Source: Vicinamibacterales bacterium (GTDB taxonomy: Bacteria > Acidobacteriota > Vicinamibacteria > Vicinamibacterales > UBA8438). Taken from it: a DNA stretch of 64,000 nucleotides. Below are positions 1-64,000 of the stretch, piece after piece (position 1 is the first letter of the stretch; the number at the start of each line of letters is the position of its first letter). The position numbers were made by a program, and so were the translations under genes. Below the pieces are notes generated by a model. The model was not told the DNA's origin, made no database searches, and worked only from the letters and a program-made list of their open reading frames with translations. The stretch lies in NCBI GenBank assembly GCA_965249175.1, contig OZ252227.1, positions 2,299,699-2,363,698 of the forward strand, read 5' to 3'.

Positions 1-501
1 GTCGACAGACCGCGCAGATAGAGGATCGGCAGCACCTCCGCCACCTTGGGCGAGCGACGCATGTAGGGGGGCAAGATCCGACTCGTGAACCGCTCCCGCT
101 GGCCCGCGCCGTTGACCCTTTTGTCGTTCACCCGAGGAGCATGCACCTCGAGCGTACCTGCCCCGCACGTCACCTTCCGCGCCTGGGCCCGACCATTCCG
201 AACGACCAGCCGGCGTCCCCGCGCGTCCCGCTCCTCGCCGTGGGCCTCGATGTACTGCCCGACCTCCACCGCCAGGGCCGTCATCAACATCCGCCGGGCT
301 CCCTCCCGGGCCAGCTCGTCCACCGTCTGCGCACCGCGCTCTTCCGGCGGAACTTCGTTGTCTGCTCCATCGTTGTCGAGTACCTTCAGCATGGGTGGCG
401 GCTCCTTTCACCGGCCTGCCAGCCGGAGTTTTCGCGTTGCTCACGCGAAAGGATACGCCGCCTTCTTCAGACTGCCGATCCACAACTTCTGGTTATATCT
501 C
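1..501 (-). mobile_element. IS256-family element type A, copy 1 (left end and 5' part of transposase, ATG at 392; runs off window)
   Basis: Reverse complement of the GAGATATAACCAGAAGTTGTGGATCGG left end and MLKVLDNDG start seen in five other copies. Confidence 0.95.
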
Positions 502-1007
502 TACTCGGAGGCGAGCTACTACCTGTGGCGGAGTAAGGACGGAGGCATAAGGCCTGTCCGATGTGTCACGTCGGACTCTACGATGAGGCCTCCGCAGCGG
601 TCACAGATACAACGTGCGTGGCCACTCGGCCGTCGGCAGCTTTCGGCGGACGTTCATGCGGCCCCACTCGAACGGCACGCCCAGCACGATGAAGAGCACG
701 CCTGTGAAGATTAGGGTCTCCCAGCGGCTCATGGTCAGGACCATCGCGATCATCCACGCCCACCTCGCGTAGCGAAATACGCGTCCTCCCATCCGACTCT
801 GGACGGGGAGCAGAAACGGCGCCGCCACGAGCGCGAATAGCCCCACGCCGCCAAGAGTGTCCTGCACGACGTCCAGCAGATGGTCCGCAACCACCGCTCC
901 GTACAACGAGAAGGTCCCAAAGCACAGGAGTATCGTGACTATCGGCCAACGGGGCTCCCGTCCCGCGCGTCGGGCCCCCTCGAGCAGTCTGGGCTTGATC
1001 CGATCTC

Positions 1008-1352
1008 GTGGACACTTTCCAAGAGAGGAATACGATGTCCACGATGGCCACAACAGGGAAGCCACGCCGGGTGCGGCGACGGTTCAGTGAGGAGTTCAAG
1101 ACCGGGGCGGTCCGGCTGGTACTCGACGAGGGGAAGACCGTGGGGCGGGTAGCCCGGGAGCTCGACCTCACCGAGTCGGCACTCCGCACCTGGGTGGAGC
1201 GCACCCGGGCGGGTCGGACAAAGGGACGCACGGGCTTGACGAGTGAGGAGCGCGAGGAATTGCGCCGCTTGCGGAAGGAGAATCGGGTGCTCCGGACCGA
1301 GCGAGACATCCTAAAAAAGGCCGCGGCCTTCTTCGCGAAGGAGAACGCGTAA
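1008..1352 (+). CDS. IS3 OrfA (HTH); true start probably ATG 1035
   Basis: RRRFSEEFKTGAVRLV..VARELDL..LRTWV..ERDILKKAAAFF. Confidence 0.92.
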   Translation: MDTFQERNTMSTMATTGKPRRVRRRFSEEFKTGAVRLVLDEGKTVGRVARELDLTESALRTWVERTRAGRTKGRTGLTSEEREELRRLRKENRVLRTERDILKKAAAFFAKENA

Positions 1353-1399
1353 GATTCGCGTTCATCCAGACGGAGAAGGCCGACTTCAGCGTCAGGACG

Positions 1400-2215
1400 A
1401 TGTGTCGGACTCTCGCGGTCTCGCCGAGTGGATTCTACGCCTGGTGCCGCCGACCGGCGTCAGCTCATGCCCTCCGGGATCAGCAACTGCGGGTGCTCAT
1501 CCGTGCGTCGCATGAGGCGAGTCGCTGCCGCTACGGCAGCCCTCGGGTCCACGAGGATCTGATCGAGCAAGGGGTCCCCGTGAGTCGCAAGCGGGTCGTG
1601 CGCCTCATGCAGACCGACGGCCTCAAAGCTCGTGTGCGTAACCGGTTCAAGGGCACCACGATGAGCGACCACGACCAGCCGATCGCCGCGAATGTGCTCG
1701 ACCAGGACTTCGTCGCCGACGCGCCGAACCAACGGTGGGTCGCGGACACGTCGGAGTTCGTCATCGGCAGTAGCGGGAAACTGTACTTGGCTGCCGTCCT
1801 GGACCTCTACTCGCGGTTCCTGGTGGGGTGGGCCGTCAGCGCCATCAACGACCGCCATCTCGTCATCAAGGCGCTCAAGATGGCGCTGAAACGGCGCCGG
1901 CCTGCCACCGGCATGCTGCATCATTCTGACCAAGGTAGTCCGTACGCCAGCGAGGACTACCAAGCAGTCCTCACGGCGTACGGCATGACGGGGAGCATGA
2001 GCCGACGCGGCAACTGTTTCGACAATGCCGTGATAGAGAGCTGGTTCTCGACCGTGAAGCTTGAGCTCGGTGAGCACTTCCAGAGCTGCGGCCAGGCCAA
2101 GATGGAGCTGTTCGACTACATCGAAGTGTTCTACAACCAGCAGCGGCGACACTCGACCCTCGGCCAGATCAGTCCGGCCGAGTTTGAACGACGCGGGGCC
2201 GCTCTGGCAGCATAG
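1400..2215 (+). CDS. IS3 OrfB DDE transposase (made by -1 frameshift)
   Basis: WVADTS, HHSDQGSPY, GNCFDNAVIESWF, FYNQQRRHSTLG. Confidence 0.95.
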   Translation: MCRTLAVSPSGFYAWCRRPASAHALRDQQLRVLIRASHEASRCRYGSPRVHEDLIEQGVPVSRKRVVRLMQTDGLKARVRNRFKGTTMSDHDQPIAANVLDQDFVADAPNQRWVADTSEFVIGSSGKLYLAAVLDLYSRFLVGWAVSAINDRHLVIKALKMALKRRRPATGMLHHSDQGSPYASEDYQAVLTAYGMTGSMSRRGNCFDNAVIESWFSTVKLELGEHFQSCGQAKMELFDYIEVFYNQQRRHSTLGQISPAEFERRGAALAA

Positions 2216-2501
2216 TCAAACCGTCCACGAAACTGGATCAAGCCCAGTCTGGCTTCCCACGCAGTCAAAAGGACTCGCCGATACCTGCGGTTCACCGTCT
2301 TCGCATTGCCCAGCGATTCCAAGGCCGTCCGGCGTGCGTCGGTCCCGGCAGCACCGGCGGCCGACGCGTCCTCGCGGGCCGACTCGACATGCTCCTGGAG
2401 CTCCTTGCGCACGCGCGCAGCCGACGCCGTCGATAGCTTCCGGGTGGCGATGTCCAGCCAGGCCGCCAGAGCGTCATTGTCCATCCGAACTTCGGTCGTC
2501 A

Positions 2502-2813
2502 TCACGCTTCCTCCAGGATCAACGAGACCGCCCGCGACATCGCCCGCCAGTCCTCTCGGTCCTTGGACAGCATCCGCCGTCCTGATTCCGTGATCCGGTA
2601 GTAGCGGCGCGTCCGCCCCTTCTCGACGCCCTCATAGCTCTCCACCACGCCCTCGTTCTCCAGCTTGTGCAGCGCCGGATACAGCGTGCCCTCCTGAAAG
2701 TCCAACACACCTTCGGACCGCGACTTGATCTGCTGCGCGATTCGATAGCCGTGATTGGGTCCCCTCGCCAGGACTTCCAATATCAGTGCCGGCAATGTGC
2801 CTTTGAGATTCAT
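2502..2813 (-). CDS. PadR-family transcriptional regulator
   Basis: LKGTL..HGYRIAQQI..EGTLYPALHKLE..RRYYRITESG. Confidence 0.93.
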   Translation of the reverse strand: MNLKGTLPALILEVLARGPNHGYRIAQQIKSRSEGVLDFQEGTLYPALHKLENEGVVESYEGVEKGRTRRYYRITESGRRMLSKDREDWRAMSRAVSLILEEA

Positions 2814-3049
2814 GACGGCCTATGCATTGGTATCATATGCATACTATTGAGATATATGCAAGGGCGTCGGCGTGGCTGATCAGGCGCGTCAATCTGAGAT
2901 CGCATCCAGCCTCCTGGTGGGGCTCTACTCGGCGTTCGGCGTCGTGTTCCTGGTCATTCCCGTCCGGCTCACGACGGCGCTCCTCCGCGGGCCGCGGCGC
3001 CTCCTCCGACGCCTGTCTAACCGGGCCGGTGAGCCGGGGCGGGTCCGCT

Positions 3050-3153
3050 GTCTCTCCTGTCCGCTCGTTGCACACAGTCTGCCCATCTGAGGCCGTGATC
3101 CGCCCCGGCCGGTGGCATAATCAGCCCAGCTTTTCCACCCCCACAAGGAGGGG
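3050..3153 (+). repeat. ~100-bp promoter/RBS repeat, copy 1
   Basis: GTCTCTCCTGTCCGCTCGTTGCACAC..GAGGCCGTGATC..GGTGGCATAATCA..AGGAGGG; second copy at 5394-5493; extended -10-like TGGCATAAT. Confidence 0.75.
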
Positions 3154-3225
3154 CCATGCGCGCGACTGCGTCGGCGTGCGGCTTGGCTGGCAAGAAACCG
3201 TCTGGCTAACAAGGACATCTCACGG

Positions 3226-3429
3226 ATGCCAAGATATTCTCCCGGCAAGCGCGTGTCGCAGGACCAGTATGGTCCAGGCACCATCGTCGAATGCAACGAA
3301 CGTCATACCCTCATTGATTTTGATGATCACGGCGTGCGTCTGTTCGTCACGACGATGGTTGACCTCACGCCCAGCACGCTCCCCGAACCGTCCAAAGCGA
3401 AACGAACCAAGGCCCGCCGCAAAGGCTGA
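3226..3429 (+). CDS. Small SH3/Tudor-like protein (UvrD/PcrA C-terminal-like) with basic tail
   Basis: YSPGKRVSQDQYGPGTIV..IDFDDHGVRLF; AAGGA RBS upstream. Confidence 0.6.
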   Translation: MPRYSPGKRVSQDQYGPGTIVECNERHTLIDFDDHGVRLFVTTMVDLTPSTLPEPSKAKRTKARRKG

Positions 3430-3477
3430 GTGGCGTGTGATGCCGGCTGCACCCCGTTCGATAGACCCTGACAGCTC

Positions 3478-3693
3478 ATGGCGCTGACCGTCGGCTCCCG
3501 CCTCGGCCATTACGACGTGACCGACCTCATCGGCGAGGGGGGAATGGGGCAGGTCTATCGCGCCACCGACACCCAACTGGGCCGCGACGTCGCGCTGAAG
3601 ATTCTCCCCGACGCCTTCGCCGCTGACCCGGACCGGCTCGCCCGGTTCCAGCGGGAAGCGCAGGTGCTGGCCACATGCGCTGCTGAATCCTGA
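3478..3693 (+). pseudogene. Ser/Thr kinase N-lobe fragment K1
   Basis: [27 protein letters not shown], then unrelated sequence and stop. Confidence 0.9.
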
Positions 3694-3738
3694 AGACACG
3701 GAAACTCAGACTCTCGGGTGTCGACATTCCACCCGAGG

Positions 3739-5174
3739 GAGATATAACCAGAAGTTGTGGATCGGCAGTCTGAAGAAGGCGGCGTATCCTTTCGCGTGAG
3801 CAACGCGAAAACTCCGGCTGGCAGGCCGGTGAAAGGAGCCGCCACCCATGCTGAAGGTACTCGACAACGATGGAGCAGACAACGAAGTTCCGCCGGAAGA
3901 GCGCGGTGCGCAGACGGTGGACGAGCTGGCCCGGGAGGGAGCCCGGCGGATGTTGATGACGGCCCTGGCGGTGGAGGTCGGGCAGTACATCGAGGCCCAC
4001 GGCGAGGAGCGGGACGCGCGGGGACGCCGGCTGGTCGTTCGGAATGGTCGGGCCCAGGCGCGGAAGGTGACGTGCGGGGCAGGTACGCTCGAGGTGCATG
4101 CTCCTCGGGTGAACGACAAAAGGGTCAACGGCGCGGGCCAGCGGGAGCGGTTCACGAGTCGGATCTTGCCCCCCTACATGCGTCGCTCGCCCAAGGTGGC
4201 GGAGGTGCTGCCGATCCTCTATCTGCGCGGTCTGTCGACGGGCGATTTCCGCGAAGCGCTGCCGGTGCTATTGGGGGATGACGCGGCCGGCCTCAGCGCG
4301 ACCAACATCGCGCGCCTCACGGCGGTGTGGGAAGAGGACTACCGGCGGTTCCGCCAGCGGGACCTGGCCGATCGTGACTACGTGTACGTGTGGGTCGACG
4401 GCATCCATTTCAACATCCGGCTCGAGGACGATCGGCTCTGTACGCTGGTGATCCATCGGCGTACGGCCCGATGGGACCAAGAAGCTCGTGGCCCTGGAGG
4501 ACGGCTACCGCGAGAGCACCGACAGCTGGGCGACGGTGCTGCGGGACCTCCAGCGGCGCGGCATGCGGGCCCCGGTGGGGGCGGTCGGCGACGGCGCCCT
4601 GGGTTTCTGGGCGGCCGTGCGCGACGTGTGGCCGGACACGCGAGAGCTCCGCGACTGGTGTCACAAGATGGGCAACGTGCTCGACAAATTGCCAAAGCGA
4701 TTACAGCCGAAAGCGAAGCGCGCGCTCCGCGAGATCATGTACGCCGAGACGCGGGCACACGCCGAGGAGGCCATGGACGTCTTCATCGCCGAGTACGAGG
4801 CCAAGTACCCGAAGGCGGCGGCGTGCCTGGACGCAGACCGCGACCGCCTCCTCACGCACTTTGCCCTGCCAGCTGAGCATTGGCAGCACGTGCGCACGAG
4901 CAACGTCATCGAGTCGCCATTCGCCACGGTCCGACTCCGGCAGCGCGTGACCAAAGGCGCGGGCTCGCGCACCAAGGGCCTGTTGATGGCCTACAAGCTG
5001 CTCGAGATGGCACAGCAGCGCTGGCGTCGGCTCAATGGCGCGCATCTGCTGCCACTCGTCCGCGCCGGCGTGACGTTCATTGACGGGGTACAGCAGGAGC
5101 GAAACAACGAGGGAGATCGGAAGGTGGCCGCCTGATCACGCTGATGACCGATCCACAACATTTGACAATATCTC
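3739..5174 (+). mobile_element. IS256 type A copy 2 (frameshifted transposase)
   Basis: Ends GAGATATAACC../..GACAATATCTC; 9-bp TCCACCCGA duplication with extra GG on the left. Confidence 0.95.
3848..5135 (+). pseudogene. IS256 transposase with +1 C at about 4453
   Basis: GTGATCCATC versus GTGATCATC in intact copies. Confidence 0.9.
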
Positions 5175-5340
5175 TCCACCCGACGTCTGCGGGCGGAACG
5201 GCCTGCCCGGCATCTGTGCGTTCGTTCGAGAGGACGGGTTCTGTCTGGCTCCGCCCAAGACCTGGCCGAAACGGTTTCGGACACTTCGACAGAGACCTCC
5301 ACCGCTGGCAAGCATCGGGCGGCCAGCGAAGCCCTCGCCC

Positions 5341-5378
5341 GCCGCATGAACGTCCCCGAGACGACGGCTCCGAGCTAG
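5341..5378 (+). repeat. 3' tail remnant of a kinase-TolB-TPR gene (RMNVPETTAPS*)
   Basis: Similar to RRMNFPETAATA* at 30763-30801. Confidence 0.55.
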
Positions 5379-5393
5379 CCCAGCGGCCTCCCC

Positions 5394-5493
5394 GTCTCTC
5401 CTGTCCGCTCGTTGCACACCGCCTGCCCCTCCGAGGCCGTGATCAGCCCCGGGCGGTGGCATAATCAACCCCAGTTCCTATCCCACAGGAGGG
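5394..5493 (+). repeat. ~100-bp promoter/RBS repeat, copy 2
   Basis: Aligns with 3050-3153. Confidence 0.75.
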
Positions 5494-5676
5494 ACCCGGC
5501 GCTGATCTGTGTCAGCGTGCGGCCAGACTCGTTCACGCGACGCGGCACACGGGGTCTCATGCGGGCAGGACTCGCGAAGACGGTGTCTCGATCCCAGACG
5601 GCATTGAAGCCCACCATGACCACGACGCGCCGGCCGGGGCACCGCCTTGAAAACTTTGAGCATGCGGACGTGGTCG

Positions 5677-7105
5677 GAGGGTGAGCTAATCTTAGTTGAA
5701 AATTGAAACGGCTCCAGACCCTGTGGTGTGATGACGTTGCAAAAGACGGACATCACCCCACGAGAGAGAGGAGCCACGATGAGTGTCCTACGTGCTGTCA
5801 GGAAGCGCAAGAAAGTTCGCAAGCTGGGCTCGGTCAACATCATTCACCGCGAGGCCTACGCGGATCTGGAGCTGGACGCGAAGGTGGAGCTGATCCGCTC
5901 GCTGGTGCCCCTGGGCCTGATGCATGTGCAGGAGTTGCTCGACCAGGAGGTGACGGCGCTGGCGAGCGAGCGCTACGTCCGGAAGGACGCGTCGGTCGGT
6001 GGACGCCGTCACGGCAGTAACCCTGGGACGGTGGGTCTCGCGGGGCAGCGCGTGCCGATTCGCGTGCCCCGGATTCGTCGCCTCGCAGGGAGCGAGATTC
6101 CGCTGCGGTCGTATGCGGCGTTGCATGACGACCGCGAGGTGGACGACGCGCTGCTGCGACGGGTGCTCTACGGGATCTCGTGCCGCAACTACGCGGCGGC
6201 CGCGGCGGCGATTCCCGGGGCGATCGGGCTGTCGAGTTCGACGGTGTCCCGGGGGTTCATCCAGGCCAGCGCGGCGCAGCTACGGGCGTTCCAGGAGCGG
6301 GACCTATCCGATGAGGACGTGGTGGCCGTGTTCCTGGACGGCAAGACGTTCGCTGACGCGACGATGGTCATCGCGCTAGGCATCACGCTGTCTGGGGAGA
6401 AACGCTTCCTGGGCTTCGTCGAAACGGACACGGAGAACGCGACGGTGCTCACACCGTTCCTGCGGTCGTTGGTCGAGCGGGGCCTCGACCTCTCCCAGGG
6501 TGTGCTGGTCATCCTCGATGGCGGCAAGGGGCTCCGCACGGCCGTCCGGAAGGCCTTCCGGGGCCGGGCCCTGGTCCAACGGTGCCAGTGGCACAAGCGC
6601 GAGAACGTGGTGAGCTACCTGGCCAAGCACGAGCAGGCGGTGTGGCGTCAGCGTCTCCAGCGAGCGTACAACCGGCCGGACTACGACGAGGCCCTCGGTG
6701 CGCTCGAGACGCTCCACGGCGAGTTGGACGAGCGGAACCAGTCGGCGGCTGACAGCTTGGCGGAAGGCCTGGACGAAACCCTGACGTGACATCGATTGGG
6801 CGTGTACGGAGTGCTGGGCCGGTCGCTGAAGACGACGAACTGTCTGGAGTCGGTCAATGCGCTGGTCGAGGAACGCTGCGCGAAGGTAGATCACTGGCAG
6901 AGCTCGAGCCAACGCCACCGCTGGCTGGCGACCGCCCTCCTGGACATCGAACCGCGCTTACGAAGGGTGAGGGGCTACCGCCACCTTCCCACGCTTCGGG
7001 CCGCATTGAAGCGAGAACTGAAGATCGACACGACGACGTCGAAGAAGCAGGCCGCGTAAGCCATCGGGAGCCGTGGAGAGTTTCAACTAAGAATGGGCTT
7101 GACTC
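5677..7105 (+). mobile_element. IS256-family element type B, copy 1
   Basis: IRs ..CTTAGTTGAAA/TTTCAACTAAG.., 8-bp duplication CGTGGTCG. Confidence 0.95.
5728..7059 (+). pseudogene. IS256 type B transposase with premature TGA at 6787-6789
   Basis: TTA (Leu) at the same position in the intact copy 47412-48743. Confidence 0.9.
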
Positions 7106-7223
7106 CGTGGTCGCACACGCCCTGCAAGCACGGCGCAACCGGCGTCCGATCTGACCAACCCGTTCACGAGGGAACGCGCCGCGCGTGGCGGAAATCCTGG
7201 CGGGGACCGGGCGGGGCCGGGTG

Positions 7224-7397
7224 ATGCAGCTTGATGAACGTGTCGTCGGCGATGTGACCGTGCTGGCACCGTCCGGCCGGATGACGCGGGACGAGAACTT
7301 TTGCGCGGTGAACCGTCGAGTCGAGGCGCTGGTCGACGCGGGTCAGCGCAAGCTGGTGCTGGACTTGGGGGCGGTGTATATGGACAGCTCGGGCGTG
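7224..7397 (+). pseudogene. STAS / anti-sigma-factor antagonist N-terminal fragment
   Basis: ERVVGDVTVLAPSGRM..KLVLDLGAV-YMDSSG, then breaks off. Confidence 0.7.
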
Positions 7398-7557
7398 ACG
7401 TGTGCCCCCCCCTTGCCCCAGAGCGCCGTGAAGCCCACGAAGCACGCGAACGACGGGTTTCTAGAGGGTGGGGGGACCACGGCGGGACGAACGCCGCTAG
7501 GACGGTGGTCGCGGCGTAGAATGAGTCGCGGCGTCCGACCACCCGATAGACAAGCTG

Positions 7558-7605
7558 ATGGCCCTCGAAGTCGGCTCCCGGCTCGGCCACTACGACGTGA
7601 CCGCC
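7558..7605 (+). repeat. Ser/Thr kinase 5' fragment K2
   Basis: [16 protein letters not shown], near-identical to the K1 and K3 starts. Confidence 0.85.
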
Positions 7606-7631
7606 AGGCGCCCAACATAGGAGGTGCAACG

Positions 7632-8033
7632 ATGCGGACGATGGTAGTCGCCACAGCGGGGACGCTCGTGTTGGCAGGTAGCGTGATTCTCGGGCAGCAG
7701 ACTCGACGACAGCCTAGTGCCGAGCCGATCTTTGTCCCTGGGCCTGCAGAGGTCGTTGGGAGCGTGAGCATTACCAACGAACCGACCGTGCAGGCTCAGC
7801 AGGCGGGGATGTGGGAGGTGACGCTGGCGGATCAGGTTGCGCTCGTGATCCCGACTCCCGAGTTCATCGTCGTTGGCCAGACCTATCGCTTCACATGGTC
7901 GGGGAGCGACGCGGCTCGCACCTATCAGGTGCTCGCGCTCGCGGAGAACGGCTGGGTGGCGGCTGCCCCGGTCGTCGGAGGAGACCGCATGTGGCTCAAC
8001 ACGTCGCTCGCCACGAGCATCGAGCCGCTATAG
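7632..8033 (+). CDS. Secreted hypothetical protein
   Basis: AGGAGG RBS, signal-peptide-like N-terminus MRTMVVATAGTLVLAG. Confidence 0.65.
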   Translation: MRTMVVATAGTLVLAGSVILGQQTRRQPSAEPIFVPGPAEVVGSVSITNEPTVQAQQAGMWEVTLADQVALVIPTPEFIVVGQTYRFTWSGSDAARTYQVLALAENGWVAAAPVVGGDRMWLNTSLATSIEPL

Positions 8034-8051
8034 ATTCTGTCAACGGCCCAT

Positions 8052-8435
8052 ATGTCATCGAAGAACACCCAGGCAGCGAGGGACGGCCGGGACCCGATTG
8101 TTGTCGAGGCACAGCGCTACCTCGATCAGCGGGACAAGACCTATCGGGAGCAAGCGCTCAAGATCTATCCCTGGATCTGTGCGAAGTGCGGTCGCGAATT
8201 CAGCGGCAAAAAGCTTCGCGAGCTTACCGTCCATCACAGGGACCACAACCACGACAACAATCCACCCGATGGGAGCAACTGGGAGTTGCTGTGTCTCTAC
8301 TGTCACGAAAACGAGCACGCGCGGAATCAGGTAGCTGACGCGTATGATGCGGCGACCTCGGGCGAGGAGCGAGAGCCCACGTCGACCTACAAGCCGTTCG
8401 CTGATCTTGCGGATGTGTTGAGGCGCAACGAATAG
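8052..8435 (+). CDS. yajD: YajD-family HNH nuclease
   Basis: [52 protein letters not shown]. Confidence 0.88.
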
Positions 8436-8599
8436 CTGCAGCTATGGCCCTGACCGTCGGCTCCCGCCTCGGCCATTACGACGTCACTGCCCTCATCGGC
8501 GAGGGCGGGATGGGCCAGGTCTATCGCGCCACCGACACGCAACTGGGCCGCGACGTCGCGCTGAAGATCCTTCTATGAAGCGGCTTGTCAAGTCACCTC

Positions 8600-8958
8600 G
8601 TTGTTCGTCGAAGCTCTCACGCTCTCCGATACACCCTCCAGTGAGCGCGCCGTCCCCGCACCCAGCTGGGGGGCGCGCGCGAACGGGTCGGCAGCTCGGT
8701 GTGCTGTCCACGGGCCCGGATTTCGGTCGCTAGGGTAACAACCTGCTTAGACGCGCCGGGCTGAAGCCGCGAGGTGCGTCATCCTTCTATTCGCGCTCGA
8801 CAAGGGCGATCTCTGATCGCCGGCGCAAGAGACGATCCGAATGGGGGGCGGCACCATCTCCCTGCCGGCCTCGCGTGCGACCAAGGATCTTCACGTGCTC
8901 ACCCACCAACCCTGCAACCCCGGACCTCACTCAGTGGCCCGACCGCACCACCAAGGAC
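8600..8958 (-). ncRNA. Predicted bridge/seek RNA of the IS1111 element (ends approximate)
   Basis: Guide-like matches to target (8884-8893, 8858-8866) and donor (8784-8790) inside stem-internal-loop structures. Confidence 0.75.
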
Positions 8959-9999
8959 TTACCCGCTCATCCCGTGCGGCACTGGGACCCCGACGCGGCG
9001 CCCGTCATAGACCGTCTGGTCCCGCCACATCGCAAACAGGATCCCCGCCAACCGGCGCGCGACGGCCACGGTGGCGATGCGCCGGCCGCGGCGCGTGGCC
9101 AGTTGCTCGGCCCAGGCGCGCAGGCCCGCGGCCTCCGCCCGGCGAGACCGGAGCGCGGCCCACGCGGCTTGCACCAGCAACCAGCGCATGCGCGGATTGC
9201 CCGCCTTCGTAATGTGGCCCCGACGGTGGCGGTCCGCAGAGCTGTCCTCGCTGGGCACCAAGCCGAGAAAGCTCTCGACCTGGTGGGCCCCGCCAAAGCG
9301 CCCCGCCTCATCCAGCGTCGCGACGAATGCCGTCGCGATGAGGGGGCCTACCCCGGGGGCGGTAGTCAACCGCTGTACCACCGGGTTGGCCGCCGCCGTC
9401 TCGATGACCTGGGCATCGGCCACGGCGAGCTGCGCGGTCAACTGTTCCCACAGGGCGAGCAGCGGCTGGAGCGCCGCCTGTAACTCGTCGGGGAGCTCCA
9501 GCTCCGTCACATACGTACCGAATCGGTCGGCATCCCCGGCCCGGACGCGCAGTCCCTCCCGCCGCACCAGCGCCCGCACCAAGGCGATGGTGCGCCCGCG
9601 GGTCCGCCCGAGCAGGTCGCGCACCCGGAGCTGGCGCCGCACCCGATGCTGGGCGGCCGACACGCGATGCGCCGGGCGATAGGAACCGAGTCGGGCCGCC
9701 TCGGCCAGCATCCGCGCATCGCGCCGATCCGTCTTCACACGCCGGCGCCGTTCGGGATACATCGGGGCGTAGTTCGGATCCGCCACGATGACCTCGTGGC
9801 CGCACTGCTCGATCGTCTGCGCCACCCATTCGCTTTCCGTCGTCGCCTCGAGGAGCACCCGGGCACACGGTCGGCTCCCGAACATCTTCGTGAACTGCTG
9901 CCGCGTACTCTGAATCCGTCGTTCGATGATCTCGCCCTCGGACGTGAGGATGCAGATTTGACTTTCTCTCTTATGGACGTCGATGCCAATATGCTCCAT
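8959..9999 (-). CDS. IS110 DEDD recombinase/transposase
   Basis: HIGIDVHK, VLLEA, KTDRRDA, PGVG, GLVPSEDSS, ITKAGN, VAVARRL. Confidence 0.95.
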   Translation of the reverse strand: MEHIGIDVHKRESQICILTSEGEIIERRIQSTRQQFTKMFGSRPCARVLLEATTESEWVAQTIEQCGHEVIVADPNYAPMYPERRRRVKTDRRDARMLAEAARLGSYRPAHRVSAAQHRVRRQLRVRDLLGRTRGRTIALVRALVRREGLRVRAGDADRFGTYVTELELPDELQAALQPLLALWEQLTAQLAVADAQVIETAAANPVVQRLTTAPGVGPLIATAFVATLDEAGRFGGAHQVESFLGLVPSEDSSADRHRRGHITKAGNPRMRWLLVQAAWAALRSRRAEAAGLRAWAEQLATRRGRRIATVAVARRLAGILFAMWRDQTVYDGRRVGVPVPHGMSG

Positions 10000-10197
10000 G
10001 GCTGGTCTCCCTCTGTGCGCCTTGAGCGCGTTTGAAAAATGTGGAGCGCAAGCTACCACGTGGGGACGACCAGCCGCTTCATCCTATCTCCCCGACGCCT
10101 TCGCGGCTGATCCGGGATCGGCTCGTCCGGTTCGGGCGGGAAGCGCAGGTTCGGGAGTCTGTGTCCTGACAAGAACCCGACCCGTCCCGAGTGCGAA

Positions 10198-10385
10198 ATG
10201 AACCTCGTCATCATCGCATTGGTGCTCGTCCAAGCGACATTGTCGCCTCGCGAGGCGTACGCGCCCTACAACCAGTTCACCGAGTTCGATCGTCATTTCT
10301 CGAAGTACAGCAAGCGGTACTTCGGTCCGGCATTCGACTGGCGCTACTTCAAGGCCCAAGCCATCGCCGAATCTCGGTTGCAGGT
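10198..10385 (+). pseudogene. Lytic transglycosylase (SLT/MltF-like) N-terminal fragment
   Basis: Signal peptide then FDRHFSKYSKRYFGPAFDWRYFKAQAIAESRL; reads on in frame into K4. Confidence 0.7.
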
Positions 10386-10491
10386 AGCACTAAGCGAAAC
10401 TGTTCACCCTAGCCCCAGCGACCCGGCAAGACGACGATCCCGCCCGCTGACGGACTACAATCCCCGTACTTCCCCAGAACCCAGGAGGATC

Positions 10492-10692
10492 GTGCCACTG
10501 ACGCCCGGCGTACGGCTCGGAGCGTACGAAGTCACCGCCAAAATCGGCAGCGGCGGGATGGGGGAGGTGTACCAGGCGCTGGACACCAACCTGGATCGGG
10601 ATGTCGCGCTGAAAGTCCTGCCTGATGCCTTCACGTCGGATCCCGATCGCCTAGCCCGTTTCGAGCGGGAAGCCAAGGTCCTCGCCCGCTGA
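10492..10692 (+). pseudogene. Ser/Thr kinase N-lobe fragment K4
   Basis: TACAAT -10 and AGGAGG RBS; IGSGGMGEVY..VALKVLPDAF..RFEREAKVLAR*. Confidence 0.9.
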
Positions 10693-10697
10693 CCATC

Positions 10698-11597
10698 ATG
10701 TCCACAGCGCCGGATCCCGATACCGAGACGCCCACCGACGTGGGGCCCCGCCTCCGTGCCGCGCGGGAGGCAAAGCAGCTCTCACTGGGCCAGATCGCGG
10801 ACGCCACCAAGATCTTGATTGGTACGCTCGAAGCTGTTGAAACGCATGACGTTGCCCAGCTGCCTGGGGGCATCTTCACGCGCGGGGTCGTCCGCGCCTA
10901 CGCGGCCGAGGTCGGGCTCGACCCCGAACACACGCTGCGCGACTTCATGGCACAGGTGCCGTCCGAGTCCACCGCGGCCGCGACCTACGGGGACTGGCAG
11001 GAGGACGACGGCGGCCTGTTGGTGAGCCTGCCTCGGATCGATGAACCGTCGGGCGCGTTGGCTATTCTTAAACGGTGGCCCACGCTGTGGCTGGTCAGTG
11101 TGGCGGTAGTCGCCGTGTTGTTCTCTCTTTGGACGTTGTACCCACGGCCGTCCGCGGGGGAAGCACCACTGGCTCTGGTCAGCGACGCGGACCCCGCTCT
11201 ATCGTCCCGTCCGACCACCCCGTTGGGAGGCGACCCACTCCTCCCGAGCGAACCGGTTCCGCGGCTGACGGATCCCGGGACACCCGCAGCCCCGGCGTCG
11301 GTCGTGGCGTCAGCCGTGACCGCCCCGGGACCGCTCGCCACCCTCACCATCGTGTTGCGCGCGAGCCGCGAGTGCTGGGTGTCGCTGCGCGTCGATGGGC
11401 AGTTGGTCGTGCGTCATGTCATGCAGCCCGACGATAGCGAAACCCATCGGGCGGACGAGGAGATTGTGTTGAGCGTGGGTGACGCCGGGGCACTTGCGTT
11501 CTCGATCAACCAGCAGAACGGCCGACCACTCGGAGCGTCGGGCGAGGTGAAGACCGTGAGGATCACCCCCGACAACTACCGTGACTACGTGCGATGA
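10698..11597 (+). CDS. RodZ-like protein (HTH_25, TM, DUF4115)
   Basis: VGPRLRAAREAKQLSL..LPGGIFTRGVVRAYA; TM; CWVSLRVDG..VGDAGAL..PLGASGEV. Confidence 0.85.
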   Translation: MSTAPDPDTETPTDVGPRLRAAREAKQLSLGQIADATKILIGTLEAVETHDVAQLPGGIFTRGVVRAYAAEVGLDPEHTLRDFMAQVPSESTAAATYGDWQEDDGGLLVSLPRIDEPSGALAILKRWPTLWLVSVAVVAVLFSLWTLYPRPSAGEAPLALVSDADPALSSRPTTPLGGDPLLPSEPVPRLTDPGTPAAPASVVASAVTAPGPLATLTIVLRASRECWVSLRVDGQLVVRHVMQPDDSETHRADEEIVLSVGDAGALAFSINQQNGRPLGASGEVKTVRITPDNYRDYVR

Positions 11598-11608
11598 GCG
11601 AGCGTTCC

Positions 11609-11659
11609 AAAGCCCGTGACACCCGCCTGGACCGCACCATCGCCATCAAGGTGCTGCCC
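11609..11659 (+). repeat. Ser/Thr kinase internal fragment K5
   Basis: KARDTRLDRTIAIKVLP. Confidence 0.75.
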
Positions 11660-11782
11660 ACCCTTCGGAGCGCGAATGGCTAACGCCTCGGCCACAAGAC
11701 AACGCGTTGGTCCACGGCGGGCGCACCTGCAACCCACCAGTTGGGAAACCGCTCGACTTACCGGCGTCCTGGCTGGGTCTAG

Positions 11783-13250
11783 CAGCCCGTGGTGAAAGTC
11801 CCTATTAGGGATCGACACGATCGATCCCGCGTACTACACTGTCGCGCATGGCGATGGGCAAACGACGACGCCGGGCGCGGCAAGCATCGATGTGGGTTCC
11901 CACCAGCGACCTGCCTCGCAGTGCGGCGCATCCGTTCTATCAGCGATTGAATCGGATCCTCGATGACACGGGCTTCGACGCGTTCGTCGAGGCGCAATGC
12001 GCGCCGTTCTACGCGGACGGCGTCGGTCGTCCGAGTCTGGCGCCGGGGCGGTACTTCCGGCTGCTGATGCTCGGCTACTTCGAAGGGCTGGACTCGGAGC
12101 GGGCGATCGCGTGGCGGGCGGCCGATTCGCTGAGCATCCGGCAGTTTCTGGACCTCGAGCTGCACGAGGCGCCGCCGGATCACTCGACGCTGTCGCGCAC
12201 CCGGCGCCTGATCGACGTCGAGACCCATCAAGCGGTGTTCACGTGGGTGCTGCAGCAACTGGCCGACGCCCAGCTCGTGACCGGGCGGACCCTCGGCATC
12301 GATGCCACGACGTTGGAAGCGAACGCCGCATTGCGGAGTATCGTGCGCCGGGACACGGGCGAAGGCTACGAGGCGTTTCTGACCGGGCTGGCCGAGGCGT
12401 CCGGCATCGTCACGCCGACCCGCGCTGAGCTGGCCCGGTTCGACCGGAAACGGAAGAAGAAAGGCTCCAACGACGACTGGACGCATCCGCAGGATCCGGA
12501 CGCGAAGATCACGAAGCTGAAGGACGGGCGCACGCACTTGGCGCACACCGCGGAGCATGCGGTGGACCTGGAGACGGGGGCCATCGTCGGCGTCACCGTG
12601 CAGGATGCCGACGACGGCGATACGACGACGATGGTCGAGACCCTGATCACGGCGGCCGACCACGTCGAAGCCGTCCTGCCGGCCGGCGCCGGTATCGCCG
12701 AGGTCGTCGGGGACAAGGGGTATCACAGTAACGAGACGATGGTGGCGTTCGCCGCGCTCGGCGTGCGCAGTTATGTTTCGGAGCCGGACCGCGGGCGACG
12801 CAACTGGACAGGCAAGGCGGCGGCGCGCGACGCCGTGTACGCGAACCGTCGGCGCATTCGGGGCACGCGTGGGCAACGGCTGCTGCGACGGCGGGGCGAG
12901 TTGCTCGAACGCCCCAACGCGCATCTCTACGAGACCGGGCGGCTGCGCCGGGTGCATCTGCGTGGGCATCCCAACATCCTCAAGCGCGTGCTTGTGCACG
13001 TCTGCGGGTTCAATCTTGGGCTCCTCATGCGGCAGCTGACGGGCGTCGGCACGCCGCGGAGCCTCCAAGGCCGCGCGGTCGCCGTCTTCGAGGCCTTGAT
13101 CGCTGATCTTGGCCGCCTCTGGACCCTCGTATCGCCCGCGTGGGCGCGAGATGCGCAAGATCTGCCGCACTCGTCGTTTCTCGACCTTATGACACGGTGT
13201 CACGAACACATGCCCCTCGACCTACGAAAGGGCGTTTTCACCACGGGCTG
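11783..13250 (+). mobile_element. IS1182/IS5-like element with CTAG target
   Basis: IR CAGCCCGTGGTGAAA/TTTCACCACGGGCTG, CTAG duplicated. Confidence 0.92.
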
Positions 13251-13254
13251 CTAG
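11848..13254 (+). CDS. DDE transposase (DUF772 N-terminus)
   Basis: GRPSLAP..SERAIAWRAADSLS..PDHSTLSRTR..IDATT..GDKGY. Confidence 0.92.
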   Translation: MAMGKRRRRARQASMWVPTSDLPRSAAHPFYQRLNRILDDTGFDAFVEAQCAPFYADGVGRPSLAPGRYFRLLMLGYFEGLDSERAIAWRAADSLSIRQFLDLELHEAPPDHSTLSRTRRLIDVETHQAVFTWVLQQLADAQLVTGRTLGIDATTLEANAALRSIVRRDTGEGYEAFLTGLAEASGIVTPTRAELARFDRKRKKKGSNDDWTHPQDPDAKITKLKDGRTHLAHTAEHAVDLETGAIVGVTVQDADDGDTTTMVETLITAADHVEAVLPAGAGIAEVVGDKGYHSNETMVAFAALGVRSYVSEPDRGRRNWTGKAAARDAVYANRRRIRGTRGQRLLRRRGELLERPNAHLYETGRLRRVHLRGHPNILKRVLVHVCGFNLGLLMRQLTGVGTPRSLQGRAVAVFEALIADLGRLWTLVSPAWARDAQDLPHSSFLDLMTRCHEHMPLDLRKGVFTTGC

Positions 13255-13382
13255 AGGGCGCCAGATGCTGGCTGGATGCAGGACCAACACAAAGATCAGA
13301 AGGAGCGCCGCGGTTTCAGCAAAAGGCGACGGCATGCGGACACTGTGTCACACGCTCATCTCCACGCGAAGCAGGAGGGAAC

Positions 13383-13643
13383 ATGACACCAACCGAGTTC
13401 GCTGATCAGCTTCGCGCCTACTGCTCGTGGTCCCGCGGGTCCGTCACGAGCTGGGGCCGGTCACCGGAGCGCAACGCCGAGGTGGGCGGGCACGCCGACT
13501 CGTCGCACCTGCTCTGGTTGGGGGCCGACGTGGGGTATCGCCCGAACCCGCGGCCGCCGGTGGCGCAGGCGCGACGGCGGGCGAAGCGGTTGGCGCTGCG
13601 CTTGGTGCGGGAGGGCGATCATGACCATCTACAAGCGCTCTGA
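13383..13643 (+). CDS. Peptidase M15A-like (phage endolysin-type) small protein
   Basis: VTSWGRSPERNAEVGGHADSSHL..GAD..HDHLQ zinc-ligand pattern; GGAGG RBS. Confidence 0.72.
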   Translation: MTPTEFADQLRAYCSWSRGSVTSWGRSPERNAEVGGHADSSHLLWLGADVGYRPNPRPPVAQARRRAKRLALRLVREGDHDHLQAL

Positions 13644-13696
13644 GGGAGGGTAGGGCGCGGTGGGGCGACGGTGGCTACGGTGCAACGGTGGGCCTG

Positions 13697-14329
13697 TCAG
13701 CCTGTAGTTGTACGGCGGGACGTCTCGGCTCTATCGGCCGACTTTCCCGAGGCCCCCGAGCCGTCGCCAAGGCGAGAGACGTCATCGATGATTCTGTTGG
13801 CGAAGGCGTCGAATCTGGCTTGATCAAGCGCTTGTGGAGGCGGCCACTGGCAATCAGACGCCTTAGGCCAAAGCAGGCGGCACGAGTCATGGAACTGGTC
13901 GGGAACGGAGAAAGAAGGGTGGAGTTCCTCTGGGTGATGAACGACAAAGAGCTGAAGGCATAATTCACCCAACGCGACGGTGAAAACAAAACCGTGCGGC
14001 GGGGCTGCTGATGTTGTGACCGGCAGTATCAGCTTTCCCGCGATGCTGGCTGTTACTTGGGGGCCACGGTACCGGGCCACGTAAACTCGAGTCCCTGGTA
14101 GGAGGGACAACGTTCTTGGGGGTGCTGCACTCAACGTCTTGTATAGAGTCCCTCTTTCGGCTTGAGTGAAGTAACGACGGTCTGGCCGCACGTAGTCCCA
14201 ACAAACTGCGGTCTTGGTAGTCCATTCTGCAAGCGTCGCAATCTGTTTCAAATCCAGCGTCGTCGGCTGCCCTTTTAGCAGTGGGGCGACTACAACCTTA
14301 GCTCGTTGCTCCAGTTGGCTCATCCACTC
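13697..14329 (-). pseudogene. Lower-GC hypothetical (HNH-like family C-terminal part), 5' end removed at IS256
   Basis: WMSQLEQRAKVVVAPLL..LAEWTTKTA; ORF runs into the IS end. Confidence 0.55.
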
Positions 14330-15764
14330 GAGATATAACCAGAAGTTGTGGATCGGCAGTCTGAAGAAGGCGGCGTATCCTTTCGCGTGAGCAACGCGAA
14401 AACTCCGGCTGGCAGGCCGGTGAAAGGAGCCGCCACCCATGCTGAAGGTACTCGACAACGATGGAGCAGACAACGAAGTTCCGCCGGAAGAGCGCGGTGC
14501 GCAGACGGTGGACGAGCTGGCCCGGGAGGGAGCCCGGCGGATGTTGATGACGGCCCTGGCGGTGGAGGTCGGGCAGTACATCGAGGCCCACGGCGAGGAG
14601 CGGGACGCGCGGGGACGCCGGCTGGTCGTTCGGAATGGTCGGGCCCAGGCGCGGAAGGTGACGTGCGGGGCAGGTACGCTCGAGGTGCATGCTCCTCGGG
14701 TGAACGACAAAAGGGTCAACGGCGCGGGCCAGCGGGAGCGGTTCACGAGTCGGATCTTGCCCCCCTACATGCGTCGCTCGCCCAAGGTGGCGGAGGTGCT
14801 GCCGATCCTCTATCTGCGCGGTCTGTCGACGGGCGATTTCCGCGAAGCGCTGCCGGTGCTATTGGGGGATGACGCGGCCGGCCTCAGCGCGACCAACATC
14901 GCGCGCCTCACGGCGGTGTGGGAAGAGGACTACCGGCGGTTCCGCCAGCGGGACCTGGCCGATCGTGACTACGTGTACGTGTGGGTCGACGGCATCCATT
15001 TCAACATCCGGCTCGAGGACGATCGGCTCTGTACGCTGGTGATCATCGGCGTACGGCCCGATGGGACCAAGAAGCTCGTGGCCCTGGAGGACGGCTACCG
15101 CGAGAGCACCGACAGCTGGGCGACGGTGCTGCGGGACCTCCAGCGGCGCGGCATGCGGGCCCCGGTGGGGGCGGTCGGCGACGGCGCCCTGGGTTTCTGG
15201 GCGGCCGTGCGCGACGTGTGGCCGGACACGCGAGAGCTCCGCGACTGGTGTCACAAGATGGGCAACGTGCTCGACAAATTGCCAAAGCGATTACAGCCGA
15301 AAGCGAAGCGCGCGCTCCGCGAGATCATGTACGCCGAGACGCGGGCACACGCCGAGGAGGCCATGGACGTCTTCATCGCCGAGTACGAGGCCAAGTACCC
15401 GAAGGCGGCGGCGTGCCTGGACGCAGACCGCGACCGCCTCCTCACGCACTTTGCCCTGCCAGCTGAGCATTGGCAGCACGTGCGCACGAGCAACGTCATC
15501 GAGTCGCCATTCGCCACGGTCCGACTCCGGCAGCGCGTGACCAAAGGCGCGGGCTCGCGCACCAAGGGCCTGTTGATGGCCTACAAGCTGCTCGAGATGG
15601 CACAGCAGCGCTGGCGTCGGCTCAATGGCGCGCATCTGCTGCCACTCGTCCGCGCCGGCGTGACGTTCATTGACGGGGTACAGCAGGAGCGAAACAACGA
15701 GGGAGATCGGAAGGTGGCCGCCTGATCACGCTGATGACCGATCCACAACATTTGACAATATCTC
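14330..15764 (+). mobile_element. IS256 type A copy 3 (no target duplication)
   Basis: Same ends; flanks CATCCACTC and TTGGCGACG do not match. Confidence 0.95.
14439..15725 (+). CDS. IS256 transposase, intact 428 aa
   Basis: YVWVDG, VGDGALGFW, DWCHK, RTSNVIESPF. Confidence 0.96.
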   Translation: MLKVLDNDGADNEVPPEERGAQTVDELAREGARRMLMTALAVEVGQYIEAHGEERDARGRRLVVRNGRAQARKVTCGAGTLEVHAPRVNDKRVNGAGQRERFTSRILPPYMRRSPKVAEVLPILYLRGLSTGDFREALPVLLGDDAAGLSATNIARLTAVWEEDYRRFRQRDLADRDYVYVWVDGIHFNIRLEDDRLCTLVIIGVRPDGTKKLVALEDGYRESTDSWATVLRDLQRRGMRAPVGAVGDGALGFWAAVRDVWPDTRELRDWCHKMGNVLDKLPKRLQPKAKRALREIMYAETRAHAEEAMDVFIAEYEAKYPKAAACLDADRDRLLTHFALPAEHWQHVRTSNVIESPFATVRLRQRVTKGAGSRTKGLLMAYKLLEMAQQRWRRLNGAHLLPLVRAGVTFIDGVQQERNNEGDRKVAA

Positions 15765-16143
15765 TTGGCGACGTTCCCGCTAACGCTGATGTGGTTCACC
15801 GTGGTCCTCTGCTTCACAATGTATGCGAGTAACGTGATGAGCTGGACGCTCCTCTCCTCAGGGAGATCGGCGGACCACTGGTGCTTGATTCGCCGGGAGG
15901 GTCGGCGACGACACCGCGTAGAGCCGCTCGAGCTCGGCGATCTCGTACGCGGCGACGAGCCCGTGCGTCTCGGCTATCGTCTGGCGTCGCCGGTGCAACG
16001 CTGCGAGGGAGTGCTCAAGTCTGAACGCGCAGTAGGCTTCGACGAGGTGGTCAAGGTCCTCGCGCGAGAGTCGAGATCCGTCTGAGCCTGGCATCGCTCC
16101 CCCACCTGAGGTTGCCCGCTCCCTGCTACGACGTCTCAGCGAC

Positions 16144-16215
16144 GCCGATCCGGAGCGCCCACCGCGGCCATTCTACTGGTCTACCAGTGGCTCCGGCGGT
16201 CGTGGGCCGATCCAA
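16144..16215 (+). repeat. Fic-like degenerate repeat F1
   Basis: AILLVYQWLRRSWADP; first ~35 bp repeated at 16544-16562/17998-18024. Confidence 0.6.
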
Positions 16216-16425
16216 TGCTGCCGCCGTGAAGGCGGGGCATCGGCCTCAAGGAGACAGAAACCGACGCCCCTGAGCCGCCACCAAGGGCCTAGCTGGATGA
16301 CGGTCTGACGCCAGCGTACCGCACGCCGCCCGCGCTGGTGCGAGAGGGCGATCACGATCATCTGCAGACAGGCTCTGAGGCGGCCTCGTCGACCCTACAG
16401 GGCGGCAGGTGGCGTGCCGATACGG

Positions 16426-16520
16426 TGCTCAGCCCCGTCGACTGACCAAGTTACGCACACCAAAGGGGCCAGTGCGGGGTGAGGGCCGCCGGCGCGTATA
16501 CACGCTGGCGGCCCGCCCAC
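16426..16520 (+). repeat. Companion repeat R1 (similar to 19322-19405)
   Basis: GCTCAGCCCC..CCAAG..GGGCCAG..GGGGTGAGGG..GGCCCG in both. Confidence 0.55.
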
Positions 16521-16562
16521 CTCCTGCGCTTCTCAACGTAGGTGCCGATCCCGGAGCGCCCA

Positions 16563-17997
16563 GAGATATAACCAGAAGTTGTGGATCGGCAGTCTGAAGA
16601 AGGCGGCGTATCCTTTCGCGTGAGCAACGCGAAAACTCCGGCTGGCAGGCCGGTGAAAGGAGCCGCCACCCATGCTGAAGGTACTCGACAACGATGGAGC
16701 AGACAACGAAGTTCCGCCGGAAGAGCGCGGTGCGCAGACGGTGGACGAGCTGGCCCGGGAGGGAGCCCGGCGGATGTTGATGACGGCCCTGGCGGTGGAG
16801 GTCGGGCAGTACATCGAGGCCCACGGCGAGGAGCGGGACGCGCGGGGACGCCGGCTGGTCGTTCGGAATGGTCGGGCCCAGGCGCGGAAGGTGACGTGCG
16901 GGGCAGGTACGCTCGAGGTGCATGCTCCTCGGGTGAACGACAAAAGGGTCAACGGCGCGGGCCAGCGGGAGCGGTTCACGAGTCGGATCTTGCCCCCCTA
17001 CATGCGTCGCTCGCCCAAGGTGGCGGAGGTGCTGCCGATCCTCTATCTGCGCGGTCTGTCGACGGGCGATTTCCGCGAAGCGCTGCCGGTGCTATTGGGG
17101 GATGACGCGGCCGGCCTCAGCGCGACCAACATCGCGCGCCTCACGGCGGTGTGGGAAGAGGACTACCGGCGGTTCCGCCAGCGGGACCTGGCCGATCGTG
17201 ACTACGTGTACGTGTGGGTCGACGGCATCCATTTCAACATCCGGCTCGAGGACGATCGGCTCTGTACGCTGGTGATCATCGGCGTACGGCCCGATGGGAC
17301 CAAGAAGCTCGTGGCCCTGGAGGACGGCTACCGCGAGAGCACCGACAGCTGGGCGACGGTGCTGCGGGACCTCCAGCGGCGCGGCATGCGGGCCCCGGTG
17401 GGGGCGGTCGGCGACGGCGCCCTGGGTTTCTGGGCGGCCGTGCGCGACGTGTGGCCGGACACGCGAGAGCTCCGCGACTGGTGTCACAAGATGGGCAACG
17501 TGCTCGACAAATTGCCAAAGCGATTACAGCCGAAAGCGAAGCGCGCGCTCCGCGAGATCATGTACGCCGAGACGCGGGCACACGCCGAGGAGGCCATGGA
17601 CGTCTTCATCGCCGAGTACGAGGCCAAGTACCCGAAGGCGGCGGCGTGCCTGGACGCAGACCGCGACCGCCTCCTCACGCACTTTGCCCTGCCAGCTGAG
17701 CATTGGCAGCACGTGCGCACGAGCAACGTCATCGAGTCGCCATTCGCCACGGTCCGACTCCGGCAGCGCGTGACCAAAGGCGCGGGCTCGCGCACCAAGG
17801 GCCTGTTGATGGCCTACAAGCTGCTCGAGATGGCACAGCAGCGCTGGCGTCGGCTCAATGGCGCGCATCTGCTGCCACTCGTCCGCGCCGGCGTGACGTT
17901 CATTGACGGGGTACAGCAGGAGCGAAACAACGAGGGAGATCGGAAGGTGGCCGCCTGATCACGCTGATGACCGATCCACAACATTTGACAATATCTC
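16563..17997 (+). mobile_element. IS256 type A copy 4
   Basis: 9-bp duplication GAGCGCCCA. Confidence 0.96.
16672..17958 (+). CDS. IS256 transposase, intact
   Basis: Same protein as 14439-15725. Confidence 0.96.
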   Translation: MLKVLDNDGADNEVPPEERGAQTVDELAREGARRMLMTALAVEVGQYIEAHGEERDARGRRLVVRNGRAQARKVTCGAGTLEVHAPRVNDKRVNGAGQRERFTSRILPPYMRRSPKVAEVLPILYLRGLSTGDFREALPVLLGDDAAGLSATNIARLTAVWEEDYRRFRQRDLADRDYVYVWVDGIHFNIRLEDDRLCTLVIIGVRPDGTKKLVALEDGYRESTDSWATVLRDLQRRGMRAPVGAVGDGALGFWAAVRDVWPDTRELRDWCHKMGNVLDKLPKRLQPKAKRALREIMYAETRAHAEEAMDVFIAEYEAKYPKAAACLDADRDRLLTHFALPAEHWQHVRTSNVIESPFATVRLRQRVTKGAGSRTKGLLMAYKLLEMAQQRWRRLNGAHLLPLVRAGVTFIDGVQQERNNEGDRKVAA

Positions 17998-18299
17998 GAG
18001 CGCCCACCGCGGCCATTCTACTGGACGGGCCACTCGTCTGGTATTTGCCTTATGTTCGCTATTATTCAACCTGTGCATCCTGGAGGCGTTCATCGCTGCA
18101 GCCCTCCGCCGTGAAGGGCTGCAGCCACAGGCTGGCCATGCGGCATCACTCGAGCACGGGCTGCGGGCCGGCCTGCGCTACCTGGGCGACCTCGGCGGCA
18201 AGCCGGCCTTTCCCGAGCCGCATATCTGCTAGTGCTGGGCTATCTGGCCGAGCCCATGAACGCCAAGGGCTAGAGCGTGTCTTCGACGAGGGGCTATCC

Positions 18300-18460
18300 T
18301 TTGGCGGTGAAAGTGCCTCCGCTCATGGAGCTGTGGTGCCGGTGCCCGCCGCGCCGGACACTGGAGGACGCCTACCAGGCGCTGTTGAAGGTGCAGCCGT
18401 TCGGGCGGGCCAACAGTCTCGTTGCGCTGCTGGTCTACCAGTGGCTCCGAAGCGCCCATT
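18300..18460 (+). pseudogene. Fic-like degenerate fragment F3
   Basis: KVPPLMELW..EDAYQALLKVQPFGRANSLVALLVYQWLR. Confidence 0.55.
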
Positions 18461-18773
18461 GCGCGAGCGCCTGGAGATTGCCCGCTCTGCGGGTTCGTGG
18501 TGAGCGAATCCGAAGAGGTTGGCCGCTCTGCACATCCAGCCAAGCGACATCGCAAGATGTAGGGGCAGCGGTCGTGACGCCAGACGGCCGACAACCAGGA
18601 TGTGACCTGCCTGGTCGATGTGTCGCTAGCGTTCGACGTAGACCAGCAGCGCCACGTCCCCCACGGTCTCCCGCGGCGGTGGGTGCCCGTTGATTTATGA
18701 CCACCTCCAGGCGGACTTATCAACCCCGGTCGGACGCCGCGCTCGGTCGCCCGCCGTAGAGTAAGCTAAAGCC

Positions 18774-19160
18774 GTGACATGGCAACAAGACGATGCGCGG
18801 CGGGTAGTAGACAGCGACATGCGGGGTGAGAGGCCCCGGAAGCCGTCGGAGGAGCAGTGGTGTCTTTTCGGCGAACGGGTAGCGCTTGCAGCGATTGACG
18901 CCGTTATCCAGCGCGTCAAGCAGCGTCTGTTAGGACGGGGCCTCGCAGGGATGACGCTGCCTGAGATTGACGACGCACTCTCAGACCTCGGGACCGCTCG
19001 AGAGGATGTCGGAGGCGGAATCGAAGCACGTGCGCTGCCCACGAACACGTGCGCGTGTGGAGCAGTTGCTGTGGCTGAAGCGTCGACGAAGGGCGTATGC
19101 GGCGTGTATTGCGCGCAGTGTCTCAACAAGATGATGAACTCCATAGGGGCGCCCTCGTAA
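18774..19160 (+). CDS. Hypothetical protein with C-terminal Cys cluster
   Basis: 128-aa ORF with CACG..YCAQC; no family recognised. Confidence 0.4.
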   Translation: MTWQQDDARRVVDSDMRGERPRKPSEEQWCLFGERVALAAIDAVIQRVKQRLLGRGLAGMTLPEIDDALSDLGTAREDVGGGIEARALPTNTCACGAVAVAEASTKGVCGVYCAQCLNKMMNSIGAPS

Positions 19161-19433
19161 TTGGGCCCCCCCGAGCCACTTCGAGAGATCCGGCTGCGAC
19201 CAGTTCACTGGAAGGCGTTCTTGGCGCTGCTGGCCTACCAATGGCTCCGGCGGTCGTGGACCGACCCGCAAGTCCCGCCCGCGACGGGAACTGCACTGAG
19301 CCGTCGAATCGTCGATAAGAGGCTCAGCCCCCGTCGTGGCCAAGCCGGAAGCGGGCCAGCCAGGGGGTGAGGGTCGCCACGCGCGGCATACGTGCCGGTG
19401 GCCCGTCTTTTGCCATTTGACCCACTGGCCATC

Positions 19434-19832
19434 ATGTCCACAGCGCCGGATCCTTATACCGAGGCGCCCACGGACGCGGGGCCACGCCTCCGTGCCGCGC
19501 GGGAGGCAAAGCAGCTCTCACTGAGAAAGATCGCGGACGCGACCAAGATCTCAATCGGTACGCTCGAAGCGGTTGAAGCGCACGACGCGGCCCAGCTTCC
19601 TGGGGGCATCTTCACGCGCGCGTTCGTCCGCGCCTACGCGGCCGAGGTCGGGCTCGATCCAGAACGGACGCTGCGCGATTTCATGGCGCAGGTACCGATC
19701 ACGTCCACTCGGGATCCAACATACGGCGACCCCGGAGACGACGGGGTTGTCCGGTCTGACAGCGATCGAGTGCTCAACTGGGTGCTGATCTGTGTGGCGG
19801 TGATCGCCTTGGTGTTCCTTCTCTGGATTTGA
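19434..19832 (+). CDS. Short RodZ-like HTH-TM protein (paralog of 10698-11597)
   Basis: Near-identical N-terminal ~90 aa; ends after the TM helix. Confidence 0.8.
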   Translation: MSTAPDPYTEAPTDAGPRLRAAREAKQLSLRKIADATKISIGTLEAVEAHDAAQLPGGIFTRAFVRAYAAEVGLDPERTLRDFMAQVPITSTRDPTYGDPGDDGVVRSDSDRVLNWVLICVAVIALVFLLWI

Positions 19833-19934
19833 GACCCAAGCGGTCGTGGACCCACCCGCTACTGCCGCCGTGAATTGGGTCGGGGCTTCGGGCGCCTACC
19901 CGCCTACCAGGGCCACTCTCGGGCCGCCGTGCTC

Positions 19935-20255
19935 TCAGTCTTGGACCGCGGCCATCATCTGCTCACCGACGGCGATGACTTCGTCGGCAGGAGTCAGCGC
20001 GGTCAGGTTGAACTCCGCCTGCTCGACGGGGAACAGCGTGGAAATGAAGGCGGCGATCCGGGCCGCACTTGTCGCGTCGACGAGTGCGAACTCCCGATGC
20101 TCCGGCAGGGCACTGTAGGCGCCGTGTAGCGTGACGCCGAACTGCCGTGCGATCTCGTCGCGCCGTTTCAAGGCGTCAATCGTCGCTTTCATCGCCTCGC
20201 GGTTGTAGCCGGGGCAATGCGCCCCGTCATGAATGCTTTCGACCAAAAAGAGCAT
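19935..20255 (-). CDS. DUF3303/GYD-like small protein
   Basis: MLFLVESIHDGAHCP..GVTLHGAY..PEHREFALVDA. Confidence 0.6.
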   Translation of the reverse strand: MLFLVESIHDGAHCPGYNREAMKATIDALKRRDEIARQFGVTLHGAYSALPEHREFALVDATSAARIAAFISTLFPVEQAEFNLTALTPADEVIAVGEQMMAAVQD

Positions 20256-20386
20256 TGGGAAGTCCTCGAGAATGGTTAGCGATCCGCGTTGTTACGGCTC
20301 TCGGAAGAAAAGCTCGCCAATGCCTCTTGTTCGGAGTCAAAGAACTCCAGGACACTGCAACCCGTGTTAGGGTCGCACTCTGGGAT

Positions 20387-20961
20387 GGGGAACCCCCTCG
20401 CTTTCAGGCGACGCCTTCAGGAGGCTTGCGATACGATGGCCGGCCATGCGCGACTACCGTCGGTCGGCCCATACGCTTCATGCGGTGCACTGTCATTTCG
20501 TCTTCTGCACGAAGTATCGGAAGCTGGTGCTGCGGGGCGATATCGGGCAGGCGGTCCGCAAGCAGATTCAGCAAATCTGTTGAGGGTCTGACATCGAGAT
20601 CCTGCAGGGGCACGTGCGGCCGGATCATGTCCATCTGTTGCTGGGGCTCCCGCCGCACTTGTCCCCGAGTCGCGTGATGCAGGCGGTCAAAGGGAAGACG
20701 TCGCATCGATTGCTGTTGGATCACCGGCGGTTGAAGAAGACGTTCTGGGGACATCATCTGTGGGCTCGCGGGTACTTTTGTCGCGAGCAGCGGCAACGTG
20801 ACGGACGAGACGATCGCCGAGTACATCCGGTTGCAAGGGGAGGACCCGGCGGCCGATGAGCGCTTCCAGGTGTCGGAATGAGGGCGATGGAGCCGGCATC
20901 GTGCGGCGAGCCTTTAGTCGACTGTAGTCGAGGATGAATCCCCCGCCTTCAGGCGGGGGAG
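20387..20961 (+). mobile_element. tnpA: IS200/IS605-family element; tnpA pseudogene 20446-20881, no tnpB
   Basis: HFVFCTKYR, PDHVHLL (HUH), KGKTS, LWARGYF, YI; internal TGA near 20581 and a frameshift near 20778; right-end hairpin TCCCCCGCC-TTCA-GGCGGGGGA. Confidence 0.88.
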
Positions 20962-21154
20962 TTGGGCTCGCGTAGGTTCGTGTTGCTCGGAACAAGTACG
21001 AGAACGCCCCTGTCTCCCTCTTCTCCGTGTTGAGTGCACTGACTATCGCTGCTCCCGCGCCCAGGAGCGCACCGATTGGGTCACCGGAAGCAAGGGTCCA
21101 GGCCGCACCGGAGGCGCTGAAACCAAAGGTGGCCAGCTTACGCCAAGCCTTGCG

Positions 21155-21589
21155 GGAAGCCGTCTTCGACGATGTGGCGAGCTTCGTGGCCGACGTCCGC
21201 ATCCGGGACGTCACGCCCCACGTGGCGCAAAAGGTCCGCTGGAGCGCGATCGATGGCCGGACCACGCGGCATGCGGGCTATCACATCAGTCAGCGGAAAC
21301 GGAAACTCGTGGAACAGGTCTTTGGATGGATGAAGACCGTCGGGGGCTTGCGCACGCTCCGGCATCGCGGCGTCGCCCTCGTGGATTGGCAGCTCACCTT
21401 CGCCGCCGCGGCCTATAACATTGGTCCGGCTGCGGAAGCTGGAGGCGACGTGTCCCTGATCGCCGGACGCGCGTGTCGCCGGCCCCCTGATCGGGGCCAG
21501 CGCATAGCGGTGCGCACCGTCGTCGGTCGGTCGTTACTCGCATGATGCTTAGAGAACAGTCCGATTTACTCAGGTTCTTCAGCAGCCTG
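21155..21589 (+). mobile_element. IS5-family transposase C-terminal remnant with right end
   Basis: TPHVAQ..SAIDGRTTRHAGY..RKLVEQVFGWMK; end TTCTTCAGCAGCCTG followed by CTAG. Confidence 0.85.
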
Positions 21590-21662
21590 CTAGACCCGAT
21601 CCTGTTTCAGCGAGATACTGCGCCAGAGCCCACGTGGCCCTCGTCTCGGAAGCAGGAGGTGG

Positions 21663-22577
21663 TTGGGACGATACAACGTTGCCTCAGGACACGACTCCTC
21701 GTCGTCGCCGTCGCTCCCTGCGTCATGGTGTTCGCCTGGTCGAACGCCGTTGCAACAAGAGGTGGGTCACCTACATGTGTCGGTCATGAGCGGGACAGGA
21801 CACCCGGTCACCGACCTCACGCCCGAGGAGTTCGTGGTCACGGAGGACGGGGTTGCGTCCAAAGTGGTGTCGGCCCGGATCGGGACCGAGCCGATGAAGA
21901 TCGCGGTGTTGGTGGACAACGGGGAGCGCACCAGGGCGTCCCGAGTCGCGCTCAATCCCATCCGTGACGGCGTGGCCGGGTTTGTCGAGACGTTGGCGCC
22001 GCAGCACCTCGTCAGCTTGCTTACCATCGGCGGTACGGTCCGACGGCGGGTTGATTTCACCGCCGATCGGGGCGAGTTGACCGACGCGGCGCACTCGATC
22101 TTTCCGGATCGTGGCCGGGGTGTGCGTATGCTCGACGGTCTCAAGGAGACGTGGGAGCGTCGGTTTGACGGCAATGAGGCTTGGCCCGTCTTCGTGATGG
22201 TCCTGACAGACGGCAGCGACACGAGTGCTTTCATGAACGACGACCGGTATCTCGACTTCGTTACCGTGCTACGACAGGCGGGCGTGATGATTCACACGGT
22301 TCAGATCACGACACGCGGAAGGAGTGCGATCACCGGCCGGGCGATCAACCTCGCTGAGAACACTGGGGGGCGGTACACGGCGATCGCGTCGCCGACGGCA
22401 CTGGTCGATGAGCTGATCACCCTGGCGACGGACATGGACACCCTCTATGACGAGGGGTTGACGCGCTATCGCGTGGTCTACGAACGGCCGGATTCCGGTG
22501 GTGCCCGAGTCTCACTCAGCGTCACGCGTCCAGGCGTCGACGCACGGCTGTTCGGTGATCGACGATTGCCGCGGTAG
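21663..22577 (+). CDS. VWA-domain protein (Acidobacterial type); signal peptide lies in another frame
   Basis: PVTDLTPEEFVVTEDG, IAVLVDNG, VLTDGSD, LAENTGGRY. Confidence 0.8.
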   Translation: MGRYNVASGHDSSSSPSLPASWCSPGRTPLQQEVGHLHVSVMSGTGHPVTDLTPEEFVVTEDGVASKVVSARIGTEPMKIAVLVDNGERTRASRVALNPIRDGVAGFVETLAPQHLVSLLTIGGTVRRRVDFTADRGELTDAAHSIFPDRGRGVRMLDGLKETWERRFDGNEAWPVFVMVLTDGSDTSAFMNDDRYLDFVTVLRQAGVMIHTVQITTRGRSAITGRAINLAENTGGRYTAIASPTALVDELITLATDMDTLYDEGLTRYRVVYERPDSGGARVSLSVTRPGVDARLFGDRRLPR

Positions 22578-22737
22578 TGGGCGGCGCTGGACGGGTATGA
22601 GAGGAGCTGGACTGCGAGCGCTCTTTCCGCAGGATGCACCAGTGCCGGGCTGGAGTGAGCAGTTCCAATCCCGCAATGTCCAATTACTCGATCGGACGTA
22701 GCAATTCAGTATCCGCGACGCCAGTACCACTCCGTTG

Positions 22738-23115
22738 CTAGCCTGACCGACGCCATTCGTCGGCAGTGAGCCGTTCCAATCGTTCGAAGTACGGCGCCTG
22801 CGGATTGACCGCAGGCTCGCCGCCTCGCCTGAGAAGGGCGTAGATGTGCTCGCTCAGGACCATGCCGATCGCATGAATCGCGTCATGTCGATCGAGCCCT
22901 CCGTCCAGGAGTCTCTCAAGTGCCTGGATGACGACGTGTTCACTGAGGGCGAGTTGGTTCTCCACGACAACGTGGATGATCGAGTGAAGTTGACGGCTCG
23001 GCAGTGAGACACGGCGACGACGATGGTACGCCGCGACCATGTCAATGCGTTCGGCTTCCGGAATCCCCAACCAGTCAGCTGCCACCGGTCCCACGTCAGG
23101 ATCGTATTTCCTCAT
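22738..23115 (-). CDS. DUF1841-like protein
   Basis: LHSIIHVVVENQL..LDRHDAIHAIG. Confidence 0.6.
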   Translation of the reverse strand: MRKYDPDVGPVAADWLGIPEAERIDMVAAYHRRRRVSLPSRQLHSIIHVVVENQLALSEHVVIQALERLLDGGLDRHDAIHAIGMVLSEHIYALLRRGGEPAVNPQAPYFERLERLTADEWRRSG

Positions 23116-23183
23116 GCAGCGCCACCTTGGGCAGGGTCTCGGAACACCCGCATGGGTCGCACGGATGGCACGCGCTCGGCGGG

Positions 23184-24263
23184 TCAGGCGGCCGTCCGAT
23201 AGTAGTACTTCAACATCCCGCCGAGCCGTTGTCGACAGTGAATTGGGCCGTGCGCGTGTCCCGCCGTGACGAGGGGACGGATCAATCGGTTGTCCAGCCC
23301 TTGATGATTCCGTTCGTGGTGGTAGTGGTCCACGAACTCGCGCACCGCGTGGCGCGGCGAGCCTTCGCCGATGAGGACCAGCCGCTCGACGCAGGATTCC
23401 TTGATGGTGCGGACGAAGCGTTCGGCGAAGGCGTTCAAATTGGGCGAGCGCGCGGGCAGCCGGATCGGGGTCACGCCCGCGGCCGCGAGCGTGTCGCGGA
23501 CGGCGTGGCTGAAGAGGGGGTCACGGTCGTGGATGAGCCACCGCGTGCCACGCAGAAACCCGTCCTCGGCATCGGTGACGTTCCGCGTGAGCTGGGTCAC
23601 CCACGGCCCATCCGGCTCGGCGCTGATGCCCGCGACGTGCACGCGGCGCGTGGCCAGCTCGATCAGCACGAGCACCGTGAACCGCGTCAGGCCGCGCGGC
23701 AGCCACACCTCCACCGTGAAGAAATCGGCGGCCGCCAGCACGTCCCAGTGAGCGGCCAGGAACTCCCGCCAGGTCGTCCGTTTCGTCCGGTCGGGTGCGG
23801 GCTCCAATCCATGGCGCCTGAGCACGTTGGCGATGGTGCCGCGCGCCACGTCATGCCCCAGATTCGCGAGTGCGCCACGGATCCGCGTATAGCCCCAGTC
23901 CCGATTCTCGGTGGCCATCTGAACGATCAACCGCCGGATCTTGTCCATCACCGGCGGACGACCGGGCCCGCGGCGATGGCTGCCGTCGTATTTCCGCGCG
24001 ATGAGGTGACGATGCCAGGCGAGCAGCGTGTCGGGGGTGACCAGTGTCTCCATTTCAACAAGCGCGCGCCGACCGAGGGTCTTGGCCTTCGCGGCCAAGC
24101 GACGCCGCTGGGCGTCGGTGAAGCGGAGCCGGCGGGGGGCGAACTGTTCGCGCAGCACCCGATTCTCTTCCTGGAGGTAGTCGATGACGTCGCGTTGCTG
24201 CTGGTTGATCCAGCCGGCCACGGCGACGACGAGGAACTGCAGCGTTTGGGGAAGCGGGCACAT
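23184..24263 (-). mobile_element. Integrase-core (rve) transposase
   Basis: ENRDWGYTRIRG, AADFFTVE, LIHDRD, PNLNAFAERFVRTIK, YHHERNHQG. Confidence 0.9.
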
Positions 24264-24374
24264 AGTGGCCGAGCGTAGCAGAGGCCCGGCTCGCCGCCCC
24301 CGTCTCACCGACGGTTAGTGCCAGACCCGACCGTTGGACGACAGGAGGTGATCGGTCGTTCGAGTTTTTGGACC

Positions 24375-25754
24375 TTACGCGGTCGTCCGGCGATACGGCG
24401 GCGGTGCCGGCGCCTCCTCTTGCGGCGTTTTGTGCCGTACCGCCAGCCCCCGAAACGCGTCTGCAGCGTGGCTCGACCAGTCGTGCAGCGGCGTGTCCGT
24501 GAACTCCTGCAACCGTTCGATGAACGTCTTCCGGTAGACCGTGAGCGCGTCGAGGCCCGCTCGGCATTTCTCCTCGTCAAACCAGCACCGCGGGAGCAGC
24601 AGGCGCACCGCGTCAATGCCGTCGTCGACACCGATGTCGCGCACGATCCTGAACGCGATCCCGTGACTCCGCGCCGTCTCGAGGCGGCTCTTCCCGGTGC
24701 CGAGCTCCCGGACGCGGATATCGTGCGGTGCCCAGTGCTCGCCGTAGACGTAGCCCTTGTCCCTGAGCACCTGCACGTAGTGTGGGAGGCCCTCGCCGCT
24801 GTGCTCGTAGTAGTCGATCAGGCGGACCGCGCCCGACGCGAGCGACTGGCTGAACCAGATCGCCGTGGCGTCGCCGATCCCCAACAAGTCCCAGTCCGTA
24901 TCGACGGGCAACGCCGGGTCGTAGGGCACCCGCGTGATCCGCCCGTCCTTCCGGGCCGCCGCGAGCGGCGCCGTGTAGTAGGCGCCCTTGATGGCCGCGT
25001 CGGTCGAGAGGAACCACTCCTGGTCGAACTCTTCCTGGGTCATTAAGTGTTTGGTGATCAGGCCCCGGTCATCTTGCATCGCCTGGCGTAGCATCAGCGT
25101 GGCAGCGTCGGCTTCCGTGTCGAGGGACTCGTCGATGTTCTGCCAGACGGTGAACGCCGTCGGGTCGTCCTTCAGCGCCTCGTGCGTGCGATAGAGCTGG
25201 TTCCGGCCCTTGATGGTGCCGGCGAAGATGGCGTAGCCCAGGTGGTCAGCCAGCGCCTTCGAGATGACCTCCGAGAAGACGTTCGGTGGGTGCATCCCGT
25301 ATTCGTCGAATGAGACGCCCGAGAACGCGGGACCACGAAGCCGGTCGGGCTTGTCGGCGCCGAAGAGCTGCACCTTGCTCCCGTTCGGGTAGTCGATCCT
25401 CAGCTCGGCTTCGTTGAACCGGACGCCAGGGATCGGCGTCGCGAAGTACTTGGCCATGTCCCATGTCGTGAGCTTCGCCTGGCGGTATGTCGGGAGGACA
25501 TGGGCGTAGAACCGGCCGCGGAGCAGTTCCGTCAGGTGCGCGACGGTCACGTCGGGCTTGAGATGGCGGAGGCGCGTCCGCTCCCAGGTGTCGTCGGTGG
25601 CGGCCCGTTGGTGATGGTTGATGATCGCGGTCGTCTTGCCGGCCCGGCGGTGCAGGACCAGACACGACCAGCGGTCGAGCGAGGCGTGGAACGGCTGCGC
25701 CCACTGGCGGGGCTTGTACGGAATGCGCACTCGAGTGGCGGTCGCTACTCCCAT
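24375..25754 (-). CDS. Phage terminase large subunit
   Basis: Walker A LHRRAGKT, LRG..Walker B VSFDE, coupling GTIKG, nuclease DWDL..GDA and HDWSSHAADAFR. Confidence 0.9.
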   Translation of the reverse strand: MGVATATRVRIPYKPRQWAQPFHASLDRWSCLVLHRRAGKTTAIINHHQRAATDDTWERTRLRHLKPDVTVAHLTELLRGRFYAHVLPTYRQAKLTTWDMAKYFATPIPGVRFNEAELRIDYPNGSKVQLFGADKPDRLRGPAFSGVSFDEYGMHPPNVFSEVISKALADHLGYAIFAGTIKGRNQLYRTHEALKDDPTAFTVWQNIDESLDTEADAATLMLRQAMQDDRGLITKHLMTQEEFDQEWFLSTDAAIKGAYYTAPLAAARKDGRITRVPYDPALPVDTDWDLLGIGDATAIWFSQSLASGAVRLIDYYEHSGEGLPHYVQVLRDKGYVYGEHWAPHDIRVRELGTGKSRLETARSHGIAFRIVRDIGVDDGIDAVRLLLPRCWFDEEKCRAGLDALTVYRKTFIERLQEFTDTPLHDWSSHAADAFRGLAVRHKTPQEEAPAPPPYRRTTA

Positions 25755-25975
25755 GAGAGCGTGATGCCCCCGGCGTGCTCGACCAGTTCCTTCGGTTTGC
25801 CGTAGGCGTAGGCCCACAGCATCGCCTCGACGGCCGGCGAGAGCTCCCCGGCCATCGCACGGGCCATCAGGTTCTTGCGGTAGGTGGAGTTGTCGACGAT
25901 GGCCGCACAGATGGCCTTCGCCTCGGCGGTGGCTCTATTTGGGACACCCTTTTTCCGACCGGGGCCCGCGCCCAC
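25745..25975 (-). pseudogene. Terminase small-subunit-like fragment
   Basis: GRKKGVPNRAT..AYAYGKPKELVEH..ITLSW directly upstream of terL. Confidence 0.65.
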
Positions 25976-26171
25976 GATACGTGCCCGTTAGCTCGTCGCC
26001 GTCTTGTTGGACGATCACGTTGGCGAGGTCGCCGCGGCCCGTGTCGAGCGTGATGGCAAACATCCAGCTTCCCGTGAGGCCCTCCGGGGCGGATGGGATC
26101 AGCAGCGCATAGGACCCCGCCACGGCCACGACGACCACGAGACCGAAGCGGAGGAAAGAAGGCAAGGTCAT
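25976..26171 (-). pseudogene. Secreted beta-protein N-terminal fragment
   Basis: Signal peptide then LTGSW..QDGDELTGTYRG. Confidence 0.5.
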
Positions 26172-26235
26172 GCGCGACACGCTCTGTATGGTCAGACGGC
26201 CGGGCAGTCAGATCGGTTGCGGCGATTCGGGAACA

Positions 26236-26560
26236 CCGGGCTCCGCCACGTTTCCCGAAGCCAGTTGTAGACACACAGCGCGACGTCGCGGCACTCGGGT
26301 TCCCGAAGGGATGCACTTTGAGCAGCGCGTCATACGCATGCTGCGGCGTCCATCTCCCGAGCCGGGTGTGCCACACTTCCATCACCGGCCCGATCTTGGT
26401 GGGAGCTGGCGCACCGGCGAGGTCGTAGCGCCGCCACCCGTGCTTGTGGGCGGGGTTGATCAGGTAGGCCAGCAGCAGCACCTGCCACAGCGCCGGTCGC
26501 GGCGCCTGCGTGGCGACATCGTCGATGTAGCGCCACGCGGCGCGCAGGCCCGTGACCCGG
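26236..26560 (-). pseudogene. Fic-like degenerate gene F5 (most complete copy)
   Basis: LLLAYLINP..KIGPVMEVW..AYDALLKVHPFGNP, then after a frameshift DVALCVYNWLR. Confidence 0.55.
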
Positions 26561-27363
26561 CTGACTTCGTTGCGCCGCCTCGGCGTTGGACCCGTCCAGG
26601 CGCAGCGTCTCGGCGATGAACGCGTCGATGGAGTCGGTGGCGGCGGGCACGAGGAGACTCGACAAGGGAGAAAAACAAGCGAATATACCCGGGTCTGAAC
26701 GGAAGCCACCGCGCGCGTGCCACTGATCGGCCATTCCGCGTAAGATGGAGGTGTCTCAACTGGCCGTGCCGGAGGTTGGGGGTTGCTCGGGTATTCCGGG
26801 GACTCGGGGCCTTCGGGGTCGGTTGGGGCAGCAATTCCAGCCTCGGTCATCACACCGGATTCCCGATTAACGACGTTACTGGGCTTCCCCCTGTGGTGCG
26901 TGCGCGCCGTGACTCCCGGCCGTGCGAGTGTGAGCCCGGGCCGGTTCGACGAAGTGTCGTGCGGGGGCGTTCCGCTATCAGTTGAAAACGGAACACCCCA
27001 GGGCGGGTAAGCCGCGCCTGTGATTGTGGGGCGAAAGTAGCCGGCCCTCAGCCAGGGTTTCTGGAACGCCGCCGTGAGGGGCACTTCTGGGCGCAGACGA
27101 AATCGCCCTTCCGGCGGACGACGCGCCATTCGGCGCCCTCCTCGAAGAACTGCCGAATCATGCTCCGATGCCGGGCCGTGTCAGCGACCAGGACGAAGCC
27201 GCCGACGCGTGTCAGGGCCGGCAGCCGGCGCAGCGCGGATTGCCGCTCGGCGTTCGCTCGACCTGCGTGCGGTCGTGCAGGGGGGCGTCTGGTCGTCAGC
27301 ACTGTGTCTCGATTTGATACCCTCGGCCTGCTGTCTGTGACGGCCGTCGGATGTCCATCCTTA

Positions 27364-27389
27364 TTAGTGGGACGAATTAGTGGGACGAA
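27364..27389. repeat. Perfect 13-bp tandem repeat TTAGTGGGACGAA x2
   Basis: Seen directly. Confidence 0.8.
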
Positions 27390-27442
27390 ACTGAGTCATC
27401 CGGATTGCCCGTCGGGGCGCACTACAATGACCCCCGTCACCG

Positions 27443-27817
27443 ATGTCCCTTGCCCCCGGCGCCCAGCTCGGCCCCTATTCGATCACCGCTGAAATCGGCC
27501 GCGGTGGGATGGGCGTCGTGTTCTTGGCCCAAGACCCCCGCTTGAAGCGCCAGGTCGCGATCAAGCTCCTGCCACCCGACCTGACCCGCGACGAGACGGC
27601 CAAGCAGCGGTTCCTGCAGGAAGCCCAAGCGGCGTCGGCGCTGGATCATCCCAACATTTGCACGATCCACGAGATCAACGAGACAACCGACGGGCAGCTC
27701 TACCTCGTGATGGCCCACTACGCGGGGGAGACGCTCAAGGAGCGGATCGCGGGAGGGCCGTTGGCACTGGATGACGCCATCGACCGCCGCCGGAGTAGGC
27801 TCCTAGGATCCCCATGA
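27443..27817 (+). pseudogene. Ser/Thr kinase N-terminal fragment K6
   Basis: IGRGGMGVVF, VAIKLLP, EAQAASALDHPNI; stops before HRD. Confidence 0.9.
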
Positions 27818-30720
27818 TCATCGCTGAGGCCATCATGCTTCTTTCGGTGGCGACGGCCGGGCCGGCCGAGCGTGGCCCGGAGCCTCACCCCATCGCGTCA
27901 GGACCGGTCCGCGCTGCCCAGGCGGCGCCAGCAGCCGCCGCGGACGACAGCGTCGCCATTATCGCCTTCTCCAACATCTCTCGGATCGCGGAGGACGACT
28001 GGATCGGCACAGGCATCGCCGAAGCCCTCACCGTCGAGCTCGGGCGTGCCAACGACCTGTCTGTTTTGGGGCGTCAGGCGGTCTCGGGCGCGTTGGAGAA
28101 CGTGAGCAGCGCAGACGGCATTGCTGGAGCGACAGCGCTTGCCGCAGGCCGCCTCCTCGGCGTGCAGTGGGTCCTCAGTGGCGGCTACCAGCGGGTGGGC
28201 GACCAGATGCGCATCACGGCGCGGGTCGTGGACGTGGCGACCGCCACCGAGGTGCACACGGCGATCGTCGACGGCGCGCTGGCGGAGCTGTTCGCCTTAC
28301 AGGACCGGCTCGCTGCCGACCTGAGACGCGGGCTGTCGGGCGCGGGTGGTGCAATCGCGACGTCGGGGACGGCTCGCACACCAACCAGCAGCGAGGCGGT
28401 CCCTCCCACCGTTGATCCTCCCGGACCGGCACCGGACGGCGTCGCGACGGCGTCTGGCCGCAGCGGCTTCACGGCGGCGCCCGTCGGCTTCATCGATGGC
28501 CCTGCACCGCCAGTGGCGCCGGAGACGATGACACGCGATGCCGCCGGACGCGTCACGGTGCGGGCGGTCCGGCTCACCGAACCGTTCCGCCTCGACGGCG
28601 CGCTCGACGAAAGCGTCTACGAGACGGTGCCGCCCGTCGGCGGCTTCCTTCAGCAGTTGCCCGATGAGGGGGCGCCCACAACCGAACGGACCGAGGCGTG
28701 GGTCTTCTACGACGACAGCACCGTGTATGTCGGCGCGCGCTTGTGGGACTCGGCGCCCGAGTCACAGTGGATCGCCAATGAGATGGTGCGCGATTCGTTC
28801 CAGCTCGTGAACAACGACTACTTCAGCGTCGCGTTCGACACGTTCTACGACCGGCGCAACGGCGTGTCCTTCATGGTCAACCCGATTGGCGGCTTCATGG
28901 ACTACGAGATCTCCGACGAAGGGTTCTCCAACGCCGACTGGAACCCCATCTGGGACGTGAGGACGGGCCGATTCGACGGGGGCTGGACCGTCGAGATGGA
29001 AATCCCCTTCAAGTCCCTCCGTTATCGGCCGGGCGCATCGCAGATCTGGGGATTCCAGCTCGGGCGGGCGATTCGCTGGAAGAACGAACAGACCTATCTG
29101 ACGCCGGTGCCGGCCTCCGCCGGGCCAGGCGAGTTCCGTCTGTCCGTGGCTGGCACCCTGACCGGCGTGGAAGTCCAGCCGGGCAACAGGACGCTGGAGG
29201 TCAAGCCATACGCGATCGGCTCGCTCGCCACCGACGTCAACGCCGTCCCGCGCATCTCGAACGACGGTGACGGCGACTTTGGATTCGACGTCAAGTATGG
29301 GGTCACCCAGAACCTGACGGCGGACTTCACCTACAACACCGATTTCGCCCAAGTCGAAGTCGACCAGCAGCAAGTGAACCTGACGCGGTTCAGTCTCTTC
29401 TTCCCCGAGAAGCGCGAGTTCTTCCTCGAAGGACAAGGCATCTTCGACTTCGGGCGCGGCGTCACCATCATCGGCGGGGGTTCCGGCGGGGTCCAGCGCG
29501 GCGGGGGCGGCTTCTTCGGAGGTGGCGACGTGCCCACGCTCTTTTTCAGCCGGCGGATCGGGCTGGAAAGCGGACAGGCCGTCCCGATTCTGGGGGGCGG
29601 CCGGCTCACCGGCAAGGCCGGCAAGTTCAGCATCGGGGCCGTAAACATTCAGACGGACGACGCCCCGAGCGTCGGCGCCCTGTCGACCAACTTTACCGTC
29701 CTCCGGGTCAAACGCGACATCCTGCGCCGTAGCCGTATCGGCGGCATCTTCACCGGCCGGTCGGTGTCGACGGTGGGCGCAGGATCGAACGAGGTCTACG
29801 GCCTTGACGCGCTCTTTTCGTTCTACGACAACGTGAACTTCAACGGCTACTATGCCCGGACGCGCACGCCCGGATTGGACGGCGACGACGCGAGCTACCA
29901 GGGAAGGTTCAACTACACCGGCGACCGCTACGGCTTCGAGCTCGACCACCTGCGGGTCGGCGACCACTTCAACCCGGAAATCGGATTCCTCCGTCGTGAC
30001 GACTTCCGGCGCACCTTCACGACGGCGCGGTTCAGCCCTCGGCCTGCCTCGATTCGCGCGGTGCGCCAGTTTACGTGGGAAGCCAGCCTCGACTACATAC
30101 AGAACGGCGCCGGGCTAATCGAGACGCGAATCGCGCAGGCCCGGTTCGAAACGGAATTCGAGAACACTGATCGGTTCGGCGTCGATGTCCAGCAGAGCTA
30201 CGAGCTCCTCGTCCAGCCCTTCGCGATCGCGACCGACGTCACGATTCCGGTCGGCGCCTACGACTTCGAGGACTTCTTCGTGTCTTATTCCATGGGGGCC
30301 CAACGGCGGGTGTCAGGCAACCTCTCGTTCCAGCGCGGCGAGTTCTTCGGCGGGCACATCACGGCGGTCGGATTTGGCGGCGGATTTGGAGGCGGCCGGG
30401 TCGAGGTGACACGGCAGTTCTCAATCGAGCCGGGCCTGTCCATCAATCGGATCGATCTCCCGCAAGGCAACTTCACGGCGACGCTGGTCCAGAGTCGTGT
30501 GACCTACACCCTGACCCCGCGGATGTTCGTCGGTGGTTTGCTGCAATACAACAACAGCACTGATTCGTTCAGCACCAACGTCAGGCTGCGGTGGGAATAT
30601 CAGCCGGGGAGCGAACTGTTCGTCGTTTACAATGACCAGCGCGATACGTCACTTCGCGGCACGCCGTTCCTCGAAAACCGCGCCTTTATTGTCAAGTTCA
30701 CGCGGCTGTTTCGGTTCTGA
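27814..30720 (+). CDS. TolB-N/CsgG-like domain + CBM9-like + DUF5916 outer-membrane protein
   Basis: SVAIIAFSN..DWIGTGIAEAL..GGYQRVGDQMRITAR; GWTVEMEIPFKSLRY; NTDFAQVEVD..NLTRFSLFFPEKREFFLEG; C-terminal F. Confidence 0.85.
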   Translation: MIIAEAIMLLSVATAGPAERGPEPHPIASGPVRAAQAAPAAAADDSVAIIAFSNISRIAEDDWIGTGIAEALTVELGRANDLSVLGRQAVSGALENVSSADGIAGATALAAGRLLGVQWVLSGGYQRVGDQMRITARVVDVATATEVHTAIVDGALAELFALQDRLAADLRRGLSGAGGAIATSGTARTPTSSEAVPPTVDPPGPAPDGVATASGRSGFTAAPVGFIDGPAPPVAPETMTRDAAGRVTVRAVRLTEPFRLDGALDESVYETVPPVGGFLQQLPDEGAPTTERTEAWVFYDDSTVYVGARLWDSAPESQWIANEMVRDSFQLVNNDYFSVAFDTFYDRRNGVSFMVNPIGGFMDYEISDEGFSNADWNPIWDVRTGRFDGGWTVEMEIPFKSLRYRPGASQIWGFQLGRAIRWKNEQTYLTPVPASAGPGEFRLSVAGTLTGVEVQPGNRTLEVKPYAIGSLATDVNAVPRISNDGDGDFGFDVKYGVTQNLTADFTYNTDFAQVEVDQQQVNLTRFSLFFPEKREFFLEGQGIFDFGRGVTIIGGGSGGVQRGGGGFFGGGDVPTLFFSRRIGLESGQAVPILGGGRLTGKAGKFSIGAVNIQTDDAPSVGALSTNFTVLRVKRDILRRSRIGGIFTGRSVSTVGAGSNEVYGLDALFSFYDNVNFNGYYARTRTPGLDGDDASYQGRFNYTGDRYGFELDHLRVGDHFNPEIGFLRRDDFRRTFTTARFSPRPASIRAVRQFTWEASLDYIQNGAGLIETRIAQARFETEFENTDRFGVDVQQSYELLVQPFAIATDVTIPVGAYDFEDFFVSYSMGAQRRVSGNLSFQRGEFFGGHITAVGFGGGFGGGRVEVTRQFSIEPGLSINRIDLPQGNFTATLVQSRVTYTLTPRMFVGGLLQYNNSTDSFSTNVRLRWEYQPGSELFVVYNDQRDTSLRGTPFLENRAFIVKFTRLFRF

Positions 30721-30726
30721 CGCGTG

Positions 30727-30801
30727 CCCCCTCCGCGCCGACCCCCGCTTCCGGGCCCTCCTCCGCCGCATGAACTTCCCGGAGACGGCGGCAACGGCTA
30801 G
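30727..30801 (+). repeat. 3' tail remnant of a kinase-TolB-TPR gene
   Basis: PLRADPRFRALLRRMNFPETAATA, the typical C-terminus of these proteins. Confidence 0.75.
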
Positions 30802-31348
30802 CAGCCCGTGGTGAAAGTCTTGAATTAGATCGATCGCCAGAATCGATCGCGGTTCCTATACTCGGCGTATGGCGATGGGTACGAAACGGAAGCGCAACCG
30901 TCAACGGTCCATGTGGATCGCGACAGCGGATCTCCCGCAGAGCGCCGGGCATCCCTTCTATGAGCGGCTGAATCGTGTACTGGACGACGCGGGCTTCGAC
31001 ACCTTCGTCGAGGCGCAGTGCACGAAGTTCTATGCCGAGGGCCTCGGTCGCCCCAGTGTGACGCCGGGCCGCTGTTTCCGGTTGCTGCTGCTCGGCTACT
31101 TCGAAGGGCTGGACTCGGAGCGGGCGATCGCGTGGCGTGCCGCTGATTCGCTGAGTATTCGGGACTTCTTGGACTTTGATCTGCATGAGGCCCCGCCGGA
31201 TCATTCGACGCTGTCGCGCACGCGCCGACTGATTGACGTCGAAACGCATCAGGCGGTCTTCACCTGGGTGTTGCAGCGACTGGCGGACGCTGACCTCGTG
31301 CACGGGCGCACGATTGGGATTGATGCGACGACGCTCGAGGCCAACTGA
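30802..31348 (+). mobile_element. Truncated IS1182/IS5-like element (relative of 11783-13250); CDS fragment 30869-31348
   Basis: CTAG plus CAGCCCGTGGTGAAAGTC left end; protein ends at IDATTLEAN. Confidence 0.9.
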
Positions 31349-31427
31349 AACAGCGGTTCGAGCCCGAGGCCAGCGCGGCACCGCGCCGCGGCAGTGTCAG
31401 GCGGCGCCTTGTATTGTGCTGTCATGG

Positions 31428-32533
31428 GGTATCCATTTAACCGGAGTAGCCCGGATCCGAGGTTCTCCAGGGGCGGTTCGCGGGTGGGCGCTCCAGACTC
31501 GGCGGGGGTCCCGGGGTATACGGCGGCGAAGGCGGGAGAGCCCGAGGGTGCGCGTGGGCGATCAGATCGTGGTAGCGGACCGGGGCATGGGCCACGGCGA
31601 GGTCGAGCACCCGAAAGAACACCAGCCCGCGGCTGCGGGAGCGGCGGCGGTTGAAGCGAAACACGAACTCGTTCAGGTAACCGGGCAGGTGCGCGTCGCC
31701 CACGGAGCCCTGGTGTGTGCCAAGCAGCCAGCGCTTGACCAGAGAGGCGACCCGGTGGACAGCAGGGAGCAGTTCGTGGGGATCTTCACCTCGGAGCCGG
31801 AGCCGGGCGGCTCGTAGGCTGCGCCGGTCGTGGACGTAACCCAGCTTCTCGAGTCCGTGGTAGCCCTGCCAGCCGTCGGTAATGACCCGGGCGCCGGGCT
31901 CGACGTGATCGGCACAAAGGCGTGCAACGAGGCGGCCGACGCATCCGCGATGGGCTGGAGCCGGCACCGGCCAAGCCTTTTCGTCTCTTGGACTTCCACA
32001 GCCATGCCGGTCAGCACCTTCTTCCCCCGCGCTCGCCCGCCGCGCAGGCCCGTTTCCTCTCCGCCAATGTAGGTTTCATCCACCTCCACCGTGCCGGCCA
32101 GCCGGTCACGGCCCGGGCGCACCAGCACCGACCGGAGCCGGTGCAACACCGCCCACGCGGTCTGGTAGGAGCCGATCTCCAGCGTCCGCTTCAGGCTCAG
32201 TGCGGAGATCCCGTCCTTGCCCGTCGTGAACAGCCAGCACGCGGTAAACCAGACCGTCAGCGGTGTGCGCGTGCGATCAAAGATTGTGCCCGCCGTTATC
32301 GAGATCCGACCGCCGCAGCTCGCGCACATGATTCGTCGGTCGCTCAGGTACCAGCGCCCCCCATGACCGCAGCCAGGGCAGGAAAAGCCGGCTGGCCAGC
32401 GAAGCCATTCCAGGTAGTCGAGGCAATCCGCATCGGTCCGGAACCACGCCTGGAACTCACCCACGGACGTGGATAGTGCCTGCCAGCGCGGGGATGCTCC
32501 ACGCTCCTAGCTTACTCCGGTTAAATGGATACC
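31428..32533 (-). mobile_element. IS1595-family element, frameshifted transposase
   Basis: IR GGTATCCATTTAACCGGAGTA/TACTCCGGTTAAATGGATACC; Zn ribbon, VEVDETY, TDGW, YLNEFVFRFNRR. Confidence 0.9.
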
Positions 32534-33819
32534 GCAGATGTGCTGTTATCTTCGAACAGCGCCTCGAGCTCGGCGACGGCACGATCACCCTCCATCGACG
32601 CGCGGACCCGTTGTCCCATTGTGGCCGCGCAGACCGCGAAATCGGGATCGGCTAAGAGTCGCTCGAGCGCTGCCCGGATCGTTTTGCTGGAGGCGCTCGG
32701 CTTGACCTGCACACCGGTGCCATGGACCTGGAGGCGGGCAGCGTTGTCGTTTTGATCGCGGCCGTGGGGGATGCACAGGATCGGCATGTCGGCGGCCAGT
32801 GCCTTCATTACGGTGCCATGGCCACCGTGAGTGATGACGGCGCTGGTTTGCTTCAGCACTTGCGCATGGGGCGCAGACTTGACCACCACCACGTTGTCCG
32901 GCGAGCTGAAATGCGCCGGGTCGAACACGTCGCCCAGCGTGACCACGGCGCGCACCGGCATCGTGCCGACAGCGTCGATGATGCGCTGCGTCGCCGCCGA
33001 TTGATTCTGGAAGCTGGTGCCCATGCTAACCAATACGAGCGGCTCGGCGCTGTCCGCTGGCCAGCGAGATTGCCATGGTGCGGCCCAGCTTGGATCGTCG
33101 AGTTGCGGTCCCACATAGCGGACGTTTTCGGGAAGGATCTGGCGCTCGAAATCGAACTCGCGCGTCGAGAGGAGCAGAAGCTTGTCGAGCCGGTCCATCA
33201 GATCGAAGGGATGCGCAACCGGTTGGAGCCCGAGGCCTCTGCGGGCCGCCGCGATCGGCGCGTGACCGCTCGCGAACATGCGCATCATCATCCCGTTGAA
33301 GAACCGATCGCGCAGGCGGCCCAGGGGGCCGGCGGCCGGTTTGAATCCCATGCCCAGGGGCGTCGAACCGGGGCCCGGACGCATCAGGATGTTCGGCATC
33401 AGCCCAGCGCTTGGCAGGCCCGACTTCTCCGCGCCGATCACCGCGCCGAGGAGGAAAGAGTCGACAATGACGGCGTCGATACCCTGTTCGTCGATCACCT
33501 CGAGGACGTCGTCGGCGAAGGCGCGCGCCGGACCGCACATCATCGCATCGCGCGCCCGCTTGAAGGCTGCCAAGGGGCTTCCCTCCCAGTCGCGAAATGG
33601 ATCGTGCTCCTCGCGGCGCGACTCGCGATTGGGGGCGCGGCGGTACTCGCTAAAGCTGCATCTGGCGGTCAGCGCATCGCTCTCGGAAGGATGCTCGCCG
33701 AGAACGTGTACGCTATGGCCTCGCGCGATGAGTCGCTTGGCGACGCCAAGCTCCGGCGGAATGGTTCCGCCGCCGTCCCAGATCACCAACAAGAAACGCT
33801 TCTTGCCCCTTGTGCTCAT
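32521..33819 (-). CDS. Family 1 (MGT/UDP) glycosyltransferase
   Basis: WDGGG..LIARGHSV; PHAQVL..ITHGGHGT..PHGRDQNDNA. Confidence 0.9.
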   Translation of the reverse strand: MSTRGKKRFLLVIWDGGGTIPPELGVAKRLIARGHSVHVLGEHPSESDALTARCSFSEYRRAPNRESRREEHDPFRDWEGSPLAAFKRARDAMMCGPARAFADDVLEVIDEQGIDAVIVDSFLLGAVIGAEKSGLPSAGLMPNILMRPGPGSTPLGMGFKPAAGPLGRLRDRFFNGMMMRMFASGHAPIAAARRGLGLQPVAHPFDLMDRLDKLLLLSTREFDFERQILPENVRYVGPQLDDPSWAAPWQSRWPADSAEPLVLVSMGTSFQNQSAATQRIIDAVGTMPVRAVVTLGDVFDPAHFSSPDNVVVVKSAPHAQVLKQTSAVITHGGHGTVMKALAADMPILCIPHGRDQNDNAARLQVHGTGVQVKPSASSKTIRAALERLLADPDFAVCAATMGQRVRASMEGDRAVAELEALFEDNSTSAVSI

Positions 33820-33941
33820 CTTCGCTTCCCCTTCTTTCCTTGTTCGCTAAGAGCCTCGAGTAGCTCGCGCATTCCCTGGGCCGTCGCTTGTTCTGAGAGC
33901 CCGAAGTCACGGCGCAGGACCTTCCAGACCTGTAGGTCTAG
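33816..33941 (-). pseudogene. C-terminal remnant of a probable TetR-family regulator
   Basis: DLQVWKVLRRDFGLS; stop overlaps the glycosyltransferase ATG. Confidence 0.55.
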
Positions 33942-34030
33942 CAGCCCGTGAGGAAAGTCGCGCGTTGCACCGGAGACCGTCGAGGGGATGAATCGGCGGT
34001 CGAATGCCGCGGGACTTTCACCACGGGCTG
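33942..34030. mobile_element. 89-bp MITE carrying the IRs of the IS1182/IS5-like element
   Basis: CTAG-CAGCCCGTGAGGAAAGTC..GACTTTCACCACGGGCTG-CTAA. Confidence 0.85.
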
Positions 34031-34047
34031 CTAAGGAGGACGACTCA

Positions 34048-34711
34048 ATGAAACTCTACCTGCGTTTCCTGTTCGCCGTGGCCATCACGCTCCCGGTGCT
34101 GCCAGTCGGTACTGACGCTCACTTCCAGCTGCTGGAGCCGGCGTCCTCGGTCGAGGAGAACCCGCTTGGCGACCCCCAGAAGCTCGGACCGTGCGGCGGC
34201 GACCCGCGCGGCGAGAACGCAGAGCTTCTGACAGGCGCCGTCACCGAGGTCACCGGCGGTTCCCAGCTCCACGTGAAGATCCAGGAAACGATTTTCCACT
34301 CGGGCCACTACCGCATCGCACTCTCGGTGAACTCACGGAACGAGCTGCCGCCGGACCCGATAACCTTCGAGAAGTACACGGACAGAGGCGTGTATTCAAC
34401 CTGGGGAGCGATTCAAAGCCCGCCGCAGATCCCCGTCATCGCTGACGGCCTGTTCAGGCACTATCCAGAAGAAGGCCAGCGTGCCTCCTTCAGACCCGAG
34501 ACGCCGATGGCTCCATGGGAGACCGACATCCCACTCCCGAACATCACCTGCGAGAAGTGCACGCTACAAGTGATCCAAATTCATGGCAGATCACGCGTAT
34601 AACCAGCCAGGCGGCTACTCCTACCACCACTGCGCTGACCTGAAAATTACGGCGGATCCGTCGAAGCCGATCGACGAGGGCTGGCTGACGACGACGACGA
34701 CAGGAAACTAG
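34048..34711 (+). CDS. SCE4755-like polysaccharide-monooxygenase-like secreted protein, +1 frameshift near 34578
   Basis: Signal peptide then His1 (TDA-HFQL), QKLGPCG, HSGHYRIA, CEKCTLQVIQ/FM..YHHCAD. Confidence 0.75.
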
Positions 34712-34777
34712 AAGCCATCTCACACACTCCGCATCAGGATGAGGCAGCTAAGAAGTTCTCGGGAAAGCTACCTCGGC

Positions 34778-35085
34778 ACCTGGACGTTCCGCTTGACGTG
34801 ACGGGTGCGACTCAAGAGGCTCTCGATCGCATTGGTCGTGGCCAGCGACCGCTGCAGCCGCTCGGACAGCCCGAGCGCGATCACGGTGAGCGTCTCGTCA
34901 AGCCCCTCCCGGACACTAGCGGCCGCACTCGGATGCTCGCCATCCAACCGGCGGGCGAGGTCCTGCAGGCACCGCCGGGCCGTCTTGACGTCGGCCCTCG
35001 CATAGGCGCGCGTGAGGATCGCCCGGACGCAGGCCGTTGCACCTCCGGGAGATGCTCGAGCACGTGTGCCGCTTGTGGACCTGAC
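34778..35085 (-). mobile_element. Internal fragment of an IS256 type D-like transposase
   Basis: Aligns with the LSERLQRSLATTNAIESLLSRTRHVKRNV region of 62559-63836. Confidence 0.8.
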
Positions 35086-35107
35086 ACCAATTTATGTCGT
35101 GCGTTCC

Positions 35108-38100
35108 TCAGCCTTTGAGGTCCCATCGCCCCGGGGCGAACACGCCGACTGTGCGCTTGGGGTCTGCGAACCCCTGATCCCGCAGCCAGCCGTCGGCGGT
35201 CTCCACGAGGTCGTGTCCCTCCCCGCCACCGACCAGCGTTCCGAGTCGTCGCTGCACGGCGGCCCGACGCAGCTTCATACCGCCCTCGTCGAACCCCCGG
35301 TCGGCGCGCCGTAGCCAGGCGACCGCGGCCTCCCGATCGTCCTGGTAGCTGGCGATGCCGGCGCGGATCAGCGCGCCCAGTGGCGGTCCCCACGCGACGC
35401 CCTCGCGCTCGAGCCGTCTGGCGTCGGCCGCGGCCAGACGAAAGTGTGAGCGGATCGTCTTCGGGTCGAGCCCGGCGCTAGCGGAGGCCAGTGCGGCTCG
35501 GGCGCGCTGGTCGTGCCGGTTCATCCTGGTCGACTGCTCGAGCAGCCGCACCGCCGCTGCGGTAGACCAGTGATCGGTCACGAACGCCCAAGCGATGTCG
35601 GCCGGACCGGCATACAGCAGGAACTCGCCCTGGCGATACAGGCTCGACGCGCGCTGGAACGTCGCGTGGCTGGTCGAGAACCTGGACATGGCGGCATCGA
35701 TGTCCTCGACCGCAGCCTGGGGCGCGTTGTCCGCGAAGCAGGTAACGCTGGCGCGGTGAATCCGCATGGAAACCTCTCCGTAGAGATTGCCTTGTTCGCG
35801 GGCCTCGCGGAGGTAGCCGGGCACGCGTCGGCGAAACTCCCGGAACTCTCCGGCCTCGAACAGACACTCCAGCGCGTAAACCCGGCAGGTCACCACCTCG
35901 GTAGCCAGTCCGGCGCATTGCTCCCGGAAGATGTGCCCCGCCTCATCGAGTTGCTCGCGGCCCTGCCGCCAGTGGCCGGCCATCATCGCGATCATCCCAG
36001 CGGACAGCTTCAACAGCCCCTGCATGCGCGGGTGCTCCCCCGCCAGCTCCGTGGCCCGTGACAGGAGGCGCCGGCCTCGCGGTCGGCTGCCCGCGCTGGC
36101 GGCGTCGGCCACCGCTTGGAACGACAGCGCCAGGATCAGATGGCGAGTCTGCAGCTCGACGGCACGGACGATCGCGGTGTTGCTGAGCGCCCGGCAGGCA
36201 GACCGGCAGAAGTCGATGCGGAGGAGGTCCCCGGGAGCGACCTGCGTCTCGGAGCGCTGGTGAAACCGGACACCCCGCAGCAGCCGATACGGTAGCCAAA
36301 ACACCAGCGACAGCAGCGCGCGCCGTGGGGTGGACGCGAGCCGCAGCCCCACCACGGCCAGCACGTGACGGAAACAGGGTCATGCCCTCGTCGACGTGTC
36401 CCCCTAGCAACAGTTGCTCGGCGGCGAGGCGGTTCAGCTCGAGCTGCTCGCTGGCCGAGGCGTCTATCACGGCGGCCCGGTAGGCGCGGGCCGCGTCGAT
36501 CGGGCGGCCCGCGCTGGCGATGGCGTCTCCGAGTTTCACCGCGAGCGGGAGCTCGGTGGCGCCGGTGGACGTCTCGTCTCGCCGGTCGCCCAGGGCGGTG
36601 GACAGTTCTTCGCTACGCCGGTGCTCCCAGCCGTTGGACGCCGGGCGAGCCTGCGCGGTGGGGGAGCGGGCCGGCCGCAGAGTCGCGGCCCGCCGGTAGA
36701 GCTCGGCGGCGCGGTCGAACGCCAGGGACTCGCTCGCCTGGTCGGCGGCAGCCTCGGCATATCGGGCCGCTCGCGCCAGGTCGCCGGCTCCCTCGAAGTG
36801 ACGCGCCGGCGCCTCGGGGTCGGCCTGACCGGTCGCCTCAAGGGCCAGTGCCAGCCGATTGTGATGTCCCCGTCGCGCGTCGGGTGACAGCGCCGCGGCG
36901 ATCGCCTCCCGGATACGGTCGTGATACGGCTCGACCTGGGTGTCGCCGTCGAGCACGGCCGTGCGGATGAACTGGGCGGCGCGAAGGGGAGCCAGCACGT
37001 CGAAGTCCGACGAATCGAGGGCCGCGGCCTCCGTTGCCACCGACAGTGGAACTGGGCGCCCCGCCACCGCGGTCACCTCCAGCAGTCGTCTCGACTCGGT
37101 TGGCAGCTGAGCGGCCCGGGCGTCAAGCAGGCGGCCCAGGTTTGCCTCGGCCTCGCCGACTTCCCCGTGACGCGCGAGTTGGGCGATGAAAAAGGGGTTG
37201 CCGCCAGCCTCGCTAGCGATACGGTTGGCCCGTCCTGCCACACCGGCCGCTCCCGGTCCGATCAGCGTGGCGGCCAGCTCCCGAGACTCGGCATTCGAAA
37301 GTTCGGTCACTAGGACCTCGGCCACGTGAGCCTCGGGGCCTACCAGCTCGCGTATCGGCAGGAGCCGGGCGAGGGTGGGGCTCGTCGACGCGTCCTCACT
37401 GCGATAGCAAAACAGCAGCAACAACGAGGGGGCATCGGGAGGGCGGAGCAGCTCGCCCAGGAGGTCGGCGCTGTCGGCGTCGCCCCACTGCAGGTCGTCG
37501 ATGACGAGCACCAGGGGTGACCGTTCTGCCAGGCGGCCGAGCAGCTCCCGTAATGCGCCGAACGCCCGGCGGCGGATCTCGAGGGTGTCGGGGATCGCGG
37601 CCTCCCGCCGAGGCGTCCCGACGATCGCGGGGACCTGGCGTAGCACGGGGAAGACCCGGGCCAGCGCGGTGACCCTGCGTGGAAGCAGCGACTCTCCCCG
37701 GTCCCGGGGCAGGCGCCGAAGATACTGGCTCAACGCGTCGACCACGCTGTCGAGCGCCTTGAACGGCACTGCTTCCTGCTCGAAACACCGCCCCTGTAGC
37801 ACCACGGTGTCACGAGCCGGGTCCAGCAAGGTCTGCAGGAACTGGCGGATGAGCACGGTCTTGCCGAGCCCCGAGCGTCCCCGGACGCCTACCACGGCCG
37901 TCCGGCCATCGTTCATCGCATCGAATCCGGCACGCAGCGTGCGCAGCTGTTCGGCACGGCCGACGAAGGCCGACCCGGCGGCGGGCTGACGGACGGCGGC
38001 CGGGACCCGAGCACCCCCCGTACCCCCCAGACGCGCCAGTATCTCGCTGCCGGGTGGTCGGGCGTCTGGCACTCTCTGCAGCAGCTCGAGACAGAGCGTC

Positions 38101-38495
38101 TCGAGATCCTGGGGGACGCCGGTCACCAACGCGGAGGGAGAGGTCGGATCGCGGTACCGTTTGTCCCACAGGAGCTGGAGCACATCGCCGGTGAACGGCA
38201 GCAGGCCCGTGAGCGCCCGATACAGCACGACGCCGAAGCTGTACCAGTCCGAGGCCTCCGTCGCGGTTTGGTTCGACGCCTGGTTCTCGTGCGAGACGCC
38301 GGCGAGGGTACGGAACTCCCGCTTGAAGCGATACTAGGCGCCGGCATCGTCGACCCGATGCAAAGCCTTGAGCGCGATCACGGCGTCGTGATCGCGGTCG
38401 TGCACCTCGTAGACCACACCGAAGCTGCCGGCGCCGAGCCGGCGTCGGACGTGGAAGCGGTCGGTGCCGGAGAACTCGCTGGCCGCCTGCCCCAT
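35108..38495 (-). pseudogene. Ser/Thr kinase-AAA ATPase-TPR multidomain gene, degraded
   Basis: LGAGSFGVVY, IALK, internal TAG, jump from HEN to ASDWYSFG; FVGRAEQL, GRSGLGKT, VIDDLQWGD, GGNPFF; frameshift near 36370. Confidence 0.85.
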
Positions 38496-38599
38496 CTCGC
38501 GGTCAATCGTAGTCGACCGCGCACGGTGACGCGGCGGCGTTCACGGTGCAGCCGTGGAACCTCTCGGGCCAGGAGTTCGATTTCGATGCGGATGGAGCG

Positions 38600-38820
38600 G
38601 TGTTTCGTTCGAGTGGCACCCGGACAGCATTGTCTTTGAGAGTCGGAATTCCGGCGGTCAAATCCTCGAGTCGTGGATCTACGAAGGGTCAGGAATCCCG
38701 ACTCCGGGGAACGAGAAGGTGAGAATGAACGTGTGGTTGATCGGCGGCAATCCCCCGCGCGGGGGGCATTCAGAGGAAGTGATTGTCACGGACTTTGCGT
38801 TTCTGCCATTGGAGCCGTGA
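38600..38820 (+). pseudogene. Glycoside hydrolase (GH16-like) C-terminal fragment
   Basis: FEWHPDSIVF..IPTPGNEKVRMNVWL..EVIVTDFAF. Confidence 0.5.
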
Positions 38821-38967
38821 CACTGGAATAGCGACTGTGTCGTCCGACGCGAGGTCCTCGGGGTGGATTGGGATCGCGACTGGGAGGACTCGGACGTCCA
38901 TCTGCTGGCGTCATCCTCGCAGTCCGGGTCCGACGACCTCCAGCGTCTCGTCCCAACGCCCTGAAAC

Positions 38968-39081
38968 AACCGGTGTCCGGCTCGGATCCTGTGAGGTCAC
39001 GGCCTGCATTGGCGCTGGGGTATGGGGGGGGTCTACCGCGCCCGCGACACGACGCTCGACCGCGACCTGGCGCTGAACGTG
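38968..39081 (+). repeat. Degenerate kinase 5' fragment K7
   Basis: GVRLGSCEVTACIGAG/MGGVYRARDTTLDRDLALNV. Confidence 0.8.
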
Positions 39082-39329
39082 GGAGCAACGCGTGAATCGG
39101 CGTGTGCGGGCACGGGTGTGGTCTGTCACGGGGAGTTTTACCCTTTACCATGCGTGGCGCCGTCACGCCGACAGCCGCGTAGTTGAGCGCCACGTGCGCT
39201 GCGGGACGGGCCTGCGGCGGCGTTCCACGCTCATCCGCGGGCATCGAATCCCCTATTGGAGGGACGAGGGCTCCGGAGCCCGACGGGGGCGGTCGGACCT
39301 GGGCGGCACTACAATGACCCCCGTCACCG

Positions 39330-39646
39330 ATGTCCCTTGCCCCCGGCGCCCAGCTCGGCCCCTATTCGATCACCGCTGAAATCGGCCGCGGTGGGATGGG
39401 CGTCGTGTTCTTGGCCCAAGACCCCCGCTTGAAGCGCCAGGTCGCGATCAAGCTCCTGCCACCCGACCTGACCCGCGACGAGACGGCCAAGCAGCGGTTC
39501 CTGCAGGAAGCCCAAGCGGCGTCGGCGCTGGATCATCCCAACATTTGCACGATCCACGAGATCAACGAGACAACCGACGGGCAGCTCTACCTCGTGATGG
39601 CCCACTACGCGGGGGAGACGCTCAAGGAGCGGATCGGGCGTGGGCC
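39330..39646 (+). pseudogene. Ser/Thr kinase N-terminal fragment K8 (duplicate of K6)
   Basis: 39306-39636 reads identical to 27419-27749. Confidence 0.9.
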
Positions 39647-40798
39647 TGACGTGCCCGGTTTCTTCGGACCACCGCTTACTGGAGAATGACGCCCGTAGGG
39701 CTCTCTCCTACCCAGCCGTGGGTCGCCCCCAACTGCGCCTTGAACTCAGCAGGTGTGAGGTCGCCGAGACTCATGTTGCGGGCGCTCTTCGTTATCGTGC
39801 CGCCGCCACCGTTCGATCCCGATCTGCGCCTCCTTCCGATTCCGGAACCATTCGAGTGTCAGGCATTCGTTCCGGAACTTCCCGTTGAACGACTCGTCGG
39901 TGCCGTGCTGCCAGGGCTTGCCCGGATCGATAAAGGCCGTGTCGATCTGCGCGCCCTGGAGCCAATGGAGCACCGCCGTCGCGATGAATTCGGGGCCATT
40001 GTCGGAGCGCAAATAGCGAGGCGCCCCGTGGAGGCTCACCAGCTGCGTGAGCAGGTCAATCACCCGCCCCGACCGTATACTGCCGGCCACGTCAATGGCC
40101 AGGCAGTCGCGCGTGAACTCGTCGACGATGGTCAGGCACTTCAGCGACCGGCCATCCGCGCAGGTGTCGAAGACGAAATCGTAGGCCCAGACGTGATTCC
40201 TCGCCGTCGGGGGCAGCGGCCGCGGGCGGCCTGAGGCCACCCGACGACGCGGGCGCCGGCGCGGCACTTGGAGCCCCGCCTGGCGCCAGAGCCGATAGGT
40301 CCGTTCCGCACTCAGGGCATGCCCGCGACGCGCGAGAAAGACCGAATCTTGCGGTAGCCATACCGCGGATACTGGCCCGCGAGCTCACGCATCACCGTCA
40401 GCGCCGGTGCATCGCGCTGCTGGAGGCGCGAGACGTAGCCCAGCGTCGATCGAGCGACGGACAACACAGCGCACGCGCGGCGGCTCGACAGGCCGCGTCG
40501 CCGGGCGAACGCGACCTGCTGCCGGCGCGCCCGTGCGCCTACAATTTTTTTCGCGTGATCTCCTTGAGCACGTCGATCTCCAGATCCCGATCGGCCCGAA
40601 GTGCTTCCGCCAGCTGTAAATCGTCTGCGCGCTCACGCCGTGCTGCTTGGCGACCGCCGGCACCGGCCGCCGATCGGCCTCCCGCAGGATCGTCACCATC
40701 TGCTCGTCCGTGAACCGGGTCTTCTTCATGGCTCCTCCTCGCCCGGAGGACGCCATTCTCTCAAGTGTCAGCTGGTCCGAAAAACGGCAGGCAGGTCA
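39647..40798 (-). mobile_element. IS3-family (IS407-like) element, degraded
   Basis: MKKTRFTDEQMVTILRE; WAYDF, RSDNGPEF, PGKPWQ, ESFNGKFR; TG..CA ends, GCC duplication. Confidence 0.9.
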
Positions 40799-40941
40799 GC
40801 CACAGGTGCATTATCGGACCTAAATCAAGACCACGGTGGCGCTCACTCTAGAGCGCCTGCAGGTGGTCGTGATCGCCCTCGCGCACCAGCCGCAGCCCGA
40901 GCCGCTTAGCCCGCCGTCGTGCCTGCGCCCAGTTCGGCGCT

Positions 40942-41610
40942 TCATGTCGTGACCGCGTATGTCATCAGGACGATACCGTCGCGCATGCGCTCGATGTCCT
41001 TGAGCGCCAGTGACACGACACCCTGCGCGGACGTCAGGTCGGTCCCCCTGAACACGGTTCTGGGCGTCGCGCCTCCCGCGAGCGCCGGGTGGATCAGGAG
41101 CGCGATGTCGTCCACCAGACCTTGCCTGAGGAGGCATCCGTTGAGTGTCCCACCGCTATCGACCCGGACCGTGCTGACGCCGTGCTCCGCACCGAGAATC
41201 CCGAGGGCACGGCTGTAGTCCACGTGGTCCTCACCCGCGACGATGTACCGAATGCCTCTCCGCTCGAGATAGTCGAGGTACTCGCAAGGTGTCCGTGTCG
41301 AACAGACAGCCATGACATCCCGCCAATAGGGCTGCTGGCGCCAGTAGTGCCAGGTGCGCAGACGCCCCCTGCTGTCGGGCACGACGAGCAGCGGTCGCGC
41401 GTCATCGGACGCGATCGGGGGAGGCTGGAGGTCGTCCTCCGTCTCCGCCGGAATCTCGTCCTCGGCATGCAGGAGCGTGTCACAGCCTGCGAGCGTGGCG
41501 TCTTCGCGCCATCTCGGAATCTGCTCGTAGAACAGCCCGACGTCTGGCGTGAACCCATCGGTTCGCCCGTCGAGACTGACCGCGTTGAACACGATGATGC
41601 GTGGCTTCAT
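40942..41610 (-). CDS. RibD C-terminal-like reductase
   Basis: NAVSLDGR, VVPDSRGR, VRVDSGGTLN, LIHPALAGG. Confidence 0.85.
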   Translation of the reverse strand: MKPRIIVFNAVSLDGRTDGFTPDVGLFYEQIPRWREDATLAGCDTLLHAEDEIPAETEDDLQPPPIASDDARPLLVVPDSRGRLRTWHYWRQQPYWRDVMAVCSTRTPCEYLDYLERRGIRYIVAGEDHVDYSRALGILGAEHGVSTVRVDSGGTLNGCLLRQGLVDDIALLIHPALAGGATPRTVFRGTDLTSAQGVVSLALKDIERMRDGIVLMTYAVTT

Positions 41611-41649
41611 GTCCCTAGGCACCGGTTCGCCCCCGCCATGACAGGCGTG

Positions 41650-41965
41650 GCTTCTCCAGTTGGCCGGAGAAGTCAGAATGCAGCGAGTACACACCAATAG
41701 AGCCTATGTCCCCGCTCCGAATCATCACGACTTCGTGCGCCTGACTCCCGATCCAGTACGCGGCCGAGGCCATCAAGGCGTTAGCGTGCGCGACCATGTG
41801 CTTCTGATCACGAGCGGCGAAGATCTCCGCCGCGAGCTCCGGGACCCCTTCGACGGTCCCGCCCGGTGACGAGATGTCGAAGAGGATGGCCGACGTCGTC
41901 GCTCGCCAGCGCCCGGCGGAACATGCCGCTGATCTCCTCGGTCGACGTCATCCCGCTCGAGGCGT
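41650..41965 (-). pseudogene. S49 peptidase (phage head-maturation type) fragment
   Basis: ILFDISSPGG..MASAAYWIGSQA..GSIGV. Confidence 0.75.
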
Positions 41966-41999
41966 CGAACGTCCGGTGCGCAATGACCCTTGGATCGGG

Positions 42000-42363
42000 A
42001 GAATGCCGTGCGATGCACCATCGCTAATGCCATCGATGAGGGTCTCGCGCCCGGATACGAGAGAAATGATCCTTGATAGCCGCTCAATCTGGCCGCCAGT
42101 CCCATTGTCCCGATAAGCAGCCATGCCACAGTCGGCGACAGCGCCGGCAGATGAGGCGCCAACCTCACGGCGGCGGCATCGTCTCGAGTACCTGCATGGT
42201 GAAAAATCAGCCGGTTGACGAAGGGTTCGTAGGCCGTGCCGGAGATACCGCGGTTCCTAGTCTTTAACCTGACCATGAAACCAACCACCCCGGCCATGAA
42301 TAACGGCAGGAACGCGACCAGAAGTAGCGAGAACATCAGGAGGCGGAGCGCGTTTCTCAACAT
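42000..42363 (-). pseudogene. N-terminal fragment of a probable LCM-type SAM methyltransferase
   Basis: TM segment then GISGTAY..R..D..A..RTAF; truncated. Confidence 0.45.
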
Positions 42364-42451
42364 ATTTTAATTATCTCTCTTCGGGTGCCAGGAGAGACGC
42401 GGTTGCAAACCAGTGCGGTAGTGTCGCGAAGAGTGTGCAAAACCGCTTGAG

Positions 42452-43887
42452 GAGATATAACCAGAAGTTGTGGATCGGCAGTCTGAAGAAGGCGGCGTAT
42501 CCTTTCGCGTGAGCAACGCGAAAACTCCGGCTGGCAGGCCGGTGAAAGGAGCCGCCACCCATGCTGAAGGTACTCGACAACGATGGAGCAGACAACGAAG
42601 TTCCGCCGGAAGAGCGCGGTGCGCAGACGGTGGACGAGCTGGCCCGGGAGGGAGCCCGGCGGATGTTGATGACGGCCCTGGCGGTGGAGGTCGGGCAGTA
42701 CATCGAGGCCCACGGCGAGGAGCGGGACGCGCGGGGACGCCGGCTGGTCGTTCGGAATGGTCGGGCCCAGGCGCGGAAGGTGACGTGCGGGGCAGGTACG
42801 CTCGAGGTGCATGCTCCTCGGGTGAACGACAAAAGGGTCAACGGCGCGGGCCAGCGGGAGCGGTTCACGAGTCGGATCTTGCCCCCCTACATGCGTCGCT
42901 CGCCCAAGGTGGCGGAGGTGCTGCCGATCCTCTATCTGCGCGGTCTGTCGACGGGCGATTTCCGCGAAGCGCTGCCGGTGCTATTGGGGGATGACGCGGC
43001 CGGCCTCAGCGCGACCAACATCGCGCGCCTCACGGCGGTGTGGGAAGAGGACTACCGGCGGTTCCGCCAGCGGGACCTGGCCGATCGTGACTACGTGTAC
43101 GTGTGGGTCGACGGCATCCATTTCAACATCCGGCTCGAGGACGATCGGCTCTGTACGCTGGTGATCCATCGGCGTACGGCCCGATGGGACCAAGAAGCTC
43201 GTGGCCCTGGAGGACGGCTACCGCGAGAGCACCGACAGCTGGGCGACGGTGCTGCGGGACCTCCAGCGGCGCGGCATGCGGGCCCCGGTGGGGGCGGTCG
43301 GCGACGGCGCCCTGGGTTTCTGGGCGGCCGTGCGCGACGTGTGGCCGGACACGCGAGAGCTCCGCGACTGGTGTCACAAGATGGGCAACGTGCTCGACAA
43401 ATTGCCAAAGCGATTACAGCCGAAAGCGAAGCGCGCGCTCCGCGAGATCATGTACGCCGAGACGCGGGCACACGCCGAGGAGGCCATGGACGTCTTCATC
43501 GCCGAGTACGAGGCCAAGTACCCGAAGGCGGCGGCGTGCCTGGACGCAGACCGCGACCGCCTCCTCACGCACTTTGCCCTGCCAGCTGAGCATTGGCAGC
43601 ACGTGCGCACGAGCAACGTCATCGAGTCGCCATTCGCCACGGTCCGACTCCGGCAGCGCGTGACCAAAGGCGCGGGCTCGCGCACCAAGGGCCTGTTGAT
43701 GGCCTACAAGCTGCTCGAGATGGCACAGCAGCGCTGGCGTCGGCTCAATGGCGCGCATCTGCTGCCACTCGTCCGCGCCGGCGTGACGTTCATTGACGGG
43801 GTACAGCAGGAGCGAAACAACGAGGGAGATCGGAAGGTGGCCGCCTGATCACGCTGATGACCGATCCACAACATTTGACAATATCTC
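42452..43887 (+). mobile_element. IS256 type A copy 5 (frameshifted transposase 42561-43848)
   Basis: 9-bp duplication CCGCTTGAG; same extra C (about 43166) as copy 2. Confidence 0.95.
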
Positions 43888-43961
43888 CCGCTTGAGGAAA
43901 ACGGGCGGTCATGGCAAGAGGTTGATTGTTGAAGTCGACCTACGCACAAAGGAGTGCAGCC

Positions 43962-45161
43962 ATGGCCACCCGACGCAAGCGTCCCGCGAAGCCCACCACG
44001 ATCGAAGCCCTGATCGGCAGCGACCGGGCGCTACTCAAGACCCTCGTGAAGGAATCGCTCCACGAAGTGCTGGAAGCGGAGATGACAGCGGCGGTTGGGG
44101 CGGGGCCGGGCGAGCGCACCGCCGACCGGCACGGCTATCGCTCGGGCTACTACACGCGGGGGCTGGTGACCCGGATCGGGAAGCTGGAGCTGCGGGTGCC
44201 GCGGGACCGGGAGGGCCGCTTCTCGACCGAGCTGTTTGACCGGTATCAACGGTCGGAGCAGGCCCTGGTGAGTGCGCTGGCCGAGATGTAGGTCCAAGGC
44301 GTCTCGACGCGGAAGGTGAAGGCCATCACGGAAGAGTTGTGCGGGCACACGTGCTCGGCGAGCACCATCAGCCGCATCAACAAGGGTCTGGATGCCCTGC
44401 TGCGGCGCTTTGCCCAGCGTCCGCTCGACGAGGCGTATCCGTATCTGATCCTGGATGCGCGGTACGAGAAGGTGCGGCTCGACGGCGTGATCCAGGCGCA
44501 GGCCGTGTTCATTGCGATCGGGATCAATCGCGAGGGGCGACGCCAGATCCTGGGCGTGGAGCTGTCGAATCGCGAGTCGAGCTCGAGCTGGAAGGCGTTC
44601 GTCACCGGGCTGCAGACGCGCGGCCTCCACGGCGTCGAGTTCGTGGTGTCGGACGATCACGCGGGGCTCAAGCGCGCGGTTCGGGAGCTGCTGCCGGCGG
44701 CGGTCTGGCAGCGGTGCTACGTGCACTTCTTACGCAACGCGCTCAACTATCTGCCGCGGAAGGCCGACGACGATTGCCGCCAGGAGCTGCGGTGGCTCTA
44801 CGACCGGCGCAACCTGAAAGAAGCCGAGCAGGATCTGCGCGCGTGGCTCAAGCGCTGGGAGCGACGCTCTCCCAAACTCACCGACTGGGTTGAGGCGCAG
44901 ATCGGGGAAACGCTGAACTTCTATCGCTTGCCGCGCCAACACCACAAGCATCTCAAGTCCACGAACATGCGCGAGCGGCTCAACGAGGAGATTAAGCGCC
45001 GCACGCGCGTGGTGCGGATCTTTCCGAACGCGGACAGCTGCCGCCGGCTGGTACGGGCCCTCTGTGCCGAGACGCACGAGGGCTGGCTGGAGGATCACCG
45101 CTACCTGAACATGGATTACTGGAAGGAACAGAAGAAGGACTTCATGCGGACCGCCGCCTAA
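43962..45161 (+). pseudogene. IS256 type C transposase with in-frame TAG at 44289-44291
   Basis: LRVPRDR, YLILDARYEK, SDDHAGL, QRCYVHF, STNM; TAC at this position in the paralog. Confidence 0.9.
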
Positions 45162-45225
45162 CCGACAACGACAGCGGCCTCAGCCATGAAACCGCTTTTG
45201 CACAACTTGACGTACACAACCACCA

Positions 45226-45606
45226 GTGCCGCGACTGCGCCCGGAGGTGGTAGCGGGCCGACTAGCGGAATGGCGGCGGCTGCTACGGCAATCGACGACC
45301 CAAAGCCGCGCCGTGCTGCAGCGGGTGCTGTGCGGCCGGATCACGTTTACGCCGAAGTGCGGGGGCTATGAGTTCGAAGCATCGACCCGGCTTGATAAGC
45401 TGTTTCTGGGCGTTGCCGTCGAGAGACCGACATGGATAGAAGCGAGCGACGCGGGCACCGAGCACATCGGTCCCGAGGACACGTGTGAGGTCGACTACGG
45501 GCGGTTACTTGAGGCGGTCCAGAACCGTGGGAAAGGGTTGGCGTCCCCAACGGGGATTGGACGTCTGTGGACAGTCGATCGGTCGAGGCTCGTGTGCGCA
45601 GCTTGA
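45226..45606 (+). pseudogene. C-terminal remnant of a probable large serine recombinase
   Basis: EWRRLL..RAVLQRVL.GRITFTP..YEFEA..LASPTG. Confidence 0.6.
45539..45554 (-). other. att-like copy of a tRNA-Glu 3' end
   Basis: Reverse complement reads CCCGTTGGGGACGCCA. Confidence 0.55.
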
Positions 45607-45654
45607 GGGAGTCGCGCATTTGGGCGCGTATGCTGGAGTTCGTCTCGATCGTGG

Positions 45655-46188
45655 ATGAGATTCATCCATGACGACTGCAAGAGGGTGCCCGTGAGAAAGA
45701 CCCTTGCGATTCGCCGGTCCCACACCCTCGTCAAGAGGTTGAAGCCCGAAGAAACACCCGAGGAGGCGACCGCCGACATGGTGGTGGCGGGCTTGGCGAG
45801 CAACGCCGTGACGGCCGTGCGGTTCTCGGAAGGCTCGTTCGGCGACGTGGACTTGACGGAGTGCCTCGCCAAACTGCGAGCCGCCGTCGGTCGTGTTCAC
45901 CGCGGCGACCTGCGGGAGGCCGAGAGCCTCTTGACCGTGCAGGCAGTGACGTTGAACACGATGTTCACGCACCTGGCGACCCTGGCCGCCAAGACTGAGT
46001 CCGTCGACCGTCTCGACCGGTACACGCGGCTGGCGCTGAAGGCCCAGGGGCAATGCCGTGCCACGCTCGACACGCTAGCCGCTCTCAAGCACCCGTCGGC
46101 GGTGTTCGCGCAGACTCGCACCGCTCAACGACTTACGGGGATCGCCGATCGAATAAGGGAGGTCCCGCACTTTCGCCCCCCCCTCTGA
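45655..46188 (+). CDS. Island-associated conserved hypothetical protein, probably C-truncated
   Basis: ESLLTVQAVTLNTMF..RLALKAQGQCRATLDTLAALKHP. Confidence 0.6.
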   Translation: MRFIHDDCKRVPVRKTLAIRRSHTLVKRLKPEETPEEATADMVVAGLASNAVTAVRFSEGSFGDVDLTECLAKLRAAVGRVHRGDLREAESLLTVQAVTLNTMFTHLATLAAKTESVDRLDRYTRLALKAQGQCRATLDTLAALKHPSAVFAQTRTAQRLTGIADRIREVPHFRPPL

Positions 46189-46249
46189 GAAACGCAAGCA
46201 CGTCGGACTGGACGTGCAGGAGGCCCCCCGGGCGGGTGAGGGGGGCGGC

Positions 46250-46993
46250 CTACGGGACCAGACGTCGATCGTTAAACAGTCGCAAGGTGACACCGGGCCG
46301 GGTGACGCTCGTCGCCAGCCGGTCACCAGGTGGGTCGGGACGCTCGTAGACCACCCGGTAACGATTCGACGCATCGTCGTAGAACGCGCTCATGTCGGTC
46401 GCGAGCGTCGTCAGCGCGTCCGGCAGCGCGGTGGGAACCGCAACGGACGTATACCGCCCCCCGGTGTTCTCAGCCAGGTTGATCGCGCGGCCGGTGAGTT
46501 CGCTCCCGCCGCCCGTCGTGATCTGGATTGCGTGGATGATCACGCCGGCATGGCGCAGCGTGCCAACGAAATCGAGATACCGGTCATCGTTCATGAAAGC
46601 GCTCGCATCGGACCCGTCGGTCAGGACCAAGACGAACACCGGCCACGGCTCGTCGCCGTCGAACCGCCGCTCCCACGTCTCCTTGATGCCGTCGAGCATC
46701 CGCGCACCTCGGCCCCGGTCGGGGAAGATCGCTCGACTGGCCTCGATGAGCTCCGCCCGGTCGGCGGTGAAGTCAACGCGCCGTTGCACATTACCTCCGA
46801 TGGTGAACAGGCCGACGACGTGCTGGGACGGCAGTGTCTCGAGAAACCTCGTAAGACCGTCACGGATTGGAGTGAGCGCCATACGGTCGGCTCTCGTGCG
46901 CTCCCCGTTGTCGACCAGGATCGCGATCTTCATAGGCGTCATGCCGCTTCGGGCGGAAAGGATCGTGGCCGGAGTCCCTGGGGTCGCCGACAT
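46250..46993 (-). pseudogene. VWA-domain protein paralog of 21663-22577 lacking its N-terminus
   Basis: PMKIAILVDNGERTRA..VLTDGSD..LAENTGGRY. Confidence 0.8.
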
Positions 46994-47365
46994 CCTGCAC
47001 CTAGGTGGCTTCGTAACTGGGCTTGGCTACGTCTCGTGGCGTCCCGTCCCACGAGCGCGACTACGGCGGAGGCATCGTGGTTTCATCTTTGATATCAGGT
47101 ATCGGTACTTAGGATGTCGGAGAGCGGGGCGCGATCGGACCGTCGGCCGGCTGCCTTGACTGGTTCGTGCGGGCCGGCGATACCCAGTAGCCGGAAAATG
47201 GTTGAATCCCCTCGGGGAGATAGCCATAAGTGGTCGAACTCGTGCGGCGGTTGTGCCCTTAGCGCATCGGTGGCATTAGAAGCTGGGCGAGGCTGGTGTT
47301 CCGGACCTCTTGTCCGGTTCCGAACTTGTGCGGCGGCTGTGCTTTGCCTCCCTCGGTCGGTTCGT

Positions 47366-48794
47366 GAGTCAAGCCCATTCTTAGTTGAAACTCTCCACGG
47401 CTCCCGATGGCTTACGCGGCCTGCTTCTTCGACGTCGTCGTGTCGATCTTCAGTTCTCGCTTCAATGCGGCCCGAAGCGTGGGAAGGTGGCGGTAGCCCC
47501 TCACCCTTCGTAAGCGCGGTTCGATGTCCAGGAGGGCGGTCGCCAGCCAGCGGTGGCGTTGGCTCGAGCTCTGCCAGTGATCTACCTTCGCGCAGCGTTC
47601 CTCGACCAGCGCATTGACCGACTCCAGACAGTTCGTCGTCTTCAGCGACCGGCCCAGCACTCCGTACACGCCCAATCGATGTAACGTCAGGGTTTCGTCC
47701 AGGCCTTCCGCCAAGCTGTCAGCCGCCGACTGGTTCCGCTCGTCCAACTCGCCGTGGAGCGTCTCGAGCGCACCGAGGGCCTCGTCGTAGTCCGGCCGGT
47801 TGTACGCTCGCTGGAGACGCTGACGCCACACCGCCTGCTCGTGCTTGGCCAGGTAGCTCACCACGTTCTCGCGCTTGTGCCACTGGCACCGTTGGACCAG
47901 GGCCCGGCCCCGGAAGGCCTTCCGGACGGCCGTGCGGAGCCCCTTGCCGCCATCGAGGATGACCAGCACACCCTGGGAGAGGTCGAGGCCCCGCTCGACC
48001 AACGACCGCAGGAACGGTGTGAGCACCGTCGCGTTCTCCGTGTCCGTTTCGACGAAGCCCAGGAAGCGTTTCTCCCCAGACAGCGTGATGCCTAGCGCGA
48101 TGACCATCGTCGCGTCAGCGAACGTCTTGCCGTCCAGGAACACGGCCACCACGTCCTCATCGGATAGGTCCCGCTCCTGGAACGCCCGTAGCTGCGCCGC
48201 GCTGGCCTGGATGAACCCCCGGGACACCGTCGAACTCGACAGCCCGATCGCCCCGGGAATCGCCGCCGCGGCCGCCGCGTAGTTGCGGCACGAGATCCCG
48301 TAGAGCACCCGTCGCAGCAGCGCGTCGTCCACCTCGCGGTCGTCATGCAACGCCGCATACGACCGCAGCGGAATCTCGCTCCCTGCGAGGCGACGAATCC
48401 GGGGCACGCGAATCGGCACGCGCTGCCCCGCGAGACCCACCGTCCCAGGGTTACTGCCGTGACGGCGTCCACCGACCGACGCGTCCTTCCGGACGTAGCG
48501 CTCGCTCGCCAGCGCCGTCACCTCCTGGTCGAGCAACTCCTGCACATGCATCAGGCCCAGGGGCACCAGCGAGCGGATCAGCTCCACCTTCGCGTCCAGC
48601 TCCAGATCCGCGTAGGCCTCGCGGTGAATGATGTTGACCGAGCCCAGCTTGCGAACTTTCTTGCGCTTCCTGACAGCACGTAGGACACTCATCGTGGCTC
48701 CTCTCTCTCGTGGGGTGATGTCCGTCTTTTGCAACGTCATCACACCACAGGGTCTGGAGCCGTTTCAATTTTCAACTAAGATTAGCTCACCCTC
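47366..48794 (-). mobile_element. IS256 type B copy 2
   Basis: 8-bp duplication CGGTTCGT. Confidence 0.95.
47412..48743 (-). CDS. IS256 type B transposase, intact
   Basis: VFLDGK, ILDGGKGL, QRCQWHK, KTTNCLES. Confidence 0.95.
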   Translation of the reverse strand: MMTLQKTDITPRERGATMSVLRAVRKRKKVRKLGSVNIIHREAYADLELDAKVELIRSLVPLGLMHVQELLDQEVTALASERYVRKDASVGGRRHGSNPGTVGLAGQRVPIRVPRIRRLAGSEIPLRSYAALHDDREVDDALLRRVLYGISCRNYAAAAAAIPGAIGLSSSTVSRGFIQASAAQLRAFQERDLSDEDVVAVFLDGKTFADATMVIALGITLSGEKRFLGFVETDTENATVLTPFLRSLVERGLDLSQGVLVILDGGKGLRTAVRKAFRGRALVQRCQWHKRENVVSYLAKHEQAVWRQRLQRAYNRPDYDEALGALETLHGELDERNQSAADSLAEGLDETLTLHRLGVYGVLGRSLKTTNCLESVNALVEERCAKVDHWQSSSQRHRWLATALLDIEPRLRRVRGYRHLPTLRAALKRELKIDTTTSKKQAA

Positions 48795-49863
48795 CGGTTC
48801 GTCCCAGGAGAATCCTGCGTCTCGTTCCGGGTCCGAGGCGTCCAAGGGTAACGTCAGTGCCGAGGCGACAGGGCGGTGTGGGAATCTCGACTGACAACGT
48901 GAAAGTCATGCGCCTCCTGGAGGATTCGTGAGAATCCCGCCGGGAGGAGATCCTGGGCGCGCGACACATCCATGGGGTAACTGTGCTCCAGGACGGCCCT
49001 TTGCTGCTGGAGTCCGGGTGTCCACCACGGCTGCTCGTGCGCGATCCGCCGGGCGAAGGGCCGCCGAGAGCGGGGTCCGGCACCGTCGGCTCGTAAGGTG
49101 TTGTTCGTTCGGAGCCAGCGTTAGCAGGGCAGGCCGTGAGTGGCTAGACGAGGGTCTGGATCGAGGTATATGGTTCTCGACTCTGAACGCCGCCGGTGGA
49201 GGCTGTGCCGGATAGATCACGACGCACAACCACCGGGTGCATGAGGAGAGGAATGAACGCTCGCGTGGTGTGGGCCTCACCGGATGGGTCGTCGAAGATA
49301 CACGTTGGCGAGTCGCTCGCCTTCATGGAAAGCCTTGCCGCGAACTCCGTGGATTGCATTTGGACGGACCCGCCGTATCTGTTGTCGAACGACGGCATGA
49401 CCTGTGTCGGCGGCGAGATGGTCAAGGTGAACAAAGGCGGGTGGGACCGCAGCCGTGGAATCGACTGCGATCATGAGTTCAATCGAACGTGGCTCGCCGC
49501 GTGCCACCGGATTCTGAAACCAGCCGGGTCGATGTGGGTCAGTGGCACGTTGCACGTGTATCCGAGTGTGGGAATGGCGATGCAACAGCTGGGGTTCCGG
49601 ATTCTGAACGACATTGTGTGGGAGAAGCCGGCCCCTCCCCCCAACCTCGGGTGTCGCTGTTTTACTCATTCGACGGAGATGCTGCTCTGGGCCACGAAGG
49701 CGAGGAAGGGCAGCAAGGACAGATACACGTTCAACTACGAAGCCATGAAAGCGGAGAACGGTGGCACGCAGATGAAGAATGTGTGGCGCTTCGCGACACC
49801 GTCTCGGGCCGAGAAGGCACTGGGCAAGCATCCGACGCAGAAGCCCGTCGCGCTCATCGACCG

Positions 49864-51298
49864 GAGATATAACCAGAAGTTGTGGATCGGCAGTCTGAAG
49901 AAGGCGGCGTATCCTTTCGCGTGAGCAACGCGAAAACTCCGGCTGGCAGGCCGGTGAAAGGAGCCGCCACCCATGCTGAAGGTACTCGACAACGATGGAG
50001 CAGACAACGAAGTTCCGCCGGAAGAGCGCGGTGCGCAGACGGTGGACGAGCTGGCCCGGGAGGGAGCCCGGCGGATGTTGATGACGGCCCTGGCGGTGGA
50101 GGTCGGGCAGTACATCGAGGCCCACGGCGAGGAGCGGGACGCGCGGGGACGCCGGCTGGTCGTTCGGAATGGTCGGGCCCAGGCGCGGAAGGTGACGTGC
50201 GGGGCAGGTACGCTCGAGGTGCATGCTCCTCGGGTGAACGACAAAAGGGTCAACGGCGCGGGCCAGCGGGAGCGGTTCACGAGTCGGATCTTGCCCCCCT
50301 ACATGCGTCGCTCGCCCAAGGTGGCGGAGGTGCTGCCGATCCTCTATCTGCGCGGTCTGTCGACGGGCGATTTCCGCGAAGCGCTGCCGGTGCTATTGGG
50401 GGATGACGCGGCCGGCCTCAGCGCGACCAACATCGCGCGCCTCACGGCGGTGTGGGAAGAGGACTACCGGCGGTTCCGCCAGCGGGACCTGGCCGATCGT
50501 GACTACGTGTACGTGTGGGTCGACGGCATCCATTTCAACATCCGGCTCGAGGACGATCGGCTCTGTACGCTGGTGATCATCGGCGTACGGCCCGATGGGA
50601 CCAAGAAGCTCGTGGCCCTGGAGGACGGCTACCGCGAGAGCACCGACAGCTGGGCGACGGTGCTGCGGGACCTCCAGCGGCGCGGCATGCGGGCCCCGGT
50701 GGGGGCGGTCGGCGACGGCGCCCTGGGTTTCTGGGCGGCCGTGCGCGACGTGTGGCCGGACACGCGAGAGCTCCGCGACTGGTGTCACAAGATGGGCAAC
50801 GTGCTCGACAAATTGCCAAAGCGATTACAGCCGAAAGCGAAGCGCGCGCTCCGCGAGATCATGTACGCCGAGACGCGGGCACACGCCGAGGAGGCCATGG
50901 ACGTCTTCATCGCCGAGTACGAGGCCAAGTACCCGAAGGCGGCGGCGTGCCTGGACGCAGACCGCGACCGCCTCCTCACGCACTTTGCCCTGCCAGCTGA
51001 GCATTGGCAGCACGTGCGCACGAGCAACGTCATCGAGTCGCCATTCGCCACGGTCCGACTCCGGCAGCGCGTGACCAAAGGCGCGGGCTCGCGCACCAAG
51101 GGCCTGTTGATGGCCTACAAGCTGCTCGAGATGGCACAGCAGCGCTGGCGTCGGCTCAATGGCGCGCATCTGCTGCCACTCGTCCGCGCCGGCGTGACGT
51201 TCATTGACGGGGTACAGCAGGAGCGAAACAACGAGGGAGATCGGAAGGTGGCCGCCTGATCACGCTGATGACCGATCCACAACATTTGACAATATCTC
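49864..51298 (+). mobile_element. IS256 type A copy 6
   Basis: 9-bp duplication CATCGACCG with extra CA on the right. Confidence 0.95.
49973..51259 (+). CDS. IS256 transposase, intact
   Basis: Same 428-aa protein. Confidence 0.96.
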   Translation: MLKVLDNDGADNEVPPEERGAQTVDELAREGARRMLMTALAVEVGQYIEAHGEERDARGRRLVVRNGRAQARKVTCGAGTLEVHAPRVNDKRVNGAGQRERFTSRILPPYMRRSPKVAEVLPILYLRGLSTGDFREALPVLLGDDAAGLSATNIARLTAVWEEDYRRFRQRDLADRDYVYVWVDGIHFNIRLEDDRLCTLVIIGVRPDGTKKLVALEDGYRESTDSWATVLRDLQRRGMRAPVGAVGDGALGFWAAVRDVWPDTRELRDWCHKMGNVLDKLPKRLQPKAKRALREIMYAETRAHAEEAMDVFIAEYEAKYPKAAACLDADRDRLLTHFALPAEHWQHVRTSNVIESPFATVRLRQRVTKGAGSRTKGLLMAYKLLEMAQQRWRRLNGAHLLPLVRAGVTFIDGVQQERNNEGDRKVAA

Positions 51299-51925
51299 CA
51301 CATCGACCGCTGTCTACGTGCGTCAACGGTCGCTGGAGACCTGAAGGGCGAAGCGGCGGTTGAAGAACACCCAAAGAAATCAGGGGAAAGACAACGATTC
51401 CAACGAGTTGTAAGCCTTGGGTTTATCACCCTATCTCACCCAATATCACTCTCTGAACACATGGTACGGGCACAAAACGGGCACAGTAAACCCTGTTCAG
51501 GCGGCCGTAGCGGAGGTAGGGGAAAGCACTGAGAGCGGACCCGACTCGGGAGTCAGGCCGTCACAAGCTGGGGAAGTATCGAAATTATGCTGGTCTCTGG
51601 CGCAGGCTCATCGAGGGCACCAATGACGCGAGCGTAGAAGCGTCGGTACCCCTCAGGGTCGCGAGGGATTTCCGAGGCCAGAGCGACGGTCATGGCGCGG
51701 CGCACTTGAGCCTCGTCCACCTCGGCTGTCACGTTCCGGAAATGCTGCAGGGTCATTGTCGCGTCTCTGTGGGTTTGACGGCCGACACACCCGTTTGGTT
51801 GCGTCTCCGACGCATATTTCTGAGCGCCGTCCGATTCCCACGGTCATCACGGTGTGGTCTTGCACGCGGTAGCCTGGGGGTCCATCATGGGCGTATCCAG
51901 ACGTGAGCTGAGCGAGGAGGACAAG

Positions 51926-52912
51926 ATGAGCCATCGATGTCTCGCTGCGGTGTTTACGGTGATCGCGGTCGTGGTGCTGTCAGCCATTCCTGCTGCTGCC
52001 CAGACCGCTCCCCGGACGCCATGGGGGCAGCCAGACCTGCAAGGCATCTGGGACTTCCGCACGATCACGCCGATGGAACGACCGGAGGACCTCGCGGACA
52101 AGGAGTTTCTGACGGCGGAGGAAGCGGCCAACCTCGAGCAGGAGGCAGTCGATCGCGATATCCGCCTGTGGGAGCGGGCCGCTCGAAGAACGGAGGCCGG
52201 CGAGAACGTCGGCGGCTACAACAATTTCTGGATGGACAGGGGAACGCAAACCATCGGGACCAGACGCACGTCGCTGATCGTGGATCCGCCGAACGGCAGG
52301 ATGCCGGATCGGTCGTCGCTCGGGGAGCGGAGAGCGGACGCGCGGCGAGTGTATCGGGAGGAGCATCCCGCCGACTCGTATTTGGACAGGAGCACCTCCG
52401 ATCGATGCATGGTGGGGTTCAACGCCGGCCCACCGATCACGCCCCTCGCCTACAACCAGAATATGCAGCTCTTTCAGACCCCGGACCAAGTCGTGATCGT
52501 CACCGAGATGGTGCACACGGCTCGCGTCGTGCCGCTCGATGGCCGTCCCACGCTGGACAACGGCATCCGTCAGTGGTCGGGCGATTCGCGGGGGCACTGG
52601 GAGGACGACACGCTCGTGATCGAGACCGCGAACTTCAACACGGGGCGCCGCTGGAGAGGGTCGACCGAGAACATGACGCTCGTCGAACGCTTCGTCCGCG
52701 TTGACGCGGACACGCTCGAATACACCTTCACGGTGACCGATCCGGACACCTGGACGACGTCGTGGACGGCGTCGATTCCGATGCGGCGGACCGACGTGCC
52801 GATGTTCGAGTACGCCTGCCACGAAGGCAACTACTCCATGGAGGGTATCCTCGCCGGCGCGCGGGCAGACGAGAAGGCCGCTGCACTAGCCGAGACAGAA
52901 GACTCGCGGTAG
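51926..52912 (+). CDS. Conserved secreted hypothetical protein
   Basis: GAGGAGG RBS, signal peptide, PRTPWGQPDLQGIW, GDSRGHWEDDTLV, EYACHEGNY. Confidence 0.85.
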   Translation: MSHRCLAAVFTVIAVVVLSAIPAAAQTAPRTPWGQPDLQGIWDFRTITPMERPEDLADKEFLTAEEAANLEQEAVDRDIRLWERAARRTEAGENVGGYNNFWMDRGTQTIGTRRTSLIVDPPNGRMPDRSSLGERRADARRVYREEHPADSYLDRSTSDRCMVGFNAGPPITPLAYNQNMQLFQTPDQVVIVTEMVHTARVVPLDGRPTLDNGIRQWSGDSRGHWEDDTLVIETANFNTGRRWRGSTENMTLVERFVRVDADTLEYTFTVTDPDTWTTSWTASIPMRRTDVPMFEYACHEGNYSMEGILAGARADEKAAALAETEDSR

Positions 52913-53139
52913 GTTCAAACGCGCGCAACACTGCCCTCAACGTGGGGCACACCCGGAGGACATCAGGCCGACCTCGGTAAAACGGGGTCGGCTTTCTTTC
53001 TTCTCGGCCGTCTATGTCCGTTCGTGGTGCCGTTTCCCGGAAGATCTTGCACAAAAGTTGCACACGGAAACGCGCCAGCCAATCGGGCTGGCAAGGAGAC
53101 TGTCGACCTGGTCGAGGTCGCCGTTCTTCCGAGGCCAAG

Positions 53140-54486
53140 GGTTGACGCGTCAAGTTGTGCAAAAGGCGTTCATGGCTGAGGTCGGTTAGGCGGCGGTCCT
53201 GATGAGCTCCTTCTTCTGCTCCTTGAAGTACTCCATGTTGAGATAGCGGTTCTCCTCCAGCCAGCCCTCGTGGGTCTCGGCGCAGAGCGCGCGAACCAAC
53301 CGGAGGCAGCTTGCGGGATTCGGAAAGATGCGGACGACGCGCGTGCGGCGCTTGATCTCCTCGTTCAGCCGTTCGAGCATGTTCGTCGACTTCAGGTGCT
53401 TGTGGTGCTGGCGGGGCAGGCTGTAGAAGTTCAGCGTCTCCCCGATCTGCGCCTCGACCCAGTCGGTGAGTTTGGGGTAGCGGCGCTCCCACCGCTTGAG
53501 CCACGCCTGGAGATCCTGCTGGGCTTCTTTGAGATTGCGCCGGTCATAGAGCCAGCGGAGCTCCTGGCGGCAGTCGTCGTCGGCCTTCCGCGGCAGATAG
53601 TCGAGCGCGTTGCGGAGGAAGTGCACGTAGCAGCGCTGCCACACCGCCTCGGGCAGCAACTCCCGGACGGCGCGCTTCAATCCGGCGTGGTCGTCCAAGA
53701 CGACGAACTCCACGCCGTGCAACCCGCGCGTCTTGAGCCCGGTGATGAACGTCTTCCCAGCTCGAGCGCGACTCCCGGTTCGAGAGCTCCACGCCGAGCA
53801 GCTCGCGTCGCCCTTCCCCGTTGATCCCGATGGCCACGAACACGGCCTGGGCCTGAATCACCCCGTCCAGCCGGACCTTCTCGTAGCGCGCATCGAGGAT
53901 GAGGTAGGGGTACGCCTCCTCCAGCCGGCGGTGGGCAAAGCGCTGCAGCAGGGCATCCAAGCTGCGGTTGATCCGGCTGACGGTGCTGGCCGAGAACGTG
54001 TGGCCGCACAGCTCCTCCGTGATGGCCTTCACCTTGCGGGTCGACACGCCCTGGACGTACATCTCCGCGAGCGCACTGACCAAGGCTTTCTCCGAGCGTT
54101 GGTACCGGTCGAAGAGCTCGGTCGAGAACCGGCCCTCGCGGTCGCGCGGGACCCGCAGTTCCAGCTTCCCGATCCGCGTCACCAACCCCCGACTGTAGTA
54201 CCCCGACCGATAGCCGACGCGCCCGGCCGTCCGTTCGCCGGACTCCGCCCCGAGGGCCTCGGTCATGTCGGCCTCCAGCACCTCCTGGAGCGACTCCTTC
54301 ACCAGTCGCTTCAGCAGCTCGCGGTCGCTGCTGACGAGGGCTTCGATTCGGGAGGTCTTCGCGCTACGCTTGGCTCGAGTGGTCATGGTCTGACTCCTTG
54401 TGGGTGAGGTCGATCTCGTCAATCAACCTCTTGCCCTGACCGCTCGTTTTTCTCAAGCGCTTTTGCACACAGGTCGCAACACTACC
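53140..54486 (-). mobile_element. IS256 type C-related copy 2; transposase 53186-54386 frameshifted near 53757; no duplication
   Basis: High similarity to 43962-45161 and its ends. Confidence 0.9.
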
Positions 54487-54597
54487 CTGGGCGGACGAGC
54501 CGTCGGCTGGATCGAAGCCGAAGTGAACGCCTGGCTCACCGCCCGAATCGAGAAGCGCCGGGAGCAGGCGCCAGGGGGACGGCCCTCACAGCCATGA
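54487..54597 (+). pseudogene. AlpA-family regulator/excisionase, C-terminal half
   Basis: LGGRAVGWIEAEVNAWL..RI. Confidence 0.8.
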
Positions 54598-55541
54598 CCC
54601 CTCGCTCAGCGCGCGACGCCGGCCACTCCCCCGACCGACCCAGAGACCGGCGCCTGACCGACGGGGGCACGCACGTCGACGACGATCTCGACGTACCCGA
54701 GCAGCAGGACGGTCCGTCTCGGGACCGCGTGGTGTATCGCGCCACGACGGCGCTGCGCCCGCACCCGCGCTATCAGGAGCTGCGTGGACCGATGGCGGCC
54801 ACCTGTGTCCAGCGGGCTGCGCGGCAGGCGGGACCTATCCAGGAGCCGTTGCTGACGACCATCGACGGCACGATTCTGGACGGACACGCGCGGTGGCAGG
54901 CGGCGATCGAGCGCCAGCAGCCGACGCTTCCCTGTTTCGAGTACGACGTGACCGACGACGAGGCGCTCCAGGTGGTCATCCAACGGCACCGGCGCTCCGA
55001 GGGTCTGAACGATTACGGCCGGGTCGTGTTGGCCCTGGGCCTTGAGTCGTACTTCAGGGAACGGCGTCGACCGACACCGTCGACCGGCCACCGGAGGCCC
55101 TCGTCAAAGTTGACGAACCACGACCACCGCGACGTGCGGAAGCACATCGCCGAGGAGGCGGGCGTCTCGACCGGCAACGTGACCAAGGTCAAGCAGATCC
55201 TGGACACCGTGACTCCGGAGGTGCGGGAGCGACTCGTCCGGGGGGAGGTCAGCATCCATCGGGCCTGGCAGTGGCGCACGCTGAGCCCCCAGGGGCAGCG
55301 TGATGCGCTCTGGACGCATTTGCACCAGGGGGGCATTAAGAAGACGGTCGGCCGGTTGGTCAGGGCGCACGCTGACACCGGTGCTCCGGCTCAACCCGCC
55401 AACGTGGCAGTCACCGTGCTCGGTGGACTCCCGATGTACGATCCGGCTGACATCACCGTGGCGGTCGTGGACGTTCCAGGGCGAGCCGTGGTGGTGACGC
55501 AGATGTGCTACGACGAGCTGCAGGAGAAGCACACCCGATGA
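54594..55541 (+). CDS. ParB/Srx-like N-terminal domain + HTH protein
   Basis: LRPHP..IQEPLL..ILDGHARWQAA; IAEEAGVSTGNVTKV; GEVSIHRA. Confidence 0.75.
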   Translation: MTPRSARDAGHSPDRPRDRRLTDGGTHVDDDLDVPEQQDGPSRDRVVYRATTALRPHPRYQELRGPMAATCVQRAARQAGPIQEPLLTTIDGTILDGHARWQAAIERQQPTLPCFEYDVTDDEALQVVIQRHRRSEGLNDYGRVVLALGLESYFRERRRPTPSTGHRRPSSKLTNHDHRDVRKHIAEEAGVSTGNVTKVKQILDTVTPEVRERLVRGEVSIHRAWQWRTLSPQGQRDALWTHLHQGGIKKTVGRLVRAHADTGAPAQPANVAVTVLGGLPMYDPADITVAVVDVPGRAVVVTQMCYDELQEKHTR

Positions 55542-56653
55542 CCCCGGCTCGCGCTCGACCGCTCAGAGACGTCCTGGCGCTGCATCGGGACGAGTGGGAC
55601 CGTGATGGCACTCGTCCCGCGGTGCGGGAGGCGTTTGCCAAGGTCGTCGACTGCGGCACCGTGGCCCTCGGCGCGGAGGTCTTTGCGTCTGACACCGAAG
55701 AGCGGGTTGTGTATCACACCTGTAAATCACGGGCCTGTCCCAGTTGCGGGTATCAGGCCACCCGAGCGTGGCAGCGCGACCAGTGGCGAGAGTTACCCGA
55801 TGTCCCCTACGCCCACGTCTGTCTCACCATGCCAGATGTGCTCTGGCCGTTGTTCCAGCGACACCGGCATCTCCTCCACGACCTGCCCGTCCTGGGCGCG
55901 CAGGTGCTACAGCAGTGGGCGCGCCAGAAATACGGCGTCTGGCTGATGATCGTGGTCATCCCGCACACCTTCGGCCGGCACCTGAATTTCAACTGCCATC
56001 TGCACATCCTGGTGTCCGAAGGCGGCCTCCGCGAGGACGGCACACGATGGTGCGCCCGAGCCCGACTGGACCGGAAGGCGCTAATGCCGATGTGGCGCTA
56101 CGCCGTCATCACGTTGCTGCGGGAAGCGGCACGGGCCGGCGTGCTGGAGACCGACCTGAATCGTGGCGCGTTGCTGCGATTGCTCACCGACCAGTACGAA
56201 CGGTGGTGGAACATCGACGTGAAGCGGTTTCGGAGCAAGAAGCAGTTCTTGGGGTACGTCGGCCGCTATGCCAGACGGCCGCCCATTGCGCAGCACCGGT
56301 TCCGGACGATCAGCCGTCAAGAAATCAGGTTCGTGACGAAGGACACGCGCACGAAGCGCACCGTCGAGACCACCTACACGCCGGCGGAGTTCCTGGCCAC
56401 GCTCGCCGACCACGTCCCCGAGCGCTACCGGCACAACGTTCGCTACTTCGGGCTGCTCGCGCCACGTGTGAAGTGCCGGACGCACGATGCCGTGTTCGCG
56501 CTGCTGGGGCAGGAACGGCTGGGAAAACCCAGGCGGCTGCGATGGGCGACGTCGATGCAGAAATGCTTTGGCGTCGACCCGCTGGTGGACCGGGACGGCC
56601 GGCGGATGCGCTGGACTCGCCGCGTGTCACCCGCCAACCAGCCCTCGCCGTGA
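55538..56653 (+). CDS. IS91-like Y2 HUH transposase/rolling-circle nuclease with Zn-binding domain
   Basis: HTCKSRACPSCG, HVCLTMP, HTFGRHLNFNCHLH, YVGRYARR, VRYFGLLA. Confidence 0.88.
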   Translation: MTPARARPLRDVLALHRDEWDRDGTRPAVREAFAKVVDCGTVALGAEVFASDTEERVVYHTCKSRACPSCGYQATRAWQRDQWRELPDVPYAHVCLTMPDVLWPLFQRHRHLLHDLPVLGAQVLQQWARQKYGVWLMIVVIPHTFGRHLNFNCHLHILVSEGGLREDGTRWCARARLDRKALMPMWRYAVITLLREAARAGVLETDLNRGALLRLLTDQYERWWNIDVKRFRSKKQFLGYVGRYARRPPIAQHRFRTISRQEIRFVTKDTRTKRTVETTYTPAEFLATLADHVPERYRHNVRYFGLLAPRVKCRTHDAVFALLGQERLGKPRRLRWATSMQKCFGVDPLVDRDGRRMRWTRRVSPANQPSP

Positions 56654-56779
56654 ACTGACCCGCCGTCTTCGTCCTCCTCAAGCTGATTCGCTGCCCCAGG
56701 CGCGAGAATGCCTCCAACGGTCTCCGCAATCCGTCAGCTTCCAGAGATTTGACCGCCCCCGCCCGGACACGGAGACTCG

Positions 56780-57270
56780 TCCCGCAACAACTTGCCGCCG
56801 GCATCGACCCTGGCCAGGCTCGCAAGGCCCAGAAACTCGCGCTCGCGGGCGCACAGAGCTTCGAGGCCACCGCGAGGGAGTGGCACATGAAGTTCTCGGC
56901 AGCGTGGGTCCCTAGCCACAGCGCTCGCATCTTGCGGCGTCTTGAGAACGACCTGTTCCCGTGGCTCGGCAAGCGACCCGTGGCCGACATCACGGCGCCC
57001 GAGTTGCTCTCGGCGTTGCGCCGGGTCGAAAGCCGGGGCGCGGTGGAAACCGCCCACCGAGCCAAGCAGAATTGCGGACAGGTCTTCCGGTACGCGGTCG
57101 CCACGGGCCGCGCGGAGCCTGATCCGACCGGCGATATTCGTGGCGCCCTACCTCCGTCCAAGGCACGGCACCACGCCTCCCTCATAGAACCGAAGCGCAT
57201 CGGTGAGCTGCTTCGCGCGATCAACACCTACGAAGGGCACTTCGTGACGAAGTGCGCCCTGCGGGTCGCC
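56780..57270 (+). pseudogene. P4-like tyrosine integrase, internal fragment
   Basis: GIDP..FEATAREWH..LENDLFPWLG..ITAPELL..QVFRYAVATG; catalytic domain absent. Confidence 0.85.
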
Positions 57271-57455
57271 CCTGCCGGACGACGCGGAGTGTGGCGACGC
57301 CGATCGTCAGTGGCCACCCTTGGGAACAACCGTGTGCTATTGCCCTAAGTACTGACTTGATGGACGTTGCGAAGACGTCACTCGGCGGCCCCTAGTTTTT
57401 CTGTTTACCCTCTATGTGTTTAGTGCATGTCGAAAGCCGTGCCGAACGCAATGAT

Positions 57456-59132
57456 ATGCTGAGCGACGTGCGGTTTACGGCCACCGGCGTCGTGGGCGCG
57501 ACGTTGATCGTGACGGCCGTCGCCTCTGCGCAGCCGCTGCTCGAGCCGACCGCGGGCGAAGCGACGTTCAACGTCTTTCTTCGCTCGACGCCCGTCGGTT
57601 TCGAACGCACCGTCGTGAGCTGGACCTCCGACGGCTGGACCATTCGTGCGAACGGTCAGATCTCGGCACCGATCGATCTCCAGACCCGGCTCTTCGAGGC
57701 GGTATACGACACGTCGTGGCGTCCTCGGCAGCTGACGATCGAAGGCACGCGGTCGGAGACGACGTTTGCGCTCCGCACGACCTTCGCCGACGGCACCGCG
57801 GCCAACGAGGTCGAGCAGGGCGCTCGCCACACGAGCAACCAGGATTCGGTCGACCCCGAAGCGGTGGCTCTCCCCTCCCTCTTTTTTGCCGGCTATGAAG
57901 CGCTCGCCGTCCGTCTGAGCGTGACCGAGGCTGGCGACGAGCTGCCGGTCTACATCGCGCCGACCGGCCAGATCAGCGTGCGCGTCGACGACGTGCTCGT
58001 GCGAGATATCCAGACGGCCGAGGGAACGCTGGAGGCCCGGATCCACCGCATCACGTTCATGGAGCCGCAGCAGCCGCTTGCGGCCGAGGTCTGGACCGAT
58101 GAGGGGCGACGGCTGCTGCGGGTCAGTTTCCCGTCCGTAGGTCTCGATGTCGCCCGGGACGACGTCGTGACGGTCTCGACTCGATTGACGAGCCTGAGAT
58201 TGCCCGGCGACGAGGACGTGCGCGTCCCATCCAGCGGGTTCAGCCTCGCCGCGACGGTGACCACGCCCAGCGGTCGCGATCCACCCGCCGGCGGTCGTCG
58301 GCCGGCCGTCGTGCTGGTACCCGGTTCAGCGCCCGTCGATCGGGATGCCACGATATTCGGCGTTCCCATCTTCGGTCACCTGGCGCGCGGTCTTTCGGAT
58401 GCCGGGTTTATCGTCGTTCGATACGACAAGCGCGGCATCGGGCAGAGCGGCGGCCGACCTGAATCCGCCACACTGGCCGACTACGCCGAGGACCTGCGCG
58501 AGGTGGTCCGATATCTCGACGACCGCGATGACGTGCACCGCGATCAGATCGCCGTCGTGGGTCACAGCGAGGGCGGCTGGGTCGGCCTCCTGGCGGCGGC
58601 ACGCGAGGACAAGATTGCGGCCGTCGCGCTGCTCGCGACGCCAGGAATCGGCGGCGCCGACCTCGTCCTCGAGCAGCAGCAGAGCGAACTGACGCGTCTC
58701 GCGGTTTCGGAAACCGAGCGACAACAGAAGAGCGACCTGCAGCGCCGCATCCATGCGGCCGTAACCGGCGACGGATCGTGGGACGACGTTCCCGATGCGT
58801 TGCGGCGCCAAGCCAATACCCCGTCGTTCAAATCGTTTCTGGAATTCGAGCCAGATGCGGCGATCCGGCGGGTGCGGCAGCCGATGCTCGTGGTCCAGGG
58901 CGAGCTCGACCAGCGGGTCCCCGCCTACCACGCCGACCGCCTCGTTCGAACGGCGACCGCCCGGTCGCGACCCGAGTCAACGGTGGCCGTGGTCCGGCTT
59001 GCGGGGCTCGATCATCGGCTGACGTCGGCGACCTCCGCCGTCGTCGAACCGATCGTCGGCGCGGCCGACCCTCAGGTGGCCCCGCGCGTCATCGAGTCGC
59101 TCGCCGACTGGCTGAGGCAAGTGTTCCGCTGA
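57456..59132 (+). CDS. Secreted alpha/beta hydrolase with N-terminal beta domain
   Basis: GSAPVDRD, RYDKRGIG, GHSEG, QGELD, GLDH. Confidence 0.88.
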   Translation: MLSDVRFTATGVVGATLIVTAVASAQPLLEPTAGEATFNVFLRSTPVGFERTVVSWTSDGWTIRANGQISAPIDLQTRLFEAVYDTSWRPRQLTIEGTRSETTFALRTTFADGTAANEVEQGARHTSNQDSVDPEAVALPSLFFAGYEALAVRLSVTEAGDELPVYIAPTGQISVRVDDVLVRDIQTAEGTLEARIHRITFMEPQQPLAAEVWTDEGRRLLRVSFPSVGLDVARDDVVTVSTRLTSLRLPGDEDVRVPSSGFSLAATVTTPSGRDPPAGGRRPAVVLVPGSAPVDRDATIFGVPIFGHLARGLSDAGFIVVRYDKRGIGQSGGRPESATLADYAEDLREVVRYLDDRDDVHRDQIAVVGHSEGGWVGLLAAAREDKIAAVALLATPGIGGADLVLEQQQSELTRLAVSETERQQKSDLQRRIHAAVTGDGSWDDVPDALRRQANTPSFKSFLEFEPDAAIRRVRQPMLVVQGELDQRVPAYHADRLVRTATARSRPESTVAVVRLAGLDHRLTSATSAVVEPIVGAADPQVAPRVIESLADWLRQVFR

Positions 59133-59277
59133 CGCGGGCAGCCTAGGCTTCCTTCGAGACTTCGAAAACGACGCGTCCGAGCCGGACGCGATCACCCTCG
59201 GCGAGCTCTGCCCGGTTCACTCGGCGTTCGTTGATGAACGTCCCGTTCGTGCTTTCGAGGTCTTCAACGACGAGGGT

Positions 59278-59353
59278 GGGGCGGACCAGCACCGACCGCA
59301 GGCGGTGCAACATCGCCCACGCGGTCTGGTAGGAGCCGATCTCCAGCGTCCGC
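59278..59353 (-). repeat. ~75-bp IS1595 transposase scrap
   Basis: Nearly identical to 32115-32190. Confidence 0.7.
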
Positions 59354-59543
59354 TGGTGCCGACGCTGTCAGCCCAGCGGAAGGCCGTACCGCTCGGACCG
59401 TCACGCGCGAGGTCCGGAGCGGGCCGCCGGAGTCCCTAGCCCGGGGCGCGTGTTCACAGCGATTCTTCAGGAACCTGGGAGACCTCCTCGTGTCCTCGGT
59501 GCGAGCCGGGGTACCACGTGGCAAGGGAGACTGATCTTGCCTG

Positions 59544-60790
59544 GGCGGTCTCATGTGAACGACGCAACATCTCGGCGATCATCCGAGCCACGGGTTCGGA
59601 GGGAGGCCAGATGCGACGTCGACGAGGCGACCATGGCAGGCGACTGAGCCACGCAGACCACGTGGAGATCCAGCGGCGGGTCACCGAGGGCGAGACGTTC
59701 GCGAGCGCGGCGGCGGCGGTCGGCTGTTCGACCAAGTCCATCCAGCGGTTCATGGCGCGCACGGGCGGCCTGATGCCGCGAGCGCGCGCGCGTGCGCCGC
59801 TGCGGTTGTCTCTGGCTGACCGCGAGGAACTGTCGCGCGGGTTGCAGGCCGGCGAGTCGTTCCGCCAGATCGCCGCCCGGCTCGGGAGAGCGGTCTCGAC
59901 GATCTCCCGGGAAGTGGCCTGGAACGGCCATCGCGCGACCTATCGCGCCTGGCGGGCCGAACAGACGGCCGCCCGGCGGGCGCGACGACCCAAGCCGGAG
60001 AAGTTGGCGACCTATCCCCGACTGTGTCGGTACGTCGCGCGGCGGCTCCGCGCGCGCTGGTCGCCGCAACAGATCGCGGCACGGCTCGTCTGTGACTATC
60101 CTGATGATCGCGAGATGCGCGTGTCGCACGAGACGATCTACCGGTCACTGTTCGTGCAGGCCCGCGGAGCGCTCCGGAAAGAGCTCACCACGTGCCTGCG
60201 TACCGGGCGCACGCAGCGACGCGCGCACAAGCGCACGGAGCATTCCGGTACCGGCCGCCTCCGCCACATGGTCATGATCAGCGATCGTCCCGCCACGGTG
60301 GCGGACCGCGCCGTGCCCGGGCACTGGGAGGGCGACCTCGTCATGGGCAAGGGCGGGCGCTCCGCGATCGGGACGCTCGTCGAACGCTCGAGTCGCTATG
60401 TGGTGTTGTTGCCTCTCCCCAACGGCCGGACGGCCGACGAGGTGCGCCGGGCACTCACCCGGCAGCTGTCTAAACTTCCGGCGGAGCTTCGCCGGACGCT
60501 CACCTGGGACCAGGGGAAGGAGATGGCCGCACACGCGCAGTTCACGATCGACACGCAGATCGCCGTCTTCTTCTGCGACCCACACAGCCCCTGGCAGCGG
60601 GGCAGCAACGAGAACAGCAACGGCCTGCTCCGGCAATACTTCCCCAAGACCGCCGACCTGAGCGTCTACACACGAACCGAATTGAATGCGGTGGCGCGCC
60701 AGCTCAATAATCGACCTCGCGCAACGTTAGGGTGGTTGAAACCGTCCGAAGTGTTTAGCCGTTTTGTTGCGTCGACCAGTTGAGGCCGCC
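59544..60790 (+). mobile_element. IS30-family element
   Basis: IR GGCGGTCTCA..GACGCAACA/TGTTGCGTC..TGAGGCCGCC. Confidence 0.9.
59611..60783 (+). CDS. IS30 transposase
   Basis: STISREV, WSPQQI, SHETIY, GHWEGDL, TWDQGKE, PWQRGSNEN, LNNRPR. Confidence 0.95.
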   Translation: MRRRRGDHGRRLSHADHVEIQRRVTEGETFASAAAAVGCSTKSIQRFMARTGGLMPRARARAPLRLSLADREELSRGLQAGESFRQIAARLGRAVSTISREVAWNGHRATYRAWRAEQTAARRARRPKPEKLATYPRLCRYVARRLRARWSPQQIAARLVCDYPDDREMRVSHETIYRSLFVQARGALRKELTTCLRTGRTQRRAHKRTEHSGTGRLRHMVMISDRPATVADRAVPGHWEGDLVMGKGGRSAIGTLVERSSRYVVLLPLPNGRTADEVRRALTRQLSKLPAELRRTLTWDQGKEMAAHAQFTIDTQIAVFFCDPHSPWQRGSNENSNGLLRQYFPKTADLSVYTRTELNAVARQLNNRPRATLGWLKPSEVFSRFVASTS

Positions 60791-60968
60791 CGGGCAAGAT
60801 CAACGCAACACAGCAGCTTTCTCCAGGCGTGGGCCTCCCACGGATCGACCGCATGCGATACGGACCGCCCAGGCCTCCGTATCTTACCGTCGACGGCAGT
60901 TTCGCGTCAGAGCCGCCAGTGTCAAGCCATCGCAGGATACTGACGCCCCTATCTGTCAAGAGATGCGT

Positions 60969-62057
60969 TTAGGCGGCCTGCGCGACCTGTTGGCGCATGC
61001 GGAAATCGGTCATGACACGTTGATAGATCTCGCGGGCGAGGAAGCGCTTCAGGCACCGGTTGATCTCGCGTCGGGTCTTGCCGTGCGCGGTCCGACGTGC
61101 GACGTAGTCGACGGTGGGCTGGTGGTGCCGCATGCGGACGATGACGGCTCGATAGAGGGCGGCATTGGCCTGGCGGTGGCCGCCCCGATAAAGGCGGTGC
61201 CGGCCAGTGTTCATCCCGGACGAGGCGGGGATCGGACACGCGCCGCAGAGCTTGGCGAAGGCAGCCTCCGAACGAATCCGGTCGGGGTTGTCGCCGAAGA
61301 GGATGAGCATCTCCGCCGCAGTGCCGGCGCCGACCCCGAAGCCCTCACGGAGGGTAGGCGACGTCTCGGTCGTGAGGCGCTCGAGGTGCCGGTCGTGCAT
61401 TGCCGTTTCTTCAGCGAGGGCGAGCCACCGGCGGGCGAGCGCCCGGAGGGTGTGCTTGACCGAGGCGGTGAGCGTGTCGATGGGGCCCGGTCGGAATCCG
61501 GCGCAGCGCGTGAGCAAGCGGTGGTCGGTGAGACCTTGGAGGGCTTCCCGCAGCGGTGGTGGCGCGTGCACGACGATCTGCTTGAGCGTGATCATCGCGG
61601 CGGTGCGCGCCTTCACCGCCGTATTCCGTGCAACTTTGAGCTGACGCATCATCTCGACGGCGCCATCCGCTGTCTTGGGGATCGCCGTCGATTGGCCGGC
61701 ACACACGGATCGTGCGGCAGCCTCAGCGTCGATCGTGTCGGACTTGCTAGCGGCTCGGCGCAGCCGCCGGTCGCCTCGATTGACTTCCACGACACGATGG
61801 CCCGCTCGCCGAACGGCACACGCCAGGCCGGCACCGTAGCTTCCGGTGCCTTCAATGCCAAACGCTCCGATCGGCCCGTGCGTGATGGCCCACTCAATGA
61901 GCGCCCGATAGCCACCGGAATCGGCGCCGAACGATCGATCGCTCAGGCGGATCCCGTAGGTATCGATCGCCACGGCGACATGGACGTGCTTGTGGGTATC
62001 GACGCCGACGATCACCTTTCGGGCATCGGGTTGGCTCGTTCTGCGGTTGTTGGTCAC
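60969..62057 (-). CDS. IS110 DEDD recombinase
   Basis: VGVDTHK, GIEGTGSYG, KSDTIDA, PIPASSG, GGHRQANAAL. Confidence 0.95.
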   Translation of the reverse strand: MTNNRRTSQPDARKVIVGVDTHKHVHVAVAIDTYGIRLSDRSFGADSGGYRALIEWAITHGPIGAFGIEGTGSYGAGLACAVRRAGHRVVEVNRGDRRLRRAASKSDTIDAEAAARSVCAGQSTAIPKTADGAVEMMRQLKVARNTAVKARTAAMITLKQIVVHAPPPLREALQGLTDHRLLTRCAGFRPGPIDTLTASVKHTLRALARRWLALAEETAMHDRHLERLTTETSPTLREGFGVGAGTAAEMLILFGDNPDRIRSEAAFAKLCGACPIPASSGMNTGRHRLYRGGHRQANAALYRAVIVRMRHHQPTVDYVARRTAHGKTRREINRCLKRFLAREIYQRVMTDFRMRQQVAQAA

Positions 62058-62079
62058 GGGGCGCCTCCTTGGGTTGCGG

Positions 62080-62295
62080 CTTGTGGCTGGCCCGGGTGGG
62101 CGGACAGGACTGTGACGAGCCGTGGTTGCAGCAGGCCCCTATTGGGTCACGGCCCATCCGGTCAGCTGGCTGCCGTACAAGTCGCCGGCGGGCGATGACC
62201 GACAGATCAGTGGCGAGGACCGTTAGTCAGTCAAGTTGAGGGTCAGGTCACCATCCACCGGCACCCGGCGGTGTCACCAAGCGACCCCGGCGGGC
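62080..62295 (-). ncRNA. Predicted bridge RNA (ends approximate)
   Basis: Two internal loops carrying four junction-matching segments. Confidence 0.7.
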
Positions 62296-62452
62296 AGTTG
62301 AATGATGCTCACAGTCAAGTTGGCGAAACTCCGATCGATCGACTCCGAATATATCGAGGTCGAGTTCGAACGCGAGCACAACGTGATGGGCCTGAGATTA
62401 GGGGGGTTGCCCGCAACTTTGACAGTGCCATCGGAGCGATTTCCGACGATCG

Positions 62453-63884
62453 GGGGATGTCCCAGTAGCTGTTGAAATTTGAAGCGGCGGCTCTTCACTG
62501 GTCGTGCTATACGACCGGTGACTAAACCGAGGTGCAAGCCTCCCAGCAAGGAGCCGCCATGAAGCAGCAGTCTCGCACAGTCACTCGTCGTCGCCAATCG
62601 GAATCCCCGTCGGTGCGCCACCTCCCGTTGGTCGAGATCCTGATGGATACCGAGGCTGAGCTCCAGGAGCTGGTCGTGGCCTCGGGCCTGAAGGTGCTCG
62701 AGGCCATGCTCGAAGAGGATCGGGCGGCGGTGTGTGGGCCACGGTATGCGCATCAAGCGGCGCGACGGGCGTACCGGGCCGGGCATGCCCCCAGTCAGGT
62801 CGTGTTGGGCGGGCGCAAGGTCGCGATTCGGCGCCCGCGTGCCCGCCGCGCCGGCACGGAGGTGCCGCTGCCGACCGTGCGGGCGTTCACGGATGCGGAC
62901 CCGCTGAACCGGCGGGTCGTCGACCAGAGGCTCATCGGCGTCGCGACCCGCCAGTATGCGCGGAGTCTCGAGCCGCTCGGCGCGGAGATCACCACGCGGG
63001 GCACGAGCAAGAGTGCGGTCAGTCGACGCTTTGTGGCGCAGACCCAGGCGCAGTTGGACGCGTGGCGCGCGACGCCGCTCGACAACCTCGACCTGGCCGT
63101 ACTGCTGATCGATGGGGTGCACGTCGGCAGCCATTGTATCGTGGTCGCCCTGGGCATCGATAAATCGGGCACCAACCATCCGCTTGGCCTCTGGGAAGGG
63201 GCCACCGAGAATGCGACGGTCTGTCAGGGGCTGTTGACCAATCTCATGAGCCGCGGACTTCGCACCGACCGGAGCCTCCTGGTGATCGTCGATGGGGCGA
63301 AGGCCCTCGACGCCGCGGTGACCCAGACGTTCGGCCGGGCGGCCGTCGTGCAACGGTGTCAAGTGCATAAGGGCCGGAACATCCTGGAGCATCTCCCCGA
63401 GGCGCAGCGTCCGTGGGTGCAGGCGATCCTCACGCGCGCCTATACGAACCGCCACGTCAAGACGGCGACGCGTCTGCTGCAGGACCTCGCGCGTCGCTTG
63501 GACACCGACTACCCGAGTGCAGCCGCCAGCGTGCGGGAAGGACTCGACGACACCCTGACCGTGCTCGGCCTGGGGCTGTCGGAGCGCCTCCAACGATCGC
63601 TCGCCACCACGAATGCCATTGAGAGTCTGCTCAGCCGCACCCGCCATGTGAAACGGAATGTGAAGCGTTGGCGCGGTGGGACGATGGTGCTGCGCTGGGT
63701 GGCCGCCGGGGTGCTCGAAGCGGCGAAGGGGTTCCGTCGGGTGAAAGGGTGCAAAGATATGCCGGCCCTCGTCGCGGCCCTCCGAGCGCGCGACGCGCGG
63801 CTGGGCCTCGGGGAGTCGTCAGCGATGGTTGCGTAGTCGTGAACCGAGCCGCCGCTGAGTTTCAACAGCGCACGGGACATCCCC
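62453..63884 (+). mobile_element. IS256 type D element
   Basis: IR GGGGATGTCCC/GGGACATCCCC, 8-bp duplication GACGATCG. Confidence 0.93.
62559..63836 (+). CDS. IS256 transposase
   Basis: LLIDGV, IVDGAKAL, QRCQVHK, ATTNAIES. Confidence 0.95.
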   Translation: MKQQSRTVTRRRQSESPSVRHLPLVEILMDTEAELQELVVASGLKVLEAMLEEDRAAVCGPRYAHQAARRAYRAGHAPSQVVLGGRKVAIRRPRARRAGTEVPLPTVRAFTDADPLNRRVVDQRLIGVATRQYARSLEPLGAEITTRGTSKSAVSRRFVAQTQAQLDAWRATPLDNLDLAVLLIDGVHVGSHCIVVALGIDKSGTNHPLGLWEGATENATVCQGLLTNLMSRGLRTDRSLLVIVDGAKALDAAVTQTFGRAAVVQRCQVHKGRNILEHLPEAQRPWVQAILTRAYTNRHVKTATRLLQDLARRLDTDYPSAAASVREGLDDTLTVLGLGLSERLQRSLATTNAIESLLSRTRHVKRNVKRWRGGTMVLRWVAAGVLEAAKGFRRVKGCKDMPALVAALRARDARLGLGESSAMVA

Positions 63885-64000
63885 GACGATCGTGAAACGG
63901 GCTGTATGAGCTCCGGGCGTGGTTTCACGCGCTCGACCTCTCGGATGGGGCTGCTGCCGGGCGGTTGGCGCGCCTCGCGACGCTCGAGTTTCTCGTGGCC

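Follow-up and report, generated by a model that had tools for sequence, protein, structure and literature searches.

The analysis of this locus addresses how a series of truncated Ser/Thr-kinase ends came to stand, on one strand, directly before and behind unrelated genes. The window, meaning the whole stretch of 64,000 nucleotides that was analysed, had been read in an earlier note as an integron-like array, in which the conserved ends of an expanded kinase family act as homology arms and promoter donors for the capture and shuffling of genes, with plain decay of a kinase cluster or misassembly as the alternatives. A new system of this kind would matter greatly if true; the observations speak rather for ordinary processes whose substrate is unusual, and we moderately favour decay of the family combined with IS activity and illegitimate or paralogue recombination over a dedicated cassette system. 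The features on which this assessment is built are collected in Table 1.

Table 1. Kinase remnants, mobile elements and neighbouring genes in the window (positions counted from its first letter)
Feature	Coordinates	Homology, further copies or parts	Strand	Basis
F1, head stub, type A	3478-3693	homology 3484-3675	+	HMM 2-65; Pfam Pkinase 1-56; translation
IS-A, IS256-family	3738-5174		+	repeats; Transposase_mut; NF033543
T1, remnant class-B kinase 3' end, tail ALARRMNVPETTAPS with stop 5376-5378	5175-5560	tail from ~5331	+	blastn
T-element, conserved non-coding, 3' of T1	5394-5523	second copy 3050-3182; 24-29 copies in genome		
IS-B, second IS256-family element	5675-7105	inverted copy 47366-48796; 64 full copies	+	
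Type-A kinase start, 16 codons	7558-7605		+	blastn 84-92% to other heads; translation
Cargo ORF, no family found	7632-8033		+	
YajD-family HNH gene	8052-8435		+	NF008448, 161.9 bits
F2 left part, type A, codons 1-42	8444-8571	homology 8450-8572	+	HMM 2-42
IS1111/IS110-type element, 1515 bp, splits F2	8572-10086		-	PF01548 + PF02371; NF033542
F2 right part, ~codons 43-66, frameshifted	10087-10163	homology 10116-10163	+	HMM 51-66; translation
SLT gene, 5' 63 codons	10198-10387		+	
F3, head stub with native upstream region, other kinase subfamily	10409-10692	homology 10498-10686	+	HMM 2-64
RodZ-like gene, extra paralogue	10698-11597		+	HTH_25 + RodZ_C
F4, internal N-lobe piece	11594-11662		+	HMM 22-44; translation
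IS1182-like element	11780-13254	fragment 30798-31345		
F5, class-B head, 124-aa ORF	27443-27817	homology 27449-27784	+	HMM 2-112; Pfam; junction alignment
968-aa secreted protein (TBDR-like; partial DUF5916 match)	27814-30720		+	
T2, class-B kinase tail, PLRADPRFRALLRRMNFPE...	30727-30814		+	sequence match
Kinase-like + AAA_16 (STAND-type) gene, outside the + strand series	35943-38495		-	Pfam, HMM
F7, head stub, frameshifted	38966-39081		+	HMM 3-23 + 21-41 in two frames; overall 3-41
F8, class-B head, F5 duplicate	39330-39689	homology 39336-39647	+	HMM 2-104; Pfam
IS3-type element, rve domain	39746-40267		-	

By using our own HMM of 276 positions, derived from 39 kinase domains of the same genome, the N-lobe pieces of the window were all placed on the forward strand, and the catalytic HRD and DFG motifs were found in no forward-strand fragment, the furthest of which ends at position 112 of 276. 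Pfam Pkinase agreed with this HMM at 3478, 10492, 27443 and 39330, the Gly-rich loop and the VAIK lysine are present in F1, F2, F3, F5 and F8, and the homology breaks off after REAQVLA in F1 and after REAKVLA in F3, while the short start at 7558 was detected by blastn alone among the searches. The picture of kinase 5' ends without catalytic motifs was thus upheld by the HMM except at 11609, where F4 is an internal piece with no gene start, 117 nt 5' of the IS1182-like element. Likewise, the common orientation holds for the fragment series but not for an extra minus-strand kinase-like gene, which contains one in-frame TAG and whose kinase part (38052-38468) is without HMM positions 72-188. The fragments at 8444 and 10090 are indeed kinase but constitute one head, F2, split by a 1515-bp insertion sequence, and the left part of this head has 43-53 similar copies genome-wide. 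F8 (39301-39646) is 98.8% identical to F5 and is cut at 39647, beside the minus-strand IS3-type element. Both proposed 3' tails are of class B, T1 (5331-5378) being a degenerate copy and T2 ending in PLRADPRFRALLRRMNFPETAATASSPW and a stop, the same as the C-terminus of the sole intact class-B kinase (737 aa), and running into the IS1182-like 5' fragment.

The tight spacing that had been reported within the window was reproduced for the four gaps between a head break and the cargo that follows (7605 to 7632, 10163 to 10198, 10686 to 10698, and 27784 to 27814) and for the three between the end of a cargo gene and the fragment after it (8435 to 8444, 11597 to 11594/11609, and 30720 to 30727), and the stop of F5 overlaps the ATG of the gene at 27814 (ATGA). 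The SLT identity of one cargo was correct, but the gene is cut short in the window after 63 codons, whereas another locus has the full 150-aa protein. The RodZ-like gene has a truncated copy at 19392-19832, and the probable housekeeping copy, with 44% identity, is located elsewhere. The protein encoded at 27814 has a partial match to DUF5916 and belongs to a large paralogous family with 37 matches in the genome, and its N-terminal 30-180 aa recur in a domain of class-B kinases. An old kinase-cargo operon was considered as a general origin of these arrangements and rejected; the cargo is not simply an old operon partner, because homologues of the TBDR-like and RodZ-like genes in other genera have no kinase within 1.5-kb flanks.

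The junctions themselves carry traces of how they were formed. F3 is joined to the RodZ-like gene within an imperfect microhomology, CTG(A/G)CCATC. The stretch 8572-10387 (including 10060-10387) is 98-99.5% identical to a region at 1.075 Mb of the same genome (G000), as against no more than 88% for the head on its left. The junction of the F2-type stub with SLT is 92% conserved at a locus of the sister species (L017), and the flanks of IS-A at F1 and T1 are contiguous, without the IS, at 1.66 Mb of G000, because of which F1, IS-A and T1 are read as a pre-existing remnant into which the IS entered. That misassembly of a repeat-rich region created false junctions would be conceivable given the many identical 1.4-1.5 kb repeats in the region, but its probability is practically negligible, since the same junctions recur in the separately assembled sister species (G001) and at a second G000 locus. 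Moreover, X1/X4 contigs, from runs that are probably of the source sample and not independent, cross 10150-10198, 10387 and 11597 with zero mismatches; all four runs compared are contigs, the pieces listed for them include none over 10565-10892 (the junction of F3 with the RodZ-like gene), and one of them, record 3, starts just 30 nt left of the junction at 7605. Near-identical IS copies are what is expected of an accurate assembly, and because these copies are 99.9-100% identical, the breaks are not sequencing noise.

The element that splits F2 has a minus-strand transposase gene (8959-10059), a non-coding region of 387 nt (8572-8958) from the left end to the tnp stop as compared with 27 nt on the other side of the gene, and subterminal inverted repeats of 11 bp, ATGAAGCGGCT...AGCCGCTTCAT, a few bases inside both ends. 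Its matches to PF01548 and PF02371 (DEDD transposase; E-values 5e-18 and 3e-22) and to NF033542 (IS110 family RNA-guided transposase; 256 bits against a cut-off of 140), taken together with the repeats and the target, would make it a member of the IS1111 group of the IS110 family, which PMC11187229 describes as having inverted repeats in subterminal position and, 3' of tnp, an extended non-coding stretch. The insertion point lies between the kinase codons LKIL and P, just after the VAIK lysine. Among 16 copies genome-wide, 99.9-100% identical, 15 occupy one and the same base of a kinase head and all point the same way (left flank ...CTGAAGATCCT, right flank CCCCGAC), with the remaining one at a similar non-kinase site, and the same target specificity is seen in G001 and G004. 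A 10-nt match to the left flank occurs at IS position ~313, and this guide-like segment covaries with the target, as it matches AAGGTGCT of the variant target in two 80%-diverged copies (8/8 and 7/8 bases); the element's non-coding sequence contains no convincing match to the right flank, leaving one of two expected target matches found.

In its DEDD transposase, subterminal repeats, downstream non-coding region, single target and single orientation, as well as in a non-coding stretch whose match follows the target when this differs in diverged copies, the element resembles target-specific members of IS1111/IS110. Compared with the seekRNA- or bridge-RNA-guided examples ISEc11 (PMC11187229), ISPpu9 in REP sequences (PMC12288879) and IS621 (PMC11208160), its guide is putative, and its target is the coding sequence of a multi-copy kinase family rather than attC or an intergenic repeat. 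The case may be one of a putatively RNA-guided element in nature whose landing site is a coding motif conserved throughout a large family of paralogues, which would make 15 independent insertions and a covarying guide segment useful for understanding site choice and retargeting, and also how such elements can knock out a regulatory gene family wholesale. The stub itself is older, as sister G001 has an uninterrupted F2-type stub and SLT junction and the stub therefore predates the insertion.

Insertion sequences are abundant beyond this element, with at least 12 copies of six or more families in the window, comprising a first IS256-type element present six times, a second present twice, the IS1111-type element, the IS1182-like element (one full and one fragment), and further IS3, IS3-like, IS1595 and rve elements. 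IS-A, which interrupts the older head and tail remnant, recurs at 1-501 (minus), 14330-15765, 16563-17997, 42451-43887 and 49863-51298. At a sister-species locus (L018), the matches of 5373-5676 and 7107-7388, which flank IS-B here, adjoin. Full copies (at least 95%) of the four main elements number 36 for IS-A, 64, 45 and 16 genome-wide, and copies near kinases amount to 15/16 for the IS1111-type element and to 4/36, 2/64 and 0/45 for the others, on a background of 5.6%. IS-mediated truncation was rejected as a general cause of the stubs, the enrichment near kinases being confined to the IS1111-type element. Pfam scans of window ORFs chosen by GC3 and length, 46 of them in the 1-42 kb part together with four others, returned transposases of the DDE, DEDD and rve types but no IntI-type tyrosine recombinase or other integrase family, and among the 55 ORFs scanned there was no recombinase apart from IS transposases; Rfam at gathering threshold gave no match in the window.

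The genome-wide survey of the kinase family places these observations in context. It comprises 130 loci, including 48 with the kinase domain in one frame, 68 head-only stubs and, by our own reading of the locus list, 16 split by a single frameshift; class-B tail motifs are attached to an intact one-frame kinase in one of nine cases. Frameshifts or broken Gly-loops occur in many stubs, and those of 65 aa or less are visibly degenerate. For the 52 stubs that adjoin unique DNA, a same-strand gene starts within 100 nt of the break in nine, the corresponding figure for random positions being 64 of 1500 (odds ratio 4.7, P-value 5e-4), six abut a convergent gene end, and 28 are followed by at least 100 nt of non-coding DNA. 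Neighbour orientation is 28:15 (same:opposite) among 43 stubs, or 32:16 with five stubs broken inside a coding ORF, a position found for 5/52 stubs vs 1020/1500 random positions, and gene boundaries within 100 nt are four to five times commoner at breaks than at random positions. That the breaks spare the coding sequence of neighbours and keep close to gene boundaries counts against the decay reading. The comparison with random positions thus sustains the excess of near starts, while the regular spacing of an array is not borne out, the architecture being irregular genome-wide.

The remnants are also strongly biased towards the 5' end, since 35 of 81 kinase fragments fall in the first tenth of the protein compared with 29 of 230 fragments of other genes, and this bias exceeds what is expected from plain decay. 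For pieces of 45-60 aa the sensitivity of the HMM is 0.93-1.00 throughout the domain, except for 45-aa pieces starting at 210 and 225 (0.67 and 0.88). The 5' ends are very conserved across the family, as are the 3' ends in class B, and type-A heads are more alike than the gene bodies, synonymous sites included: third-position synonymous identity drops from 0.67 to 0.45 in the 5' to 3' direction, with no drop in two other subfamilies, which fits an exchange between paralogues, and the family-wide codon profile shows saturation and no gradient. A -10-like box lies 9-14 nt 5' of the ATG in 5/5 class-B heads aligned (10-sequence alignment inspected), and it is plausible that kinase starts serve as promoter donors, as the earlier note had suggested; a sigma-70 consensus scan of 7100-11800 returned no promoter-like site. 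The family thus offers gene remnants that can be counted, that are strongly 5'-biased and of which some are apparently under purifying selection; on them, the co-option of a dead gene's promoter or leader and gene conversion between the ends of paralogues become directly testable.

With integron arrays the locus shares same-strand ORFs, very short flanks, a recurring element of 60-340 nt and a possible upstream promoter. Tight head-to-cargo junctions number four in the window, but 9 of 52 stubs genome-wide. Unlike in integrons, what recurs is a piece of protein-coding sequence in decay, which varies in length and in subfamily, and a general search yielded ten inverted-repeat pairs, none flanking a cassette, and no attC palindromes, the spacers being N-lobe coding pieces. 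The low share of tight junctions genome-wide, the degenerate stubs, the one microhomology join, the transposase-only scan and the scrambling by IS speak against an integron-like array, and the earlier note's own alternative, a kinase cluster in plain decay, accounts for them better than a capture system. Pseudogene and IS accumulation is a feature of genomes under relaxed selection or in an IS bloom, and many frameshifted or truncated family members, hundreds of near-identical IS and a gene order rearranged relative to the sister conform to it; what departs from it is the bias of remnants to the first ~25-65 codons, and the conservation and duplication of some units of stub and neighbour. In homology-facilitated illegitimate recombination, one side is anchored by homology and the other is a non-homologous or microhomology join, which, together with ectopic gene conversion, the stretch 8572-10387 and the junction of F3 with the RodZ-like gene fit, here as end products in one genome.

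Accordingly worded, the favoured reading would see the window as an IS-saturated plasticity zone in which Hanks-type Ser/Thr kinase paralogues of the ~130-locus family, arrayed in tandem and in one orientation, are decaying, with three ordinary processes making the pattern. The putatively RNA-guided IS1111/IS110-type element enters the LKIL-P codons of one kinase subfamily, as seen in F2; two IS256-family elements, one IS1182-like and one IS3-like insert in or beside remnants and rearrange the region, as seen at F1/T1, F8 and T2; and illegitimate microhomology joins with recombination between paralogues or IS copies delete kinase bodies and put neighbouring DNA behind a head, as seen at F3 and the IS-anchored copy 8572-10387. 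Heads would preferentially be kept, some with cargo starting shortly after them, because the promoter of the kinase probably adjoins the start codon directly: deletions sparing this promoter and the next gene's ribosome-binding site may be tolerated or favoured, and repeated deletion may trim the DNA in between. The unit of head, TBDR-like gene and tail would be one such old junction.

This unit has a single shared junction at two loci in G000 and four in G001, with similarity from within ~35 nt of the kinase ATG to the tail or T-element, and it appears to be one old junction later duplicated within the genus. It also bears on the possibility of a homology-driven cassette exchange, a recombinase-free form of the earlier proposal, in which the first ~200 nt and last ~80 nt of kinases would be homology arms; head-to-tail ORFs would be copied into other kinase loci, whether through ectopic gene conversion or through homology-facilitated illegitimate recombination, and the kinase promoter would drive their expression. 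We regard such an exchange as unlikely, for all that the multiplied junction, the tail module that follows a type-A head in the window and recurs after another head at 1.66 Mb, the IS-anchored copy of flanking DNA, the type-A synonymous gradient, and 124-aa ORFs ending in AID, eight residues and GSP on other assemblies (P0004, P0009, P0056) agree with it. All composites have the one junction, for which a single origin and ordinary duplication are enough, and at ~80% coding identity flanks would be unrecognisable in any case; the class-B head tree, with 3/16 inner branches supported, neither shows nor excludes one origin, and windowed identity is uninformative, composite heads showing no greater likeness among themselves than with intact kinases. 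Other window cargos have no second copy behind another head genome-wide, the spacing is irregular, and kinase zones, such as the 20-kb zone L002 of G000, are without an orthologous counterpart in G001, hence without an orthologous locus for comparison. Of the earlier proposal, the conserved ends, the multiplied unit and the tail behind two heads are retained, and the integron-like capture system is not.

The evolution of the composite head does not look like that of junk and would count against the decay reading, as dN/dS is 0.11-0.29 at dS 0.44-0.96 (six copies, two species). Some stubs might be functional, the 112-124 aa N-lobe ORF 5' of the TBDR-like gene acting as a small protein (partner or decoy for paralogous kinases) or as a translated coupled leader; in favour of this are the same dN/dS, a frame open through HMM 112/113 in four of the five copies having a 5' end (the sixth, G000_3533, is without the first ~35 codons), and the conserved ATGA overlap. 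We give this reading little credence: a Gly-loop G>V in one copy and G>D with frameshifts in another, together with the degeneracy of the shorter stubs, weigh against it, and gene conversion by intact paralogues could give low dN/dS. A combination in which kinase ends provide portable homology for RecA-type ectopic gene conversion of cargo, the cargo is read from the kinase start, the IS1111-type element has its landing pad in the same head and brings in more such homology, and some mini-ORFs persist as leaders or decoys, seems similarly improbable, and would, if true, amount to recombinase-free cassette exchange among a paralogue family of more than 100 members. The 'SSMLE' group of short ORFs found no place in any of the 61 genomes searched. 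Public data contain thousands of N-lobe ORFs of 68-217 aa, which would suit functional stubs but include contig-end and frameshift artefacts; many of these ORFs lie on Mb-size contigs.

Searching all six frames of the window with an HMM built from 39 kinase domains of the source genome (G000), we recovered the Ser/Thr-kinase fragments that the earlier note had placed on the + strand (table below), none of which gets to the catalytic loop, and the short spacings between fragments and adjoining ORFs matched its figures. The fragment at 7558, of 16 codons, was detected by blastn alone. Two readings required revision: the pieces at 8444 and 10090 are indeed of kinase origin but form a single head (the N-lobe 5' piece of a kinase gene) with an IS110-family insertion inside, and the piece at 11609 has N-lobe homology but is internal and not a gene start. 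The heads at 27443 and 39330 are duplicates (98.8%), and both tails represent the C-terminal end of class-B kinases, a subfamily whose sole intact member (737 aa) ends in ...PLRADPRFQALLRRLNFPETAANG. Among the cargo, the genes behind the heads, the "SLT" identity held, but the ORF covers only codons 1-63 of an SLT protein whose complete 150-aa form is encoded at 1.075 Mb. The minus strand carries a kinase-like+AAA_16 gene (35943-38495), in which a kinase-like N-terminus lacking kinase-domain HMM positions 72-188 is joined to an AAA_16/STAND-type ATPase, with one in-frame TAG at 38334-38336.

Kinase N-lobe pieces and insertion sequences in the window
Feature	Position	Strand	HMM positions
F1 N-lobe piece	3484-3675	+	2-65
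F2 N-lobe piece	8450-8572 + 10116-10163	+	2-42 and 51-66
F3 N-lobe piece	10498-10686	+	2-64
F4 N-lobe piece	11594-11662	+	22-44
F5 N-lobe piece	27449-27784	+	2-112
F7 N-lobe piece	38966-39081	+	3-41, two frames
F8 N-lobe piece	39336-39647	+	2-104
IS256-family element, 1437-bp	1-501 (minus strand), 3738-5174, 14330-15765, 16563-17997, 42451-43887, 49863-51298
Second IS256-family element	5675-7105 and 47366-48796
IS110-family element	8572-10086
IS1182-like element	11780-13254; 5' fragment 30798-31345
Further elements: IS3, IS3-like, IS1595, rve

The best-supported reading of these fragments is an expanded, tandemly arrayed kinase family decaying in an IS-bloomed genome. Across G000 (single contig, 6.64 Mb, 65% G+C; window at G000:C1:2299699-2363698), 212 HMM matches resolve into 130 kinase loci, with the whole domain in one frame at 48, a single splitting frameshift at 16 (counted by reading the HMM match listing) and head-only stubs (HMM start at most 10, end at most 130, no continuation) at 68, many of them plainly degenerate. 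Co-oriented clusters of stubs and intact kinases occur all over the genome, which accounts for the common strand of the window fragments. Misassembly is argued against by the near-identity of the 16 IS110-family copies (no more than one base of difference over 1515): the assembly is accurate and the kinase breaks are real. The sister species G001 presents the same picture, with 35 of 94 F1-head matches in open frames below 150 aa by our own count; the corresponding figures are 3 of 8 in G004, of another genus, and 0 of 3 in G007. Self-comparison further revealed abundant insertion sequences in the window, on which the earlier note was silent; genome-wide counts of full copies (at least 95% identical) are 36 (1437-bp IS256-family), 64 (second IS256-family), 16 (IS110-family) and 45 (IS1182-like). 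The IS256-type copies at 3738-5174 and 42451-43887 are mutually 100% identical and contain a base that the other copies lack, leaving the transposase in two ORFs (3848-4876, 4488-5135).

The proposal of an integron-like capture array lacking IntI and attC was examined genome-wide, using 52 stubs with no IS110-family element after them and 1500 random positions as control. A same-strand gene start lay within 100 nt of the break at 9/52 stubs versus 64/1500 random positions (odds ratio 4.7, p 5e-4) and a convergent gene end at 6/52 versus 46/1500, while at 28/52 no gene boundary occurred on either strand in the first 100 nt past the break. Breaks fell within a coding ORF at 5/52 stubs versus 1020/1500 random positions, and no ORF was called at 4/52. 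By these counts, breaks spare adjoining genes but form no regular cassette architecture. Neighbours were in the same orientation at 28 stubs and opposite at 15, roughly the usual level among bacterial neighbours, and no kinase occurred in the 1.5-kb flanks of other-genus homologues of the two best cargos. Given the irregular genome-wide spacing, the integron-like array finds no support as a system; recombination between conserved kinase ends and promoter donation by heads are retained as possible contributors.

F1, its next 62 nt and 5175-5560 are contiguous at 1.66 Mb in G000 behind a different head, indicating that the IS256-family copy at 3738-5174 went into a pre-existing head+tail remnant. 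At locus L018 of G001, a gene for a TBDR-like protein (represented in the window by the 968-aa product of 27814-30720, DUF5916 in the earlier note) runs directly into the counterpart of 5373-5676 and then that of 7107-7388, an order implying that the window was broken up by the element at 5675-7105 plus rearrangement. The segment 10060-10387 shares 98-99.5% identity with the 1.075-Mb locus, against 88% for the head to its left, and the IS copies (8572-10086 and its counterpart) are 99.9% identical; this identity step marks an IS-anchored copy with an abrupt end at 10387. Upstream of F3, ~90 nt of native kinase sequence persist, and its join to the RodZ-like gene falls within the imperfect microhomology CTG(A/G)CCATC, which lies between the RodZ-like leader and kinase codons SLNHP. 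F8 is truncated at 39647, adjoining an IS3-type element, and the tail at 30727 continues into a truncated IS1182-like element. Two extra RodZ-like copies lie at 10698-11597 and 19392-19832 (the second truncated, with a TGA), and the probable housekeeping rodZ is found at G000 2426223-2427044, at 44% identity.

All copies of the head+TBDR-like+tail composite have one junction in common (...GCCATCGAC, ~24 nt, then ATGATCATCGCTGAG). A query spanning it matched two G000 loci and four G001 loci and, among 61 family genomes, just a 165-nt relic in G013 beyond these two genomes. The composite is read as a single old event that was later duplicated. Composite heads show dN/dS of 0.11-0.29 at dS 0.44-0.96, with Gly-loop damage in one copy (G>V) and in another (G>D plus frameshifts); the tree of heads did not resolve the branching, and these heads were not closer to each other than to intact kinases. 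Their retention may reflect mini-ORF selection, leader selection or gene conversion. The relic, from another genus (L043, G013:C1:3123000-3129000, ~1981-2145, minus strand), crosses the head/TBDR-like junction at 78% identity, and reads ...AHYAGETLKERIGRGQL and a stop, with a carboxylesterase gene downstream. ORFs with the composite head's ending were also found on other public assemblies. Separately, proteins P0017, P0019, P0024 and P0026 from such assemblies are 119-aa N-lobe ORFs that share ...LDDAID with the composite head but continue with SSMLE and a stop, a second, distinct junction at the same codon that had no match among the 61 genomes searched. Residues ~30-180 of the TBDR-like protein are homologous to the domain directly after the class-B kinase domain (G000 1659641-1660021, 2135450-2135827, 3173808-3174242 and seven other places), so that the cargo shares a module with the kinase around it.

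Remnants are strongly biased to the 5' end, with 35/81 kinase fragments in the first tenth of the protein versus 29/230 for other genes; HMM detection of 45-60 aa pieces taken throughout the domain was 0.93-1.00 (exceptions: 0.67 and 0.88 for 45-aa pieces from positions 210 and 225). Stub break points occupy codons 23-67, with few beyond. Among ten full-length type-A kinases, nucleotide identity is 0.85 over nt 1-126 but only 0.44 over nt 1501-2400, and synonymous third-position identity among nine drops from 0.67 to 0.45, a pattern unlike that of two other subfamilies, which points to exchange or conversion of heads. In 5/5 aligned class-B heads a TACAAT/TATGAT box lies 9-14 nt before the ATG, a position that makes a putative promoter close against the start codon plausible. 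We infer that deletions would be tolerated or favoured solely when they spare the kinase promoter as well as the ribosome-binding site of the gene that follows, which would explain both the 5' bias and the tight junctions.

The sole clearly specific mechanism in the region is, on the best-supported reading, a kinase-homing and putatively RNA-guided IS. The element at 8572-10086 encodes a DEDD transposase (PF01548, PF02371; NF033542 at 256 bits). Its inverted repeats are subterminal and 11 bp long, and 387 nt of non-coding sequence adjoin the transposase gene on its downstream side; the seekRNA paper (PMC11187229) ascribes these features to the IS1111 group. Of its 16 identical copies, 15 sit at one base of type-A kinase heads, between ...CTGAAGATCCT and CCCCGAC (codons LKIL and P), in every case antisense to the kinase, and one at a similar non-kinase site; the flanks are only 88-97% alike, so the insertions are separate. 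Two 80%-diverged copies are inserted between AAGGTGCT and CCCCG in another kinase subfamily. At position ~313 of the non-coding region the main element carries AGGATCTTCA, the reverse complement of TGAAGATCCT, and the diverged copies carry AGCACCTT and AGGACCTT at the aligned position, matching AAGGTGCT at 8/8 and 7/8 bases. Such a guide-like segment changing with its target would represent natural retargeting as outlined in PMC11187229; no convincing right-flank match was found. The element also occurs with kinase flanks in G001 (90-91%) and another genus (G004 locus L039, 80%). A literature search found no account of a kinase-targeting IS110-family element among the listings and abstracts covered; kinase genes might figure among natural IS110-family targets in supplementary files of the cited papers. 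As a cause of the stubs the element is ruled out, since the F2-type stub+SLT junction occurs in G001 with the IS absent and the stub thus predates the insertion.

Near-invariant cores of ~70 nt, belonging to a non-coding repeat termed the T-element, lie just after the class-B tail, in the window at 3046-3125 and 5390-5470 (extended 3050-3182 and 5394-5523). The core contains TGGCATAAT (extended -10-like), has 24-29 copies in G000 and is present also in G001 and G002; it matched no Rfam family, and its conservation is too high for a covariation signal. Between a T-element copy and F1 lies a 67-aa ORF of coding-like composition (3226-3429, + strand). On the minus strand, 24375-27129 holds a pair of large ORFs, of 480 and 420 aa, and a weak terminase-large-subunit match (E 0.0028) in one of them suggests that this stretch may be a prophage remnant.

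Follow-up and report, generated by a model that had tools for sequence, protein, structure and literature searches.

Guidance of the recombinase by RNA has been demonstrated experimentally in the IS110 family of insertion sequences (PMC11187229, PMC11208160). In the seekRNAs of IS1111-type elements, the segment that matches the top strand of the target lies 5' of the segment that matches the bottom strand, a rule given in the text of PMC11187229, and in wild-type IS621 pairing with the right target extends over only 4 bp, according to the text of PMC11208160. Most of the natural targets reported for the family are either repeats outside coding sequence or the termini of other mobile elements; attC sites, inverted repeats of the Tn21 family and REP elements appear in the titles of the references of Durrant et al. 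2024 (PMC11208160). In a literature search that took in main-text passages of PMC11208160 and PMC11187229, we found no report of a member of this family whose natural target is a coding motif conserved across an expanded family of genes. Here we describe, in a 64-kb window (the whole stretch of DNA that was analysed, 64,000 nucleotides), an IS1111-type element that is very probably guided by its RNA to the catalytic-lysine codons of a family of Ser/Thr kinases.

The insertion sequence (IS) occupies positions 8572-10087 of the window on the minus strand and is 1516 bp long when one copy of the CT core is assigned to each flank. We set its ends from the flanks of all copies and from contigs joining 8569 to 10088; CT is found at both junctions, with no target duplication beyond the core. 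The transposase gene (8959-9999, minus strand; 346 aa, starting MEHIGIDVHK) matches two domains in Pfam, DEDD_Tnp_IS110 (PF01548) as well as Transposase_20 (PF02371) with E values of 4.3e-18 and 2.7e-22, and it scores 256.6 bits against the NCBIfam model NF033542, 'IS110 family RNA-guided transposase', for which the cutoff is 140. Among proteins of solved structure, the best relative by sequence is the transposase of ISCro4 (PDB 9t56; E 1.2e-12), a distant one with which both the N-terminal and the C-terminal domains align, the region of the conserved serine included; IS621 is also matched (E 2.1e-11). The conserved serine of the G-x-x-P-x-x-x-x-S motif in the C-terminal domain is present, GLVPSEDSS aligning with GLTPRRYESG of ISCro4, and the residue after it is Ala or Ser, not Gly.

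Subterminal inverted repeats of 11 bp lie at 8575-8585 (ATGAAGCGGCT on the plus strand; the right end in transposase sense) and at 10072-10082 (AGCCGCTTCAT on the plus strand; the left end). The first is preceded by a 3-nt terminal extension (8572-8574) and the second is followed by one of 5 nt (10083-10087), and the repeat length falls within the 7-17 bp range of the IS1111 group. The motif TGAAGCGGC/GCCGCTTCA is kept in related loci. Non-coding sequence amounts to 387 nt downstream of the transposase gene (8572-8958) and 88 nt upstream of it (10000-10087). The stretch 8572-10087 is best classed as an autonomous IS110-family element of the IS1111 type, as the original prediction had it, because the subterminal repeats, the downstream non-coding region, the order of the guide strands and the size of the transposase all fit that label.

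The element interrupts a Ser/Thr kinase gene, the 5' part of which (8446-8571, plus strand) consists of 42 codons beginning MALTVG and terminates in the left target plus the CT core. The rest of the gene (10088-10201, plus strand) has 37 codons, some 20 of them kinase-like before a frameshift in a run of G, and the kinase at this locus is a fragment. The left target TGAAGATC with the core CT (8562-8571, plus strand) reads TGAAGATCCT, and the core CT with the right target CCCCGAC (10088-10096, plus strand) reads CTCCCCGAC. The predicted empty site, CTGAAGATCCTCCCCGAC, is present uninterrupted in three kinase genes of the sister genome G001, where a fourth kinase site differs from it solely at a flanking Pro codon (CCG); the uninterrupted sites read ...GATC CT CCCC.... 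The contigs that join 8569 to 10088, which come from three public runs, agree with these genes, their two ambiguous letters being the CT core. An empty LKILPD site with a CT core had been proposed from the occupied locus alone, and it is found as proposed.

The host is a soil bacterium, and its Ser/Thr kinase family comprises about 100 gene copies. The genome holds 16 near-identical copies (~100%) of the IS. When the flanks of all 16 were collected, 15 were found inside the ALKILPD codons of different kinase paralogues, in one orientation throughout, and the sixteenth at a non-kinase site with a partial guide match (7/10 on the left and 7/7 contiguous on the right), which supports the predicted targeting of the kinase motif. 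One further kinase site holds a remnant of the IS, bringing the occupied kinase sites to 16. All 16 carry the exact sequence AAGATCCT/CCC, compared with 0 of the 92 unoccupied kinase sites; the 8 bases AAGATCCT are invariant at the occupied kinase sites, and CTCCC is invariant at all 16 full copies. Seven of the unoccupied sites are a single base off (ATT in two, AAA in three, CTG in one and GTC in one). Every exactly matching kinase site in the genome is filled, and the sole free 11-mer lies within a lactate/malate dehydrogenase gene. Saturation of this kind is not general, because four free kinase sites in G001 carry the exact 11-mer.

Nine of the 15 kinase targets are short 5' fragments of kinase genes, and several keep 11-26 codons to the right of the IS. 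A reading of the truncated kinases as frameshift errors was rejected; tblastn finds only one locus to be full-length across frames. Where full-length pairs could be compared, the kinase remainders are 31-55% identical. One paralogue (L143:200-1870) matches Pkinase with an E value of 1.5e-48 and, weakly, PD40. Six ALKILPDAF sites are intact, four of them themselves fragments by a 230-aa cut-off, and these differ from the guide only at synonymous positions. The flanks of the 15 kinase-site copies are mutually distinct, diverging from 9 nt to the left and 6 nt to the right of the junction. Flank bins of 250 nt are mostly single-copy, the exceptions being the kinase-similar bins that adjoin the IS and three other high-copy repeats.

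The putative bridge/seek RNA core (8757-8914, minus strand), delimited by an alignment of 22 homologues (A1), their consensus fold and pair counts, would consist of a target-binding module followed by a donor-binding module. Its first part reads GCAC-GUGAAGAUCCUU-GGUC GCACGCGA GGCC-GGCAGGGAGAUG-GUGC, letter for letter as the original prediction gave it. The 5' strand of the target loop (8883-8894, minus strand; GUGAAGAUCCUU) has the sense of the kinase coding strand and agrees with its own junction at 11 of 12 positions; its final U corresponds to the base with which the IS begins. Its pairing partner at the left target and core would be the opposite strand. Within it, 8884-8893 is identical to 8562-8571 at 10/10 positions, as claimed. 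In the 64-kb window the exact 10-mer occurs in two places only, at 8562-8571 and as the reverse complement of 8884-8893, and tolerating one mismatch gives 8 matches, where shuffles lead one to expect 2.1. A hairpin (8867-8882, minus strand; GGUC-GCACGCGA-GGCC) closes the loop. The 3' strand (8855-8866, minus strand; GGCAGGGAGAUG) agrees with its own junction at 10 of 13 positions. It complements the coding strand of the kinase across the core and right target (CTCCCCGAC), with a single A.C mismatch, and its final bases match those with which the left IS end starts. The segment 8858-8866 reads CTCCCTGCC, and its claimed 7/9 match to 10088-10096 was likewise reproduced. The A.C mismatch is present at every kinase site, and the contiguous matches of this 3' guide, core included, number only five.

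A consensus fold of the 22 homologous RNAs supports a two-loop bridge/seek RNA as the structure of the non-coding region. In this fold 93.7% of cells are paired and 12 of 26 pairs are compensatory; its covariation score was reached by 0 of 500 shuffles, and slid controls pair at no more than 55%. The hairpin at 8867-8882 (helix 2) is paired in 93.6% of cells, with 3 of its 5 pairs changing on both sides, and the stem, internal loop and hairpin that had been predicted are all recovered, with covariation. For the alignment we anchored element ends on the conserved end motif, which defined them in 55 of 82 sequences (79 loci and three from the element's own genome), the other 27 being left out; after removal of duplicates, those with a donor motif and a 5' stem motif numbered 22. 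Minimum-free-energy folds of single sequences (8740-8925 and 8572-8960) miss the target loop and do not rise above shuffles (z 0.81 and -0.17). An Rfam scan of 8300-10400 matched no family to the RNA region, a sub-threshold match to whalefall-1 lying outside it.

The donor-binding module would supply two more guides. The proposed 3' donor guide (8783-8791, minus strand; AAUAGAAGG) contains AUAGAAG, which equals the right-end extension plus core, and in 21 of the 22 elements the U/C in GAA[U/C]AGAAG tracks the T/C in that extension ([T/C]AGA). The proposed 5' donor guide (8827-8838, minus strand; GGAUCGUCUCUU) appears to be the weakest of the four, agreeing with the reverse complement of the core plus left end at 7/10 positions, and its position matches the left-end extension also in relatives with different extensions. 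Contigs from RNA libraries that cover 8771-8920 were rejected as transcripts of this copy: they are short, their 6-8 differences assign them to related copies, and DNA carry-over is possible.

In the computed circle junction, TTGACA is followed by a 17-nt spacer and TAGGAT. The proposed -35 hexamer TTGACA lies at 8586-8591 (minus strand), 14 nt from the right end, and the proposed -10 hexamer, TAGGAT, corresponds to its reverse complement ATCCTA at 10081-10086 in the left end. Joined, the two may form a promoter that exists solely in the circular form; in the integrated copy, scans for promoters and terminators detected no promoter-like or terminator site.

Guides and targets change together among the relatives of this element, as the original prediction of a link between them implies. 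In the genomes G000, G001 and G004 and in that of L074, GAUC guides occur at AAGATCCT sites, and sister elements with a GGUG or GGUC guide (not GAUC) occur at AAGGTGCT (Val-codon) sites, mostly in kinases. On a quick transposase tree, whose taxa are limited to relatives found with this protein, the two guide variants go with the two target variants within a single clade (SH-aLRT 100); the branches of two of its rows (L087 and L099) are artefactually long, probably because the ORFs were taken in the wrong frame. The guide of the sister lineage appears to be retuned to the Val-codon version of the motif. In this GTG lineage some copies lie at poorly matched non-kinase sites (L067, 7/11), and nine exact AAGGTGCTCCC sites remain free. 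Across the 22 relatives, compared in free register, cognate matches average 9.0/12 for the 5' guide and 9.7/13 for the 3' guide, against 5.9 and 7.1 for non-cognate ones. In more distant relatives the scaffold is kept and the guides and targets are different.

The mechanism is one already known. From the anatomy and the published model we infer that the 3' non-coding region is transcribed, most likely from the circle-only promoter, into a two-module bridge/seek RNA that binds the transposase. Its target module would use the 5' loop strand UGAAGAUCCU to pair with the left target and core on one DNA strand, and the 3' loop strand GGCAGGGAG to pair with the core and right target on the other. The joined ends of the IS, in a circular intermediate, would be recognised by the second module. 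The DEDD/serine transposase would then recombine the circle with the target at the CT core. The sequence recognised would span about 11 bp, AAGATC-CT-CCC, the Lys-Ile-Leu-Pro codons of the kinase catalytic-lysine motif, and recognition of these codons would account for insertion into the paralogues in one orientation and for the splitting of each at its catalytic lysine.

Other routes to the same distribution can be weighed against these observations. Homologous recombination or gene conversion through conserved kinase flanks would spread the IS in a homing-like manner without RNA guidance, and paralogous flanks are indeed similar over roughly 100-130 bp on the left, while on the right the 250 nt next to the junction have, at several loci, 2-7 similar copies in the genome. 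However, differences between paralogues start 9-12 nt to the left and 6-11 nt to the right of the junction, and any conversion tract would therefore have to stop within ~10 nt to either side at each locus. A single synonymous mismatch in the 11-mer goes with an empty site in every case, despite flanks as similar as those of occupied sites, and one copy stands at a site that has no kinase likeness but does have a partial guide match. Given also the targets that retain 11-26 codons on the right, and the relatives with other guides at other, unrelated targets, we regard conversion as very unlikely.

It is extremely unlikely that the transposase protein alone recognises the site and that the match of the non-coding region is incidental. 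Such an account could draw on the imperfect match of the 3' guide and on the fact that the link between RNA and targeting is made here from sequence, but it leaves aside the covariation of guides and flanks over 22 elements whose scaffold stems are constant or compensatory, the pairing of two guide variants with two target variants in one transposase clade, and the RNA guidance demonstrated for the family. Segmental duplication of a single kinase-plus-IS unit, finally, would fit copies that are ~100% identical, but scarcely any credence can be given to it when the flanks of the 15 kinase-site copies all differ, most loci have single-copy sequence in one 250-nt flank bin after another and the kinase remainders are as divergent as reported above.

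Beyond RNA guidance to the catalytic-lysine codons, which we prefer, a wider reading is conceivable though rather doubtful. The element and the kinase family may be engaged in an ongoing contest at synonymous sites, in which insertion acts as a reversible, RNA-addressed switch on single paralogues. Because excision in the IS110 family is scarless, an interrupted full-length kinase could be restored. The synonymous differences at the six intact ALKILPDAF sites could be escape variants, and the many short 5' kinase fragments could be harmless landing pads that sustain the element. The same reading draws on the guide, which has switched at least once between the forms of the motif with an Ile codon and with a Val codon.

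This element offers a clean natural case of a bridge/seek RNA aimed at active-site codons that are held by selection and multiplied by the expansion of a gene family. Its genome amounts to a natural specificity experiment, in which the exact kinase sites are all filled and those with one mismatch are all empty. The GAUC and GGUG guides form a natural retargeting pair within one transposase clade, and the related scaffolds with differing guides are candidates for comparison or for testing as recombinase tools. With at least 16 kinase loci interrupted in the genome, the element also illustrates a route by which mobile DNA can thin out a family of signalling genes. Homing endonuclease genes, inteins and group II introns likewise settle in conserved coding motifs, but they splice out and keep the host gene working. 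The present element resembles them as a selfish element that exploits sequence fixed by selection on a protein; unlike them, it breaks the gene, and what it depends on is a large set of redundant paralogues rather than one essential gene.

A close likeness is to the seekRNA-guided IS1111 elements ISEc11, ISKpn4, ISPst6 and ISPa11 as they are presented in the text of Siddiquee et al. 2024 (PMC11187229). The element described here shares their subterminal repeats and downstream non-coding region, its transposase of 346 aa lies within the stated range of 330-350 aa, and each target strand is matched by a short RNA segment of its own, in the same order. Natural retargeting of the guide among close relatives is seen there between ISEc11 and ISXne4 and here between GAUC and GGUG. 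The parallel that the original prediction drew with IS1111 elements at attC sites is one of analogy. Unlike those elements, it targets a coding motif of a paralogous kinase family and is known from sequence alone, and its serine motif is GLVPSEDSSA (S-A), where S/T-G is usual. With IS621 and the bridge recombinases of the IS110 group, as described in the text of PMC11208160 and by 8wt6 and related structures, it has in common a CT core dinucleotide, a right-hand guide that is short, and low mismatch tolerance. Its RNA is predicted to resemble theirs in having two modules, one with an internal loop for the target and one with an internal loop for the donor, and there is a -35 box in the right end-left end junction, which is natural in IS621 and predicted here. 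It differs from IS621 in that its RNA lies in the right end, not the left, with the order of strand matches reversed, and in having inverted repeats of 11 bp rather than 2-3 bp and a transposase that is only distantly similar.

We searched the genome carrying the element (6.64 Mb, in one contig) for copies of the insertion sequence, which spans 1516 bp (8572-10087) between two target halves. The search returned 16 copies at approximately 100% identity, together with two full-length relatives at approximately 80% identity and several fragments. All but one of the 16 sit in the context ...GC[N]CTGAAGATCCT / IS / CTCCCCGA..., that is, in the ALKILPD codons of Ser/Thr kinases. Their orientation is uniform: at all 15 sites the transposase gene runs antisense to the kinase. 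A truncated remnant (L020) shares their left junction. The flank pairs of the 15 copies all differ from one another, with divergence between copies beginning 9-12 nt to the left and 6-11 nt to the right of the junction, and the flanking DNA, taken in 250-nt bins, is single-copy at most loci; the copies therefore represent separate insertions into paralogues rather than one duplicated locus. The original prediction held that the element targets the conserved catalytic-lysine motif of these kinases, and the collected flanks bear this out. An intact kinase paralogue matches Pkinase with an E-value of 1.5e-48 and PD40 weakly. The 16th copy is flanked by TCTAGACCCT and CTCCCTGTA; a search of its flanking ORFs for protein families detected none.

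In the same genome, 92 uninterrupted kinase sites fit a search pattern made up of the kinase glycine loop and, after it, a VA[ILV]K motif. None of the 92 contains AAGATCCTCCC, and seven differ by one base (ATT in two, AAA in three, CTG and GTC in one each) from this 11-mer, which comprises AAGATC of the left target, the CT core and CCC. All 16 occupied kinase sites read AAGATCCT/CCC exactly. The sole free copy of the 11-mer lies within a lactate/malate dehydrogenase gene, where insertion would presumably be costly. From base composition, approximately 2.4 copies of the 11-mer are expected genome-wide. The sister genome (G001) is unsaturated: four of its five occupied junctions are in kinases and one is elsewhere, and the 11-mer also stands free at seven places. 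Intact kinase sites account for four of the seven and represent natural empty sites; the sequence is CTGAAGATCCTCCCCGAC at three of them, and at the fourth the following Pro codon is CCG.

Within the window, positions 8562-8571 read TGAAGATCCT, and the reverse complement of 8884-8893 is identical to this 10-mer, which occurs at these two places only in the 64 kb. Positions 8858-8866 (CTCCCTGCC) match 10088-10096 (CTCCCCGAC) at 7 of 9 positions; an A.C mismatch is constant in the 3' guide, at a position mismatched at every kinase site. When the window sequence was re-read, the guide and target coordinates and match counts first proposed proved correct. The site of the 16th copy matches the left guide at 7/10 positions and the right guide at 7/7 contiguous positions, including the one mismatched at all kinase sites.

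Single-sequence folds of the non-coding region were uninformative. A consensus fold built from 22 homologous RNAs (alignment A1) consists, in order, of an outer stem, a 4-bp stem, an internal loop that holds both guide strands, a closing hairpin and a second module, recovering the predicted stem, internal loop and hairpin. The 4-bp stem is GCGC/GCGC, or GCAC/GUGC in the four kinase-targeting rows, and the second module combines a GCGCC/GAGCGC stem that does not vary with a hairpin that covaries. Paired cells account for 93.7% on the consensus structure compared with 84.8% in shuffles, both partners change in 12 of the 26 pairs, and the covariation score is 0.297, falling to at most 0.145 in controls that slide the partners by 1-3 columns. 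The observed score was not reached in any of the 500 shuffles, but sequences related to one another can outscore shuffles even if they form no structure, and the slid controls are the stronger. In 21 of 22 elements, the sequence GAA[U/C]AGAAG beside the second module tracks the extension at the right end ([T/C]AGA plus core); the strand 5' of the module's stem approximates the reverse complement of the core plus left end (7/10 in this element). The second module may be the donor-binding part, a reading in which we have less confidence than in the target loop.

A scan of one genome per species identified 79 related loci with protein identities of 47-95%, mainly in Vicinamibacterales and Gemmatimonadota. 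Both ends could be defined through a conserved motif in 55 of the 82 sequences examined (the 79 loci and three from the element's own genome); nearly all 55 share one end structure together with an AG core (transposase sense), and their flanks vary between lineages. For the 22 non-redundant elements among them that also share the RNA scaffold, the guides match their own junctions at a mean of 9.0/12 positions (5' strand) and 9.7/13 (3' strand), but the junctions of different-target elements at 5.9 and 7.1, respectively, with a nearly constant register. The 5' strand GUGAAGAUCCUU goes with the target AAGATCCT in the genome under study (G000), at three kinase sites of G001, in G004 and in the genome of locus L074. 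The 5' strand GUGAAGGUGCUU or GUGAAGGUCCUU goes with AAGGTGCT, the AIKVL/ALKVL version of the kinase motif, at L017, L018 and L021 in G000 and at L071 in G001. Kinase sites reading AAGGTGCT are likewise occupied by L062 (G001) and by an end fragment, L054 (G016), with guide strands lost or unread, and some GTG-lineage copies lie at non-kinase sites that match poorly (L067, 7/11; L069, 8/11). A quick maximum-likelihood tree groups the kinase-targeting elements in a single clade (SH-aLRT 100), whose sister element has a different target.

The spread of copies cannot be attributed to segmental duplication of the DNA around one insertion, which is excluded by the unique flanks. Spread by gene conversion between paralogues is unlikely: identity around the junction extends over only approximately 13 bp, sites with one mismatch are empty despite equally similar flanks, and one copy lies outside any kinase. 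If the site were instead recognised by the protein alone, the covariation of guide and target would be left unaccounted for.

Several relatives have features of their own. L017, L018 and L021, which carry the GTG guide, are approximately 80% identical to the main element, and the longest transposase ORF of L018 is 250 aa. This Val-codon lineage has three occupied junctions in G000 against 9 free AAGGTGCTCCC sites, and looks old and inactive. At L072 and L058 in G001, one copy's right end is doubled, approximately 64 nt apart, with IS-internal sequence after the inner end and kinase flank after the outer; at L064 and L057, likewise in G001, a copy carrying a 6-nt insertion beside the proposed 3' donor guide lies at the non-kinase site AAGAAGATCCT/CTCCTCGGGACC. 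Among L108, L128, L140 and L123, distant relatives lie in short tandem-like repeats with CACGAAG... on both flanks and others in palindromes such as GCGCAG/GCCTTCAGGCC, which suggests that the wider clade usually targets multicopy non-coding repeats.

What remains of the kinase past the insertion is full-length (709-877 aa) at only 4 of the 15 targets. A fifth is full-length with a frameshift, a sixth has a further interruption, by a 67-copy repeat, and nine retain only approximately 11-80 codons past the site. Fragments (under 230 residues beyond the catalytic Lys) also make up 44 of the 92 uninterrupted sites; in other words, the genome is rich in kinase 5' pieces whether or not the element is present. 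Only three truncations adjoin other high-copy repeats. Insertions in dead fragments would tend to be retained by selection. Near 758448, 2140733 and 3079334 of G000, other repeat families, of approximately 41 and 67 copies, occur within 250-750 nt of some element copies.

In the window, a second kinase 5' fragment (3585-3617, ALKILPDAF) is unoccupied and one synonymous base off the guide (ATT for ATC); a Mutator/IS256-type transposase gene begins approximately 250 nt downstream, at 3848. A chimeric ORF (10198-10692) has an N-terminal part without kinase likeness and, as its last third, a further kinase N-terminal fragment ending 26 residues past the Lys. Mobile elements crowd the neighbourhood (3848-4876, 5728-6789, 14439-15725, 16672-17958 and 11848-13254), with four Mutator/IS256-type transposase ORFs, of which two score identically, and one transposase that combines DUF772 with DDE_Tnp_1. 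The interrupted kinase fragment has its start codon 10 nt after the end of an HNH endonuclease gene (8052-8435; Pfam HNH, E-value 9e-12).

We found no sigma-70-like promoter in a scan of the integrated copy. With the ends joined in silico, the junction reads TTGACA, a 17-nt spacer and TAGGAT, which fits the published idea that a promoter arises in the circular form (PMC11187229; PMC11208160); end joining would create a putative promoter in the circle. Public runs were examined as contigs. In three of them, uninterrupted paralogues or relatives are represented by contigs that join 8569 to 10088 with two ambiguous letters, which confirms the junction. A run from another study contains a contig of the element, 1549 nt long, that differs from it once. 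Two metatranscriptome libraries contain short contigs over 8771-8920, whose 6-8 differences rule them out as a sign of this copy's transcription.

The element lineage is narrow. Among 401 genomes sampled from the order, two have its guide pattern with at most one mismatch (19 hits in G000 and one in G004); G001, which also has the pattern, lay outside that sample. The L074 genome, a fourth, has a decayed copy adjoining a kinase pseudogene, and G016 has an end fragment beside a kinase site. A full-text literature search found no IS110/IS1111 element targeting kinase genes or another conserved coding motif, although the supplementary target tables of PMC11187229 and PMC11208160, outside that search, may hold cases; the word 'kinase' is absent from the accessible text of 10.64898/2026.08.14.744561.

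The transposase gene (8959-9999, minus strand, 346 aa) matches Pfam DEDD_Tnp_IS110 and Transposase_20 and scores 256.6 bits (cutoff 140) against the NCBIfam model 'IS110 family RNA-guided transposase'. The solved transposases of ISCro4 and IS621 are distantly similar to it, with the conserved serine region aligned. IS621 is reported to show copy-and-paste behaviour (10.64898/2026.08.31.748434), and such behaviour would fit the 16 identical copies. The element has subterminal inverted repeats of 11 bp each (8575-8585 and 10072-10082), terminal extensions of 3 and 5 nt, CT at both junctions, and 387 nt of non-coding DNA downstream of the transposase gene compared with 88 nt upstream. These repeats, extensions, core and non-coding layout are the features given for the IS1111 type by Siddiquee et al. 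(PMC11187229). Read in transposase orientation, IS1111-type seekRNAs are reported to carry the top-strand target match first (5') and the bottom-strand match after it (PMC11187229), and the order is the same here.

Follow-up and report, generated by a model that had tools for sequence, protein, structure and literature searches.

A putative outer-membrane protein gene enclosed by the two ends of a kinase gene: one copy of a recurring chimeric unit in a Vicinamibacterales bacterium

The window, the whole 64,000-nucleotide stretch of DNA that was analyzed, contains a locus (K6) in which the beginning of a kinase gene, an intact 968-aa gene (the cargo), and the end of a kinase gene follow one another on the same strand (Table 1). 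Codons 1 to ~115 of the head encode the N-lobe of a Hanks-type Ser/Thr kinase: The glycine loop and the VAIK lysine are visible in the translation, and residues 12–103 align with positions 1–90 of the 263-position Pkinase profile (PF00069; E 1.5e-12). In an alignment with seven other kinase heads, the kinase likeness ends at ~27792. This point, about residue 115, lies ahead of the HRD..N and DFG motifs, both of which are present in paralogs; the final ~9 codons of the ORF are an out-of-frame read-through into the cargo leader. The head has neither the catalytic loop nor the DFG/activation segment; this 124-aa "kinase" is a remnant and no kinase.

Table 1. Features of the K6 locus and of a second head copy (window positions)
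Feature	Position	Strand	Basis or remark
Upstream stretch conserved among kinase genes	27415..27442	+	Similarity to the second head copy (K7) begins at 27415
K6 head, 124-codon ORF	27443..27817	+	ORF list, Pfam, alignments to kinases
Cargo leader	27793..27813	+	Common to paralogs without kinase remnants; partly to a copy from another genus
Cargo, intact gene for a 968-aa DUF5916-family putative outer-membrane protein	27814..30720	+	ORF list, Pfam, homologs
LpoB/PelC/TolB_N/FlgO-kind alpha/beta domain	27946..28347	+	Cargo residues ~45–178; kinase matches, fold search
CBM9-like beta-sandwich	28561..29103	+	Cargo residues ~250–430; weak Pfam score and Foldseek
DUF5916 region, predicted all-beta	29197..30717	+	Cargo residues ~462–968; Pfam, model
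Kinase tail, last ~22–25 codons of the kinase subfamily	30728..30797	+	Alignment to intact kinase
IS5-family element, left end and transposase N-terminus (DUF772)	30798..31348	+	At CTAG of the former kinase stop
K7, second copy of the K6 head without cargo	39301..39646	+	98.8% identity over 346 nt

The head's stop codon overlaps the cargo's ATG in an ATGA at 27814–27817; this overlap and the extent of the cargo gene are as given in a preliminary description of the locus. A TACAAT hexamer at 27423–27428, 14 nt 5′ of the head ATG, is by sequence reading a possible −10 box; a consensus promoter scan called no sigma-70-type site ahead of either the K6 head or the cargo. Transcription of the cargo may begin in the start region of the kinase gene itself, and its translation may be coupled through the ATGA overlap.

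The tail (PLRADPRF...NFP) is likewise real, although its first codon lies 7 bases past the cargo stop rather than the 6 first counted, and a 1-nt loss near its end puts the former stop codon out of frame. An intact kinase gene with matching ends, which the preliminary description proposed looking for, is present in the same genome (G000): Residues 1–110 of this 737-aa paralog (G000 1658819), a Hanks-type kinase with a TolB_N-like middle domain and C-terminal TPRs, are 83% identical to 27443–27784, and its residues 714–735 are 91% identical to the tail at 30728–30793. Head and tail belong to one kinase subfamily and keep its orientation and order. Kinase residues ~116–711 are absent between them, and with these the catalytic loop, activation segment, TolB_N-like domain, and TPRs. 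The enclosed segment barely exceeds a gene, comprising the ORF, a leader of ~21–30 nt, and a trailer of <10 nt. The arrangement is not an assembly artefact, because contigs from independent public runs bridge both junctions (X5 record 10 spans 27722–29205 with 0 differences; X6 record 17 spans 27717–27842, and X6 record 23 spans 29829–30774). A strain ~97% identical, in another study's metagenome, also has both junctions.

The region is saturated with IS elements. The one after the tail has DUF772 in ORF 30869–31348 (Pfam) and is broken by an IS1595-type element further on; its right-hand end, at 34034, borders unrelated DNA. The assignment of the element after the tail to the IS5 family follows from DUF772 plus a DDE transposase, terminal repeats, and a CTAG-type target, the K6 copy being a broken one. 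An intact copy at 11848–13254 encodes DUF772 and DDE_Tnp_1, and the IS5-type end sequence is found repeatedly beside TAG. On the 3′ side of K7 lies a stretch with an rve-type transposase ORF on the other strand.

The cargo protein combines three regions of differing definition. DUF5916 (PF19313) scores 62.1 bits over the whole protein and 65.2 bits over residues 461–968 (cut-off 22.6), with the best stretch aligning only the first ~86 of 572 profile positions. The corresponding part of the model has ~24 predicted strands at a pLDDT of only 40–75, and PDB barrel matches (LptD, FimD, and SusC) are weak (E ~0.01, TM <0.3). Residues ~462–968 probably form a large barrel in the outer membrane, but this assignment and the function proposed below have a weak basis, given the low quality of the full-length AlphaFold model (mean pLDDT 50). 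The central part scores 17.4 bits against CBM9_1 (PF06452), under the 23.4 cut-off, and Foldseek matches it to 7nwn (E 7.5e-6, TM 0.63).

Residues ~45–178, modeled at a pLDDT of 65–85, fall below Pfam cut-offs for FlgO (19.0 bits against 22.6) and TolB_N (14.5 against 22.4), whereas a fold search matches them to LpoB (4q6l; E 2.1e-4, TM 0.59) and PelC (E 2.2e-3). Unlike PelC and LpoB, this domain is fused to a putative barrel protein and is not a lipoprotein. Among the 120 best cargo homologs, 10 carry PF17680 and 1 carries PF04052. Residues ~36–185 also align with the middle domain of kinase ORFs from the same genome (22–39% identity, E 1.2e-12 to 8e-4), including that of the intact 737-aa kinase (26%, E 5.9e-6). 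As the preliminary description recognized, the front domain is, by these alignments, homologous to the kinases' middle domain.

The protein is probably a barrel of the outer membrane that combines a PelC/LpoB-like domain in the periplasm with a carbohydrate-binding-like module, which suggests a role in glycan export or uptake. NCBIfam holds no family for the cargo; a literature search for DUF5916 found no paper naming the family, and broader searches returned nothing relevant among the results listed. Codon comparisons indicate that the cargo is under purifying selection (dN/dS 0.20–0.27 against 8 copies, 0.13–0.16 in the barrel) and that the copy in K6 is a working gene.

At least 95% of the protein is covered in 116 of the 120 best database matches. 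At 72 of 75 loci from other genomes, the DNA examined next to the cargo homolog has no kinase head, and the 3 loci with a head all coincide with already-counted sister-genome loci. Cargo copies in other genera have no neighboring kinase within 1.5 kb, and one copy from outside the genus shares the leader motif and encodes a normal signal peptide. The family has many paralogs per genome. By sequence comparison, the LpoB/TolB_N-like + CBM9-like + DUF5916 architecture is ancestral and, free of kinase flanks, occurs widely in Vicinamibacterales, and the kinase flanks appear confined to the genus. The earlier suggestion that a new domain fusion had been created at K6 is therefore not borne out. In family and full-length architecture, and probably in its CBM9-like fold, the cargo matches DUF5916 (PF19313) + CBM9-like uncharacterized outer-membrane proteins of Acidobacteriota, Gemmatimonadota, and others; the protein itself is no different, and what is unusual is solely its placement in the genome between kinase remnants.

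That placement recurs. The 5′ junction is common to locus p3530 of the same genome (86% identity over 448 nt running across the junction) and to sister-species loci L011, L012, L014, and L097, as well as L013 and L017, which have secondary deletions. The 3′ junction is common to five sister-species loci (L012–L016), and head and tail occur together in K6, p3530, L013, and L014. K6 represents a single instance of a chimeric unit in which a DUF5916-family outer-membrane gene lies between a kinase head and a kinase tail. Because both junctions are common to other loci in two species, we place the replacement in an ancestor, with K6 a descendant copy. Recurrence in this bacterium and its sister species likewise identifies an old multiplied unit and no newly made protein. 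The preliminary reading of a kinase interior replaced by cargo thus holds in part, but not as a single, clearest event at this site. Its proposed inspection of junction microhomology turned up short similarity patches between native cargo flanks and kinase at both junctions, read against the copy from another genus and not the true donor. A kinase fragment ~230 nt before a distant cargo paralog (G000 ~1.07 Mb) breaks at another point and is not included among the copies with kinase remnants.

We slightly favor an origin of the chimera by one old illegitimate recombination, followed by spread and reshuffling through homologous recombination within the kinase family. The unit would have arisen once, in an ancestor of this genus, when an ordinary LpoB/TolB_N-like + CBM9-like + DUF5916 gene replaced residues ~116–711 of a kinase-TolB_N-TPR gene by illegitimate recombination at short similarity patches, bringing along ~25–30 nt of its leader and a trailer of a few nucleotides. 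The huge kinase family, with 144 matches to the K6 head in this genome and with DNA-level conservation of heads, tails, and outer flanks, would then have served as recombination substrate, and the chimera would have been copied and reshuffled by exchange with other kinase genes, each added copy costing one kinase gene. Cargo paralogs would also recombine among themselves at their 5′ ends, and the kinase shells would later erode through deletion and IS insertion.

Several comparisons bear on this reading. A single clade of the six cargo-attached heads is rejected (AU P = 0.0027 and 0.0041 with K7 left out, the FastTree of heads having been inspected before the test was run); with K7 included, P = 2e-46, a trivial value given how closely K7 duplicates the K6 head, and the runs without it are used. 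Pairwise dN/dS among attached heads is 0.12–0.24 at dS 0.45–1.0, and that of working kinases is 0.06–0.15. The attached heads thus look as if they diverged as working kinases; continuing conversion of the remnant heads by intact kinase genes could explain their polyphyly and low dN/dS equally well. In the cargo, dS is 0.19–0.48 over the first 160 codons and 0.51–1.25 further on, and K6 and p3530 share 95% identity over the first 150 nt and 57–86% beyond. By these divergence profiles, the first 160 cargo codons are homogenized between copies. Between-species cargo pairs have dS of 0.47–0.91, none at ortholog level when set against two flanking ortholog pairs (0.23–0.26). The cargo tree mixes copies that have kinase remnants with copies that lack them, two of the latter from another genus, and forces at least 4 state changes; the case for one origin therefore rests on common breakpoints, not on the tree.

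A filled and an empty version of one orthologous locus were searched for, and no such pair was found; spread by recombination into resident kinases is therefore not directly observed. Locus p3043, which lacks the shell, was considered as an empty-site case since its upstream flank has a 90.5%-identical ortholog in the sister genome, which ends within a few nucleotides of the cargo leader. It was rejected: The sister sequence past that flank matches G000 DNA ~24 kb further on, which is not a cargo-sized difference. Flanks of sister-genome loci, traced in G000, lead into rearranged DNA, and the K6 and p3530 flanks have no colinear place in G001 or G002.

The main competing account is that the chimera arose once and was then block-copied whole by segmental duplication or IS-mediated rearrangement, with kinases uninvolved and the mixed heads a product of later gene conversion. 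The identical junctions across copies, the density of IS elements, K7 as a recent duplication of the head alone, and the missing empty-versus-filled site all fit it. We nevertheless consider it unlikely, since similarity among copies extends only as far as the kinase gene, breaking off ~30 nt 5′ of the head ATG, a pattern predicted for kinase sequence acting as the substrate, and since the heads are polyphyletic and keep a kinase-like dN/dS despite their divergence. Less probable still is a cargo gene caught between two kinases of a tandem array, the 3′ part of the upstream one and the 5′ part of the downstream one then being lost separately. Kinase genes do have a conserved ~100-nt 3′ flank whose end is similar to the sequence immediately preceding kinase start codons, suggesting tandem arrays, and the genome holds many internally deleted kinase remnants. 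However, this account needs two independent events that end within ~30 nt and ~10 nt of the ORF; moreover, the cargo copies of other genera lack a nearby kinase, and the similarity patches at both junctions fit recombination between a cargo gene and a kinase.

A site-specific mobile cassette, with a dedicated recombinase that targets a kinase motif and identical junctions produced by independent insertions, would suit the gene-sized unit and has a parallel in an IS110-type element of the same genome that sits at one fixed place in many kinase heads. It is very improbable: The unit is bordered by no recombinase and no repeat of its own, insertion would not remove a 1.8 kb kinase interior, and leader end points differ among copies without kinase remnants. 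Chance juxtaposition of debris from different kinase pseudogenes around an ordinary gene in an IS-scrambled region, for which 144 matches to the K6 head and ~20 scattered tail-like matches in this genome and the different fragment at the distant paralog could be cited, is scarcely credible given that the two breakpoints recur across several loci of the two species, four of which have head and tail together.

In ectopic gene conversion and homology-facilitated illegitimate recombination, flanking homology carries foreign DNA into a locus, as with pilE/pilS cassettes and displaced Rhs tips. The K6 unit is similar in that conserved ends of a multicopy family flank a nonhomologous insert, with unchanged junctions and arms of differing family ancestry. 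Unlike pilE/pilS, it has no expression-site/silent-cassette organization or sign of programmed switching, its insert is a complete unrelated gene, and its spread is inferred. An extension of the favored reading, which we put forward tentatively and at less than even chances, is a "paralog-surfing" cassette: Kinase head, tail, and outer flanks would act as homology arms for gene conversion into further kinases, trading kinases for surface-protein copies and giving mobility without a mobility gene.

For annotation, the 968-aa gene is an ordinary member of a widespread uncharacterized outer-membrane family and encodes no new fusion protein; that family, with its PelC/LpoB-like and CBM9-like front end, may merit study as a glycan channel. 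If kinase sequences do serve as homology arms, a large paralogous family would offer landing sites through which an unrelated gene can multiply with neither transposase nor integrase, which would help explain the many hollowed kinase genes in this lineage.

The cargo at K6, a DUF5916-family putative outer-membrane gene, is nested between a kinase head and a kinase tail, as the preliminary description held. Elsewhere in this genome, G000, a 737-aa kinase that is intact (at 1658819) aligns through residues 1–110 to window 27443–27784 (83%) and through residues 714–735 to 30728–30793 (91%), with no alignment between 27784 and 30728. In a profile search, the head ORF covers only positions 1–90 of the 263-position protein-kinase profile; it overlaps the cargo ORF through ATGA at 27814–27817, and the first tail codon begins 7 nt past the cargo stop. 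Both junctions are spanned in contigs from independent public runs: the X5 contig is identical to K6, and the X6 contig, from a different study, is ~97% identical and differs by small indels in the leader and the tail. An IS5-type element end, found many times in G000 adjoining TAG, starts at 30798 on the CTAG of the old kinase stop. The next IS end that matches it lies at 34034 and borders unrelated DNA; the original kinase 3′ flank of K6 has therefore been lost.

Features of the K6 locus, its surroundings, and related loci (window coordinates unless a genome is named)
Feature	Coordinates	Strand	Remarks
Window	G000:C1:2299699-2363698		single-contig genome, 6.64 Mb
K6 kinase head ORF	27443-27817		124 aa
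K6 cargo ORF	27814-30720		968 aa
K7, second head copy, without cargo	39301-39646		11.9 kb downstream of K6 head, 98.8% identical; stretch with rve-type transposase ORF follows
p3530, second chimera	G000 3530037-3533226	minus	86% to K6 over 448 nt, across head-cargo junction
Head at L011 (G001)	residues 1-110		tblastn
Head at L012 (G001)	residues 1-96		tblastn
Head at L013 (G001)	residues 1-48		tblastn
Head at L014 (G001)	residues 1-111		tblastn
Head at L017 (G001)	residues 1-47		tblastn
Kinase fragments, head of another subfamily	3478-5680		head 3478-3732, IS256-type transposase, tail fragment ~5331-5379
IS256-type (Transposase_mut) element	6000-7105
IS110-type element	8439-10150
IS110-type transposase ORF	8959-10059	minus
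RodZ-like stretch	10492-11800		gene 10698-11597 (HTH_25 + RodZ_C)
Stretch with terminase-like ORF	24375-25975		480 aa
DUF5916 tandem cluster	G000 1406857-1417185		four paralogs or fragments

Transposase genes crowd the entire window. Genome-wide, the K6 head gives 144 matches, and ~20 tail-like matches lie 3′ of partial kinases of various kinds. The one IS256-type element has >60 copies genome-wide at 99–100% identity, and the IS5-type end gives well over 100 hits, copy numbers that amount to a massive and recent expansion of IS elements in a genome of free-living size (6.6 Mb). The IS110-type element has ~13 copies (98–99% identical, from 8439/8444 to about 10150), in which the first ~120 nt correspond to kinase codons 1–42; two copies start only at 8551/8565. 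The element is followed at several sites by a kinase body (residues 35–114 onward, ORFs of 750–920 aa), so it lies at the same fixed position in many kinase heads. The RodZ-like gene is likewise enclosed by kinase pieces, at breakpoints that differ from those of K6: it lies 18 nt past a head fragment of ~62 codons and is followed directly by a short kinase fragment, then by an IS5-type end at ~11780. Past the kinase tail fragment at ~5331–5379, a ~300-nt stretch also follows a kinase tail in the sister genome. Kinase genes of the K6-head subfamily have a common 3′ flank of ~100 nt (e.g., G000 1661030–1661140), the end of which resembles the pre-start stretch with a TACAAT/CATAAT hexamer (27415–27442, 39301–39329); this likeness suggests tandem kinase arrays that share an intergenic promoter region. 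Just upstream of K6, adjoining an rve-type transposase, the terminase-like ORF (weak large-subunit match, E 0.0028, below cut-off) may be a phage remnant.

The K6 junctions recur. Among the eight first-fetched loci of the sister species G001 and the further genome G002, tblastn placed a head 5′ of the cargo in five, all from G001, and a kinase tail in L013 and L014 only; at a sixth head-bearing G001 locus, L097, the cargo ends after residue 94. Side by side, the kinase breaks off at identical codons (…AID) in K6, p3530, L011, L012, and L014, and the same leader comes next in all five, with a 2-nt loss common to K6 and L011; tblastn coordinates place the L097 break there too, and L013 and L017 carry additional internal deletions. 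K6 and L012–L016 have the first bases past the cargo stop in common. These continue into kinase tail in K6, L013, and L014, only 13–15 nt of tail-side sequence is kept in L015 and L016, and a shortened form occurs in L011, L017, and p3530. The p3530 locus retains a shortened tail together with the conserved 3′ flank of kinase genes, and the G000 paralog p3124 the flank alone; no shell was found at the G000 copies p3043 and p1320 or at L018, the one G002 copy examined. Both breakpoints thus arose once, before the copies separated. What had been called the clearest case of cargo replacing a kinase interior stands as a hollowed structure and falls as a fresh event.

The suggestion of a new domain fusion does not hold: the full-length architecture is widespread without kinase flanks, the outcome that the preliminary description had said would count against it. 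Of 8000 candidates scored in a protein search, 4436 passed E 0.001; among the 120 best, PF19313 occurred in all, query coverage reached ≥95% in 116, and FlgO, CBM9_1, and TolB_N were found in 10, 2, and 1. Within G000 alone, at least 15 long cargo paralogs occur. The kinase head is missing at 72 of 75 loci from other genomes (≤1.5 kb flank each), the remaining three coinciding with G001 loci. In the DUF5916 tandem cluster, paralogs have normal signal peptides, a GC-rich hairpin-like repeat directly past their stops, and no shell, and fall in the same clade as shell-bearing copies.

The cargo scores over the Pfam cut-off for DUF5916 and slightly below cut-offs for FlgO and TolB_N (N-terminal part) and CBM9_1 (middle part). 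An AlphaFold model from 40 homologs was poor overall (mean pLDDT 50.3), with residues ~45–178 and ~250–430 usable; Foldseek matched it to CBM9 modules (E 7.5e-6, TM 0.63) and LpoB/PelC domains (E 2e-4 to 3e-3), and the strand-rich C-terminal half only weakly to large barrels. Residues ~36–185 match the middle domain of G000 kinase ORFs (E down to 1.2e-12), bearing out the TolB_N-like domain proposed as common to cargo and kinases. By the head alignment, the K6 break falls outside it, in the kinase domain.

The chimera may have formed by illegitimate recombination at short similarities. Flank patches at L019, a cargo copy from another genus with a normal signal peptide, fit this origin: the same leader motif lies ~16 nt 5′ of its ATG, its 3′ untranslated sequence is similar over ~17 nt to DNA that codes for the kinase tail, and the 5′ breakpoint shows a 4-nt match. 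Because L019 is not the donor, we infer this step.

Against eight other copies, the K6 cargo shows dN/dS of 0.20–0.27 (DUF5916 part, 0.13–0.16) at dS 0.57–0.91, compared with dS 0.23–0.26 for two flanking G000/G001 ortholog pairs; the copies are accordingly old or heavily reshuffled, with the gene under constraint. Between copies, cargo codons 1–160 have dS 0.19–0.48 and the remainder 0.51–1.25; between K6 and p3530, identity is 95% in the first 150 nt and 57–86% further on. AU tests, run after a FastTree had been inspected, reject a single clade for the six heads attached to cargo (P = 0.0027 with 19 other heads; P = 0.0041 with truncated heads dropped, 14 other heads). Remnants drifting since one old capture should approach dN/dS of 1; pairwise, these heads show 0.12–0.24 at dS 0.45–1.0, with intact kinases little below (0.06–0.15). 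In a quick 26-protein cargo tree, all eight shell-bearing copies fall inside one supported 16-row clade, mixed with eight shell-less ones, forcing at least four state changes. Taken together, these sequence comparisons indicate that the chimera has exchanged sequence with working kinase genes, and that cargo copies have done so with one another at their 5′ ends. Flank comparisons among G000, G001, and G002 found no filled-versus-empty locus pair; the exchange could be either the chimera invading kinases or kinases merely overwriting remnant heads. Spread of the unit through kinase homology, like the mode of cargo expression, is something we infer. K6 is a chimera that was inherited and exists in multiple copies, built around an ordinary gene from a widespread family; it is neither a fresh event nor a new fusion protein.
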